Source: Klebsormidium nitens (Eukaryota > Plantae > Klebsormidiophyceae). From it: 64,000 nt of DNA. Position numbers and translations under genes: made by a program. The DNA lies in contig DF236954.1 in assembly GCA_000708835.1 (NCBI GenBank), positions 298,052-362,051 of the forward strand. The letters are read 5' to 3'. The notes beneath the pieces are model-generated. The model saw only the letters and a program-made list of their open reading frames with translations, made no database searches and was not told the origin of the DNA. Shown here in pieces: positions 1 to 64,000 of the stretch (position 1 is its first letter; every line of letters starts with the position of its first letter).

Positions 1-165
1 GTGCCATAATCAGCCTCTACTTACTTCACCCACTTATCGAAGACAAAGGACCCCAGCAAGCATAAGACCTCAGCGGCCAACAGACACACAAGAGCAGAAG
101 CAGAAACCCAACGAGAACCAAGGCTTATCGACCAAATAACACAGCAAAGTCGAACTCAATCTCAC

Positions 166-3100
166 CTTCAATCGCCTGTTCTTCGCCCTCCTCCCCGCCT
201 TCCCCCTCCCCCTTCTTGGAGTACTGCACCTGGTGCTCCGGAATATTGATATACACCGCGTCCTTGTCGTACAGCATTTCGCCGACGTCAGCCATCGGCG
301 CATACAGCAGTTTCTCCTTCTCGTTCAGCCCCCGCTTCTTGAGCGTCGACGGCAGCGGGCACGGGTCCGGCAGTGCGCTCACGCCCGCGAGCCGCTGGTC
401 GCCCACGCCCGCAATGTGTACCTGCACCGCGAAATTTAGGGACTTAAGTTCTATAACTTTGGAGTGTTGAAACTTTGGGAGCACGGGTCCGGCAGCGCGC
501 TTACGCCCGCGAGCCGCTAGTCGCCGGCGCCCGCAATTTGCACCTGCCGCGCAGAACAAGGTCGAATTTGATTCGCAAACTACGGAAACTCCAACTGAAG
601 CGAGTGCCCGAACTGCTTCGGCTTGCCGCCTGCTTATTGCAAAAAACCAAAGCGTCCCTTGTTTTCACCCAGAAACTCGATGTCGCCGTCGAAACCTGTG
701 TTAGATGTGGATCTCCGGTCGTCTCTCGGGTCATTAATTTGAGAATACAAGCTTTTTACTTGACGGAACGTCCAAGGCAAACAAAAGCACTTGCGAAGTC
801 CCGCAATCCAAAGCCGTCGTCAATGCCCGGGTATCAGGTCTCTTACCTTCAGGTTGGGCTTCAAGTTCGCTCCTCTCAGGTACCCGTACAGCGTAACCGA
901 CCGGTCACACTTTGGGTTAGCCCTGATGGCCTCCGGATCCGTAACGTCCTCAAACCGGTCCGCAATTAGGTACGGGTGAGCGGAGCGCCACGTCAGCGGC
1001 CGAAACTTGGCCACCGAGATGAAGCGCGCCAGGTTTAGCGTCTCCCGCTTGGAGTACCTAAGGGATCAAATGGAGTGTTGATACAAGGCCTAGAGGCTTC
1101 GAATGAGCGTCTTGTCCAGTCTGAGCGTGATAGCCTGCTTAAGACGTCACACCGCTGAGAAAGTAAGTCTGGACCCGACAAGGACTAGGCACTATATGTT
1201 CGATGATCAAGATCGGGTCTGCGGAGCCCGAAAAGTAGAAGCCTTGCATACGTTTAACCCAATGCTTCATAGTGATGCGACTCGCCCTTCTCTGCTGATG
1301 GAAGCTGCGTACGATATATCATCAGGTCTGCCCGCAGAAAGCTTGATGTAATGGTCTGCATGCAGCCGAAAGCAACCCTCTGGTTCAAGCCTCGCATCAA
1401 CCTGGAATGAACAATCTAATGACCTTTCTCCGTCCTCACGTTAGTGTGAAAAACGCCAAACTAGCTGCTCTTATGCAACTCCTACCTGCCGTGGACGAGC
1501 CCGCTGAGGTAGAAGAGCTTGGCCCCGTCGTAGATCTCGGTCCAGAAGCGCTGCTTGAGCCGCTTCTTGGTCTTGCGTAGCCGCTTCGGGTCCTTGAAGT
1601 GGTCCAGGTGCGTCAGAACGCCCATCACCTTGGGGAAACCGTGAACCTGCAGCAGAAAGTTCGGAGTGTTAAACACGTCCCAGGGGCAAATTTAAACACC
1701 TCCGCTTGACTTTTATTTTCTGGGGTTGCACCAAAGGAAAAAATGCCCGTCCCAATACTTGAAAGTGCTCATGCGGAGAGCTCCCCAAGCGAACTGTGCC
1801 ATAACGGAAATCCGGGCTGCTCGTGTCCCTGTCTTTGGCGTCAGAAGACCGTTGACATTTCTAAGGGTCCCCCTCAAAGTCTGCTCGATCATCGCCAAGG
1901 TGGCATCGTTCAATCACGCTTCGAGTGATAAAATTCCAGAGGAAGTCAGGACTGCCCTGGCAGAGATTCAAGGAAGGCACTGAGATCAGGAGACCGTTCA
2001 TAGGCAAGTCCCTTATTCGTCAATTTGTAAGATTCCAGAATTCTTGTACGGTCTTCGAACTAGCACTACCAGCATAACCCGGTTGTAGAACCTACTGCAT
2101 GAGGCAGGCGACCAGGAGGCAGTATGTGACTAGGCCTCTTTTGAGGATACAGAGAAGCCACGTTCCAAAGACATTCGGTGTAATGCGTCACAAAGGGGCG
2201 CAGCCATGAAAGGCACGTCCTTCATCCTTCTTCGACTAGGTGGCTTCACGTTGGTAAGCGCCTGAATGGGTTTCATGTAAAACCCAGCGTTGCCTTCGAT
2301 CACAGCCACCAGAACCAAAGCCTTAACCCGAAGTGAGTGCGTCCCGTCTGGGGAGGGAGTTGCAGGTGCACATCGAGAATTACAGCATCACTAAAAGCCC
2401 CTAGCAAGCAAGCATTACTGATGTACAGGTTGCTAATTTCGTAATTGTTGCCTGACCATTGGGTTACCCTCAGAGTTCCGCTGACGCATATGACTCCTTC
2501 CCAACTATTCAACCTCTAGGATGATTCGAATAATCTATCAGCAGGAAGTGAAAGACTAACAAGATTGTCAAAAGCCCGAGACCATCCGAATTTCAACTTG
2601 AAGCTTAGATCATGAATTTTAACCGACAGCAATAGACATTCCTGGTGGACCTCTGCACGTCATGCCAGATCGAAAAAGGCGCCTGATTACTGATCATGAC
2701 CAACCAAGCAGATTGGCAATAGGCAGTCCCCATACCATCTGATGTCAGGGTAAGGAAAACAAGCATTTGTAACGTCATCACCATCTATGGTCGAACCCGG
2801 TGGCTCTGAATAGACAACAAGCAGTCCTGAGGATAGCCCTCGACGTATTTCCAATCATGGCCATCATGCTTTCTACGTCCACAACAAATTCTCGAGCTAC
2901 TATAATGATAAGCGGCTGCTCAGAAACTGAGCTCAAGGGAGGCGATCGAACGACTCAACCCAATGCAAAACAAAAGACCGCCTGGCACAGAGTTTATAAG
3001 CGAAACCTGGATTTAACCCTCCAGTGTTTCCAAAAATGCTCTAGATGCAGCCATGACCGTCCGAACCATCTTGAGACAGCCAAAGCCTGATACATATCCA

Positions 3101-6100
3101 ACTATTACGCAGGTGTCAGCAAAGCGGCTGTGGGGGCAGGCTTTCACACAGGAGCTGACGCAAAAGCGGTTCACAAACTACAAATCAGCTCACAACATCT
3201 TGGCACTCCTCTGAACGAACAGCCTCAACAAAACTCTCGTCATGGCTGTCCGCACCAGAGAGGGTGAGATCGTCCCGAAGCCCTCGCACAAATATACCTT
3301 GCGAATTTGATAAGGGCCAAAGCTGGCGAGCTTGTGAAAGGACCGCTTCGTTTCATCATTTCAACAAAGACCAAACACTCGGAGAATCGTTGGAAAGGCC
3401 TCAGAATCATAAGCAAGTCCTTTCGGATACAGAAGCCGAATAAGCCCCCAGAAATATGAAACTAAAGCCTCACTGTTTGTCATCACGCCTGTCTTGTGCG
3501 GCTTGATTGCCACTTGTGCGGATTGAAATCCATCTAAGGAGGTTCAAACTCAAGAGACTGCTTGCCTTGTTGAGTAAGCAGCGGTGGCCCCGAACAGTTG
3601 TAAGAAGCCGCGAATTCGAACAAGGAAAGGGGGTTTGAAGAGCACCCCGGGGCTCAGCATCACCCAACATCAGCAAGAGTAGACAATATGTGATCTCACA
3701 TCCTTTCGAAAGCAAAATTGATACTTATACGCTTGGACTGTGAACTTCGACGTACTTTTTCTGATTCTGTCGTCAGGAAACGGCTTCAAAGGCACACCCG
3801 AAAAGCAGCGGTGAGCAAAGAGTCTCACACTGCACCTCATCAAAGCCACGTAGAAACGACAGTGTCTTGTTGAAGAAACTCATGCAGGAAAGAAAAGGGG
3901 GCTACCCTTCTTCTTCGACAAAGACCTACCTAAAATCCTGCGATAACCTTAAAATCCTGCGATAACCTCAAACAGGTGGGCAAGCCGGAGCCCGGAACGA
4001 GCTGACGATAACTGGTAAAAGTGTGAAAGATTCGTGCCTTTTTAAAGTCCTGGACAGGGTGTCTGGTATGGATCTTGTCTACGACGGGAGTGCCGCAAAT
4101 TGTTGCTTACTTTCCAAATCGTACGGATTCCTTGCAAGCGGTCCGAGTTGCATTACACATTGAACACTTTCCTTGATCCCGCTGTTGGCTTTCTATCCGT
4201 TGACCTGATCCGAGATACTTGGGCAAGGAGCATTGCCAGATAAGAGGGCCAGATCAGTCACGTGGCTAACGCCTCCATATCAAACAGGCTTTCTCAAAGA
4301 CTGGACTATCAGCTTCCGATCTTGGGCTCAACTCCAATCTTGGAAAGCGAGCCGGTTGGGAGAATGTTGTGAAGAGCCAGTCTTTGCTCTGAAGCCAGCA
4401 AACGGATTCACTGCAAGGGCAGTGAATGGTCCTGAAATCTAAACTAACAGGTAGCCCAAGGCAAAGACTGACTTGTTAAAAAGATCAAGGCACCGCTAAA
4501 GGAAGGAAAATCTGGAGTACGAACCAAGGTGGCTTGCTTAGCTTCCAAAAAGACATCCGCCTCGGCTCGACCTTCTTCAGCGACTCCGCATGACAAGGTA
4601 GAGCTGGGTTCAGCATACGCTGCCCATGCACGCCAAACTATCATAGTCGCATCGGCAGGATCGCAACAAGGAACCACGCGAAAATTCATGCACCGAACTT
4701 GCCTGTACGACCAGGCAAATGACCCAATACTAGTGCGACTGAACCCTTTACCCTCCACCTTGCCCACAAATCTCAGGGCAATCGCGGCATGAACTGGCTG
4801 ACGAGTTTCAAGAACTTCTGACACGATAAGACCCATAGAACTCACTATGATTTAAAAAGGGGAAATAATCGGGGTAGAGAAACACCTTCCAATATGACGA
4901 AGATTAGATCCAAGCAGACCTTGCAAGAGAAAAAGGGCAGCCCGCTGCCGACCCTTACCTGCAGAATGTTGAGGAACTCGAATGTCTCCATCTCGAACCC
5001 GTACCCCCCGTCAATCAGGAGCAGCACCAGGTCTGCAAACTTGGCGGCGTCGATCATGGCGTTCAGGTCATTCTCGCACTCGATGAACTGCAGCCGCCGG
5101 TGTTTCCCTGCAGACATCCAGATATTCTTTGAGGACGAAACGTTCTTGTCGGTTTTCGGCTGAGTTTTGGGATTGGTGGTTCAGAGCCCGGAAGCTAGCC
5201 CCTGCCAACCTCATGAAGAGCGTGCAGTTATTTGCTTCAGGAACTCGACGACTCGTCTTGCAGAGTAGGGCAGGCACGTGAAACCGCCAGCCTAAAAGCT
5301 TCGCCCCTGCCACTGCTCTCTGGACTGTCAGAGCGCGGACAAGGAGAATAAGTCTTCGCACAATCGGAACCGGGGACACTGTTGGCCGGAGTCGAGTCTG
5401 GCGCGACGGCAGTGATCCCAGCCCTCGATGCTTCCCTAGACTCAAATCTGACGGCCTCTAAGTTCTGCCTCGGAAACCACGTCTGAGGCACAACCTGTGC
5501 AGGTTCTACCCAGAATGTCATCTGGACCGTCCGATTGGGTTTCTTTAAACATCTGACGGATAGAACAAGCGGAAACCTCAGCGACCCCACCTTTCCAACA
5601 GCGTCCCCGGTTCCGATTGTGCGAAGACTTATTCTCCTTGTCCGGCGCTCTCTCAACAATTTTGTCAAGTTCCAACAAAGGACGTTTGCGATAGCAGTGG
5701 GACAATCAGCAGGCCAAACAAGAGAAACCAAAACTTCATACACTAGCGTTCAAAGACACTAACAAAGAGCGATTCGTCTCCTAGCACTTCCCCCTCGATT
5801 ACGCCCAGATCTTAGAGAAACTGGAGCACCTTCCCACCTGAAACTACTGTGATTGGCCCCTTGACGTCCGACAGGTTCATCTTCGTGTAATGCTTGATAA
5901 GCGACTGGATGACCGTCGTCTTTCCCACTTTGGGGGGGCCTTGAACCACCACTACAAAAGGGGGCGGCTCCTCAGGGGTCCTGTCAACGACGGGGGCATG
6001 GAGGCTCCGCTGCTCTTTTTCTGCGGTGCGAGCCTGGCTGGCCCGCGCCCTTCGAGCGGACCGATAGGTGAACGCCTGAAAAGACGAGGATGCGACTCTG

Positions 6101-7198
6101 GTTGAGGGACAAAATGGTGCAGACAAGAACCATTTTAGTAGACGTTTTTGTTTCAGCGCTGTCAGTGACAACTTTCTGGCGCCAATGTGAGTGTGAGGCA
6201 CAAATGTTGATTTGGAAGCGGACATGAAATCATACACACCTCCACTGGAAAGTGAGAGCTAGTTACTAGGAAGGAGGGTTTGTCAGAAGCAAGAGGAGAA
6301 ACAACAAACGGACTGGTGTCCGAGCCCCTCATAGTTTTATCCGGAATATCATGCACGGTGAAGTCAAGCAATCACCTGATAAGATTCTGCCTAACTGGGC
6401 CCCATCTCAAGTTTTCGAAGGGACCAAAGCAAAACACTTCGGTTGCCCCCTTCAGTCTCTGACGTTGAAATATCTGACTTAGAACTTGGAAAGTGTATTG
6501 AGAAAGTGTGGCGTCAACATGGCCTCCGTGTAACGTCGACAGGGCCTCCGCAATAATGCTCCAAGCCTTCAAAAACACAGAAATGGACGTGCACTCTCGA
6601 TTCAAACAAAAGTTCAGCGGTGATTTTTGCACAGAAGTCAACAAGAAACTGCTCAAGTCTACTGGGAATTTCACACCACCATTACCATCATGATAAGCTT
6701 CCCACCAATTGGGAGGGCAGACAATGCTTACAATCATCGAAACTAAAGGCCTCGAGAAGGAACTTTCGTTAGCTGCTTCCGAGGATATTGAAGTCAAGAG
6801 TTCAGATATGCTCACGGTGGCAGAAAGTAGATAACAAAGTCTCAAACGTTCGGCAGTGTGACAAACTTTCCGCCTAGCGTAAACTTGCTTTGTTCGAGCA
6901 TCATGATCCACAAAACGTACACAATGAAGCTGATCTCTGCCCCAATTATTTTTGCGTTGTCTTGATAACACTTCACTCGGAATGCATATGATCACTTCCA
7001 ACCTCGCCTCACCTTTGGATTTTCCCTGTCTGTCGACAGACCCCTCTTCTTCTTGTCTTGCAACTTTTTCTTCTCAGCAGAGGGGCCAGCCAGCTTGCCC
7101 CGATGCGCCTTCTTCTTATCCTCTGCCGATGCCCCCTGCATCGTAGACTGCATCTGAGCCCCCGCCCGGCCCCCCGGAATCTTTTCTCGGGGTGCCAT
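166..7198 (-). CDS. BMS1: Ribosome biogenesis GTPase BMS1, first 6 exons; gene continues past the left edge. Exons 7198-7013, 6075-5838, 5107-4959, 1646-1486, 1057-847, 421-166
   Basis: Spliced translation gives ENPK|AF...PPPFVVVVQGPPKVGKTTVIQSLIKHYTK...GKHRRLQFIECENDLNAMIDAAKFADLVLLLIDGGYGFEMETFEFLNILQ|VHGFPKVMGVLTHLD...LYAPMADVGEMLYDKDAVYI, the hallmark BMS1 G-domain. All introns are GT-AG with consistent phases. Confidence 0.97.
475..550 (-). repeat. Intronic echo of BMS1 exon 6 acceptor and first about 21 codons
   Basis: cag|GTG CAA ATT GCG GGC GCC GGC GAC TAG... versus real cag|GTA CAC ATT GCG GGC GTG GGC GAC CAG; offset 122 bp. Confidence 0.92.
5330..5651. repeat. Inverted repeat (arms 5330-5385 and 5595-5651, 209-bp loop) in BMS1 intron 2; MITE-like
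   Basis: Arms gagcgcggacaaggagaataagtcttcgcacaatcggaaccggggacactgttgg and its reverse complement differ by 1 mismatch and 1 indel. No clear target-site duplication. Confidence 0.9.
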
Positions 7199-7710
7199 TG
7201 CTGCCCCTCAGCAGGCTAGCCTTTTGCAGCTGAGAATGCAACGCTGCCAAAGTGCAAGGTCACAACTCCTCCATGGGGCGCCTTTTCTCTTTACTTCCCC
7301 TCTCTCTTCCCCTCTGCAACTTGTTGGTCAATACACCAATGGCAAGATACACTGTTGTACAAAAGGAGTTTTCAAGCTTGAGGAAGATGGTTGGTTAAAA
7401 GAAGGTTACCCCAACGGTTTCCTCGGCGGCAGCCGGCTTTGAGCGGCACTCGGCTAGAATGAGCATTTCCGTGACCGTTACCAGAAGCTTTAGCAAACCC
7501 TGATTCCTACATACGTCTGTTGCTTAACCATCTTCCTGGACAAGAAAGGAAAGTTGCTGAACTCTGCACAGCTCAGAACGCACTCTGCTACTACTAGACT
7601 TTGGTCGTGGTGGCGCGCAGACAAGGAGGGTGCATGTTACGGAAGACACATTTGGAAGGTTGGAACAGGGGAAGCAAAGTTGGTAGGGGCACGACAAGGA
7701 AGCAGTCCCA

Positions 7711-10700
7711 ATGGAATCCGTTGCGCAGTTGCTCAATGGCCCCTCGTGCAGCAGAGTTATTGCAACGTTTGAAACCAACAGCTATACAAATGTCCCCTCG
7801 TTGGGAGGCACATCTACTTCTGGTTACTGCCACCCCTCCCATCAGAGCCCGCACTTTCCACACCTCCCTAAATTTCAGCACTCCTTTCACCTTCCCACTT
7901 TCCAGCCTCAGTGCCATTCGAGCTCAACTCCCTGTTTCTGGAATCACAGATTACCCCGTTCAAATGCGCTTGGTAAAGCCACTCCTCGACAGCATGCTTC
8001 CGCGTCTCCCCTCGCATCATCTCTTACCACTCCCCTTGTCTCTGCTGGCCAATCAGGTATCTTTGGCAAAAGTCTAGAACATTTACAATGTCTGCAAAGA
8101 CAAAGTAGAGGACAGACAAGGCGAGGAGGCGCTCTATTGACGACCAGTGCAATGCAGATGACACGCTTGAAACCGCCAGAGGAGATGGCGGCGCCACCAG
8201 GACAGAAGCAGTTGGGGTATCCGCAGCACGTCAAGTTTGCAATTGACGAGATTTGCGAGCTGGCGCCGCGCGCGTCGCTGGCGAAAGCAATGGGAAACAT
8301 TCAGGTGCGTGGTTATCTGCTGGTGTTTGCTGGTACCTGCCGTATGACATATAAGATACAGTCAGATCGACTACATTTCTTCTGTGAAGCTCGGAAAGAA
8401 AAATGGATGTGTGCATTGCGAAGGTGTACCATCATCTCAATTCAAGGGTGGCGCCTTCGTTCGGAATCTAGTTATGACAAGACCTGAGAACTTTATTTAA
8501 CCACCATCGTCTGGAAGCGGGCCATCATAGAGACAAACATCCATGAGGTCTATTCTTTCCTCCTTGTTTCCTTCCGCAGACAGGTTGTGAGTTTTTGACA
8601 TGACTTATTTGATGGCCCCAGATTCTATACAGAGGTAACAGACTACACCTGCCTTACATAGATTCGTACAGTGTATCTTGGGGAAGAAGTTTCTTCCTTG
8701 CACCACCGGTGGGCAGCTTACGGTTTAAGCCTTACAAAGTTATTTGCCAGTTACCCACACCTCCCATTACTGACAATCACCATCGTAGTTTTGGTTGAAG
8801 TCGCAAGTATGCAAGTTTTTACAGAGAGAGCCAGTCTGAACAGACAAGAGAGGACATGCATAGGACGGAGAAAATTGCTTACGCATCGTTCCTGCAACTG
8901 AAGAAGTCCCCCAGCAGCTTGTTCAAAGGATTGATTGCTTGTGCAGTCGAGGTTGGCCCCAATTAATGCGACCAGAACACAATTCTCGTCCAAACGAAGT
9001 TGTCTCCCAGCGCCTGACAACATGTCTTTTCGAGAAGATGCACATTCCATTCCCCCAGGTCCCAATATCTTTAAATTGAAGAGCCAGGTGACCCGTTTTC
9101 CAAGCAGATTTCTCAAAAGTCGATATAGCCTCCAACTTTAATCTCTGCTCCTGCAGACGAACAGTTCATTAGCGACTGGCTGTGTGTGTTCAAGGAGCTG
9201 CAACGTCCATCCTCCGGCTGCCAAAATGAGATTGGAAAGTACTTCGACTTCGTCAATTTGATTTGTAATTATGTTACTTCAGTCTTCTCCAATGTGTTTT
9301 TTTACTTTTGCAGACGAAGCTGTCCCCCGGCGACTGGCAGTACGTGTTCAAAGAGCTCCAGCAGCGACGCGATTGGCAGCGCGCCTCGCGCGTCTTCAAG
9401 TACATGCAGCGCCAGCCAATTAACCAGCCAACGGAGCACCTCTACACCCTCATGATGTCCATTTTCGGGCGCGAGGGCATGCTAGACAAGGTGGGAACCT
9501 GTTTCTTTGTTCAATCTCTAATTTTCTGTGCTTCAGCCCCTGGCACAGGGTTCTCTTTCGTGAAAGGAATCTTTAACGAGTATATTGAAGCCTGAAGCGT
9601 AACATCCCACATACGTAGTAAGCTCAAACGGCTTTCGCGAAAGTGGAGCATCTACTCGTGGGACTGTCGAGACAGCGGAAGACGTTAGCTGGCAAGTTTT
9701 GAGGAGCTTCGGCGCTGGTCTGAAGAGGCTGATTTTGCAAGTGTTATCCGGACTGAGCCTGCCGAAAAGACAGGGGCTTTGGTGACCAACTCCTCGAACC
9801 TCCTTGATTGCCGCAGGCCCAGGAGGTGTTTGACGAGATGCCGCGGTACGGCGTCCCGCGCAACGTGTACTCGTACACGGCGCTGATCAACGCGTACGGC
9901 AAGAACGCGCAGTACCCACGCAGCCTGGAGCTGCTGGCCGACATGAAGCGCGCGCGCATCATGCCCAACGTCGTCACGTACAACACCATCATCAACGCCT
10001 GCGCCAAGGTCAGCTTTTTACTTATTGAGCTTGTATCTTGGGGAGCACAGATTTATCTCCGCCCACAACACCATCATCGACGCATCCGCCAAGGTCAGCT
10101 TTTCGCAATTGGAATCTCGAGAAATGCGGATTTTATTCAGTGGGGAGAGGAGGTCGATAGGAGGTCGGTTTTGCACATTTAAGGCGGGCATGCGGTGCCT
10201 CGACTGCTGATATCTTTGCAATTTCTGCAAGAAAGGTCGAGATTTTTAAGGTTCCTGTCGGCAACCAGAAGTCGCTTTGGTGGGCGCGTCGAGCAGTGGA
10301 AAACCTTCTGGCCCGCATGATATGACCCCTCGCTTCGTTTCAAATGGCTGTGACAAGTATTCGCAAAAGCTGAGATGTTCAATGGTCCAGAATTATGCCC
10401 TGGACATATTTGGCCGATTTGGCACTTCAAGACTGTACAACGGTCCAACGACGTTCTCTACATAGAATTCCATACGCTTCTCGCTTCTTGGCTTCTCCAA
10501 CGCGGGGGGGTAAAAATTGGGAGGGCCTGCTAGACCTCTTTGGCCAAATGCGGCACAGTCGACTATTATCAGTAAGTCCAGACATGTACTCTGGATGGAA
10601 AAGAATTACTGAGTCCAAGTGAGGTCTCTTGCAGGGGGGCTACGAGTGGGAGGGCCTTCTGGACCTGTTTGGCCAGATGCGCCACGAGGGCATCCAGCCG

Positions 10701-13700
10701 GACTTGATTACTTACAACACGCTGATCGCGGCGTGCGCTGACCGGGGGCTGCTGGAGCAAGCGGGGATGATCTTCAAGGTCATGATTGAAGCAGGGTGAG
10801 CAGCGCTTTTGGTCAATGGTAGATTCGATATGAGCTACACTCTCGAGTAGACGTTGTTCCGCTTTTTGATACCAGGTCGCGTGTTTTTCGAACTTGGTCA
10901 GGCCCAATGCTACAAAAAGACATCCTTCAGAAGCTCGTAGGCTTCTTTCAGTCAGTCAATTCTTATGCCCGCTATCTAAGCGCCTTCAACCCTTCTTTGA
11001 ACCTGGAACAGGTGAGTCCCCGACACCTTGACGTACACATCGCTGATGGCTGCATTTCCATCCGAGGAGCGGTTAACTTACATGGTGGACCTTCTTTCCT
11101 TAACCACAATGGGCATTGTTCTAACCCCGTCCTGACGCACCCTTAACCCTGCTCTTGATTCGCGACAGGTGCATCCCCGACACTTAGGGCTCCACATTGT
11201 TATTGGCTGCATTCTCCCCCACGAGCTGTTAAGTACATGGCGGACCCTTCGTTTCAGAATGGACCTTGTTTTATTTCCGTCCTAACGTACACCTAACCTT
11301 GCTCTAAACCTTCTCAACAGGTGCATCCCTGACACGTAACCTACACGTCGCTGATGGCTGCGTTCTTACGCTCCGAGGAGCGTTACAATACAGATGGCGG
11401 ACCTTCATTTTCAACTCGTGTGGACCTTGTCGTAACCCCCTGTTAACGCACCTCTAACCCCTGCTCTTAACCGTCGACAGGTGCATACCCGACACGCTAA
11501 CCTACACGTCCCTGATGGCCGCCTTCTCTTCTGAGGAGCGGTATAACGACATGGCGGACCTGCTCTTCTGGATGGAGGACGTGGGCACCCTCCCTGACGT
11601 CACTGCTTACAACATCCTCATCAACGCTTACGGCAAGGTGAGGACACGGCTTTGATCTTCCACTGCTCGTTTCTACCACCAAGCCCAGTGTCGGAGAGTT
11701 TCAGAAAGGGCGTAAGTGGGACTCGGTTGAGGTATGTGTGACATCCCTTTAAGATCATGTATTCATTGCCTGTCTCAACGCCTTGTGGGCTGCTTTCGCC
11801 CGTGACACGAGATTGCATCTCATACTTCTTTTGGCTGCTAACGATGCGGGCACTTCACCTTATCGAGAGCAGATTTGAGTAAGCTTTCCTTCCTCAGGCC
11901 GGCCAGAAGTGCGAGGCGGTGGCGACGTTCAAAGGCATGAAGCGCGCGGGCGGAATAATGAATAATAATTCGAAAAATAAGCTACTGAATCCTCAAGGCG
12001 CTTCGCTCGTAAGTGCGTTAAGCGCTTGGCATACATTCTAACTGCTTTCAATCTGACGGTTGAACTTTTCATCTCACAGGCCGGCCAGTTCCGTGAGGCG
12101 TCGGCGGCGTTTAAGCGCACGAAGCACGGTGGCGTGATGACGATTGAACGACTTTAAGCACTTTGCTTCTGACTGATCTTCAGCTTCGCATTCAAATACT
12201 ATTGGATCTGACGGTTGAAACGTTCATCTCACAGGCCGGCCAGTTCCGTGAGGCGTCGGCGACATTCAAGCGCATGAAGCGCGCCGGTGTGTCGCCGACT
12301 GTCGTCACGTACTCCACGCTTTTGGACGCTTTGGGCAAGTACGGACAGTACGAGAGTGTCCGAGAGATCTTCCGGGAGATGGTGGCGTCCGAATGCGCGC
12401 CGAACGTGGTGACGTTTAACACGATGATCGACGCATTTGGGCGGGGGGGGCACTACAAGGAGGCGGTGGATCTGTTTGAGAGCATGGAGGAGACGGGAGT
12501 GGAGGCGGACCACATCACATACAAGTGAGCGCTTTATATTCGATCCGTTACACCATTTGAGGGTTTTGAATCTTGAGAATGGGCAATCTCATAACTTGAT
12601 CATCAAGTTTGTGCTTGAAGTTTTGGAGAGTGAAACATGTGAATGAGGCACTGAATTTGTTCGGCAGCTGTCGGGGGAGAAGGGGTAAAAGCCGAGATCA
12701 CATTGCCTCCCTAAGTAAGCCCCCTCTAAGCATATCCAAGTTTCTGGAACCCTGGAAAGTTTGTTATCGATGTAAGAGTGGCAAGCGGCCGGTCTTGAAA
12801 GAGTCGTCCGACTTCCAACCCTAGCCTCGAAAGTCCTAAAGCTTCGTCGGGCGGACAATTTCTAAGGTCTTCTGGTGTTGGCATATGCCGCCTCCCAGGG
12901 GCCTGCTGGGCTTGCGGGATGGGCGGCTCACGAGAGAGGCGGCGAACGTGGAGCAAGCGCTCGGTTCAACAATCGAGGTCTCCTTGCTTCCAATCCTAAT
13001 CTTCAAAGTATCACAACTGCTGAAGATCTACTGACTTTTGACTTCTGTCATTCTAGCAGGGTTCTGTTGGCGGCTTGCGGGAATGGCTGGGCGGGTTCGC
13101 GAGAGGTGCGGCAAAGCCTTTGCTCTGCACCTTCCGACTCTCTACCCCAAATCATCAGTAAGAACATGTCATCAGCGCCAATGTCATCGGCGCAATTTGC
13201 TAAAGGTCTGCTGACTCTATATTCCCAGGATTTGTTGGCGGCCTGCGGAATGGGCGGGCTAGCGAGAGACGCGGCGAAGCTGGAGCAAGCGCTCACTTTA
13301 CTAAGTTTCCTCTCGCTGCCACTCCAAACCCCAAAAGCGTACTACTGCTGAAGGTCTACTCACTGTCAGGGTTTGTCACTTCCCAGGGGTTTGTTGGCGG
13401 CCTGTGGCATGGGTGGGCTAGCGGTCGAAGCCTTTACTTTCTCAAATTCTACTCTAACTCTGAAAGTTCTTGAGTTTATTGAGTGCAGACCGCTAAAGCG
13501 CTAAAGGTGTACTGACCTTGACTTCCCAGGGGTTTGTTGGCGGCCTGCGGGATGGGCGGGCTAGCGCGAGATGCGGCGAAGCTGGAGCGGCACATTCGGC
13601 GGCGCGGTTTCCCTGCGACGGTGGACATGTACAACAGCATGATCGAGGCCTACTCGAAAGCGGCCCTGTACGAGGAGGCGCTCAGCGTGCTGGACGGGAT

Positions 13701-16700
13701 GACGGAGTCCAAGGTCGAGCCGGACGAGGTGAGAATTACACTCTTTCCAGTAGGTTCATGTTTTCTGAGGTTGTTTCCAACTTCTCTGTTTTGAATGTCA
13801 AGAAGCCTTTTGAGATTTGCGTTGACGTGACGGAGTCCAAGGTCGAGCCGGATGAGGTGAGGGTGACACTTTTTCGGTTCTCTATCTTGAAATGGTTTCC
13901 AAGTTCTTTGATTTGATGTTTGAAAGTTTTTTGGGTTTTGCGTTGGCGTGGTGGACGGGATGACGGAGTCCAGAGTCGAGCCGGACGCGGTGTGTTTAAC
14001 TTAGCGAGATTTCTGCTTCAAAAGTCTGAGTGCTTCTTGAGAATTGCGTCAACAAGCGCGAGCTGACTCGGCGCGGTTCTGCATAGTCTGCTTGATTTTC
14101 TCAGGGTGTTGTCTCTTGGTGAGGGTTAGACCTGTCGAGGTGTCTGCTTCAGGGCTCTAAATTTCTTTGACAAACTCGAGCCATCCCGGTGCCGACTTGG
14201 ATCATTCAATCGGGCTTCTTCGGCGTTTTCTTCTAGTATCGCTTCAACTGCTACTCGTTGTTGCTGGACAAATCCTGGCAAGTACTTCCGTCACCCTGAG
14301 ACCTTTTCATCGTGAGAGTAGTTTTCAAGAGCAACTCAGAAACGAAATTGCCGTTTCTCCGCCACGGCAGGCGACCTACTCGTTGCTGCTGGGCATATTC
14401 GGCAAGATTCGCCCTCAACCTAAGAGTCTCTTCTTCCCCGGATATTTGATTTTACCCGAGTATTCAAGAAGTACGTCCACCTGAACAATCTATTTTTCTG
14501 TCCCGGCAGGCGACCTACTCGCTGTTGCTGGGCATGTTCGGCAAGGCCGGGCTGCACCGCGAGGCCGCAGAGATGTTCTGGAAGATGCACGACCGGGGCT
14601 TCCTACCGGGCGTCCCCACGTACAACGCGCTCATCGACGCATACGGCCGCGGCGGCTTATTAGAGGAGGCCGAGCACGTATACGAGGACATGCTCGAAGC
14701 CAAAAAGGCGCCCAGCCTAGGAACGTTCGCCGCGCTTTCGGCAGCAATTGCAGCAAAGGGCGACGGCGAAAGCGCGGGGGATTTGTATTCAGATATGGTG
14801 GAAGGGGGCTATAAGCCGGACGGGCCGCCGTTTTGTAACCTAATCGCCGCTTATGCGAAGATACGAGATGTGGATAACGTGGCGCGGTTATTGCGAGAGA
14901 TGGCGGCGCCCCGGCAAAGCTTGGAGGTGTCGACGCTCGCGGGGTTGCTGGTGGGGCGGTACGACGACGATTACAGGTGGGAAACGCAGACAACCTACTA
15001 CCGCAGATGCTCCTACTTTTTCGATGGCCAGTAAAGCTGGATGAAGATCTCACAAAAGCAACGTCTAGCGACTGTTGAACCGTGGAAAACAAGGATGGAC
15101 AGAGGAGTGATAGAGGGCCCTTGAATTGGCATAAGGGGGTCCCAGTACCGGGAATGAGGTTGCTCTTATCCCAGCGCTGATCTCGAGTTGCCTTTCTCTT
15201 AACTAAGAGACCAGCAAGGTGGAAGCCGCAGTCACACTCTGAAGTCGAAAGGACAATGCGGCTGGCTTTCCAGCGAATCTGTCGTTGTTGCGGGCTTCTA
15301 CTTTCAGTCAGCAGCAGAGGTTGAGCTTCATCGAAGAGGCCCACTTCGGTCGTGGTTTTGTCAAGAAAATACCTCCCAACAATACCTTCCTGTAAACCCT
15401 TTCAGCTCTGAAAGCGCAACACTCAGCGCTATCCGCACTTCGTGCCAGGTGGCAAGAGATAGAGTTCGTGCTCGAAGCCCAGCGGTTGAGCTCCCATTCG
15501 GCAGGCGCAATTTCGCCGGCTCTTGGAGTACAAATTATTTCCTCACACCGTGTTCAAGTTTGCATCCAAACATTTTGAAATCCATAAATGCTACACGTCT
15601 TGACAGGCGGCAAGAGATGGAGTTTCTGCTCGAAGGCCAGCGCGATTGGGGCCTGCAACGGTTGAGCTCCAATTGGATTGCCCCACCTAACTTGGTCTCT
15701 GACTACCGAACTTCTTGACACCACATGGTGACTTCAAGCGTCGAAACTCTGATTATTAAACTTCTTACGTCGTGCCAGGTGGCAAGAGGTCGAGTTCGTG
15801 CTCGAAGCCCAACGCGACCGGGGCCTGTCCGACAACATGGTCTTCTACAACGCGCTCCTAGACGCCCTTTGGGAACTGGGCCAACACGCGCGCGCCGTCA
15901 AAATAGTGCGGGCCGCTTTGGCCCGAGGGACGTTCCCCGAGGCAGTAAAGCGGTCGGACATGATCTGGGCGATCGACGTGCACCGAATGAGCGGCGGAGC
16001 TGCTCTCGCGCTGCTGTACAGCTGGCTGGGGGAGATGCGGGCTCTACGAAAGGTGCGGGGATTCAGTTTGCAAGCTTTTTGAAAGTAACTCGACGGAGAC
16101 CCTTCAGTGATATACCTGTTTTCTTGATGCATCGTTCACACGGGCTTTGGAACTCCTTTCCCAAGAACCGGGAAATATGGTCAAAACCAACGTCTGTCAG
16201 CTTTAGAATTCATTGAAGCGCCCAGATCCTTTTGCCGATCCCGCAGACCTCTGAGGCTTTGAAGCCTGGTTTAAGCAAAGCCTGCAAATACTGTCTACAT
16301 TCTGCAAGTCTGGCGCAGCCTGCGAGGAAGGTGCGGGCCAATGCCAACACTAAATGATTTCTAAGGCACTGCTCCTCTTCGTGTCCCAACTACAAGAACC
16401 CTTTAACAAGCGAAGGACTCTTGCAGTAGTCCACAGCTTGTTGACTGACCGATTTTGTCTTTCTGGTTCGCAGAAGCGCGTCAAAAAGGGAGAGGAGCCC
16501 CCCCCGGAGTCCCCAGGGATCCCCGATACCCTCAGCGTCGTGGCCTGGGTGGGCCTTTCGAAAGCGTCCCCGAGGGACGTTCCGGTCTACCAGGCAATAA
16601 ACATTGCCCTAACGGAATTGGCCGGAAGCACCAGTAATTATCCGTTCCAGGTACGCTGCTTCGGCTGCTTCAACTTTTTCAAGATACAAGGATGTCCGGG

Positions 16701-17205
16701 TTGGATCCTCAATGTGAACCTGTGTAGTACGAGCTCTTAACCCTGTTGTTGGCTCCCGTGACTGTGCAAGCAGAAGTACGGAATCGTATTTGGACGATAA
16801 CATCGGACCCATTGACTTGTGTACGTCCTGATCTGCCCGCATTCTTCTGCTCTTTTGCAAAGCGATTCCCCAGTTTCCTCCTCAAGCCGTCAGAACCGCA
16901 AAGATTGTCACTTTCAAAACGCCGAAAGAGATTACATGAGTTCGCGCGGTGTACTCCTTCTTACATGCCGCTCATCATCGGTCAGCCTCGGGACTGTGCT
17001 TTTACTCTCTACTTAACTTCGGATGAATGACGAGTCTTTTCAAATTCTGCAGCCCGCCCCCTGGTCCGAGGGCCGGTGGATAGCATCCGGGCCGTCGGCA
17101 AGCAAATGGCTAGCGGGGGTAAAGCTGGGCCGGAAACTAGAGCTAGACGACGCCCCCCTCCCGGAGCTTTTCGTAGACATCGTCGAGCGGGGAGCGCTGC
17201 GATAA
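7711..17205 (+). CDS. PTAC2: Plastid transcriptionally active chromosome protein 2 (PPR-SMR protein). Exons 7711-8304, 9314-9490, 9817-10008, 10635-10795, 11481-11637, 12235-12524, 13530-13728, 14510-14976, 15779-16052, 16474-16650, 17053-17205
   Basis: Tandem P-type PPR motifs plus pTAC2-typical segments (DWQRASRVFKYMQRQ, WEGLLDLFGQMRHEGIQPD, GRYDDDYRWQEVEFVL, FYNALLDALWELGQ, WAIDVHRMSGGAA). Ser/Pro-rich transit-peptide-like N-terminus. Intron phases join in frame. The start codon is inferred. Confidence 0.93.
10990..11480 (+). repeat. Three tandem echoes of the pTAC2 exon 5 acceptor and 5' half
   Basis: acag|gtgcat(c/a)cc(c/t)gacac...ctgatggc...gaggagcg...atggcggacc units; exon-like starts at 11012, 11169, 11321, real at 11481. 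Confidence 0.95.
11885..12234 (+). repeat. Two echoes of the pTAC2 exon 6 acceptor
   Basis: cag|gccggccag...gaggcg...ttcaa..cgca.gaagc at 11898 and 12080; real at 12235. Confidence 0.93.
12890..13995 (+). repeat. Echoes on both sides of pTAC2 exon 7: four acceptor-side, two donor-side
   Basis: cag|gg..tgttggcggcctgcgg starts at 12899, 13060, 13229, 13387 (real 13530). gacggagtcca..gtcgagccgga.g.g|gt ends at 13856 and 13989 (real 13728). Confidence 0.95.
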
Positions 17206-18519
17206 CGGCAACGGATTCCAGTCGTCCTTTCCGTAAGCAGGGGCGGCGTAAAGGTATTGAACGAGGATACAGGGGGTCGGGGAATTTCTCGCGCGGCGCT
17301 TGTTTTTGCTGTCGAAGCAATCTCTCTGAATTGCTTCCCGTAAAGAATCAAGCCTGGCCCCTGACGTTGTTGCCACAAGATCAAAGCTGCAAACCTGGAG
17401 GGATTCGAAGACGAGCCTGATCGCCCGAGAATGCAAGGAGTTTGCGAACATTTGGGCAGAATGCGTGCCGAATTGACTAAGTGATGCCAGTCATGAGCGA
17501 CACAATTGCAGGTTGGCTGAATATGATCCTTCTGTTTCGCTTCGCAAGCACGAACAGGAACTGCAAGGCTGGAATCTGCAAAAACGAATTTACCTATTTT
17601 GATATGCGTTGTTTTAGGACCCTCCAAGGCGAGCGCAACGTGTTTTTATATGTGATATTGAGCGAAGGGCATGACGGTCACCCAGTGCTCGGGGTACCCT
17701 TAATTTCCGTACTATCATGCAACTCACGGCTCTTGCATCATAATCGAGACCGAAACGGGGAGTGCCAGATGGCTTTGTGCATGTGAGCGCGCCCCGGGAA
17801 TATCAACAGAGATTGCACGAGCCTGTCGCCATGTAGTTCGCAAGCTGCGGCCAACCTCGAAGAACAAAGCATGTGTCAATCGCGATCTCATGTATACGCT
17901 TCGTGCCCGCGCGGCATGTGATCTCGAGATATCGTACTATTGCAACCGTCAGGCTGAAATCCATTTCGTCCGGCCCGGATTTGTTCCGATTTCACGGGCC
18001 ATGCCAGCATGGAAGCGACTCAGTGCATAATCCTATGGCAGGCCGCAACCGCGGGGCGGACACGTGAGAACTTTTTAGACGTTTCGGGTGCATGGGCACA
18101 AGTGTAGAGCGCATGTCATGCATAATCTATACGGGTCTCAGTTTAGCTTTTTGTGCACATTCTTAGTCGTTGTACATGCCATGCGCTTGCAGTTGAGGTA
18201 GTCTCTTGATATCAAGAGGTATTTGCCCCGGCCGCGCTGGCCGCATTCAGTTGCATGCAGATGTTGCCTTAAAACGCGCAGCCTTAAAGACTTATGCGGG
18301 CCGGGCCGGCGGCCTGGCTGGTTGGCCACGGTCACATTCCCCTAGCGCATGGTGAGCACGCAATCGCTGATGAGCCTGTTGCATTACTTGAAGCGGCTTC
18401 TTTACAAAGGTTGGTTGCATGCTCTGGATACGTGACACAATGAGGAAACGCGCAGGTTTATGTGATCTAGCCTGAAAATGACCTTTCGAGTCTGGGGTAG
18501 CACGTGTCGACCTGATGGG

Positions 18520-19657
18520 TTAGAGGGACCCGTTAGCGGTAGAAGACTTCGACGCTATCACGATATCCACGTTTGAAACGGTGTCAAATAATATCTCGAG
18601 CCAATCCTTCGCACCCGCATGATGGTAAGCTGAGCTCCGAGAAGCGAGGTTGCCAATTTCTCTACTCTTTGACAAGGTTTTTCCGTCTGAAACGAAAACG
18701 CCCCGTTCTACCGATTGGTTGAATTGCCTCCTTCTCGATCTCTTGGCGAGTATCAACAACCCACATAACTTGACGCAGGAAGAAAGTCCTCGAGCACATA
18801 ACCCTTCTTCATGAAGTAGTTAGCACGTTCATCTCTACATACCGTTTTACAGCCGTCCTCAAGCTCCTTGTTTTCTGCTCGACAGGGACAATGACACATA
18901 CCAAGGAGGGTCTGACTAGCGACTTTCTCAATCTGCCGATAAAACGGCCACCCACCCGTAAAATGGTATATCTCCACCGTTACCTTCATTGCAGCTTCCA
19001 TCCAATTCTGGATTGAAGAAGCAGATGGTTTTTGGAGGTGCCAGCACCGTTTACCGTCTCAGCGCATGCCTTCTCAATCTCAGCGACTGCAGGCAGTGCT
19101 TGCAGCGTAAAAGGCTGTACGTAGTTTATTCTTGGACACCCAACCTCTTCACAGTAACCTTGGCCTGAGCAGGAATGCCGCTTTATTTTCGAACTATTAT
19201 ACCTCACATTAGGGCCCCATGCCCACACACAGAGATCCCTCTGGTGACGATTACTCCTGACCACGATCAGAGAATCCATATAGTAAGAGTACACGTGCTC
19301 GATATCCTGCTCTTCTTTTGGAATACCCAGCCTTTCGGCTCTTCTTGTCTCCCAGCGACCGGTCACCAAACGTTTAAAGCCACCAAACCAAGCGGTTGCC
19401 TCTTCAAACCTCCTCGTTTCAGCGGTATATATATCCTGAGGTGGCTCTGCAACGCCATAGAAAGCTTGCTTCCAGATGGGAGAATCTTGAGGAGCAAAGA
19501 GCTGGATGGCCTTGCATGCGCATGTGGCTGCTACCAAGGACCGGGGATCTTGAACAGCCAGCTTGCTCACGATGAGTGCCAGAACATCATCGGGAAGCTC
19601 CGCTAGTCCTACACCACGGGAGCGCGAAGAGAGCGTCTGGCCTTTGTTCGTCTCCAT
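18520..19657 (-). pseudogene. Intronless F-box-like gene A1, frame-disrupted
   Basis: N-terminal F-box-like motif LAELPDDVLALIVSKLAVQDP...TCACKAI...IWK from ATG 19657. Alignment to paralog A2 (PPKEPSDFPMLDWMEAMKVTVE) shows a net frameshift near 19040. Homology continues in ORF 18753..19001 and probably ORF 18520..18759. Confidence 0.75.
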
Positions 19658-20144
19658 TCCAATTTTCCAATTCAAGGAACTGACCTGCGACCTGACATCT
19701 CGAAAGACTCGCGTTTGTTCCCCAATTCTGTGTGATGCTGAGTCCTGGTTTATGGCTTTGTTCAGCAACTTCGGGTGCCTGGGTCCTGATCAAGGACTTA
19801 CCTATCTGTGGCCTAAGGTGCTCAGAGACGCCACTGGGTGAGTCGGTGCTTACATTCGGTTAGCCTAACGGTTAGGGTATTCGGGTGCAGGGCACGTAGA
19901 AATCTGATCTGGGTTAGGGCTGGGTTACGGGGTTTTGTTTTCAAGTACGCGGGTACACACGCGGCCACGTGCACCGGCGAGGGTTTCGATTTCGGGAAGT
20001 TTAGGGCGCGTCCCCGCAACATGCGGCCGCCGCAGCTGATGGATTGTCTGATCAGAGATATGGATTTCTAAAGAGTAGGTAGTTAAAGCGCTTTCTTCTG
20101 ACGTTTTGCCATAACAGTGCTTTACGGAAGGTCGCGGGGCCCCA

Positions 20145-20572
20145 ATGGACGGAACTACTCTTAAGGCAATTACAGAGCGCTTGCAAAACCCTACGGAGTC
20201 GATGATTGACCAAGATCCCTATGCAACGCAACTCATTTGTTCTGAGAAAGTTCTATGTCCGGTCTTCCTTACTATAGCAAAGAGTGCAGGCGCAGAAGCG
20301 GTTGCTCAAGCCTGTTGCACTTGCAAAACGTTCCGAGATGTTGGCTCATCAAACGCTATCTGGAAATTTTGTACCAAGGCAAATTTGAAGGCTGGAAACA
20401 CCGGGATTTTGTTCACCTTTGTGCTGAGCAAGATGGTAAGATATACAAACGAATGGTCACTGCAAAGCTGATGACTCTCCGTCGGGCGTACCGTAAGCAG
20501 ATGCAGTCCATGTGGTTAACGTTGGAGCTTATTCACGCAAGAGTTGAGACCATCTTTCCTGATCGGAGGTAG
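20145..20572 (+). pseudogene. Short F-box-like gene B1 with a 1-nt frameshift
   Basis: Reads CSEKVLCPVFLTIAKSAGAEAVAQACCTCKTFRDVGSSNAIWK, then gctatctggaaattttgtac versus gctatctggaaaattttgtat in paralog B2, i.e. one A missing near 20363. The downstream frame ILYQGKFEGWK matches B2. Confidence 0.7.
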
Positions 20573-21170
20573 ATTGTAGGCTTTGGTGCCAAGGAGATCC
20601 TCGTGCACCTTCTACTTTCTACCCTGAGGTCCTTTTGCGTTCACTTGTACTAGTTATTGGCCTTGTTCACGGAAGCTAGGGCGCCAGCAGGAGGGAACTG
20701 GCACAGGCACAGGCACAGACATCACAAGGCAATCTGCTATCTTGATGTCTAGCTGGCTAGAAGTAAGTGAAGATTTGCAAGCGTTAGACGGTCCTTCCAA
20801 AATATCCGAGTCAGGATTTCTCGTCGTGCAGTGCATGAACCGTAACGCCAGAAACGCTATGACATCAGCTACGTCCCGCCTGGAGATCAGCCGGTGCAAT
20901 CAGGTGCAATTTCTGCCGGGCGGCCTGGCCCGCGCCGGCAATAGCCATGCCCGGGCGCCGCCTTGGCCCAGGAGACCATGGATTGGGCATGCATGTGCAT
21001 TTGTCATTTCACATCGAAGATGAATGAACATCTTTTGTACGAGGTCTCTGCGGATCCAGAGCTTCATTGATGTTCATGAATGTAGTATCTTTGCGAAGCG
21101 GCGCGCATCATAGTGTCATCATCTGGCACATCGCGGACACTTGGTCACTTGAAGTTGTATGATCCTCCCA

Positions 21171-21904
21171 AAACAATGATGGTATATCGCAGTGCAACGC
21201 CTTTCGGGGAACAGGGTCAGCATATATATAATGCCCGCCGTCAAATAGTGTGGGCCTCTTTGGCCCGGGAGAATTTCCCCGAGGCAGTGAAACGCCCGGA
21301 AATCTTATTGGCTTTTTGACGTGCACCGCATGAGCAGCGGGCCCGCCCTCGCAGCTGGATGCGGGAGATGGGGGTACTTCGACAGGTGAAGGAATTTTGT
21401 TTTCAAGATTTCGTAAGTAAACGGCTCAACTTTGAACCTTTCGATGGTACGCTTGGTTGTATATATAAAGCTCTCGTTCTGTAAGCGAAGGCATTAGCCA
21501 GCCTCTGTCATCTTCAAAAAGCTTCGAAGTGACCGAACCGTTTCAAATGTGGTTCCGTAGATTGAGAAGGCTTCGAAGCGTGAAGTCTCCAAGCCTGCAG
21601 GTGCTATCTAAACATCTGAAAGTCTGGCGCAGCGTGCGACAAAGGTGCGATGAGAATAAAGCAGTAGCTGTATCAAAATCTCTGGAGCGTTGCTCCTCGG
21701 AGTTGTGCCTGAACTCTCCGAGCTATCAGAACTGCATAAAATAGCTCACACACTGTTCACTCAGCAGAGTTGCGTTTCTGATCCGCAAAAGCGCGACAAA
21801 AGGCGAGAAGAGCCCCCCCTCGAGTCCCCAAGGATCCCTGACACGCTTTGCATTGTGGCGTGGGTGGAACTTTTGAAAGCGTCCCCAAGGGATTGTTCCA
21901 GTCG
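21171..21904 (+). pseudogene. Decayed duplicate of pTAC2 exon 9 (3' part), intron 9 and exon 10 (5' part)
   Basis: Matches ccgtcaaatagtgtgggcctctttggcccg...ttccccgaggcagtgaaacg...gacgtgcaccgcatgagc (exon 9), aagtctggcgcagcgtgcga (intron 9) and gaagagccccccctcgagtccccaaggatccctgacacgc...gcgtgggtgg (exon 10), with indels. Confidence 0.9.
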
Positions 21905-22397
21905 CGCGCATGAATTAAGCCTGCGGGGGCGACTTGGACGCTTCATCTCGATCCAATGCGAGCTTGCTTCCACTCAAAAGCGTGATGAATGAATGATAAA
22001 TGAAAAACATCCCATGCACATCAATCAGTGCTTGCGCTAGCTAGTTGGATATGGAGACATGTAGATGTGTAGATGCAACAAAGCCAGATTAAAGTTGGCT
22101 GTTCGAGCCTGATAAAACCAGATCTCCCCTGAAAAGTGACAGGGACCTGTCTAGCCATTGCCATTTGATCACATGATCACAACCGGGGACGACATCGCTT
22201 CAGATCTCGTCCTGAACAAATCAAATCTTCTGTCCGTTCGAAGCGGGTCCGGCCTTCCTACCGGAACCACTGGGATGCCCCAATGCCCTGGTTCCAACCT
22301 CTCGCCAATTACCCATACCCGTATGATACCCTACGAACAAACTTTGAAAGTTTTTCAACAGACAACTCTTGGACTAGCTGATAGACTTCAAACCATT

Positions 22398-23174
22398 TTA
22401 GAACAGGTCTCCGAGCTCCTTATTTTCCTGCTCGACCGCAACAAAGCAGGCTCCCATGAGAAGGGTCTGGTAAGCGACGTTCTCAGCCCGCTGATAAAAA
22501 GGCGCGCCACCGCTAAAATCGTAAAATTCCACCGTTACCTTCATGGCCTCCATCCAGTCCAACATAGGAAAGTCAGACGGCTCCTTGGGAGGCCCAGACA
22601 CGCTCACCATCTCAGAACATGCTCCGTCAATTTCATCCTCTGAAAGCAGAGTTTGTAACGTGTATGGCTCTACGAAAAATCCTGTGTGCCCTGAATCTGC
22701 TCCCGTAATTGCATAGCTTCTTCTATCTGCATAGAACCTCTCGTCAACCCCCCATCCCCACACGCACGGTCTTCCCCTCAAGGGTGTTCTGGCGACAAAT
22801 AGAAAGCTTGTATACCGAGAGTACAGTTGGTTGCAGTCCTGCTCTTTCCTTGGAAGCCCCAGGTTTCCGGCTCTTCTTTCCTCCCAGCGACCGGTGACCA
22901 GACGCTTGAAGCCACCAAACCATGCAATTGCCTCCTTAAACTTTTTCGTCTGGAGAGTGTCCTCAGGTGGCTGTGAAACGCCGTAGAAAGCTTGCTTCCA
23001 AAATATAGAATCTTGAGGAGCGAGGAGCTGGATGGCCTTGCATGCGCATGTGGCTGCTACAAAGGACTGGGGATCCTGCACAGCCAGCGTACTGAGGACA
23101 AGTGTCAGAGCATCGTTTGGCAGCTGACCTAGTCCGACAAGCGAAGAGTGGTTGTGGCCTTTGTTCGCCTCCAT
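22398..23174 (-). CDS. Intronless F-box-like protein A2, probably C-terminally truncated
   Basis: ORF from ATG 23174 (MEANKG...LGQLPNDALTLVLSTLAVQDPQSFVAATCACKAI...FWKQAF), a close paralog of A1. The stop follows an apparent 1-nt insertion relative to A1 after ENKEL. Confidence 0.75.
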   Translation of the reverse strand: MEANKGHNHSSLVGLGQLPNDALTLVLSTLAVQDPQSFVAATCACKAIQLLAPQDSIFWKQAFYGVSQPPEDTLQTKKFKEAIAWFGGFKRLVTGRWEERRAGNLGLPRKEQDCNQLYSRYTSFLFVARTPLRGRPCVWGWGVDERFYADRRSYAITGADSGHTGFFVEPYTLQTLLSEDEIDGACSEMVSVSGPPKEPSDFPMLDWMEAMKVTVEFYDFSGGAPFYQRAENVAYQTLLMGACFVAVEQENKELGDLF

Positions 23175-23500
23175 CTCTTGCGAACCGAACGACTGCAAAA
23201 GAAAAAGAAAAGCGAGACCGGCCCTCCAAAATGATCCTACTTTTCGAAGCTAGTTTGTTCAGCTTGAAGCATGAATGGCCATGACGGCGGAATACTTTTT
23301 CGGGAGGTTTAGGGCGCGACCACGCGACAGGCGGCCGCCGCGCGCAGTCGAAGGACCAGACCTACTCCTAGGAGGTTCCCAGGAATCGTACGAAGATAGA
23401 CAATAAGGGACGCGCCTAAAGCCTCCCTTATTAGACGCGTTTCCAGAATTCCCTACACAGCCCTTCACGGTTGCGCGCTTCAGTCGACAGAAGCGCTCCC

Positions 23501-23860
23501 ATGGCAGCAGAACATGTTGTTTGTTCGGAGCAGGTCCTCTTCCCGGTCTTTCGAGCTCTAGCAAAGAGCGCAGGCGCCAAAGTAGTTGCTCGAGCCTGCT
23601 GCACCTGCACAGCGTTCCGAGATGTTGGCTCAGATAACGCTATCTGGAAAATTTTGTATCAAGTCAACTTTGACGATTGGAAAGACTGGGAGCTTCTCAG
23701 AGCTGAGAAAAATGGTGACTGCAAAGGGATCTTCACTGCAAAGTTGCTAAGTGAGTGTTGGCAATACTCCAGAAACACCTCGAAGCGAGTGGAGTCCAAC
23801 AGGTTGAGAGTGGAGCTTCTACAAATGACATCTGATCTCCTAAAACTATGGGCTCACTGA
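23501..23860 (+). CDS. Short intronless F-box-like protein B2 (119 aa)
   Basis: MAAEHVVCSEQVLFPVFRALAKSAGAKVVARACCTCTAFRDVGSDNAIWKILYQ; paralog of B1. The F-box call rests on motif resemblance only. Confidence 0.6.
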   Translation: MAAEHVVCSEQVLFPVFRALAKSAGAKVVARACCTCTAFRDVGSDNAIWKILYQVNFDDWKDWELLRAEKNGDCKGIFTAKLLSECWQYSRNTSKRVESNRLRVELLQMTSDLLKLWAH

Positions 23861-25312
23861 TTGGTTGACAAGTTCGTCAGACTGAGGACCCATGTTGAAA
23901 GAGCTGTCATGTTGATGGGTTCAAAACCCAAGCAAGCCAGCAGAAGAAGCAGAAACTTTTCATCTGCGTCATGTTGATCTAGACACGGACTCAGTTGAGC
24001 AATTGGGTAGACGTAACTCTGAAAGGAAGCTTATAATCTTTGGCGGGAGGTTTTGCGATCAACAGTGAAGTCTGGGTCCGGCTTGTAAGTTGTTGTACAG
24101 ATTCAGCTACAGGAGTTTTGAGTCCGAACGTTTCTATTGTCTGATACATGCCATGAGCTGAGAAGAATCACACGTTATGATCTTACCTAAACCGGGCCGC
24201 TGACGGGTCCGCCTATGGTCCGGGCGGCAATATGTACCGTACCGCTCTAACGTACACTGCCACACCATGGCCGCCTCATGCAAGTACGTACGCATATCTA
24301 TAACATTGTAGGGGCAAATTGTTGCATGCAGTACGCCTGCAGATACAACACATGGTATAAATTCGGTATATGACAATTTTGATAGATTTGCAGGTATCAA
24401 TGATTGCAAAGCAGCGTGATATCGGCCAAATGTATATGATGTTGTGTCCAATCCCAACACTTGCAATCGCGGATCGACATGCGAAGGGATGATTCTTCAC
24501 CAGACAGTGTTCTTCCATGGACGGAAAGTGCGTGAGCGCCTCGATTATACAGGCGGCCTTGTATAGTAGACTGCAGCGAGTGCAAGGCCAACTGCTTTAG
24601 GCAGCTGGATATGGCCTGCGGTCTCGGAATCCAAAATTCCTTCGGAACCCTATGAAATGGTGGCCGCCACATAGGCGGCTGGACATGCTTGCTAGGTGGA
24701 TGCAGATAACAGGGACTCAAAAACCGTATACCAATGACAGAAAACCGGTGAATCCTTGCTGCAGCAGCTACAGCCGCTCGGCTTCGAGCATGTTACATGT
24801 CTGAAAAGTTTTCCAGATATTCAGCCCATGATCATAACCAGGTATATCGATCAACTCTATCTGAAGTCTCCATCTGGCTTCCGTGCTTGTTTCCACTGAC
24901 CTTTACAATTCTTACATGAATCCCGCAGCTTCTTATGTTTCAATTCAAATAGCCTCCCAGCGATATTTATTGAAACGCCGACCTTTTTCTTTGGAAGTTA
25001 CTTCAGACAATCGGAACGTAGGGACGTGTTCTTCAGCTCCGAAACTTCAATCATTACATACTCTCTACATAAAAAAGCAACCGAGTTGCTGAGTTGTACA
25101 TACAAAGGCAACCGAGTTGCCCACATATACTGAGTCCGTCATCAAATAACACCAGTAAACGAGATAAGACTCAACTTTCTACCTTCTTCACGAGCCTACA
25201 TTTGAGGACGTGTTTGTCTTGCTACTGTGATTACGGCCATTCATTCGAGGTCATCTGAATAGTGCTCGACTGCAATTGTACGTGGATCCACCGTTGGATG
25301 ATGAAACAAAAG

Positions 25313-27471
25313 TTACTGTAGCCGCTGTGGCTGGGGTGGTACAACGACCGTCCGCCCATGCTGCCACCCGAGTGCGGGATCGAGGCCCCGTGTCCGCAGC
25401 TCCTTGTACTCTTGACAAAGGGCACATGGCACTGCAGAAAAGGCACCAACATTTCAGACCTGGCAGTCAAGGGTGCAAACAACAAACGGCGCTCGGCAGA
25501 AACGAAAGCCGGACGACCTTCGTTGCTCGCAAATTTCGGAACCGGAGGTCCTTTGAACACGAAGTAACTGGACGTGTCCGCTTCTTTGAAGCGCTCGCTG
25601 CAAAGGCTTACAGTGATCAAGTGACGAACCTTGAAAGTTACGTTGAGAGATCACTGTCCTCAGCACGATCCTAAAGTTTAAAGAGAAGTACTGAAAACAA
25701 AATAGCTGCGCCACATACAACGTACCAGGGAGTACGCTGGCGCATTCAGTATGATTCTGATTCAAAAAGAGGGCGCTGGCAGGACTCACAACAGCATCCG
25801 TGCACACAGCAATCCCAGCACGGCTCCTCCGGCAGGTGATACTTGGCACGCAGCCTCGACCGGTACTGTACACAAAATAGTCAGTAGGTCGATTGAGACA
25901 ACAATACCAGGATTCTCTTTTTAGTCCACCCGTTCATCATTCACAATGTTGGACAAACGTTACACCAAATTCGTCAAACGGACACGTCACAGCCCTCAGA
26001 TGATTTTTGGTGATTTGTGCGACCTTCAAGCAACCACTTTTACATTCTTGACAACGGCTTGATTGTAGAAACAGGAAGACCAACTTCAGCTTCCCTTCGT
26101 TGGAATCCTCTCGAGACAATTAGGGCCTGCTTACCATGCAGCTGTAGATGCACGCGCACCCAGTGACCTGTTGGAACAGATACCAAAACGCCGCCCCTAG
26201 GGGACATGGCGTCACGCCATTGTCAATGACCTCGATGTTCTGGCCGACCGTTATGCAGGGGCAGAAGCACGTCTGAAGGCAGAGCGGGATGTCGCTGAAG
26301 CAGTCAAAGAGGCCATGATGCCAGCCCTCCTCTGAACCTGAGGGAGCAAGATTGGGTGCATTAGTCAGCGAGCTCTGAGGAGTTGCTAATCAAGCAAATC
26401 CACCTCTGAAAACAGATTAGTGACACGCTTGATCCTGTGGCATGGAGACTCCTTGTGTCGCCCCTTCACGTTGGTCGTTAACCTCCAGCAGAAGATGGTT
26501 TGTCACCGAGGCCCCTTTACAGCCCTGTGGGGCAGCGCACCAGACCTCAAGCCTGATCCAAAATCCTGGATGCCCCAACAGAGAATATAAAGTACCTGAA
26601 CAAGGTTATTGAAGCGAAACGTACTGCGGGTTTCAGAAAGCAAAGAAAGAGTTTGCTTAGCTCTGCCCGGCACAGCTTTTCCAGCTGCCGCACCGCGCAA
26701 GGCGTTGGCCGCAGCACAGAACCAACTATTGTAATTTGGCCAACTCAACTTAATGATCAACATCACTTCGTTCCAGCTAGATAACTCTGCAGCTCGAAAT
26801 CAACAAGCCGAGCCCTTTTAGTGGTTGATTACTCAACGATAAACTGAGCGCATGCATCATAATGCAAAGAAGAACATTATGAATTAAAGTCAGAATCCAT
26901 GGGTTGGCACAAAGCGGACTTGAGGAGCTGAAAATGAAGACCATTCAAAAATCAGCATCAACTTTGACCCTGATCTTCATACCGAGGCAAACCAAAACGT
27001 TGACAATACACCAAGATAATGCCAAGGATAGTGTAAACCGTAAAATCCATCTAGGATGTCAATTTGGTGCCCCGAAAGGGATCAAACTGGAAGCCACCAG
27101 CAGTTCTTGCAATCTTCAAAAGATCCTGATGTACAGTGTCATTTAACAAAACTCGCAGAGGCAGTCTTTCAGAATGTCCTTAAATCGCCACGGGCTCCGG
27201 AATCATGGCCTCAGCAACTCCTCTACAAGCCAGAAGCTGTAGAACCTCATGAAGAGCTTCAATTACGAACTCAGCTTTCACCTCTGTTAGTTTGCGGAGG
27301 TTGCTCGTTGTATCTGGCCCCTTTGTAAGTGTACTGGTCTTCAGCACTCTGAGAGGAAGGGCTCGAATCCCAAGGCCGCGCTGGGTATCCGGGCACTTTT
27401 CCCGCCCCTTGGAGCAGCGATACTTGCTCGGCCGCGCTGTCCTGGGACTCCGAACCTTTGGTGGCGCCCAT
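25313..27471 (-). CDS. PLAC8 / plant cadmium resistance (PCR, CNR/FW2.2-like) Cys-rich protein. Exons 27471-27282 (less certain), 26337-26135, 25865-25790, 25431-25313
   Basis: Not visible in the ORF track. Spliced translation: [40 protein letters not shown]...GCACIYSCM|[25 protein letters not shown]|[23 protein letters not shown]. Phases are consistent. Confidence 0.92.
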
Positions 27472-27534
27472 CCTCTACCTTCGGAAAACGATGCTCGAGC
27501 AAGGAAAAGTCCTCTTATTGGCCCTTCTTTTGCC

Positions 27535-27542
27535 CTTTTATA
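27535..27542 (-). promoter_or_regulatory. Candidate TATA box (TATAAAAG) upstream of the PLAC8 gene
   Basis: Canonical motif about 64 nt upstream of ATG 27471; no transcription-start data. Confidence 0.3.
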
Positions 27543-28462
27543 TGCTGCACAGTTTTGGCGATTGGAGGCGCTTCTGGGGGAAGCGATGGATGTGGCCCCT
27601 CATGGGCTCATTCCGGCGGAACTCCCTCTGGCCCAGACACTTTCCAGGCAAGCGCTCCCTGTGACGTTGGCAGCATTTTGGATGATGTCAGCCGTCCTCT
27701 GCAGGCACGTAAAGCGCAGGTGGGGATACGTGCTGGTCACGCAACGCCCTGCTGTATATGCGTCCAGTCGAGCGGCCCCTTCCGCGCCAAGCAGTTGTCC
27801 AGCGGTTCCAGCTCACCCGAAGAGGACTCTAAACGTCATTGAGGGTATCGTTCACAGGTACCGGTTTTCCTATTCACCGGTTGCAAAAGTCGTTCCTGCT
27901 GCCGCTCACACTCCCACCCCAGCGTTCCCGGTCCAAGACTGCCCCGGTGAGTTTTGCAGACGGTATCTATGTACCTGGCTGCCTGTGGTAGGTACCGTAC
28001 ACGGTGCTGAGAAGGCAGGGACTCGATCACTGATTGGCAAGGGCCACTGGTGCAGTGGTGGCAGGGGGAGCAACGTTGAATTTGCCACCATTTCAATTCA
28101 GCATTTCTGCAGCACAGCTGCGGTCAGGAGCTTGCAATCGCCCTCTGGCTGCATTGGCTGCCTGTTGCTGCATTTGCCCCTGCATTCAACGGAGCTGGCA
28201 CCTGTTCCTGCTTCCCAGGGCAGTCGCCTTCGGCGACTGTGGTCGAGCAGGGGGTGGCACCAGAGGCGAAAACGAGCGTAATTTGAACAAGCAGCAAGCA
28301 GAGCACGTGTGTGCAATTTGTGTGTGCAATTGACCTAGCCAGCAAGTGGCATCCGTATTCTGGAGGATTCTCACTGCATCTTGTCGCTCATAGCGGTTGG
28401 CACTTCAGGTCTCACCAAAAAGCATAGCCTTTCAGGACAGATTTCAAATAGCAGCTACAGAC

Positions 28463-31400
28463 ATGGCTTTCATGACAGCACAGACAGCGTCTCACATGGA
28501 GGTCGACCTCTCCGCCAGCTTGTATGAGGCTGACAGTCTTCCAAGCCAGACCTCTTTCGTAAGTTTGTCTCCTGCTCGATTCTACTGGGCTCAGAGTTAC
28601 TTATCCTTCCTGAGTGCATATTGTAGCACATTGCTGGGATTGCCTTTGAGTGGTGATGATGAATTGGGGTAGATCACTGTTGCTGGTTGCTGTTATTGAA
28701 TGCATACATGTTCACAGCTTCGACAAGGTTGCCGACTTTGTTTAAAGGTCTGTCTCATCTGTGAATGTTGGAGTCTGGACTGCAACCAGAGCCAAAAGCA
28801 CAAAATTGTCAAGAGCTTGTGACAGTATTGTACATCCTCCTCAGATCCACCCTGGAGACAGGATCTGAGCTTTATGAGCAGTTGATTGGAGAAGTTACAC
28901 ACAATAATCAGGAATCTGACAGGTCTAGACCAAAGCAGTTGCACCAATCAAGAATCCTTGGCCAGAGCGAAGCGTCCACTTATCCAGTTCTGTGAACAGA
29001 AACTCCCATCTTCCTTTCAAGTCAAGAGAGCATCTCGCTATATTGCTGGATACCATTCTCGGTCCACCTTTCCTTTTTCAATCCCCTGTTACCAAATCTC
29101 GTACCATTCCTCCTCCAGGTTGACCTCATCAGCGCCGACTCTGACATGGACCTGGACCCCCAGGAGAAGGAGGAGCTCCTCTACAGCGACGAGCTCACCT
29201 TCGACATCGAGGACCTTGGGTTCGACAACCCCTTCGCCGACTTTGAAGACACCGACCCTCCCCCCCAGGGGGTCCAGAGCTTGCAGGAGGAGTTTGCCCT
29301 GGCAGCCGGTCATCTTGGCCAGTATCAGCCATTGGACTTCAGGGTAGACGAGGCTGTGGCAGGGTTTGGAGGGTTTGCTAACCCCGCAGGGGGTTTGGCT
29401 CACCAGGCAGCTCTGGTTGAGGAGGATTATGTCAGGCTGAGGCGAGCCGAGGGCGGAAGGTACGGGTTTGACATCGTGATCAGGGGGGGAAGGGCGTACC
29501 CCGTCCTGCAGAACGCCGCGGCGGCACAGGCCCCCCGGGGAGATCATGGGTGGCACGATCTGGGGCATCCTGTGTGGCATGGGGGTCAGGAACAGCAGCA
29601 GCAGCAGGGGGGTCAGGAGCAGCGGCGGCGGCACGGAGTTTTTAGGGGGGGTATCGGTGGTGACGAGTTTGAGGGGTTGCTCGGGATTGGTGAGGCGGCC
29701 CTGGTTGGAGAGGATCCTGTTGAGGGTGTTGGCGTCTGCGAGCATGCACCCCAGGCCCAGGAGAATGGGGTGCTCAACCCCGCGAATAATGGGGGCGAGC
29801 TTTATATCGACCCCCGAGATCAGGCAGATTGGCGAGGTGAGATTGTTGCTTGCTTGAAGAAACCAACTGCTGTGTGATCTGCATGCAAAAAGACCTCTAC
29901 TTTCAGGTTTCAGTTTTCAGTCCCTAAAGCTTCTATCTTGGCTGCAAATGATGGTTCTAGAAGGGTCGAATCTTCCAGAGCTGGAAAAGGTGCAAACTGC
30001 ATCATGTATGCCTAGGAACCTGTCATTTCAAGTTTATGCAGAGTTCAGAATCTGAAATCTCTTAAACAGCTAGCTTGTCACTTCCTAAACAAACTTTTCG
30101 TTCCGACAAGTCGTATCCTCATTTGACGCTCGACAAACATTCCTGATTGTAAACTGCTCATTTTTGCCTCCTTCCAGACGACCACCCACAGCGCATCAAC
30201 TTCGACTTCGCAGCAGCAGCAGCAGCAGCCGCGGCGGCGGCGAATGACATCGCGCCAGCTGGGGCGCGCCCTCCACCGCCCCCCCGGCCCGACCTCCCGC
30301 CCCCGCACGCTATTGCTGCAGCTGCGGTTGACGTCCTCGCCAGCCGTCACGTTTCACTAGAGGAGACGTGGTCCCATTTTTCAACAAGCACGCGCCGGCT
30401 GCAGAGCTTTCTCGCGTCCGTGATGTCCTCGTCCAGGCGCCACCTGGCAAGCACGCCCCAGATTGCGGCCCTGCAGGAACTATTCGCGGACGGAATCGCG
30501 GCGCGCGCGGCCCAGGAAGCGTACTCGGGCAGAGAACTAGGCGCGGACTGGTTTGCAGCCGCTGCTCAGCCGTTTGGCGGTGCACAGGAAGCGTTGATGA
30601 GGCAGGTCGGGGGCGTTGTTCTGGACCGCCCGGTGATTGGAGACGGAGTCGCGTTGGGCGGGGCACAGGAGCCGGTGACGAGGCGAATCGGAGGCGTAGC
30701 TTTGGACCGTCCGATGGTCGGAGACGCAGCCGCGTTTGGCGGCGCACAGGAGCCATTGATGAGGCAATTCGGGGGCGTCCCTTTGGACCGTCCGATGGTC
30801 GGAGACGCAGCCGCGTTTGGCGGCGCACAGGAGCCGTTGATGAGGCGATTCGGGGGCGTCCCTTTGGACCATCCGATGATTGGAGATGCAGCCGAGGTGC
30901 TGCGCGTGGAGCGGGAGCTTGGTGCCGCGCGGGGCCTGGTGGCCGACATGGCTGCGGCGTACGGGCCAGCTGTTCCCGTCAGAGGAGGTGAGGAGCCTAT
31001 CTCCCTTGACCTTTCTTATTTGTCAGGCGCGTCAACCTTATTGAGTCTTTCGAACAATTGATTGCGAAATTAAGAATGTTTCCGTCCGGGGAAGCGAGGA
31101 GGCTATCTTGCCTTCTGCAGTAAGTGCTGAATCTTAACTGAGGCTCGTTCCCAAGCGTGAAAGAGCTGTGTTCATCCGCAGCTGTATTGTCGCACATCAA
31201 GATCGAGCGCTCTGATCGCCAAAAAGCCTTTTGTTCTGAGCGCTCAGTTCAACTTCCGCATAAGGAGGAGGAAAAACATTTGAACAAGGCAACCGTGATC
31301 ACTTATCATGGAAGGCAGATTGCTTGCTGGTCAAGATGGCCTTGTGTTCTTTGGATTTGAGTGGCTGGATTGGTTCTTGCTATCACGGAGTTTGACACTA

Positions 31401-31672
31401 TCTTTTCGGTTGCTAACCACCGCTTCCTCTTGCATGCAGAGCTGGTGTTCATTGGCGGTCGTGGCCAGGATGGGCGCGGCTGCCAGCTGGCAAATATTGC
31501 CCGCAACACTGCGCTGAGTAGTGGGCTCGAGACTTCTGCCTCAAAACGGGCCAAGTACGCGCTCAAGATGAAGAACAAAACCATGAAGCGGAACCCAACC
31601 GCCGTCCTGACGGCGTGCAAGCTGACGCTGCCGTCCGTGTTTGCGACGCTTCCCACTGTCGCGGTCTGCTGA
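28463..31672 (+). CDS. Unknown Ala/Gly/Pro/acidic-rich protein. Exons 28463-28558, 29119-29836, 30178-30987, 31440-31672
   Basis: GC-rich open frames bounded by strong sites (ttc|gtaagt, ctccag|, gag|gtgag, ttccag|, gag|gtgag, gctaac..gcag|) whose phases join without stops. No family recognised; first exon is tentative. Confidence 0.65.
30573..30896 (+). repeat. Coding minisatellite, 4 x 81 bp (27 aa FGGAQEPLMRQFGGVPLDRPMVGDAAA)
   Basis: Units start at 30573, 30654, 30735 and 30816; units 3 and 4 are nearly identical. Confidence 0.95.
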
Positions 31673-33159
31673 GATCAGCAACCAACCGTTGCGGTCTGCT
31701 GACGTCTTCCGCTAGGTTGTTGACTTTGAGAATGTGTTTGTGCGGTCCTCAGGCAAACCTGTAAAAAGGGTGCGACAGTGGTGGTCTGGAGCTCGAATGA
31801 GAGGGAGGGGACAGGATCGGATAGGTGGTTGTAGACAACGTGGACAAGAACGTCAAAACTCTTCTGGCCTTGGAATGGCCATCTGCTTGCTTCGAGGCAC
31901 AGTACAGGGCCGGCGAAAGGGGCCTCTTGGGAGGAGTGCTGTTTTTGTAGTCCGCTCGCTTCGAAGACCCTGGTCGAGAACTCGAGGCCCGGCCTGTAGA
32001 TATTGACTGTTGTAGATAGCCCGTATGCGGGTGGTTGTTCGAAGTTCGAGGCGGGATGGGTACATAAGGCCTTATGCTTGCAAAATAGGTTTCCTTGCTG
32101 GCTCCAACCGCTAGGCTGCACTCGTTAGGGTTCTATGTGTATGAGAGCCATTCGGGCGGTGTCACGGGACAATGAACCTCAATTACGGCCCGTAAAGCCT
32201 AGTCCACCGATTGCCAATTCAGTCAGTGAGAGCACCAATCCTCTCCTTATTTACGAGACTAGTGGCAAGCGCGTAACAGCTGCTTCCGGTCTCATGGGAT
32301 TGAAACTCACCAACGGTGCTGGGACTCTAACGATCTCGCTGCTTCACACCATTGTATATATGTCATGATGGTCACCGGGTCAACTTTTAATAGTACAGTA
32401 CAGAGTCTGATCTTCACCATGCATGAAGCTTATGAAGCAAGATGATTTGTAGCCGCGAGCCACATAACTGTACATAGGCCATATGTCCAACATGCTGCCT
32501 TAAGCGCCGTTGGCCGGACGCTGGCACTGACTTAAGTAATGATAATGACTTACATATGTATGTATGTAAGTTTGCAGACCATGCACGCACTGAAGGATTG
32601 ATCCATCAGAGCATGGCCGGACAACGGGGTCACGGCATGCATGTAAGTTACCTTTAAAGTAGCATTGGGTGGCCTCCAACATGTCAGTGACTCAGTGATT
32701 ACGAGCGGAAGTCATGACGCGGGCCCCGCTTGCATGAATGACATGTAGCTTATTAAATGATCTCTTGCGCCTAGCCAGGGAACCCTGTATAGGCAACCCT
32801 GTTTCTTGGGCTTATATACGGCCCTTCGGCTGCATATCAGAATGGGACCGTCACGATGCAATTGATGAAACGAATGAAAACCAAAACCCAACTTGATTGA
32901 TTGGAGAAAGGCGCAGCGATCACTATAGATGACCACTTTTGTATGGACGCAAGCAAGCACTATCAAAGAAGTCACGCCGTCCCGTCTGGTCCAAAAAGTG
33001 AATGCCGCGCCCGGGTGCAGCATACTTTACTCGCAACTCTGGAGCTCGTTTAACATCCACACACAGATGATTGTGACCGCAGAACGAATCACATCATTGG
33101 ATTCTTCATATTTATAGGGGGCCTGGGACCAGCCCGGCCTGCTGATAAGCTCCGGCATA

Positions 33160-36100
33160 TCAGTAACTTCGCGGAGGTTTCTCCAGTGCGAAGTTCCCTA
33201 GCTTGCCACCCCTGTAATCTTTCAGCACTCGATGTGCCGCAACGTCTACATCACCGTTGAAGAGCTTCTGGGCGATGTTTTCTAGGTACCTGCAATCACA
33301 AGTATGCATCATCTTCAAAGGGTTCTGGAGCCTTTTCTGCCTTGATCTGATATAACGCTCCTAACTAGAAACGCACGACTCACTTCAGGCCGATGCGGTG
33401 TGTTGAAAGAAGCTCCTCGCTTGTCGCACACTTCGGCACGTTAATTATTGTTTGCATCACATTTCAAGGAAACTTGAGTGCCCATTCAAGGAAAGAATAT
33501 TGTAACATTGCAGCGGGCAACGCTCTGGCGCAAAAGCAACCCGGCGAACGGCAACGAAAACGCAGGCAACGCAACGCTTTCAAAGCGAGTTCAATCTGAT
33601 AACCAGTGTTTTCCGGAATGGTCGTTTACATTCACACAAGTCCGGAGGATAGCATGGCCCCTGCGCAAGAGTAACATACACACACATAAGAGACTGTTCC
33701 GAAGTACAAGGTCCCCCTTTTCTTCGCAAATGTGCGCCTGGCCGATAATGACAAGCAATCACGAAAAATAAAATCTTGCAGAAGAGCTTACGTTTCTGCG
33801 GGTAGGCTCCGGAGCCCCGGTAACTTATATCGCTCCTCAAAGTCATGTATACCTGAAGGCAAGGAAATGTATGGCTCGCTTCAATGCCATAGGATTCAGC
33901 GCAACGGGCAGTCAATATTAAGCATGGCCGTTCCTTCGACGTAACAGTGCGTGCAAAAAGTAGAGGTAGGAAACGTTACAAACAGAAGAGGGTACGTGGA
34001 TTCGAGGGAAGCCACAACATACGACGACGGACCTCCCACTCGGGATCTGCGCTGCTATATTTTGAGCATCAAAAGAAGAAGCACCGCAACAACTCCTGCT
34101 TGTTGGATCAGGCCCCAGATTGCACCCTGCCCGGCCTCCGGCGAACCCTCAAAAGCAGTTTCCGCTTCCTCGACACTCAGAAAGACCCAAAGAGGGGCCT
34201 TTGCGGAAGCCAATCCAACGCTGCTGAGCACTCTCTGATTCCAAATCAAACGCAAGCAGCAGAGGAAACCCACGAACGTGTTTTCCCAAAAACTCACATT
34301 TAGGCGCGGATCGCTTCACGTATTCGATCAGGATGACGGCCACCCCCGCGACGGCATATGCCGCCTGCCCGATGTCGTTGCAGATCGCGAGGCGCGCCGC
34401 TGCCGCCTGGTCTTGGAGCCGGGCGGGGAGGACCCCCGGGGAGTCGAGCAGGTCCAAGTTCGCCCCAATCCGTAGCCAACTGCAGACGGAGTCTGCTTGA
34501 ATCAGACCTTTGCTTGCAGCTTCTGAGGCTTCAACTTTAAACTGTAAGATCGGTGTTAGGCGGCCTGCCAGGTTTGAAACTGGGCGGGAAGCACTCCCGG
34601 GGAGTCGAGCAGGTAAAGGTTCGCCCTGAGCCTGAGCCGACTGCAAACGAATTTGCGCTGGAAATCGCGCGAGCGAGAAATGGAGGGAAGCTAGCTGGGG
34701 ATTGCCCACGGCTGAGACAAGCTTAGGGGTCGCAAAGATAGGTTCAAGCGGCTGCTATGCGTCAGAGATCGGGCAGGGAGCACTTCCAAAAACCCGAGGA
34801 GGTCAATGTTGAGCTCAATCGACAGCCGTCAGCCAACTGCAGAAACGTATTGCCCGCGATTACTGCGTTGAAGTCACAGTAATCGCTTCAAAGCAATCAG
34901 CTTCAACGCAATCGGCTTCGAGCTCTATTGCGCAGATGCTTTAGCTTCAACTCACTTGCCTGGTGGACTTGACGTGGGGTTTGAAACGTCCCCAGAAGTT
35001 GAGTCCAGGTCGGCACTCCCCCGACCGTCCAGAGCAATCTCATGTATACAAGCCGAGCTCTTTGACCGAAAGTCTGACTGCGATGGACCCTTCGACCTGC
35101 CGCGAATGAATGGAGTCAAGAGCTCTTCGCGGGTTCGAACAGCTACAGTCAGAAAAACTGAGAAAGACCGAGGCAAACGAACCAGTCATGACGACAGGAT
35201 AATCGCAATCAACCTGCAAGAACAGGAATAACTGGAAAAACGGAACTGTTCCACTACGATTCCACGATGTGATTCGACAAGAGCGTTCGGAAGCTTACAC
35301 AAGCTCGCGGGTGACTCCCGGGCGCGGCGCGCTGTTGGCGACCCGCCGCTTGAGCAGGCGGTTGATGATGGCCGACTTGCCGACGTTGGGGTACCCGATC
35401 ACGGCGCACCGCACCGGCCGCGGGAGCAGACCCTTGGCTTCCCGCTTGCCGTTAATGTCACCGCTGACACGTGTCGCCTCCTGGGTCAACTTCAAGATCC
35501 CCTGCAGAGCGTCAAAGCCGGAGACTGAATCTCGGTATCCTTCGTATGCCGAGATTTCGGCCGGATACTAGGAAAGGAAACGTTATCTAGACACTTCAGG
35601 GCTCCCTGACTCTAGGGAGAAGTGACGATCTTAAAAACGTAACTTCTGGAACCAGTAAGACCGCCAGCCTGAAACGAGTACGGTTACTCTGGAGGTTTAG
35701 AGTAGGTACGGGTACGGGCCAGCGAACAAATGGGTCAAGGTGTCTGCGTTTTCGGGCTTATTATTCCTAGAGCTCACTGGAGTCCTGTGTTGTCACGGCA
35801 AAATACTAGGGCTTTCAAGTTCGGGTTTCATCGTGCAAAGTTCTCAGCGTACGAGGTCCTAGAGGTGAATTGAGTGTCGCGTGTCGAAAGGAATCAAGAA
35901 ACGAATGTTGTCATTTCGGTGCCGAGACAGGTTGCTTGTTGGGTTAGCATTGCAATGCTCCGCTCGAAGGGTTTCTGAATCAAGGTCGTCAGGACCGCAC
36001 ACATCAAGGTTCCAAAGATGGAGAAGAGTAAGTCTAAAGCAGAGACGCACAAAGGCTGCAGGAGATGGTAAACATCGCGAAGAGGATGTAAAACCCTGAC

Positions 36101-38422
36101 CAGACCTTCAGGGGGAAGTACTCACGATTAGAAAGACTTTGCTCCAACTTCTCACCCCTCAGGGTCCAGTCCAACTAAAGGCAGGCCAAAGCATTCAGCA
36201 CATTCCAGAAGCAGGAAGGAACAGGAGCGCGAATCGAGACTGGAAAAGCAGTCTATCAACCCTCTTTATAATATAAACTGGGAAGTCGTTTGGAATTCCC
36301 AAAGCAGCCCGTGCCTTTCCATCATCCTCTGACACCAGCAAACTCAGGAGGCCAAAAACTGAGCCTAGAACCTTTGAAATCTCAACTGCACGTACGGAAA
36401 TGTACAACTAACTTACATCTCCCGCTTGTCCGTTTGTCCAGATCACGGTCTGCCCCTGCGCCCTGAAGTACTGCCTCCAGGCGGTTCTCTCGCGGTTGGA
36501 AATCTGGTCCTCCCTATTCATAACCAGCAAGCGCCGCCGATCGCCTATCCACTCGCCAATCTGCAGAGTTGGCTCCAAAATCACTAAAAGCAGCGGTCTG
36601 AGGTCAAGCAAGCGTGTTTCGATGGCCTATCAAACGATTCTGCAGTATAAGAACCTTTCGAACAGACTGATCTGGTTGTAGGGCTCCCTTCCACTGTGTC
36701 AAAAAGAGTGAAAAGTTGCACGACTTGATCTACAATCTGCACAACGGCATCCGTCAAACTCCGTTTTACACACATATCTGCCTCCTGAGTCCTCAGACGT
36801 CCGTTCTAAGTGACCTCTTATAGATCCAGATATAGCAGAAAGCTCGTAGCAGTATATGAGTGCAACGAACTCAGAGCAGGGCCGTACGTCAGACCCAAAG
36901 CTGCTTGGGTGGATCAGGCACTGTTCAGTACATCAAGCCGCTTTAGATTCGATCAAAAGAGAGCCTACTTCCGAGTGCGAACCTTTATGTTCTGTTCGCT
37001 TATAGCCTGGGTCTGTACACATCTTCTGACGACCTCGCAAAAGCTGGCAGGCTAAAAGCAAGGGGTGTATTCGTCACTATTGCTTCTTCAAAAGAATAAC
37101 GGAAAATAGAACAAATAGCCCAGACGGGTCAGCGATACTTGCCTCAGGGTGTGCGGTGGCCATGGGTATCCTGGCGTCCCTCACTTCCAGGACAACGTCC
37201 ACCAGCTTAAGCTGCTCCTTGAGTTGGCGCTCAGCCTTAGCAATGTGACCAGGGTACCACTGCACACCATATTGCGTGGATTTGAGTATTTTGGTGACTT
37301 CAGAGATTCAGGGTTTCAGCATATGACAGGAACACAAGTTACTATGAAGCGCTTGAGTTGAGGTGGTGGTGGGATGCATCTAGACTTGTTGGGGTTCTCT
37401 GAGAAAATCTCAAAGAAAAAGTTGAAGTGGTACGACAGTGCGCAGCACTGAGTACGACGAGATGCAGACTGTCAAAGTAGGGATGCATTTGTCACAGATT
37501 TCAAGTAATTTCAAATAGCCAAATGAGAGCTTGAGATTACCTCTGAAATTTACTGCGGGTCACTTGTCTTAGGTGAAGGCAACTAACTTTTTAATGTCCG
37601 TGCAATTAGACTAGTTGAATATATTTGGAGGCCCAAACCATGACGCCAATTAAAAAGAAGGGTGGTGTACGATCAAAGAGATCCTCATCAAGGAGGCTTT
37701 AGGAGTCGCGACAGCCCTTGCTTTCAGATGTTCTGCAATCTGCAGACATTGCTCATTATTGCCAGGTCAGGCAATGCCCTCACCTGCACGAGCCTGACTG
37801 TCCTCGTCATGAAACCTGCATCCCTCTCGGGCTCATTTAAATCGATTGCTTGACTATGTCGCCACTCCCTTTCAAAGTCCCTCTCTGGCTTCTTGATTGA
37901 AAAGCTGCTAGCCCCACTGCTTTCAGTCTGTTGGTCCACACCAACTTTATACACAAGAGGCTCCTCCCAGGTGCTGGCCTCTTTGTTTGGCTGCTCAGGA
38001 GCTGCGCTGGACGGAGTTTCCGTTGATGTTGGGGAGGTCGCAGCTTTGCTTGGAGGTGACTCTGGTGTGGCAGTGGATCCTTGAGTGGCAAATGTGGCCA
38101 CTTGCCTGGAGGACCCTTCCGATGGAAGTGGTGGTCGAGTTGCGTTCAAAGTATGTGGTAATGGGTTTAAGAATGCTGGACGGGACTGATTCGCACTGAT
38201 GAGCCATGGAAAGTTTGACAAGGCCTTTGCAGGGAGACCCCTCTCACAATATAAATGAGCATCGTGTCTCCTACGTACGCGCCCTTCCCTAGAGTGGCAG
38301 AACGACTGCTCTAAGAAACCGGATGCTCTGCCCGAGACGCTGGCCGCGGCTGAGCTGCTCAACCTCTCCATTGCAAGAGAATAGCCAGCAGCAAATTCTG
38401 GCACCGTCAGTACGCCAGGCAT
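33160..38422 (-). CDS. rbgA: Chloroplast RbgA/YlqF circularly permuted ribosome-biogenesis GTPase. Exons 38422-37784, 37259-37143, 36560-36417, 35501-35299, 34479-34298, 33852-33792, 33289-33160
   Basis: VQ|[77 protein letters not shown]...LEKPP. Long transit-peptide-like N-terminus. Start could be 38422 or 38371. Confidence 0.94.
34480..34845 (-). repeat. Two echoes of the RbgA exon 5 acceptor
   Basis: tgcag|t(t/c)ggct...gacct(g/c)ctcg...ggaagtgct copies start at 34640 and 34836; real at 34479. Confidence 0.85.
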
Positions 38423-39119
38423 CGGCACCTTTGACCACCTCCCTAGCTAGCCGACAATGAGAGCCTCCCTTGTGGCCTCCCCTTCGAAGTTCAGCCTCGG
38501 CCACCCCTGAACTTGTTCAAAGCGTGCGTTGACATCAGAACTTCGAACAATGCAGCAATCCACAGCATCCCGTGTCCAGTTCCCACAAACAAATGATCTT
38601 AAGTAATTTCGGAACTGTTTCCACGAGCCGCTTTCTTCTGTGAAGACAATGCACTGAAGGGCACATGTGTTGACAAGAACACGGCCCTACCTGCTGCTTA
38701 CTCTTTTTAATACCTAATTTATTGGAAGCAAACTTGCAAAGTTTGATCAAAGAACTTGCGTACATCTGAATCCCAAGAAAGGAGCAGCAGCAGCAGCAGC
38801 AGTAGCAAATCTGCTGCTCGTCACTTATTAGATCGAACAAGGAAGCCTTAGGATTCGTAGGAAGGGCGTCCATTCCAATTTCTGATCCTGACTCTGAGCG
38901 TCCGACAGTAAAAGGGGTGCCAAACTGCCTCGCAAGAAGGAATATGCGAGGATCTGAAAGAGGTCCTGTCTACTCAGCAGCCGACTCTTTTGATTATGCT
39001 TGCCCTCATTTCAAACACATTGTTTCATAGACGTCCCGGGATCAGCAGCTGCTAGGGTTGGCACGCAAAGAGGAGTCCAAAAATCCACTTGAGGAAGGAG
39101 AAGCCAGCTAGGCTAGCTG

Positions 39120-40358
39120 ATGTCTGCAATGGGCATCTCGGCTGAGGAGCTCAGCACAATCGGCGGCATTGCAACGGTGTCCACGCTGCACGCATTCATC
39201 CCAACGCATTGGCTTCCATTCTCCGTAGTGGGACGGGCGCAGAAATGGACCCTGACAACCACGTTGGCAGTTAGTAAGTGCCGTGTCCTGCAATTTAAAT
39301 CATGGTCTTGTGCGTGACTTAGGTCCGAGAGATTTCTGCCAGGTGTGGAAAAATACATTTGAGTTGCTGATGGATTGCCGTGCTGGTACAGGAGAGGGAA
39401 CACATGTGAGACATGCTTAGATGCACTTCCTTATGGTTAATTGCATAGGAAAGAAGCATCTGGTGTGTACATAATGGACTTGCGGTGAATTGCCTTCTTC
39501 TGGCTCTTGATTGAGTCTTGCAGCTATCTTTCTAATACATATACCTCATTTTACTGTTTAGGGGCACTTACGTCACCATAGAAAGCTCAGTTGCTCTCGT
39601 TGTAAGACTCAGTAGGCCTCTTGTTTGATTGTTTCTGCTTAATACCGAAGGGATTCTGTGCAGTGGGGAATAGGATCATCTCAATAAAACATAGATCTGC
39701 TGGCTGTGACCTCTCCGCCCAATTTACCCCATCATACTAGGTCTCTGTAAGGATCATAAGAGTTGAAGTCATTCAAGAGGCACAGACTCATCCTTTTGAA
39801 TGAAGCTGACGTCCACCTTGTCTTCCCCTGGCTTGCGCAGCGGCACTGGGCGCCTTCTGCCACACGGCCTCTACTTCGCTTCTAGGCCTCGGCGCTGTGA
39901 AGATGGCGCATTCGGTGCTCCCCGAGGAAGTGGTCCACTCCTTCGCAAGCCTTTTACTGGTTGTGCTCGGTTTTGGGTACATTGTTCTCTTCTTAACAGG
40001 GCGGGGGGGGCACTCGCACGCAGGGCATAACCACAATATGGAGAAGGCAGCCGTGGCGGGTTTGATTTTGGTACCCACCCTTTCGCCGTGCGCTACCGTC
40101 TTGCCGGTGTTTCTTGCCGTTGGAAACAGCAAAGACGGGAGCTTCCTAGTCTTGGTCGTTGTTCTCCTTCTTGCCACCCTCACAGTAATGCTGGCGTTGG
40201 TAACGATAAGTTTCCTGGGAGCTGCCCAGCTAAAGTTTGAATTCATGACGAGGTATGATAAGCTGTTGGTTGGTGTGGTTCTCTGTCTAGTGGGCATTCT
40301 TACAAATGTGTTTCACCATCACGATCACGATGAATTGGTGACAGCAGAGGTAACATGA
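39120..40358 (+). CDS. His-rich multi-pass membrane protein, putative NicO/UreH-like metal transporter. Exons 39120-39273, 39841-40358
   Basis: STLHAFIPTHWLPF, HSHAGHNH loop, LSPCATVLPVFL, C-terminal HHHDHDE, several hydrophobic helices; the phase-1 intron joins in frame. Transport function is inferred. Confidence 0.85.
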
Positions 40359-41188
40359 GAGAACGCCTATTATGACCCCCGTCACCCATTTAGTTTGAAC
40401 ATCCAAAGAACTGCTCACGAGATTGTACAGGAAAACCAGCTTAAATTGCCCCCAGTCACTCGCTCATTCAAGAATCTTGCTGGTCAGGATCGCTTCTTGT
40501 GGCATTAATCCCATTGGATAGATGGGCAACTTGCTTTTGTTGTGATTAGCAGCTGGAAAGCATCTGCCAAGAGGCCTCAGGAATTCGTTATCCATCTTAA
40601 CAAATTCAGAGGCACTCTGAAGATACCGCCCTATGACATTCACGAGCTTTGATTCGACCTTCATGGTGTTTCGGATGGGGTTATGGAAGGCTGACTCGAA
40701 CAATCTTGGTAGCAATCAGCTTGGACGTGCACTATTCTATCTTGCATGAGCCTCTCTTCATCATTTCAAGGCTGGCCAGCAGTGGCCGCACACCTGCATA
40801 AGGGCAAGCACATTCTCGGATGATCCCGTACAGCTATATCAATTCTCGAAATTGTAACATATCCAATAATCTCAACCTGACAAGTGAGCCGGTACAGCCA
40901 CCAGGAGCCATTCATGAACGTTTTGCACAGATAGCGCGTGTGACGATGCTCGATGAGCTCTAGGCGGGTCCGGGTCGAGCGCATAGCGTATGGACATCAT
41001 ATAGGCATATAGCGTATGCACACTGGACATATTTCTGCCCACTCTAGTTGGTTAGGCTTGAGACTCAAACATAAGCTCGACTGCAAGGTTGCTCCTGCAA
41101 CCTTTTGTAAGTTGCTGGTCATAGGGACTCAGAGGGCGCGCTATGGCGCCGGTGCCTGTTTGCCCTATCTTCATCCAGTGCCGAAGCG

Positions 41189-41208
41189 NNNNNNNNNNNN
41201 NNNNNNNN
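41189..41208. other. Assembly gap (20 N)
   Basis: Run of N characters. Confidence 1.
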
Positions 41209-41875
41209 ATTAGGACTCGATCCATACTGGCATGACACGATTGAAAGATCAATCGAGTGCCCATCGCATGGGGTTTGGCATGTAGCCAGTTCCCTTGCGC
41301 CTAGGGTACGTACTTGCCAGAACTTGACATTTCCATCGAATTTGAGGCCCAATTACATGTGTGACACATGCGCTTGTTGAGAACAAGAACAATTCTGGAT
41401 CGTTATCATTCGATTACAAGCAATAACTAGAGTTGCAAATTTATAAACTGTGCGTCTCAGAGAGCAATCGAAAACAGGACCGTCATCACAGGTCAGTGCA
41501 CTCATGACCAGTCAAAGATCGTCCGATGGAGAATTACAACGTCAACTGATTCATTTGGTCAGATAAGCTCGCTTGGATGATAAAGCTCGCATTTCAGCTC
41601 CATTTTTATATCTTCGATACGAAGCAATCTCCTTCCACTGGCTCTTTCTGGACTTGGAGAAAGATGGTACATATTCGAACCAGACTCCATGTCCTGGAAC
41701 GCCTGTTGATGGATTTGAGCATCTCTCAATCTTCCATTGGGGCACAGTGCGTTCAAAATGATTACCAAGTTATTGGGCAGGTTGCAGAACAGTGTTATAT
41801 GTGCCAGATACATCATTCTGAGTCGTTTCAATGATGAATTCACTGATTGCTTTGAAAAGGTCCATTAGACTCGTC

Positions 41876-43223
41876 TTAGCTTTCCTCTATAGGGCGCAAA
41901 AACTCCTCCGCCGCTACTTCTTCCGGCGGCCTCCACTTTGGCACTGGCTCATCATCAAAAACTGCATCTTCTTTTGGATTGGGCGGGTCATAGTCCCTCT
42001 TCTTTATGATCCCCGGTAAGAAGGCTTCAATAAAAGGGGGACCAGTAAAGAAAGAAACCGCTAGCACTGCTAGTGGCCTTAGAAGGCCCCCCACTTTGAA
42101 GTATTTAAAGATCAGCTCGGTGCCAATCATGCTGCCCTGGCTGCGAACAGAGCAAACGGTCTACATCAAGATGAGCACCAGGCACTCTCAGCTGTGATTA
42201 TAAAAGCCAAGTGGGGCCATACTGTAATCTTGACGATGTTACTTGACGCTGCTATGACAAGATAGTTGTTTTCCCACAGCCTACAACTTCCTTTCTTGGC
42301 ACAACGAAACATTCTTGATCCCTGGGCTTGATTCATCCTACTGCAAAAGGCTAGACATCACTAGTGGAGCTGTCACAGACATTCATTTCTCGGCGCTGCT
42401 ATAACAAGATAATTGTTCACCCACAGCCTACAACAGCTTAGATTAGCATAACAAAAATTCTGGAGCTGATCTAGTATACTGCAGAAGGCTAGAGATTTCT
42501 TCTGAAGCTGTCATAGACGTTACTTTCTCCAATTCAAACCATGACAATACAAACTTATTGTGCACCAAACTTAACTTGAGGATAGAGAGTGGTTACTCAC
42601 AAGATTACGAACAGGAGAAGAACAGGCCACCTCCTGTAGAGTTTCACAGACAGAGCGCGCCGCTCATTGTACACTCTGCCCAGCCGCCCCAGAAGCGTGC
42701 TGTTCCACCAATTCCCCAGCCTTTCTATTCTGCGCTTTACTGGCAAAACCACTGCTTGATTGCACTGGTGTCTGGCTTCAGAAACCAGCTCCTGAAGAGG
42801 ACTCTCCCCATCTATATGGTCGCTACTTTGGACTAGGAACCGCCGCTTTGCCTGGATCTTCCGCTGCTTCTCATTGTCGTCCACAAACTCGCCAAAGTAT
42901 CCAGCTTTAGTGGTGGTGGCATTACCCTTCCGCTGCGGAAATTGAACACTGGGCCTTCCTCTTTCTCCTCCCGATGGAAAAATGCTACAGAAATCACCAT
43001 TCGCAATAAATGAAGACTCTCTGCTGCCACAAGGAATACCCTGACTGTGTTTTGACGCCGGTCCTGCGACCTTCTTTTGAAAAACTCTCAAGCAACATGT
43101 GTACTCTGCCAGAGGAAAGCGGGACATGCGGGCTTCGGAGCTGCAGGAAGCATGCTGCCCAGACGACACCCTCTCTAAGATAGCTCGTCCTCCAGACGAT
43201 AGAAGCACCTTGTCGGCAGCCAT
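41876..43223 (-). CDS. Unknown protein (about 295 aa) with two hydrophobic segments. Exons 43223-42601, 42140-41876
   Basis: ATG 43223 frame ends at ATC TT|gtgagt; acceptor gttcgcag| restores the frame into FQGSMIGTELIFKYF...LAVLAVSFFTGPPFIEAFLPGIIKKRDYDPP. Family not recognised. Confidence 0.65.
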
Positions 43224-43833
43224 TCTGCTTTGTATGAGAGGTTTGTCAGCTTGCTTCGTCGGAGGCGGCTCCAGCTAGGTGCTAGTAGTAGTAGTACTAC
43301 TAGTACAGGGCTGCGGACGTCTGGCCCGCACAGAGAAATGATCTGATTCTCAACAGTCGGACCGACCGCCGGCGTCCGCACCGCCGAATGGACCCTTTCT
43401 TCGCGCGCGCGTTCTCAAGTGTCCTCGCGCCACGAACATATCAGCACAGTGACAGAGCAGCGCAGCTCAGCTCCCCCGCAGCTCTGCTTCGTAAGGCTAC
43501 AGCCTGAGCAAGTTCGACCAAGTTCGACTACCTAGTCAGCAAGCTGCAGTGCGGCGCGGCAAATCAAGCGCAAAGAGAAACTAGGGGAGGAGATAAAGGA
43601 GATCAAGCTTCAAAATCCATGGCGGCAGTGGCATGGCCCGGTGCCAGGTTGAACGGAAGTGGAACTTGGCGACTTGACGAGGAAACAGAGCTGAGAAAAA
43701 GGTTATCTGCAAGGGCTCTGGAGCCAATGCCAATTGTGGCTAAAATAAGAGTCAGTCCTGCATCATGCAGTTTCTGGGCTGGACAGAACAACAGAATGCA
43801 AGTGAAGTTTTCAGGCTGTAGCAGGTGATAAGT

Positions 43834-46800
43834 ATGGCAACCTTTCACAGGCATAGGGCTCAGCTTCCGCCCTCCATTGCGGGGCCAATCTTAGCAACAG
43901 CATGGTCATGTACAGGGGAACCGACATTAGCTGTGGCTGTAGCTGGAGGGCATGTGTGCCTGCTGAACCAAGAGGTCAGTTTCTTGAGCTAGCTCTTGTG
44001 AGAGGTACCCTTCGGTTCTTGTTGATTGAAGTAACTGGCGTCTCATGATGAGCTGGTGTAATGCTTGGATTTACCTGAACCTTTCTGGGGGCTCATCAAA
44101 AGTGCGAATCTCTTGGGGTTACATTGGCAAGCATACGAGGAAGTTGGGCTAGCTGTGGCACTCTGATCGCTACATGACCAATGAAATGAAGTAGCGAGAA
44201 GTGTACCATGAAACAATGTACATTTAGACGATGCGGTGAGAGGTTTGCATGTCGTCAAGGACTCTAAAAGGGTACAAATTTGGCATTTCCTTTTGACTTG
44301 GATATGTGCGCAGAAACCACCACCACCAGCACGAACACTCTCAGAATAGTAAAGGTACATATCTGTGGCTCGTATCTATGAGGTATCACTCAGAGCTCAG
44401 GAACAGGCGGCCACAATGCTGCCATCACCGGCAGCAGAGAATGTGCATATGTTCTTTTATCCGACAAACTAGTTGTTTACCTGCCGTCTCTTATCTGCAG
44501 GGTTCCGCAGCTATGCCCGATCTACAGGACTGCATGATAAAGAATGTCAGAGAGAAGGACGCTTGCACGCTGGAATGGCATCCGAAGCAGAGAGTCTTGG
44601 CCATTGCTTGGAAAGATGGTAAGCGGTTTTTCAACGGCGTCCTTGCAATCAATCTTTCTTGGACAGCTTTTCACTGGTGAAGAACAGCAAAATCTTCTTG
44701 CTTCTGGCAGTAAGACAGAGTTGCCTGAGATCAGGCCTGTAGAAGTCCGCATTACTGAGACGAAACTACTTGAATGCTCCCTTGTTCATCTATTTTCCTG
44801 GCACATATATAACGTATGACCACGCAATAATATGATTGCCAATCTGGTTCTCCAACTCGCTTCTTCAGGCGGAGTGTCTCTGTGGAAGGAGCAGGACAGA
44901 AAGCTGGCAGATGACACCAGCGGCCACAAAAGGCCAGTCAGCTGCATGGCATGGAATGCAGAGGGGACGCGCCTAGTCACTGGAGACCAGGTGAGGAAAA
45001 CGAAAACGTTACTTGTCCGGCGCAACCGCAGTTCAGAGGAAGTCAGCATCAGCAATCAGTCGTGTTGTGGTTGTCAAGCTTCCTGCAAATAGAACCATTG
45101 GGGAAGGCGTTCTCAATGAAATCTGGCTACTAATGCAAGCACGAAACACACCCACGTTCCACCAGGAGGCTCTCAACAGCGCAACATAGGAAATGATCGC
45201 TGAAAGTCGGCTGAATCTTCTTGCAGGAAGGGAAGCTGGTGGTCTGGAAGATGGATCTGAGGGGCAAGCCCACCGCTGTCTCCAGATACGCAGAGAAGCA
45301 GGACGCTGTGATCAGCCATATACGCTTTGACACCTGTGCAGCACCCCCTGCAGATTTTGTGTAAGTGCACTAGACCACCAGAAGCGCTCACTTGAGCTTG
45401 GGTTGAATGCCCCCATAATCCTGGAAGACAAGCGGGTTCTTCATACTTACCCGACAGTCACTACCAGAACGCTTGATCTCGTTCCCTAAAGTCAGAGGTG
45501 CAGGTTGGGTAAGACCGATAGCAAGTTTCTCAAAGTTGGACTGGATAAGTTGCCGCATCGTCGGTTGAAAGTGAGTTTTAAGAGATTGCGCATTACGCTC
45601 AACTGATGTTACCTCAAAGGCGTGGCAAACTAGTCGCCAGAACACTCGTCTCAAAGCTCTGAACCATCGACCGTTGGTTCAGGGATCCCAACCTTCCCCC
45701 GCCGTGCCCTCCCTTCTACTATGCTGCCTCCTCACCTGGAAAGGGCGCAATCTGCCATGCAGACGACCGGGTAAGAGGCGTTGGTCACAGGGCGCCCTCA
45801 ATTTTAGGCTGTCGAGCTTTGGACTGTATCAAATTGTCTTTCTTGGCAACACAGGGAAACTCCGGAATGGTTGACTGGGCATGAGTTGCAAGTCGCTTCG
45901 TGAATGGGCAGGTGAAGCTGGATTCGCCAACCTTGAGGTACTAGATTCCCATTTGATCGCCGTCTTGACCATTGCAAGCGTACGAAGCGTTCCGTCCCGT
46001 TCCTATGCTGGAAGGGGACGGAAACGAAGCTTTGAGAACTTTCACTCTGAAATTTTGCCGAGGACGCTTCAAAAGCAGCATTTTTCTGAGGAATAATCTC
46101 ACAACAGACTTAATATCAGGGATACGACAGAGGAGACACGCCTCTGGCAAGGTTTACTCAGCACGAGGTGGTTAGCATTCTGCATGATGGCGTGTTATGC
46201 ATTCTTTGACACGTCGTACTTGTTCACACTGCAGGGTAAACGCGTTCCGGCCTTTGAGGTCGACTGCGAGGTCCTGGCGGCGCTCTACTACCCAGAGCGG
46301 AACGGAATGGTCGTCATCACCGCCAGCTTTACGCTTACTGTGCATGTGCGCAACGACAGCAAATGGACGCCAGCTACGAAAGTGAGCAAGTCTTCCAGCA
46401 TAATTTTTTCAGGCGGTCTATGTCGCAGCGAGCTGGTCGAAACTTCGTGACGTAATTCGTTACACATACTGGTGTGATTGTTACCCACTGGTGCTGAACG
46501 CGATAACCAGATTGGCGGCCCCTAACTTTGCATTCTTGCACCAGCTTGTTGTACTGGATATACCGGACGCCGTTCGAAGTCTGCATCCGCTTTGGCTTTC
46601 TTTGGCTTGCATTTTCTTGATGTGTATGCTCCTGCATACAAGTCCAAAGTAGCTCTTTGCATAAAATGGATTTTGACATGGAAGACTCAAAGTATCGAAA
46701 ACCAAGGATTTAAGTCAAGAATCCAAGAATCTCTTCGAGAAGCGTAGCAAGGCATCAATCTTGACGTGCCTTCTTTCAAGCCACTAACTCCAACGAACCA

Positions 46801-49800
46801 TCAACTTCCCTCTTCCAATCTCTACCAGGCCTTCGGAGATCATTGCTTTGAGCTCAACGAAGCAGTCGGCGCCTGATGTCGGGTCCTTATAAGTCTCGCA
46901 TCGATGTGACCGTTGAGCCGATGTTTTGACTTCTAAAGCGACTTCCTGCAGGTGAAGCTCAATAAGGCCCCTGACGTCACCGCGCTCCAGGCCACGTGGG
47001 CCGGCGCGCACCTGCTCGCGCTCGCCTCGGACAAAGACGTCTCGGTCCACTTGACCAACCTCGAAACCGAAGAAAACTCGATTCTGGAGCTACCGGCAGC
47101 CGTGGAAAAGTCGAAGAAGGGGAAGAAAGAGGCGGCCAAGATTGCGGCGGTCGCGTTCCACGAGCGAACGCAAACTCTGACTAGTAAGTCGGTTTGGGAA
47201 CAAGCTGCGTTCGGTCCAAAAACTCTTTGGAAAATAAATTGGGGGCACTATAAAATTGCTCCGACGAGCAATCAGGAGCGGCAGTCGAATTCCTTGGATG
47301 AAACGGAGGCTTTGCGATTCCGCAAGCATGCGATGTCCTACCTTTGTTCCCCGGTTTAAGCGAGACCCTCCTTGCCATCTCTGTCTCCTCTCAAAACTTT
47401 TCTTTGCTATCTTTTCCTATTCAGATGACTCCCCTTGTTTTACCTTCTTTTGTCATATCCAGGATTTGCTTCTTCTCATCCTGGACCTTTTCCTACGTCC
47501 AAAAGCACTGCGTTGCGTTCAGTCCAGATGAGCACTTTTCAGCTTCACGTTAAGCCTAATCTCATCTTCGCTCCTCAGTCGGCGCTACTGATGGCGTCGT
47601 CCACATGTGGAAGTCGCGCGCGGCCTTCGGAGCCGCGTCGCCTCGTACCGCGCTCTCCGCGGCCGCGGAAGGCGCCGAAACCGACTGGGAGCCGCTGCCC
47701 GCCGTCGACGTTGCGAGCAAGATTGCTGTGTTGAGATGGGGTAAGAGAATTTTTGCTCAAGGACCAGAGGAGGTATGGAAGAGGGCACAGATGAAAGTGG
47801 CTTTCTGGATGTATCATGCCTTCCGTTTCTGGGCAGAACTGCAGAAGAAGTAACGGAAGACAGCTTATGACGGGAGCTTTTACCTTCTTGCTTGGCACCA
47901 AGAAAGTTCTGTTTGCAGGATGGATTAGGTAAAGAGGAAATAACTGCAAAGCACAAATAAAAAAGTCACCTAAATTGAGCGACTATCTGAATGATTGCCT
48001 AAGTGCCATCCGATGTAGCGGCTGCTCACTTCGTTTCGCAGTCGTTGCGAGAGTGTATCCCTTCCAACTTCCTGCGAGCACGGAATGGGATCTATGTAGG
48101 ATGTAGAGCGTCAATTCTGACATGCATACAGAGAAATAAAGTGGGACGAAGAAAATGTCGTCGAAGCCAAAGATGGTGGTTCCTTGCAAAGTAGGGTTCC
48201 TTTTCATTTCTTTGACCACGTACCCACAAAACCGTTTTCTTTAAGTTTCGAAAAACGATTTTGCCAGCCATCATGCTCCGCCCGTTTATGCAGCGGCGAG
48301 CGATGACGTCATCGCCGCGATGACGCAAGAAGGTCTACAATCGCTGATCCGATATCCGTTGGCGAGGCGACTGAAGGGCGGGATGGCGCTGCTACAAACT
48401 GGCCCCAGCAGGGTGGCCGTCGAAAGCGTTGACGGGACAAACAGCCAGGTACTGCTAACACAGAGAAATTCAAGTGCAGTGGCAGAGTAGGAAGGAACAT
48501 CATGGGCAATCACTGAGCGGACTAGAACGACCAGTGATGTCGGGGTTCATTTTGCAATTAGCCGCAATTAATTGGAGGAGAACTGGTGATAATCAATGCT
48601 TTTCTACTGCTGATGTTTCTTTTACTTGACTAGCCTTTCTCGTCTTCACTCTTGTCCATCATGTCGAAAAAATCTTCGAGCTTCTTTCGGCCGTATAGGG
48701 TGCCTGGAAGAGCTACGGGGACGCACCAGAACGCGTTCCCATGTTTTTACATGTTCGTCCCAAGATCAAGAGCCAGGAACCTTTGTAATACTCTCACCTT
48801 AACCGCAAGAACAAATTCCTCTGTCGCGACGAACCTTCATCTTCTCTTTAAGCTCTGATCAATTGAACCATAACGAACTGAGATTAATGCCCGGGATCGG
48901 AAACCATATTCTCGAGCTCTACTACAGCTTTCCCAACAACTTGAACTAGATGCCTAGGTCAAAACTCTCCTCACCCTTCGTACCACTCCGTGAGTTTGTT
49001 CGGAAACTTTCTGTAAAGTCTCTGAAGTTTACTTTACCTCCATGGCCTTTCCGCAGACGTTCGAGAGCCCGCTTCAGATAACTGGAGTCGACTTCTCCGA
49101 AGGGCGAGCGCTGGTTTGGGGCAAGCAGAAGGCTGAGGTGTACGAGCTAAACGTGGCGGGCATACAGAGGCAGGCCGAGTTTGACATCCGGCCGGGAGCA
49201 TGCTGCGCCATTGGTCGAGAGTTTGTGTACCGAACGGCAGGGAACGTTGTGGAAGTATGTTCGATGCAGGTAAATGTTCTTCACCTCCTTCGCACCCCCA
49301 ATAGTCATTCTGTCGACTTTTGCAATCGGACGCCTGTTCAAGTGTCTTTTCATGGAAAAGGATCAGGAGCACGTTCTGGTACGGAGATAAGTGACTGCAA
49401 GAGTCCATTTTGCACCCAAACAGACAAACAGTGAGTCGGCTCATTGAATGGAACCTTTGAATCTATCGAGCCAATGAAGATTGATCCAATCCAATGAAGA
49501 GAAATCAGTATACTTGTGTATATCTTTAAAGACGTCCAAGAAGGATCTTTTACTCCCACTTCGTCTAGCTTGGCAAGCTTTGACTCGTCACAAAGCATCT
49601 AGTATGCATTCTCAACTCTTCTTAACCCGCTTGGCAGGGCACGGTTAAGCAAACCCTGCCCCTTGACGAGGCGCACGGGAGCGCCTCCTGCGTCGACGTG
49701 CATGGGGACACCCTGGCGATTGCCACGTCGACAGGTTTCATCAAGCTGTGGCGAATCAACGGCCGAGATTTGAAGCCGATCGGCCCCGGCGCGGGACGGA

Positions 49801-52800
49801 GGGTGGAGATGGGCCCGGAGCCGCCGGGGCCGATCGTGTCCGTCCGATGCAATTGTACGGGTACAAAGGTGAGGTGGCTCTGAAAAGCGCCTTTTGTTGT
49901 GTCTACGGAGCAGTTACCCATGCCTGTGTAGAAGTTCCGATAGGCGCGGAGCAGCTTTGCCGTGCTATGGGGAAACTGTATCTGAAGCACGATGTCAAGA
50001 CTATAAATAAAGAAGCACCTTATAAAAGAAAGACAAGGCATGGCTCAACATTTTGGCATTCGGTTTTCTGTAGTTTCTTTGAAGCAAAAGCCCTTCGCTT
50101 CGGGACATTCGCGGAAGTGAGGGCGTAGTATCATTCCTGCTGCGTCCCGGATCTTCCCTGGAAAACAGTCCTGTCCCGCAGAATCGAGGGTGAGAGATAT
50201 ATCGTTTATGAATCCCCTCCTTTTGTTCGGATGCTGACTTTTTTGGAAAGCCACGTGTCTCTTATCTGGCAGGTCAGCGTGCTCGCGAGCGAATCGGACG
50301 GCTCCCGGCGGCCCGACTCGAGGCTGTTCGTTTACGAGGTGGAGCTGGATGCATTTCAAGTGTACGACTTCAAGTAAGGTTCCCTCACCGTTCCAGAAGT
50401 GCCTTTTTGAGCTCGCTGCACTTTGGTCAAAGCCATTCTGGATGGAAGTTGCCTTTTGAATTCCAGAATCGGATGGGTCGCACTGAATTGGAAGATCTGA
50501 AGGGCTGGGAAGAGCACTTGGCGGCGCTTGGTGACGGATTCGGACGCAAACCGCAGTGCAGAATGAAACCGTTTCGGCTTTCTTGCCAAAGTTCAACTTG
50601 TCTTATACCAGGGGGAAATGAATCGACAGCACCGGCTCCGCTCACGTCGCTGCGAATCGGACGCTGATAAAGAAGCAGTTTCAATAAGCAATTCTTCAAA
50701 AGCTTGCGCCGCTATCGACCGAGGCGGAATTGCTCAGCGTAACACTGTCCATGCTTGCACGAAATTAAGGTGCTGATTGAGTTTCCACCACGTCGGTGTG
50801 TACAGGCAGTCGCGCAGGCGACCTATCAACCACACGTGGGACGGGGAGGAAGCGCGGATGGTCGCGGTCGAAACAGAGCCGGTAAGTAAAAGTCCTTTTG
50901 GTTTTCGCAATTTCCGCTACCTTCTCATACCAACGCAAGGTGTAGGGAAGGCGAGAAATGCTCCAGGTTTTGGAATGAAAAGAATCTGCGCGTACATAGA
51001 GTGTAAACCGTTTTCCTCTAATTGATGATACAATTTCATCCGACTAGTCAATTTTCATTCCTAGGTTGATTCTGGTGGGCATCAAAGCTCGGCGTCTTTG
51101 TAAGATATCAATTCTTTCCGAAACCTGGAAATTGGGACTGGTAGGAAGCACATGTCGTGGAACAGAAACCCGAAACGACATTTTTGAACACAGGATTCGG
51201 ACGCCTCCAATCCGGACGGCCTTACCGTCAGCCGCGAGGCGGACGTCCAAGTCACGACGCTGTTTGCGACCGGGGAGCACGGCCTTCTGTACCAGGACAA
51301 GGTGGGTGTCTTCACAGCCTAGGTATTTGCGGATTCAGGGTCTCAAGGTTTTAGTGTCCTAAGGGTTTAGGGTTTCATTGTGTCGGGTTACCAGGACAAG
51401 GTGTGCGTCTTTTTAAGAGAGAAGAAGGTTGCACGACTCCAGAGAAAGTGTTCACCGCACGTGGCCTGCGAAGAGACGCGAATGAAACGTCTTCAGTGCT
51501 TGTCAGAAAATAAATCGAACCACAGATGATACTTCTTGGTACACAAGGACAAGTCGGTGCGCGCAATCCCGCAATTCACCAGATGAAGCAGCCCAGAAAC
51601 GCTGATCGGTTGCAATGACACTTTAGGGTTAGTAAACTCAAGATTTGTAAGATCACCAGCCTGGGATGGGTGAAACAAATCAGGGGTTCAGGGTGAGTAT
51701 GGGTGCGGTTTTTGTAGGTTCAAGTTGTAGCGTTTGGTTTGAGCTTACTATTCCTAAATTGTCGCGAAGTCTGATCTGCTCCTTCATCGCCGCAGGTCGA
51801 CGCGGACCCTTCTTGGAGCGCCCTCGTCGGCCTCCACGTACCCTTCCTTTTCTTCGCATCGAAGCCTCCAAACCCGCAGCCACTTTTGCGCGTGCCCATG
51901 CGCGATTTCGCGGGCATGGAGTCCGTCGACGCGCGGACGAGACGCGCACTTCTGGACTTCAGCTACCAGGTAAGAAGAGAGTAGATAAAGTTCTTGAAAA
52001 CTTTTGGTGCTTAGATTTTTCAGGTCCGGTGAGATGAAGCTGGCTCCCATGCTGCGAAGTGAACGAAATATTCAAATATGCCGCGAAGTTTCGGGTAGAA
52101 GGAGAGGGGCCAGCAAGCAAGTTCTGCTGCAGCCTTGCACTTCAGAGCAGGTTTGGCGACTGTTCGATGGTGGAATCGGAGAGCGAGGTTTCGTCCAAAC
52201 ATGCCGCACATCCCACATAAATCTTCCAGAAAGCGTGGGTGCCGCTAATCTTAGTAATCAGTCAGTGGTTTAAAGTACAGATTAAACGCAGCAAGCAGCC
52301 AGCCAAGTGCCTGCTGTTGCTTGTACAACTGAGAAAGGAATATTTCATTTGATTCGATATCTTTTCTTGGATGTTGCACGGAAGTCGTTGCGCATGTCGA
52401 ATCTCCTCACGAAGCAAAGTGTTCAGAATGCAAAACGAAGCAAGTTGGCGGTCAACAGGCAGCATGGACAAAGCTAACCATGCCCTGAGACTTATTCGCC
52501 GTGTGCTCTTGAAGACCAATATCTAGGTTTGGGTTGAAGGTCGAGATTTTTCTAGATGGCGGTCGGGAACATGGACGAAGCATACCGAGCGGTGAAGCTG
52601 ATTCGCAATCCGGGAGTGTGGGCGAACATGGCGTCGGTCTGCGTCAAGACGCGCCGCCTCGACGTCGCGGAGCACTGCCTGGGGAACATGGGGCACGCGC
52701 GCGCGGCTCGCGCAGTGCGGGAGGCCAAGGAGAAGGAAAAGGTCAGGAGTCAAGAACGGAAGATCATCGGCGTGACCGCAATCCAGAACGCGGTATACAA

Positions 52801-55800
52801 ATCCAGTACAAGTTTCGAGTTTAGAATCCGATTCACGTCGGACGAGTGCTTGGACAGAACTTCTTTGAAGGAGCCAAGAAGAGAAAAGGTGGGACCAGGG
52901 TTTTGAAAGGAGGAAAAAAATGAGTTTTAAAAAAACTTTCCTTTTTGACACGCAGAGGATGCTGGCGTAATGCAGGGAGGGATCTGTACCCTCTCGACAA
53001 CGAATTTTTTCTCCAGCCGGTTGGAATTTTTTGATGATACTGATCCTTTCTTGATGAAAACTCTCAAGCTGCATTCTCTTTCCACGTCGGCGCCAATGAG
53101 AGTTCCAGTCACTGTCGTTTTTCCAAAAAAGCGCTCCATATTCTTATTTCTAAATCTCAATCTCTTTTGCCTACCACGCAGGAGGCTGACGCGCAAATCG
53201 CGGCCGTCGCGCTGCACCTGGGACACGTGGAGGACGCTCACAAGCTCTACGTGGCGTGCGACCGGTGGGACCTGGCCAACCGGTTGCTCCAGTCGTGCGG
53301 CGACTGGAGCCGCGCTCTGGAAGTGGCCGGGAAACACGACCGGGTGCATCTGCGCACGACGCACCACAGCTTTGCGCGGCACCTCGAGTTTCTGGGCGAC
53401 CTGGACGGGGCGATCAAGGCGTATGAGGAGGCCGGAACGCACCGGTGAGGCTACCAGGATTTTGAAGAACGACTTACAAGTATTTGAACACGGAGTGTCC
53501 GTGTTACGCAAGAGCTGGACGGAGCAGACTTGTTGGGAGAGCTTCAACTTCTGGGTTACAGGACTTTGTCAATGCCAACCCCTTATTCCCTCCTGGTCCT
53601 ATGATTGCTCTGTTTTGGCCAACCCTGACAAGATCCTTCATCGGAGGATTTTGCACTCAACCATTGATTTCTGCATCTTTCAATCCAGGCACAAATTGCC
53701 GTGTTGGCAGAGTGAAGCGATTGAAGAACGCGAACACTTGATTTCCTGTAGATCTGATCAAGCTGGATTCTGAAGACACGTCTTTAAATCCTGATCTTTA
53801 AACCTGGCAGGCACGAGTTCCGCGCCTGCTGGTGAAGACTGGCCGTTTCGATGCTCTGAAACAGATCCTAACACCCTTTCAATATTTTGAAGACGCTTCG
53901 TCCTAAGCCCCCTAAACCCTCAACTTGAACAACGCTTAACCCGGATAATCCTTAAAACTCGTTTTGCCAGGCACGAGGTTCCGCGCTTGCCGGTGGCGGC
54001 TGGCCGTCTGAATGCTTTTATTCAGATCCTAACACCCTTACATTTTAGAAGACCCTACTTCCTAAGCCCCGTAAACTTTCAACCATAACAACTTTCAACC
54101 CGGATCTTCCTAACCCCGTTGTGATAGGCACGAAGTCCCGCGGCTGCTGGTAGAGGCTGGCCAGATCGAAGAGCTGGAGGCTTACGTGGCGGCGAAGCAG
54201 GACAAGGAGCTGACGCAGTGGTGGGCCAAGTACTGCGAGAGCCACGGCAACCTGGACAAGGCGCTCGAGTGCTACCACTGGGTGAGGCGGGCTTCCGTTC
54301 CGGTTCCGTTCTGCTCTTGTCCTCGTGTTTTTAATTCCGCTTGTCCGCTTGTCTCCGCGTTCCGCAACGACGCGGAGCCACGGCAACCTCGACAAGGCGC
54401 TGAAGTGCTACCACTGGGTAAGGCCGTCCCTCTTTCCGGTTCCGTTCCGGTTCCGTTCCGGTTCCGTTCCGCTCTTGTACCCGTCTGCGTTCTGTTATGC
54501 CTGTCAATTCGTTCCCTAACCGACGCGGAGCCACGCAATCTCGACAAGGGGCTTGCGTGCTACCACTGGGTACGGGGGGGCTTCCCTTCTGGTTCCGTTC
54601 CGGTTCCGTTCCGACTGTCCTTTGCCTTGCTTTGATCCGCTTGTCCTTCCGTTCCGCAACGACGGGGAGACACGGCAACCTGGACAAGGCGAAGTGAGTG
54701 CTACCACTGGGTGAGGCCGCCCTCCGTTCCGGTCTTTACCTTTCTTTATTCTGCTTATAGGTAGATCCATTTTGCAACGACGCGGAGCCACGGCAACCTG
54801 GACAAGATGCTCCAATGCTGTCTCACGGCGACTTCCGGTGTCCCTATTCCTATGGGACGTTACTCCTGGGCGTTTCCTTCATTTACTGCTTTATTGCCTG
54901 GCAAAGCCCAAAAGTATTCCATTGCTTGTGGACGACGCTTGCGGTTGGACTTAATGACTGCTGCCGTCCGTTGATGAACCACTTCCTGTCTATTGCGTTT
55001 TCAGCCTTCATAACTCCTCGTTTTGTTCGCTTTCCGCACTTCTCCCCTTCCAATACTCTTCCGTTTTTTGCTCTTCGTTCGTTCCCTGTCTTTTCGTTGC
55101 CCGGTCTTCAAGCTGCCGTTTGCTCCTACAAGCTGAAAATGGACTGATTGTAGCAATCCGGTTTGGTCCCGGCTAAACCGTTTCCTGCTTACAGACGACT
55201 TCCCGTCATGTCTTGTGCCGAGCCTAGCAACTTTGCAAAAGAAAGAAGCGCAAAGGGGAGGCATTGTCAGGCACCTTCTATGAAGCAATCGAAGGAAGTC
55301 CCATAGTTGCGTCGCAATCAAAGATTCTGTGGACAACTTGAGCGTACAGTTGGTGAAGGCTCTACAGAAGCAGATCAAAGAAAGACTCGGTATAAAGGAT
55401 ATGGGCAGATGTAATCCAAGTCGGTTGAGAAGTAGACCAGCCACCGAACCCCTCCTTTTCGTTGCAGAGCGGTGACGTCCTCTCCCAAGTCCGCATCCAC
55501 TGCTTCCAAGGCGAGCTCGCGGCCGCGCGCGCGCTCGTCGACGCGACGGGCGATCGCGCGGCCGCCTTCCACGTTGCGCGCCAGCTGGAGGCCCGGGGCG
55601 ACGTTCCGGGCGCGATCCGCTACTTCACCCGAGCGGAAAGCGTCAGCCGGGCGGCGCGGCTTGCACAGCGGAACGGAATGGACGCGGAGCTGCTGTCGCT
55701 CGCGGCCGCGGGCACGCGCGCGCTCGCGCTGACGTCAGCGCGGTACTTTGAGGAGAAGGGGGCGTACGACAGCGCCGTACTACTGTACCAAAAGGTGGGA

Positions 55801-58800
55801 GTTGCTCTGCGCCTACGGATTGCCCCCCGGGGGTGGCGCCGCCTCATCGAACCTCGCCCTGTTCATCGTTATGTAGCTATGCAAGAGCTAAACACGCGAT
55901 ACCCTCTTCAAGAGATTTTCGGATTTTATCCTGGATCTCGAGACAGAAGACTGAGAAGACCTAAGGGAGATGGATGGGCGTGACAACGAAAAAGCGACTT
56001 CGAGTATTCGGAGCCGGTCAGTCTCTACGCAAAGGTCTATCGCTGTTGCCTTCCGTCTTTAGTCTGTTATTGACTCATGGGGAAAATAACGGCACTCGTT
56101 TCCAGGGACGCTAACGCGCGCCTCGAAAGCCTTCAACTTTCACTCATCTTCGTGAGCAAAACTCACCAAGCTTCGTTTCTTTTCAGGGCGGAAACCTGAA
56201 CCGCGCAATCGACCTATGCTTCAAGGGCCAGTTGTTCGACTCTCTGCGGACCATTGCGGACAATCTCAAGGAGGATGCGGACCCAGCACTGCTAGCAAGG
56301 TGGGATTGCTTTCCAACTCTTAACAAATTGCTGCTGATTTTGGCCGTGATACATAGAACTCTAAAGTAATATGTAGAAGACTGCCTATGAGTTGTGCCTG
56401 CTGAATCGAGCCGTGGCAAACAGAACCCTGAGGTATGCATGATCGACCGGCTCCTTAAACATTGTGTGAGCTGTGAATTGTGTGACCAACGGGAGGATTG
56501 TTCTATCTTAATGCGGGGGATTCAAATACACATCTGCGCGTTGATGCTTATTTACAGGACATTTGGAAGACCTTTGAACTCCCCGTGCCTATATTATGCT
56601 GGCTTATCACATGCCTGCTTGTTACGAGAGCCAGACGGTGGCGAAACAGGACAGAAGACATAATTCTTCCAGAGCACGTGATAGAGGAACGAAGGGAAAA
56701 TGCTTTCAAAGCTCAAAAGGCAGTCCTTCCCCTTCATCAGAAATCGCGTGCACTGACTCCGGTTGAAGCATTCTGTGAAGTGCCAATGTTGAAGTGCAGC
56801 CGGACGGTTCCGCGCAGGTGTGCGGACTTTTTCATGGAGCACGAGCAGTACGAAAAGGCGGTGCATTTACTTATTGCCGGAAAGAGCTTCGAGCAGGCGA
56901 TCGACTTGGTAAGGACCTTTTGGATCAAAGTGACTATTATCGAACCGAGTAAAGTCGCTTGCCTTCCAGTCTCCCCGCCGGAATGTTGACAAAGCTGTCC
57001 TTCAGCAAGAAAAACTAGCCTGTGCCGTCGAGTTAGCGGTAGAGGCTCGGAGGATTGATTTTCCATTTTTGCAATTTGCCATGCACATATTTGGACTTAC
57101 CAGTTCCGCTTACTTTCAGCGGAATTGGAAGCTCCACTGAATTATCGTTCATTGATGGTTCTTTATGAACATCAAAAAACGCACCTTTCTCAAGAGTAGT
57201 CCTTTCAAGCAATCACATTCTTTCAATAAACGTCTTGAATAAAGTCGTTACTTCCGGGCAGCTTTGTCCGCGTCAAAAAACGTATCCTATCCTTCTCTTT
57301 ATCAAATTTCCTCCAAAACGGTAACCATCCCCTATAGCATATCCCCTTTTTTGCAGTGCGCCTCGCATGACGTCGTTATCACTGAGAGCATGGCCGACGG
57401 GATGACTCCGCCGAAGGCTGAAGGCGGCGAGTCTGGCGGATTCCGCTCCGCCCTGATCCGGCGGATCGCGGAATGCTGCGAGGCGCAGGGCTCCTTCCAC
57501 CTGGCGTGCAAGAAGTTCACGCAGGCGAATGAGCGCGCGCGCGCGATGGAGGCGCTGCTCAAGTCGGGGGACACCGAGAAGATCATCTTCTTCGCCAACG
57601 TATCCAGGTGAGTCGTAACACATTCTGCAACGATATCCTACTGACGTCAGGCCTGTGCTTGTTCAGACGGAAACATCTGATTCAAAGCAGCTACCGCGCC
57701 CCTCGATTTGAAAATCTGTATCTCAATCCCCCGCCATATCTGGGGGAACCAGAAAGATGGTCGGGTAGAAACCCGGGAAGATGGAAACTAGAGATTTCAG
57801 CTGACGTTAGGCAGAGCACGGCCTCGAAGAATGTAAGTATCCGAAAGCATGGGCAGCAAGATCTGTCGTTGTCACCATTTTTGAGCGCGCGGAGTGGCAA
57901 ACGGTCCGGCATCTGAGATTCTTATCCAAGGACAGCCAGGATTTGCAAGAAAGCGACGCAAATACTTGTTTTCGTTCGCTCCAAATCCAAACGCAGAAAG
58001 TCTTGAACCACAGACTGTTACATCATACCCTCCTTAACCACTCAAAAATGAACCCGGGAGATTGAGAAGATTAACTTCAAACCAAGGAGATGGAACCTTA
58101 ATTTCAAACGACGTGAAGGCTGGCACCCCGCAAACGCCGCAAGCCGTGCGCGTTGGCGGTCAGAGACTTTGGCCACGACTAGCACGCCAAGGCCCTGAGG
58201 CGTCCAAGCTAACCCCAAATCCTAAACCATAGACCTAAAAGCCAACACCCAGATCTCTGATGTCAAATGAAACCCAATGTTTAACCCCGCAGGCAGCGCG
58301 AGCTATACGTGCTGGCGGCCAACTACCTGCAGAGCCTGGACTGGCACGCAAGACCTTTGACCCGCTCAATTCAACCTAACCCCGACCTAACCCAAAACTC
58401 GTTAGCCTTGACTTCATAAACTTCGCAACGTAACCTAGCCCCAACTCGCAGGCAGCGCGAGCTGTACGTGCTGGCAGCCAACTATCTGCAGAGCCTGGAC
58501 TGGCACGCGGACGGCGAGGTGATGAAGGCCATCGTGCAGTTCTACACCAAGGCGGGCGCCGTCGAGAGCCTGGCCGCCTTCTACGACTCGTGCGCCATCA
58601 TCGAGATTGACGAGTACCGGGACTATGAAAAGGTGAGGGAATCTGGTTACAAAGCTTGTGGGTTGAGTTTGGTTAGAGCGCTTGTGGGCTGAGTTGGGTT
58701 AGAGCGTTTGTGGGTTAAGCTGCATCAGAGGCTGGCGACCTTCTACAACTCGCGTGCGATCATTGAGATCGAGTTCACCGGGACTACGAAAAGGCGAGAG

Positions 58801-61234
58801 ACTCTGGTCCAAAATGGTTCTGGATTCGGTTTGGTTAGAGCTCTTGTGGGCTGAATTGTAGTAGAGCATCTGTGGGTTAGAATTTTTCTGACCCTGGCTG
58901 CCTCATTCGTCTCGTGCGCCGTCATCGAGATCGACGAGTATCGGAAGTACGAGAAGGTTAGGGCTTGTGTGAAGATTGGGATAGAGCGTTTGTGGGTCGA
59001 GTTAGTAGACTTTTTCGCGGTTGAACTGGGTCTGAGCGCTCCTGAACCTGCTTGGCTCAGAGCGTTTGTGATTTTGTATTATCTATGATGAGTCCTGCAG
59101 GTGGGTGGGTCTCAGGCGACTCCTCTTTTCTCCTAGTTGCTACACTCACAATGGATCTTTGCTCAAAGTCGATCTTTCCAATTCTACTCAAGATTATGAG
59201 AAGGCGAGGCTGCGGGCTCGTTTCATAAATTTCATGTACGCCCCTCGATGTTTTGAAAGCGAGCGAAAAAAAGCTGTTCCTTCGGTTTCACATACCGCCT
59301 CTTTCCAATCACAGGCCTTGGGCGCGATGCGCGAGTCGCTAAAGTACGCGAGCAAGTCGCGTGCGGCCGCGCGCGACGCGCTCGTTGCGGACCACACCGC
59401 GCGGATCGCCCTCGTCGAGCAGTTCGTGCAGGTGGGTCTCTTCCGCCTGAAAGGGCTCCGCTCGAGAGAGCTGATAAGAGCATGATTCAAAGAACCAGAA
59501 GCGGGTTGTGAATCTCTGCGTCAACTGATTTAAAAGGCCCCACCAAAATTGGATGCTGTCCAAGTGATGACGCATTTGAGGCCCGGGGGCGACTCTGTGC
59601 CATTTCGAGTGCGCTCGGGGGCGTCAGAGTAAATGATTTGAAATGACAGATTTGCTGTAACCGCTCCCTTCAAGCCCTGTAACTGCGTTCAATCTGTTTT
59701 CAGATTGCACTGGAAGCTCACGATGCAAGCATCCTTGATTGCAGGCTCGCAAGCTGGTGGCAGAGGATCCAAAGCAGACGGTGGCGCTCTGCAACCGGCT
59801 GCTGGAGCAGCTGCCGGCGACCGCGGCAGAGAGCGAGGTGAGCGCTGGGGACGCCCTCCCCAGAACGGACTCAATTGCCTTGCTGTAGGGGTTGAAGAGA
59901 GGAAGATGGAAGATTCCGAGAAATTACATCGTGATGCCTTTTGCCGAGATGCGATCAGAGGGAAGATTTAAGAAACTTCATCCAAACATCCACTTTTCGA
60001 GATGCGATTAGAGGGAGATTTCAAGAAACTTCAGTAGACTGCATTTTGTCGATATGCAATAGATCTGTCACTTGTGAGGCTGATAGGGGCCAAGAGCGAA
60101 CTTCTTCTGGCCACACCCGTGACTCGAGAGATGCATTTTGAGAAAATGCAAAATCTGACGTAAGAGAACGGGGCTGCAATCGAGGTTGCATAAGTGCGGG
60201 TTCTGGAAGAAGCCTCTGCATTCCCAGCAGCCTACATTCCCTGCGTGACGTCATAACCGAGTCTGATTCTTCTGCTCCGCAGTGCGTCGTCCGGGCAGGT
60301 GACGTGTACGCGCTTCTCATCGAGCTCTACTATAGCCGGAACGATTACCCAACGGTAAGCGGCAAGCTGACGCGTCTTTACGAAACCGGGCCTGGATGCG
60401 TGTTCTCATGCAAGAAGAGTGGATAAAAAGTCGGGAATGTTATAATTCGTTTGATTGAACCTCAAAGTCTAACTTCAAAATCACAAGCAAAGGCCCGGTG
60501 CTGCAGTACGGCATATCTATGGAGCGTGCAAAATGATTAGACACAGATCTCGGAGGCCGCGCGGCGGACGAGGCAGCTTGTCGTGTAAAATGCAATTCGC
60601 ATGTAACTATGAAAATTTGCCACTGTCAAAGGACTGTTTTCGCGCGAAGATTGAATCGTTTGCGCGCTACGACTTGCGCAGGCATTCCAACTGCTGGAGC
60701 GGATGCGCGAGCGCGGTATCGTTCTCGCGCCGTTTCTCGAGCAGGCGATGGTTGTGGAGATACACCAGGTCAGATTCCATGCTTTCCTGTCGAGATATGG
60801 TCACATGTGCCATCGTTCCTTGAGGCGAATCTTGAGCAGTAAGAATTCACACAGATGAGAGGCTTTAGGGTGAGCGGAGATAGACGCACCTTACAAGTGG
60901 CTCCTCTTCCATGGCCCACAAAATGGTCATCCTGCACAAGTCCTGAAAACTTGTACAAACGTGGGGCTGGCATGCCTCTTCAATCACCCCGCCGTTGGAA
61001 TACTCATGAAGAAGCTTTTGATCCCCCCTTCATTGATTGACACGATTCTTCTTCCTGGTTCAGCCCGGTAGTACCATGATCTTCGAAGAGTCTCGTGTAA
61101 GACTATTGCTGTTGCCTAACCTCACAAGCTTCTTTTCGATTCAGGCCGTTGGCGTCGAGATGAGGGACACAGAACCTGACGAAGACTTCCGAGAAGAAGA
61201 GTTGGACGAGGACGTAATCGAGGACGAGGAGTGA
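43834..61234 (+). CDS. IFT140: Intraflagellar transport protein 140 (IFT-A; WD40 + TPR). 28 exons: 43834-43974, 44501-44618, 44869-44990, 45227-45360, 45683-45770, 46235-46381, 46952-47183, 47579-47740, 48294-48448, 49057-49269, 49638-49868, 50273-50373, 50806-50881, 51194-51301, 51796-51969, 52556-52741, 53182-53444, 54128-54281, 55468-55794, 56187-56299, 56818-56908, 57357-57607, 58452-58632, 59315-59431, 59745-59837, 60283-60354, 60682-60768, 61145-61234
   Basis: [30 protein letters not shown]...[96 protein letters not shown], acidic C-terminus. All phases are consistent. Confidence 0.97.
53800..54810 (+). repeat. Echoes on both sides of IFT140 exon 18, with (GGTTCCGTTCC)n spacers on the donor side
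   Basis: ag|gcacgag.t.ccgcgc at 53811 and 53971 (real 54128). gagccacggcaacctggacaag...tgctaccactgg|gt ends at 54417, 54569, 54710 plus a partial copy at about 54783-54807 (real 54281). Confidence 0.96.
58280..59205 (+). repeat. Echoes on both sides of IFT140 exon 23
   Basis: Acceptor echo at 58293 (real 58452). Donor echoes ending 58793, 58956 and a short one at 59203 (real 58632). Confidence 0.95.
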
Positions 61235-62107
61235 ACAGTGACCGGTTTACGCATCTTTACAAGAGTAATTGAGTAATATGTCATGAACAACGAGAGCCAT
61301 CATCAACACTTGAGCAGATCGTCGAAAAGGCACCATCCATGCGAACCGTACTCGATGGTCATTCTTGAAATTGGTTTTGCCTTAACTCACTTCATGGTAG
61401 AAGGTAAATGATGTAAGGTATTGCACGTGATATGAGTTATTGAAGGATTGATCATAGAAGACAATGAATCCATAATTAAAACATAAATGTGCGAGACCGT
61501 GAGTCAGGCATGGAAGGTACTGGAACCGACGACTTCCGTTTCGTCAATGTTCCAACAAATACGACTGGTAAACACGTGGCCGCCATCAAAGTGAAAAGCT
61601 TCTGGAATCAATATAGCGCAAGGCAATACACATATCACAGCCCAGCTGCTTATAAGTCGTCCTTTTCGTGCTTTCAAAGGCAACTCTGCCCGGATTCACT
61701 CATTGCGGACAATCTTGAGCTGCAAGTGACTGCTTGAGTACTGCATACTTTCCTGAGTACAGGCACCTGCAACTGGCTGAGTTGCTCTTAGGGAAACGAT
61801 GGAACCGTAACGCATGTTTGGTGCTTTCATCGAGAATGCATGCTAGGAAGAGTACCGTGCTTATAGAGCGTATCATGTGCACAGGTGCAGTTTCAAGCTT
61901 GGTGATGCTCGAATGAGTCAGTTTGTATGTTTGAAACACTTGAACGGGTTGATTGTTACGAGTCTAGCCAAATCCGGCTGCAAAATGCTAGATTTTGCCA
62001 CTGACTCCGGTTTCAGCATAGTCAAGCCACTCACACTAAGTCAGCTTTGAGTACTATCTTCCTCAACACTCACTGAGCTGCATTCATCACTTTTCTGTTA
62101 CTAGGAC

Positions 62108-63163
62108 TTACAAAGAGCTCGAGAAGCCATCCTTGAAAGCCAACCGACCGATCATCCGTTTTCGGAACCATGACTCTCTGAGGAGCATCTTGTCTGTCCA
62201 GGAGGTATCCTTCGAGATTAAGCGGCAAGTGGCAGACAACTCTACCTTCCAATCTTTGACTTTCAAAGAGCATCTTTGACCAGATTTTCGACGCTCATGA
62301 CCCGTTCCTTCTGGCTTTTCTAACCTGCCACTCAGGGAAGAAGAGAGGCTGACATCCTCCGTGAAAACTCTGAACCCCGTTGTCCATGAGCTCAAGCTAC
62401 CTGCACACCCGTCGACACAGAATCCTCTGTCTTTTTCAAAGTTTGGATACGCTGAGCTGTCAAGAAGCATCGGACCAGGATGACGCATGTACAGGGGAAC
62501 GGATGCTCCGCCTGGAAGGAAAATAATGTCCAGCACAAATGCGTACTTTACTCTACCAAAGCTGCTCTTCTCAGCTTTAGTCGAGATGTTCGCGAGCCCC
62601 AGTTCCATGCCAGCGTTGCGAGAAGCTAGTTTGAGACGAGACTCCAAACTGTTGAAGTCGAATGCTGTCTCTTGATTACTCCCCAAGGTGCGCTGCCGCA
62701 CAGGACCTGGTTCCATTGCTTCCTGATTTGCGACGCCCCAGAGTATGATCCTTTTCTGCAGCGATTTCACAAGGAAAAGCAGCCTTATCTGCGGACACGC
62801 GTTGCCTTCGGCGGACTTGGACTTTACAGAGCTCAGTTCTTTCTTCTTCTGCTTCTCCCAGCGAACTATCACCAGGTTCCTGTACCCAGAGAAGCCTTTA
62901 ATCGCATCTTCGAAGGCTTTGGCTTCTGAACATTCAGCAGGAAACTGCTCGCGCTCATGGAACATCTTCTTCCATAGGCTTAGCTGTTCATCAGAAGCAA
63001 TGTTCTGGAAGGTTCTGCAAGCGTACGTGGCGTCTATGAAGGAAGGCGGATCCTGCACAGCAAGCTTGCTGAGGATGATAGCCAGAACATCTAACGGCAG
63101 TTCGTGCAGCGCGCTTCCGTTCTCAGCCGCTCTTGTGGCCCCCGCGCCTACTGACAACGTCAT
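62108..63163 (-). CDS. Intronless F-box-like protein C1 (351 aa), same family as A1/A2
   Basis: LHELPLDVLAIILSKLAVQDPPSFIDATYACRTF...LWKKMF; uninterrupted ORF from ATG 63163. Confidence 0.85.
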   Translation of the reverse strand: MTLSVGAGATRAAENGSALHELPLDVLAIILSKLAVQDPPSFIDATYACRTFQNIASDEQLSLWKKMFHEREQFPAECSEAKAFEDAIKGFSGYRNLVIVRWEKQKKKELSSVKSKSAEGNACPQIRLLFLVKSLQKRIILWGVANQEAMEPGPVRQRTLGSNQETAFDFNSLESRLKLASRNAGMELGLANISTKAEKSSFGRVKYAFVLDIIFLPGGASVPLYMRHPGPMLLDSSAYPNFEKDRGFCVDGCAGSLSSWTTGFRVFTEDVSLSSSLSGRLEKPEGTGHERRKSGQRCSLKVKDWKVELSATCRLISKDTSWTDKMLLRESWFRKRMIGRLAFKDGFSSSL

Positions 63164-63510
63164 GGCGGCGTCTAGTCTGCCTTCTCAGGCTCTGCTCTTC
63201 GTCTTAGAGGTTACCTGTGGACGGGGCTGCGCTGATACGAACCGTCGAACTGCTGAACGTATAGTGGTTCTGAGGTGGTTCGAGAGTGGGAATGGAGGGT
63301 TTAAATTTTATGGCTGGTTCAAGCGGTAAATTTGAGGGTTTAGGTTTGAGGGTTTGAGCCCCGCGGCCGCGCACTTCCGGCCGCGCCCCAGCGCGCGCGG
63401 CGCAGCAGTGCCAGCGACTCGCTCACTCCTTAAATTCAAGAATTCAATGCTCTTCGCTCTCCGAAGTAGAACGAACAAGGTCACTCTGAAATTGTAAAGG
63501 CGCCTGCAAC

Positions 63511-64000
63511 ATGCCGCCGCCATCCGCTGAAGGTTTCACCTGTGACAGAGGGCTACACTCGCTTCCAATTGACGTCCTTTGCGTCATTCTGAGCAAGGTC
63601 GCTGCACAGGACCCTCCCTCCTTTCTAGAAGCCACGCGCGTATGCAGAGTCTTCCAAGATATCGCGTCAGATGAACAGCTATGCTTGTGGAAGAAGGTTC
63701 TCATTGGATATGGTCAGCTGCGTGATGACACTCCAGAAACGAAGACCTTTGACGACACAGTTGCCAGCTTCAGCGGATACAAAAGTCTGGTAGAAGCTCG
63801 CTGGGGGAAGCCAAGCTGCGCATCCTATGACTCCAGCTCTGATGACCAGAAGCCCAGAGAAGAAGGGGGCGCTGCATGCCTAGAGACTAGGTTTCTCTTC
63901 CTTTCCAGGTCGCTGGAGGGACACTTGGTGATGTGGGGCGTTTCTAAAGAGGATCTGAAAGGCTTGGAGTTAGGCATGTACCTGAATGGGGGAGTTGGCG
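63511..64000 (+). CDS. Intronless F-box-like protein C2, 5' part (runs off the window); inverted paralog of C1
   Basis: Absent from the ORF track (no stop in the window). MPPPSAEGFTCDRGLHSLPIDVLCVILSKVAAQDPPSFLEATRVCRVFQDIASDEQLCLWKK...FSGYKSLVEARWGK. Confidence 0.85.
   Translation, partial: MPPPSAEGFTCDRGLHSLPIDVLCVILSKVAAQDPPSFLEATRVCRVFQDIASDEQLCLWKKVLIGYGQLRDDTPETKTFDDTVASFSGYKSLVEARWGKPSCASYDSSSDDQKPREEGGAACLETRFLFLSRSLEGHLVMWGVSKEDLKGLELGMYLNGGVG

What the first reader, a model, noticed from the sequence alone, without database searches (positions are those of the whole stretch)
475..59205. Exon echoes: polar tandem copies of exon edges plus splice sites fill introns of four unrelated genes
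Seen: about 30 partial copies of an adjacent exon edge lie in introns of BMS1, pTAC2 (exons 2-9), RbgA and IFT140 (exons 14, 16, 18, 23). The arrangement is polar. Upstream copies are always acceptor plus exon 5' part; downstream copies are always exon 3' part plus donor. The working exon uses the innermost site. These are not transposons or introners, since each array is derived from its own exon. Inference: a recurrent local duplication process centred on splice junctions that lengthens introns and creates decoy splice sites. I know of no named system for this, but cannot search the literature here.
Basis: partly seen in the sequence, partly recalled or inferred. Interest (0 to 1): 0.92.

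Follow-up and report, generated by a model that had tools for sequence, protein, structure and literature searches.

The report
Splice-junction copy arrays padding introns
Many introns in this green-algal DNA hold rows of worn, unused, roughly 157-base copies of their own exon border; lancelets have the same kind of repeat ("mirages"), and here it is common and has clearly lengthened introns.

Summary
I count 32 partial copies ("echoes") in 16 arrays.

- **Specificity:** 13 of 64 mapped exon borders have an echo in the adjoining intron. None was found in the intron on the wrong side or in 1,924 non-adjacent comparisons.
- **Spacing:** the median is 157 nt.
- **Splicing:** RNA contigs from three studies use only the innermost sites at all PPR-gene introns laid.
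- **Coding:** the echoes are non-coding.
- **Splice dinucleotides:** AG or GT is kept in 27 of 32, about the neutral expectation.

The polarity follows from the geometry of a tandem duplication across a border, so it needs no separate cause.

Related contigs from two metagenomes carry arrays in the orthologous genes, often at the same borders. Their breakpoints differ, so the arrays arose independently and repeatedly.

With exon-derived DNA masked, border-spanning arrays outnumber intron-only ones 8 to 1-2, against about 40% expected. Acceptor arrays outnumber donor arrays 17 to 4. This is moderate evidence for a link to the border.

The kind is already named: "mirages" in lancelets. I found no paper on it in this alga. 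This scan has already noted the same thing many times elsewhere in this genome. The assembly gap touches none of the arrays.

The parts
481..552 (-). Acceptor echo of a BMS1 exon (exon starts at 421 and runs leftwards); spacing 122 nt, exon part 63 nt at 89% identity, AG kept
   Evidence: (D16); BMS1 named from an AARP2CN domain in the neighbouring exon 823-1065 on the minus strand
8994..9313 (+). Two acceptor echoes (copy borders at 8994 and 9157) of PPR-gene exon 2 (9314-9490); spacings 163 and 157 nt; AG lost in the outer copy
10065..10103 (+). Donor echo of PPR-gene exon 3 (ends at 10008); spacing 85 nt, 36/39 identical, GT kept
   Evidence: (D4); the working donor at 10008 is the one used in RNA contigs
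10502..10556 (+). Acceptor echo of PPR-gene exon 4 (starts at 10635); spacing 129 nt, AG lost
10986..11480 (+). Three acceptor echoes (copy borders at 11012, 11169, 11321) of PPR-gene exon 5 (starts at 11481); spacings 157, 152 and 160 nt; homology runs through the whole unit at about 71%
11872..12234 (+). Two acceptor echoes (11898, 12080) of PPR-gene exon 6 (starts at 12235); spacings 182 and 155 nt
   Evidence: (D5, D9)
12893..13529 (+). Four acceptor echoes (12899, 13060, 13229, 13387) of PPR-gene exon 7 (starts at 13530); the array has a two-unit higher-order structure (lags 302 and 332 nt)
   Evidence: D8, D17; alignment A2
13813..13992 (+). Two donor echoes (copy borders at 13857, 13990) of PPR-gene exon 7 (ends at 13728); spacings 128 and 133 nt; GT kept in both
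   Evidence: (D13)
14240..14509 (+). Two acceptor echoes (14246, 14371) of PPR-gene exon 8 (starts at 14510); spacings 125 and 139 nt
15436..15778 (+). Two acceptor echoes (15449, 15607) of PPR-gene exon 9 (starts at 15779); spacings 158 and 172 nt
   Evidence: (D12). The RNA joint laid at 15446 is an artefact of ending the laid stretch at 15800: it carries 2 mismatches, and its loose end matches 15814 onwards
34480..34845 (-). Two acceptor echoes (34640, 34836) of an RbgA-like GTPase exon (34479 to 34296 on the minus strand); spacings 161 and 196 nt; AG kept in both
   Evidence: (D15); MMR_HSR1 domain in the upstream exon
52443..52499 (+). Weak, old acceptor echo of IFT140 exon 14 (starts at 52556); spacing 111 nt, 39/52 identical
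53805..54127 (+). Two acceptor echoes (53811, 53971) of IFT140 exon 16 (54128-54281); spacings 160 and 157 nt; whole-unit homology of 77%
54282..54830 (+). Four donor echoes (54418, 54570, 54711, 54828) of IFT140 exon 16; spacings 117-152 nt; the unit carries a (TTCCG)n microsatellite
   Evidence: (D3, D6, D10, D11)
58288..58349 (+). Acceptor echo of IFT140 exon 21 (starts at 58452); spacing 159 nt. It is 95% identical over 62 nt (5 nt of intron plus 57 nt of exon), while the intron-derived rest of the unit is only about 55-80% alike. A possible older copy lies near 58131-58190
   Evidence: D19; alignment A1
58633..59205 (+). Donor echoes (58794, 58957, and a probable third near 59203) of IFT140 exon 21 (ends at 58632); spacings 161 and 163 nt; a 26-nt sub-repeat lies inside the unit
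   Evidence: (D2, D7)
42234..42529 (-). Control case: a 147-nt tandem duplication (72% identity) wholly inside an intron of a minus-strand gene. It lies 67 nt from the donor and 90 nt from the acceptor and holds no recognisable exon edge
   Evidence: (D18)
41189..41208 (.). Assembly gap (20 N); not part of any array

Best explanation
The echoes are decayed head-to-tail duplications of short DNA segments (85-196 nt, median 157) that straddle an exon-intron border. This is the same kind of repeat as the amphioxus 'mirages'.

How it works: each duplication leaves a complete working border next to the exon body. It also leaves a spare copy (splice site, some exon edge, some intron) inside the intron. 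Only the copy joined to the rest of the exon gives the right mRNA, so the spare copies always lie outside it. That produces the polarity.

Shown here:
- The spare copies are non-coding.
- They keep their AG or GT about as often as neutral decay predicts.
- The dominant transcripts ignore them.
- The arrays arise again and again, independently in related lineages.
- Units are gained and lost.
- Some arrays also duplicate as double units.
- The net effect is intron growth.

Inferred, not shown:
- The duplications come from replication slippage or unequal exchange of nucleosome- or Okazaki-sized pieces.
- A roughly two-fold excess at borders and a three- to four-fold excess at acceptors reflect either a mutational bias or differing harm to splicing.
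- The extra likeness of exon-derived parts comes partly from constraint on the working exon and partly from occasional gene conversion.
For: - **Local and direct only:** 40 direct against 2 inverted self-matches, with a peak at 100-200 nt.
- **Specific to the adjoining intron and the correct side:** 13 of 64 borders score 42-119, against a maximum of 33 in 1,924 non-adjacent controls and 24 in wrong-side controls.
- **Whole-unit homology shows tandem origin:** seen in the PPR exon 5, 6 and 7 arrays, the IFT140 exon 16 arrays and the exon 21 donor array.
- **Spacing:** median 157 nt, with 17 of 32 spacings in 150-170 nt.
- **Working sites only:** RNA contigs of three studies join only the innermost sites at the six PPR-gene introns laid.
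- **Not coding:** 173 non-synonymous against 148 synonymous differences.
- **Splice dinucleotides:** kept in 27 of 32, with 23.9 expected if neutral (p = 0.14).
- **Independent origins:** in the related contig L001 the orthologous PPR gene has the same intron positions. It has acceptor echoes at exons 2, 3, 6, 8 and 9, but with other breakpoints: exon part 111-118 against 57 nt, 56-98 against 36, 63 against about 50, and 60 against 46. The IFT140 exon 21 acceptor also has arrays in L002 and L003, with an exon part of about 80 against 57 nt.
- **Unit turnover:** L002 and L003 each have one extra unit next to the working border.
- **Border excess:** with exon-derived DNA masked, 8 border arrays against 1-2 intron-only ones, where 40% border arrays are expected.
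- **Precedent:** amphioxus mirages with 150-160 and 157 bp units that do not disturb splicing (PMC3087553).
Against: - The likeness of copies drops sharply at the border. Identity is 0.78-0.85 in the exon part and 0.54-0.63 beyond 10 nt into the intron part, where unrelated sequence gives about 0.54.
- In the IFT140 exon 21 acceptor echo the contrast is 95% against about 55-80%. Neutral decay of one duplicated unit does not predict this, even allowing for constraint on the working exon.
- In L002 against L003 the arrays are more alike (0.91) than other intron DNA (0.78; p = 1.4e-5). That is close to third codon positions (0.86). This could mean constraint.
- The counts behind the border excess are small.
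- RNA contigs cannot show rare use of echo sites.
- The DNA contigs laid come from what may be the same sample as the assembly.
Confidence: 0.75

Rival explanations
1. The duplications are purely random local tandem duplications, with no link to splice borders. They fall anywhere. Those inside exons are removed by selection, and intron-only ones fade quickly. Border-spanning ones stay visible because the working exon changes slowly.
For: - With ancestral introns of about 350-700 nt and 157-nt units, geometry alone makes about 40% of tolerated duplications border-spanning.
- An intron-only 147-nt duplication exists.
- An in-frame 81-nt coding repeat exists at 30571-30894.
- Earlier notes of this scan report whole-exon duplicates just beyond the window.
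- The exon share of the unit (0.15-0.65) does not depart from uniform.
- I found no excess of shared borders between lineages over chance.
Against: - With exon-derived DNA masked, so that detection rests on intron DNA alone, the count is still 8 border arrays against 1-2 intron-only ones (binomial p about 0.004-0.012 at 40%).
- Acceptor arrays outnumber donor arrays 17 to 4 (p = 0.007). Random placement does not give this.
- The lineage-specific units in L002 and L003 lie next to the working border.
- Border copies should be more harmful than intron-only ones, not less.
Confidence: 0.3
2. The arrays are kept because they do something. They could act as decoy exons that hold splicing factors and tune splicing or intron retention. 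They could also act as periodic GC-rich blocks that phase nucleosomes in long introns.
For: - Exon-derived parts stay far more alike than intron-derived parts.
- Arrays are more conserved between L002 and L003 than the rest of the intron (0.91 against 0.78).
- AG or GT is not purged (27 of 32).
- The period is close to a nucleosome repeat.
- The PPR gene is heavily loaded in two lineages: 14 of 32 borders against 8 of 76 in IFT140 (p = 0.0004).
Against: - Arrays at the same border in different lineages are of independent origin and differ in number and breakpoint. Most borders have none.
- AG or GT retention is not above the neutral expectation (p = 0.14).
- Conservation between L002 and L003 is not clearly below the third-codon-position rate.
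- No echo-site junction appears in RNA contigs.
Confidence: 0.1
3. The echoes are short patches of exon edge, about 40-90 nt starting a few bases inside the intron, copied roughly one nucleosome length away. The copying would be by template switching or through an RNA intermediate such as the lariat-exon 2 molecule. Arrays with whole-unit homology would then be secondary.
For: - The high-identity block often ends 3-17 nt into the intron.
- The identity profile steps at the border.
- The IFT140 exon 21 acceptor echo is a clean 62-nt block.
- Acceptor arrays are in excess.
- A CTGAC motif that looks like a branch point lies about 15-30 nt upstream of the AG in the PPR exon 7 units.
Against: - Careful alignment finds homology of the intron parts in most arrays: alignment A2, the exon-masked scan, and 82% over 55 nt upstream of the exon 21 echo.
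- Donor echoes carry GT and intron bases, which no splicing intermediate holds.
- Copies are never inverted, as template switching would sometimes give.
Confidence: 0.1
4. The repeats are an assembly artefact, or copies of a mobile element.
For: The assembly is short-read based and has N gaps. The Logan DNA contigs break at one array, at 12097-12232.
Against: - Copies are 5-35% diverged with indels.
- Unspliced RNA contigs of other studies cover echoes without a difference.
- Three related contigs from two other samples show the same kind of arrays.
- Each family is confined to its own intron and derives from its own exon.
Confidence: 0.02

Closest known systems
[quoted passage not shown] Reported in Adh3 (Canestro et al. 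2002, as cited in PMC3087553), in globin genes BflGb6 and BflGb9 (PMC3087553), and in troponin C and PGBD5 (PMC3902484)
   Same: Head-to-tail repeats whose unit spans an exon-intron border. Both 5' and 3' borders can be affected. Units are 150-160 and 157 bp in the globin genes, against a median of 157 nt here. Many copies keep AG or GT, and normal splicing is not disturbed. Copy number changes between haplotypes there and between related lineages here.
   Different: The host here is a green alga of the streptophyte line, not a chordate. The repeats are far denser: 13 of 64 borders overall and 9 of 16 in one gene. Most copies are older (65-95% identity against 81-100%). I have no data here on allelic or somatic instability. 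I saw an acceptor excess and a gene-level difference in load, neither of which is mentioned in the passages I read.
Human F7 intron 7: a 37-bp VNTR whose first element spans the exon 7 / IVS7 boundary (PMC1557585)
   Same: A tandem repeat starting at a donor border gives a row of identical, potentially functional pseudo-donor sites that stay silent. The most upstream (innermost) donor is the one chosen.
   Different: It is a single locus with a short unit and donor side only. The paper concerns splice-site choice, not intron growth. The 5'-to-3' scanning explanation does not cover acceptor arrays, which are the majority here.
Intron gain by tandem duplication of an exonic AGGT segment (Rogers' model; potato RdRp case PMC4974935; Drosophila cases PMC2891723)
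   Same: A local tandem duplication creates duplicated splice signals without changing the mRNA.
   Different: In that model a new intron is born inside an exon. Here the introns already existed: the positions are identical in the related contig L001. The duplication only lengthens them.
Introner elements (mobile, intron-generating elements)
   Same: Both add intron DNA and supply splice signals.
   Different: Introners are dispersed families of one sequence. Here each array derives from its own neighbouring exon and occurs nowhere else in the window.

Membership tests
Mirage-type junction minisatellites | Copies lie head to tail (tandem, direct orientation) within one intron | tested here: met
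   Regular spacings, 32 values with a median of 157 nt. Matches are 40 direct against 2 inverted. Whole-unit homology is seen in at least 6 arrays.
Mirage-type junction minisatellites | The repeat unit spans an exon-intron boundary: it holds exon edge, splice site and intron sequence | tested here: met
   Exon parts are 29-84 nt, followed or preceded by intron-derived parts. AG or GT sits at the aligned position in 27 of 32 copies.
Mirage-type junction minisatellites | Both acceptor (3') and donor (5') boundaries can be duplicated | tested here: met
   12 acceptor and 4 donor arrays in the window.
Mirage-type junction minisatellites | Regular splicing of the host gene is not disturbed | tested here: met
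   RNA contigs of three studies join only the working sites at six PPR-gene introns. The IFT140 model built on innermost sites is open and colinear with homologues. Rare use of echo sites cannot be excluded with contigs.
Mirage-type junction minisatellites | Copy-number instability (allelic or somatic length variation) | not testable with these tools
   Only indirect evidence: L002 and L003, two related contigs about 82% alike, each have one unit the other lacks.
Introner elements / transposons | Dispersed copies of one element at many unrelated loci | tested here: not met
   Each family is confined to one intron and matches its own exon. Maximum score against other introns is 33, against 42-119 in the adjoining intron.
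Intron gain by tandem duplication (Rogers' model) | The duplication creates an intron at a new position | tested here: not met
   All nine PPR-gene exons have identical lengths and borders in the related contig L001, so the introns predate the arrays.

The most novel reading that the evidence does not exclude
Splice borders, above all acceptors, are true hot spots for nucleosome- or Okazaki-sized duplication in this lineage, and perhaps in lancelets, which have the same unit size. The exon-derived parts of the spare copies are then held alike by gene conversion or by selection. On this reading the arrays are a maintained, border-linked chromatin or splicing feature and not plain junk.
Probability: 0.2. 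Interest if true: 0.8.

Novelty: new member of a known kind. Interest (0 to 1): 0.55.

Why it matters
- **Intron growth.** The arrays show a simple and very active route by which introns grow. They account for half of the intron DNA of one gene here, in a close algal relative of land plants.
- **A natural splicing experiment.** The arrays supply dozens of intact but unused splice sites next to the working ones. That is a natural test bed for how a spliceosome picks the right site, and for what nonsense-mediated decay hides.
- **A shared unit size.** The unit is about 157 nt both here and in lancelet globin genes. This hints at a common physical cause, such as the nucleosome or Okazaki-fragment length, which could be tested.
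- **Intron gain and sliding.** The arrays are the raw material proposed for intron gain and intron sliding. The relatives compared here do differ from this alga in three IFT140 intron positions.

Tried and rejected
- **Exon finding by GC3 of open frames.** Both strands score alike, so I replaced it with RNA contigs and homologue chaining.
- **First echo-extraction script.** The probe's own diagonal masked the arrays. I redid it with short probes.
- **Search for this alga's own IFT140 protein.** It returned only homologues at up to about 80% identity over single exons. The exon map therefore rests on homology plus splice rules.
- **Pfam on the short parent exons of BMS1 and RbgA.** No hits. The gene names rest on neighbouring exons. 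Orthology of the PPR gene to pTAC2 was not tested.
- **Selection on echo splice sites.** AG or GT retention is 27 of 32 against 23.9 expected (p = 0.14), so there is neither conservation nor purging.
- **Coding constraint on echoes.** Rejected: 173 non-synonymous differences. The third-position excess (48%) fits changes in the working exon plus relaxation of composition.
- **Tight centring of the border within the unit.** Rejected: the exon share ranges from 0.15 to 0.65 once the relatives are included.
- **Site-specific hot spots.** The overlap of loaded borders between lineages is no greater than chance: PPR gene 4 shared with about 4.4 expected, IFT140 1 shared with about 0.5 expected.
- **Ongoing conversion as a general rule.** Rejected for at least one echo: the orthologous echoes in L002 and L003 share many derived differences from the working exon.
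- **Shorter donor units.** Donor units have a median of 136 nt against 158 nt for acceptor units, but this is not significant (p = 0.065).
- **Literature.** Searches for a Klebsormidium paper on this found none in the library.

Full report
**What is in the window.** The sequence is gene-dense eukaryotic DNA with about 50% G+C. Earlier notes of this scan name the organism as the alga Klebsormidium nitens; I did not verify the name. Pfam and homology place the following genes:
- BMS1 on the minus strand at the left end.
- A PPR gene on the plus strand at about 8.1-17 kb.
- An RbgA-like GTPase on the minus strand near 34-36 kb.
- IFT140 on the plus strand from 43.8 to 60.8 kb.

**Exon maps.** RNA contigs from three studies give the PPR-gene joints 10008|10635, 10795|11481, 11637|12235, 12524|13530 and 13728|14510, all with GT..AG ends. 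A sixth joint was laid on the echo at 15446 with two mismatches. Its loose end matches 15814 onwards, so it belongs to the working exon at 15779. The misplacement arose because I ended the laid stretch at 15800. For IFT140 I chained tblastn hits of homologue P0152 and chose splice sites by dynamic programming under phase rules. The result is 25 exons and a 1479-aa product without stops, colinear with residues 1-1387 of P0152.

Self-comparison shows 40 direct and 2 inverted matches, with 17 direct ones 100-200 nt apart. For each of 64 exon borders in the two mapped genes I aligned 30 nt of intron plus 60 nt of exon edge to three targets:
- the adjoining intron, where 13 borders scored 42-119;
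- the intron on the other side of the exon, where the maximum was 24;
- all other introns (1,924 comparisons), where the maximum was 33.

A finer scan gives 32 echoes in 16 arrays: 12 at acceptors and 4 at donors. Spacings have a median of 157 nt, and 17 of 32 fall in 150-170 nt. Arrays make up 48% of the PPR gene's intron DNA and 12% of IFT140's.

**Not an artefact.** The copies differ by 5-35% and carry indels. Low-depth unspliced RNA contigs from other studies cover echoes at 10239-10498, 12670-12918, 13093-13559 and 15328-15548 without a difference. Three contigs from other samples show the same kind of arrays (see below).

**The assembly gap.** The N run at 41189-41208 lies more than 1 kb from any array. 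No array, exon or probe used here crosses it, and its flanks share no similarity. I could not test continuity across it.

**Anatomy of the units.** The exon-derived part is 29-84 nt. In several arrays the homology runs through the whole unit, as a tandem duplication predicts. This is so for PPR exons 5, 6 and 7, for both sides of IFT140 exon 16, and for the IFT140 exon 21 donor. The PPR exon 7 array has a two-unit higher-order period.

After a tandem duplication across a border, only the copy continuous with the exon body yields the correct mRNA.

The echoes are not coding, with 173 non-synonymous against 148 synonymous differences. AG or GT survives in 27 of 32, and 23.9 are expected from each copy's own identity (p = 0.14). 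The spare sites are therefore neither purged nor preserved.

**Related lineages.** A translated PPR exon found one relative, P0264, at 88% identity. Its contig, L001, comes from a JGI metagenome. It is colinear with the window, and all nine exons have the same lengths. L001 has acceptor echoes at exons 2, 3, 6, 8 and 9 and none at donors 1-8. Where both species have an array, the breakpoints differ: the exon part is 57 against 111-118 nt, 36 against 56-98, about 50 against 63, and 46 against 60. Each echo also carries its own species' exon variants. The arrays therefore arose independently.

Two further contigs, L002 and L003, are about 82% alike through their introns and carry IFT140. They have arrays at the exon 20 donor and the exon 21 acceptor. 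L003 has one at the exon 22 acceptor too. Neither has any at exon 16. Their exon 21 array has an exon part of about 80 nt, against 57 nt in the window, so it too is independent. Some of their echoes are orthologous to each other. Each of the two has one unit the other lacks, placed next to the working border.

The load differs by gene in both lineages. The PPR gene has echoes at 14 of 32 borders and IFT140 at 8 of 76 (p = 0.0004). Shared borders are no more frequent than chance.

**Is the process tied to borders?** I masked all exon-derived sequence and rescanned, so that detection rests on intron DNA alone. Eight border arrays remained detectable, against one intron-only repeat in the mapped genes. 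A second intron-only repeat is the 147-nt duplication at 42234-42529 in another gene. From ancestral intron lengths, random tolerated placement predicts about 40% border-spanning events. That gives p of about 0.004-0.012. Acceptor arrays outnumber donor arrays 17 to 4 (p = 0.007). I read this as moderate evidence for a border and acceptor bias, on small numbers.

**Unexplained points.**
- Likeness between copies steps down at the border: 0.78-0.85 in the exon part, 0.70 in the last 10 intron bases, and 0.54-0.63 beyond, where unrelated sequence gives about 0.54.
- Constraint on the working exon explains part of this, but not the IFT140 exon 21 echo, which is 95% alike over 62 nt against about 55-80% in its intron part. 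Occasional gene conversion would fit that case.
- The orthologous echoes of L002 and L003 share many derived differences, so conversion is not continuous.
- Arrays are more alike between L002 and L003 (0.91) than other intron DNA (0.78, p = 1.4e-5), and near third codon positions (0.86). I cannot tell constraint from lower mutability or alignment noise.

[quoted passage not shown] Their units are 150-160 and 157 bp in globin genes, and they do not disturb splicing (PMC3087553; PMC3902484). The human F7 intron 7 VNTR is a donor-side case in which the most upstream site is chosen (PMC1557585). I found no paper on this in Klebsormidium in the library searched. The scan's own notes record the same phenomenon in many other windows of this genome.

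**Verdict.** The repeats are real, dense and well supported, and they are by-products of local duplication that enlarge introns. They are a new member of a known kind, with open questions on border bias and on what keeps the exon-derived parts alike.

Noticed in passing
L002:7385-7760 and 10155-10615; L003:9380-10117; window 51796-52741 and 55468-55794: IFT140 intron positions differ between this alga and the two relatives. The window's intron between exons 13 and 14 is absent in the relatives, which instead have an intron about 50 nt further on. They also split the window's exon 17, and probably exon 9. The relatives' extra introns are flanked by 7-8-nt direct repeats (TGATCAG...TGATTAG; TACTTCAG...TACTTCAG), and in L002 both start with GTAGGAG. 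This looks like intron gain with a target duplication. The introns share no other similarity by blastn.
   Followed up: partly
window 30571-30894: Four tandem copies of an 81-nt unit (85% alike; 81 = 27 codons) lie inside long open frames on both strands. I found no Pfam family for it. It may be an in-frame coding repeat.
   Followed up: no
window 11647-11686: A 40-nt stretch in PPR-gene intron 5 matches very high-depth short DNA contigs (word depth 567, against about 20 around it) and RNA contigs that run on into other sequence. It is a short dispersed repeat of unknown kind.
   Followed up: no
window 42145-42596 (minus strand) and 43222-43830: An unnamed minus-strand gene starts near 43222 and diverges from IFT140, so the two probably share a promoter region. 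Its 452-nt intron holds the intron-only 147-nt tandem duplication.
   Followed up: partly
L001:12171-12455: In the related contig, a tandem array with a 70-nt period begins about 10 nt before the end of PPR-gene exon 9 and runs into the intron. It is a donor-side array with a very short exon part. The window has no counterpart.
   Followed up: no
L002:13431-13731 against L003:12863-13182: Between the two relatives, the whole acceptor array upstream of IFT140 exon 21 is 86-92% alike, intron-derived parts included. The rest of the same intron is 68-79% alike.
   Followed up: partly
window 54293-54626 and 58635-58738: There are secondary repeats inside the donor units: a (TTCCG)n microsatellite in the exon 16 donor units and a 26-nt sub-repeat in the exon 21 donor unit.
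   Followed up: no
window 26123-26389 (minus strand): An open frame with a PLAC8-family domain (E = 2e-14). This gene has no echo arrays.
   Followed up: no
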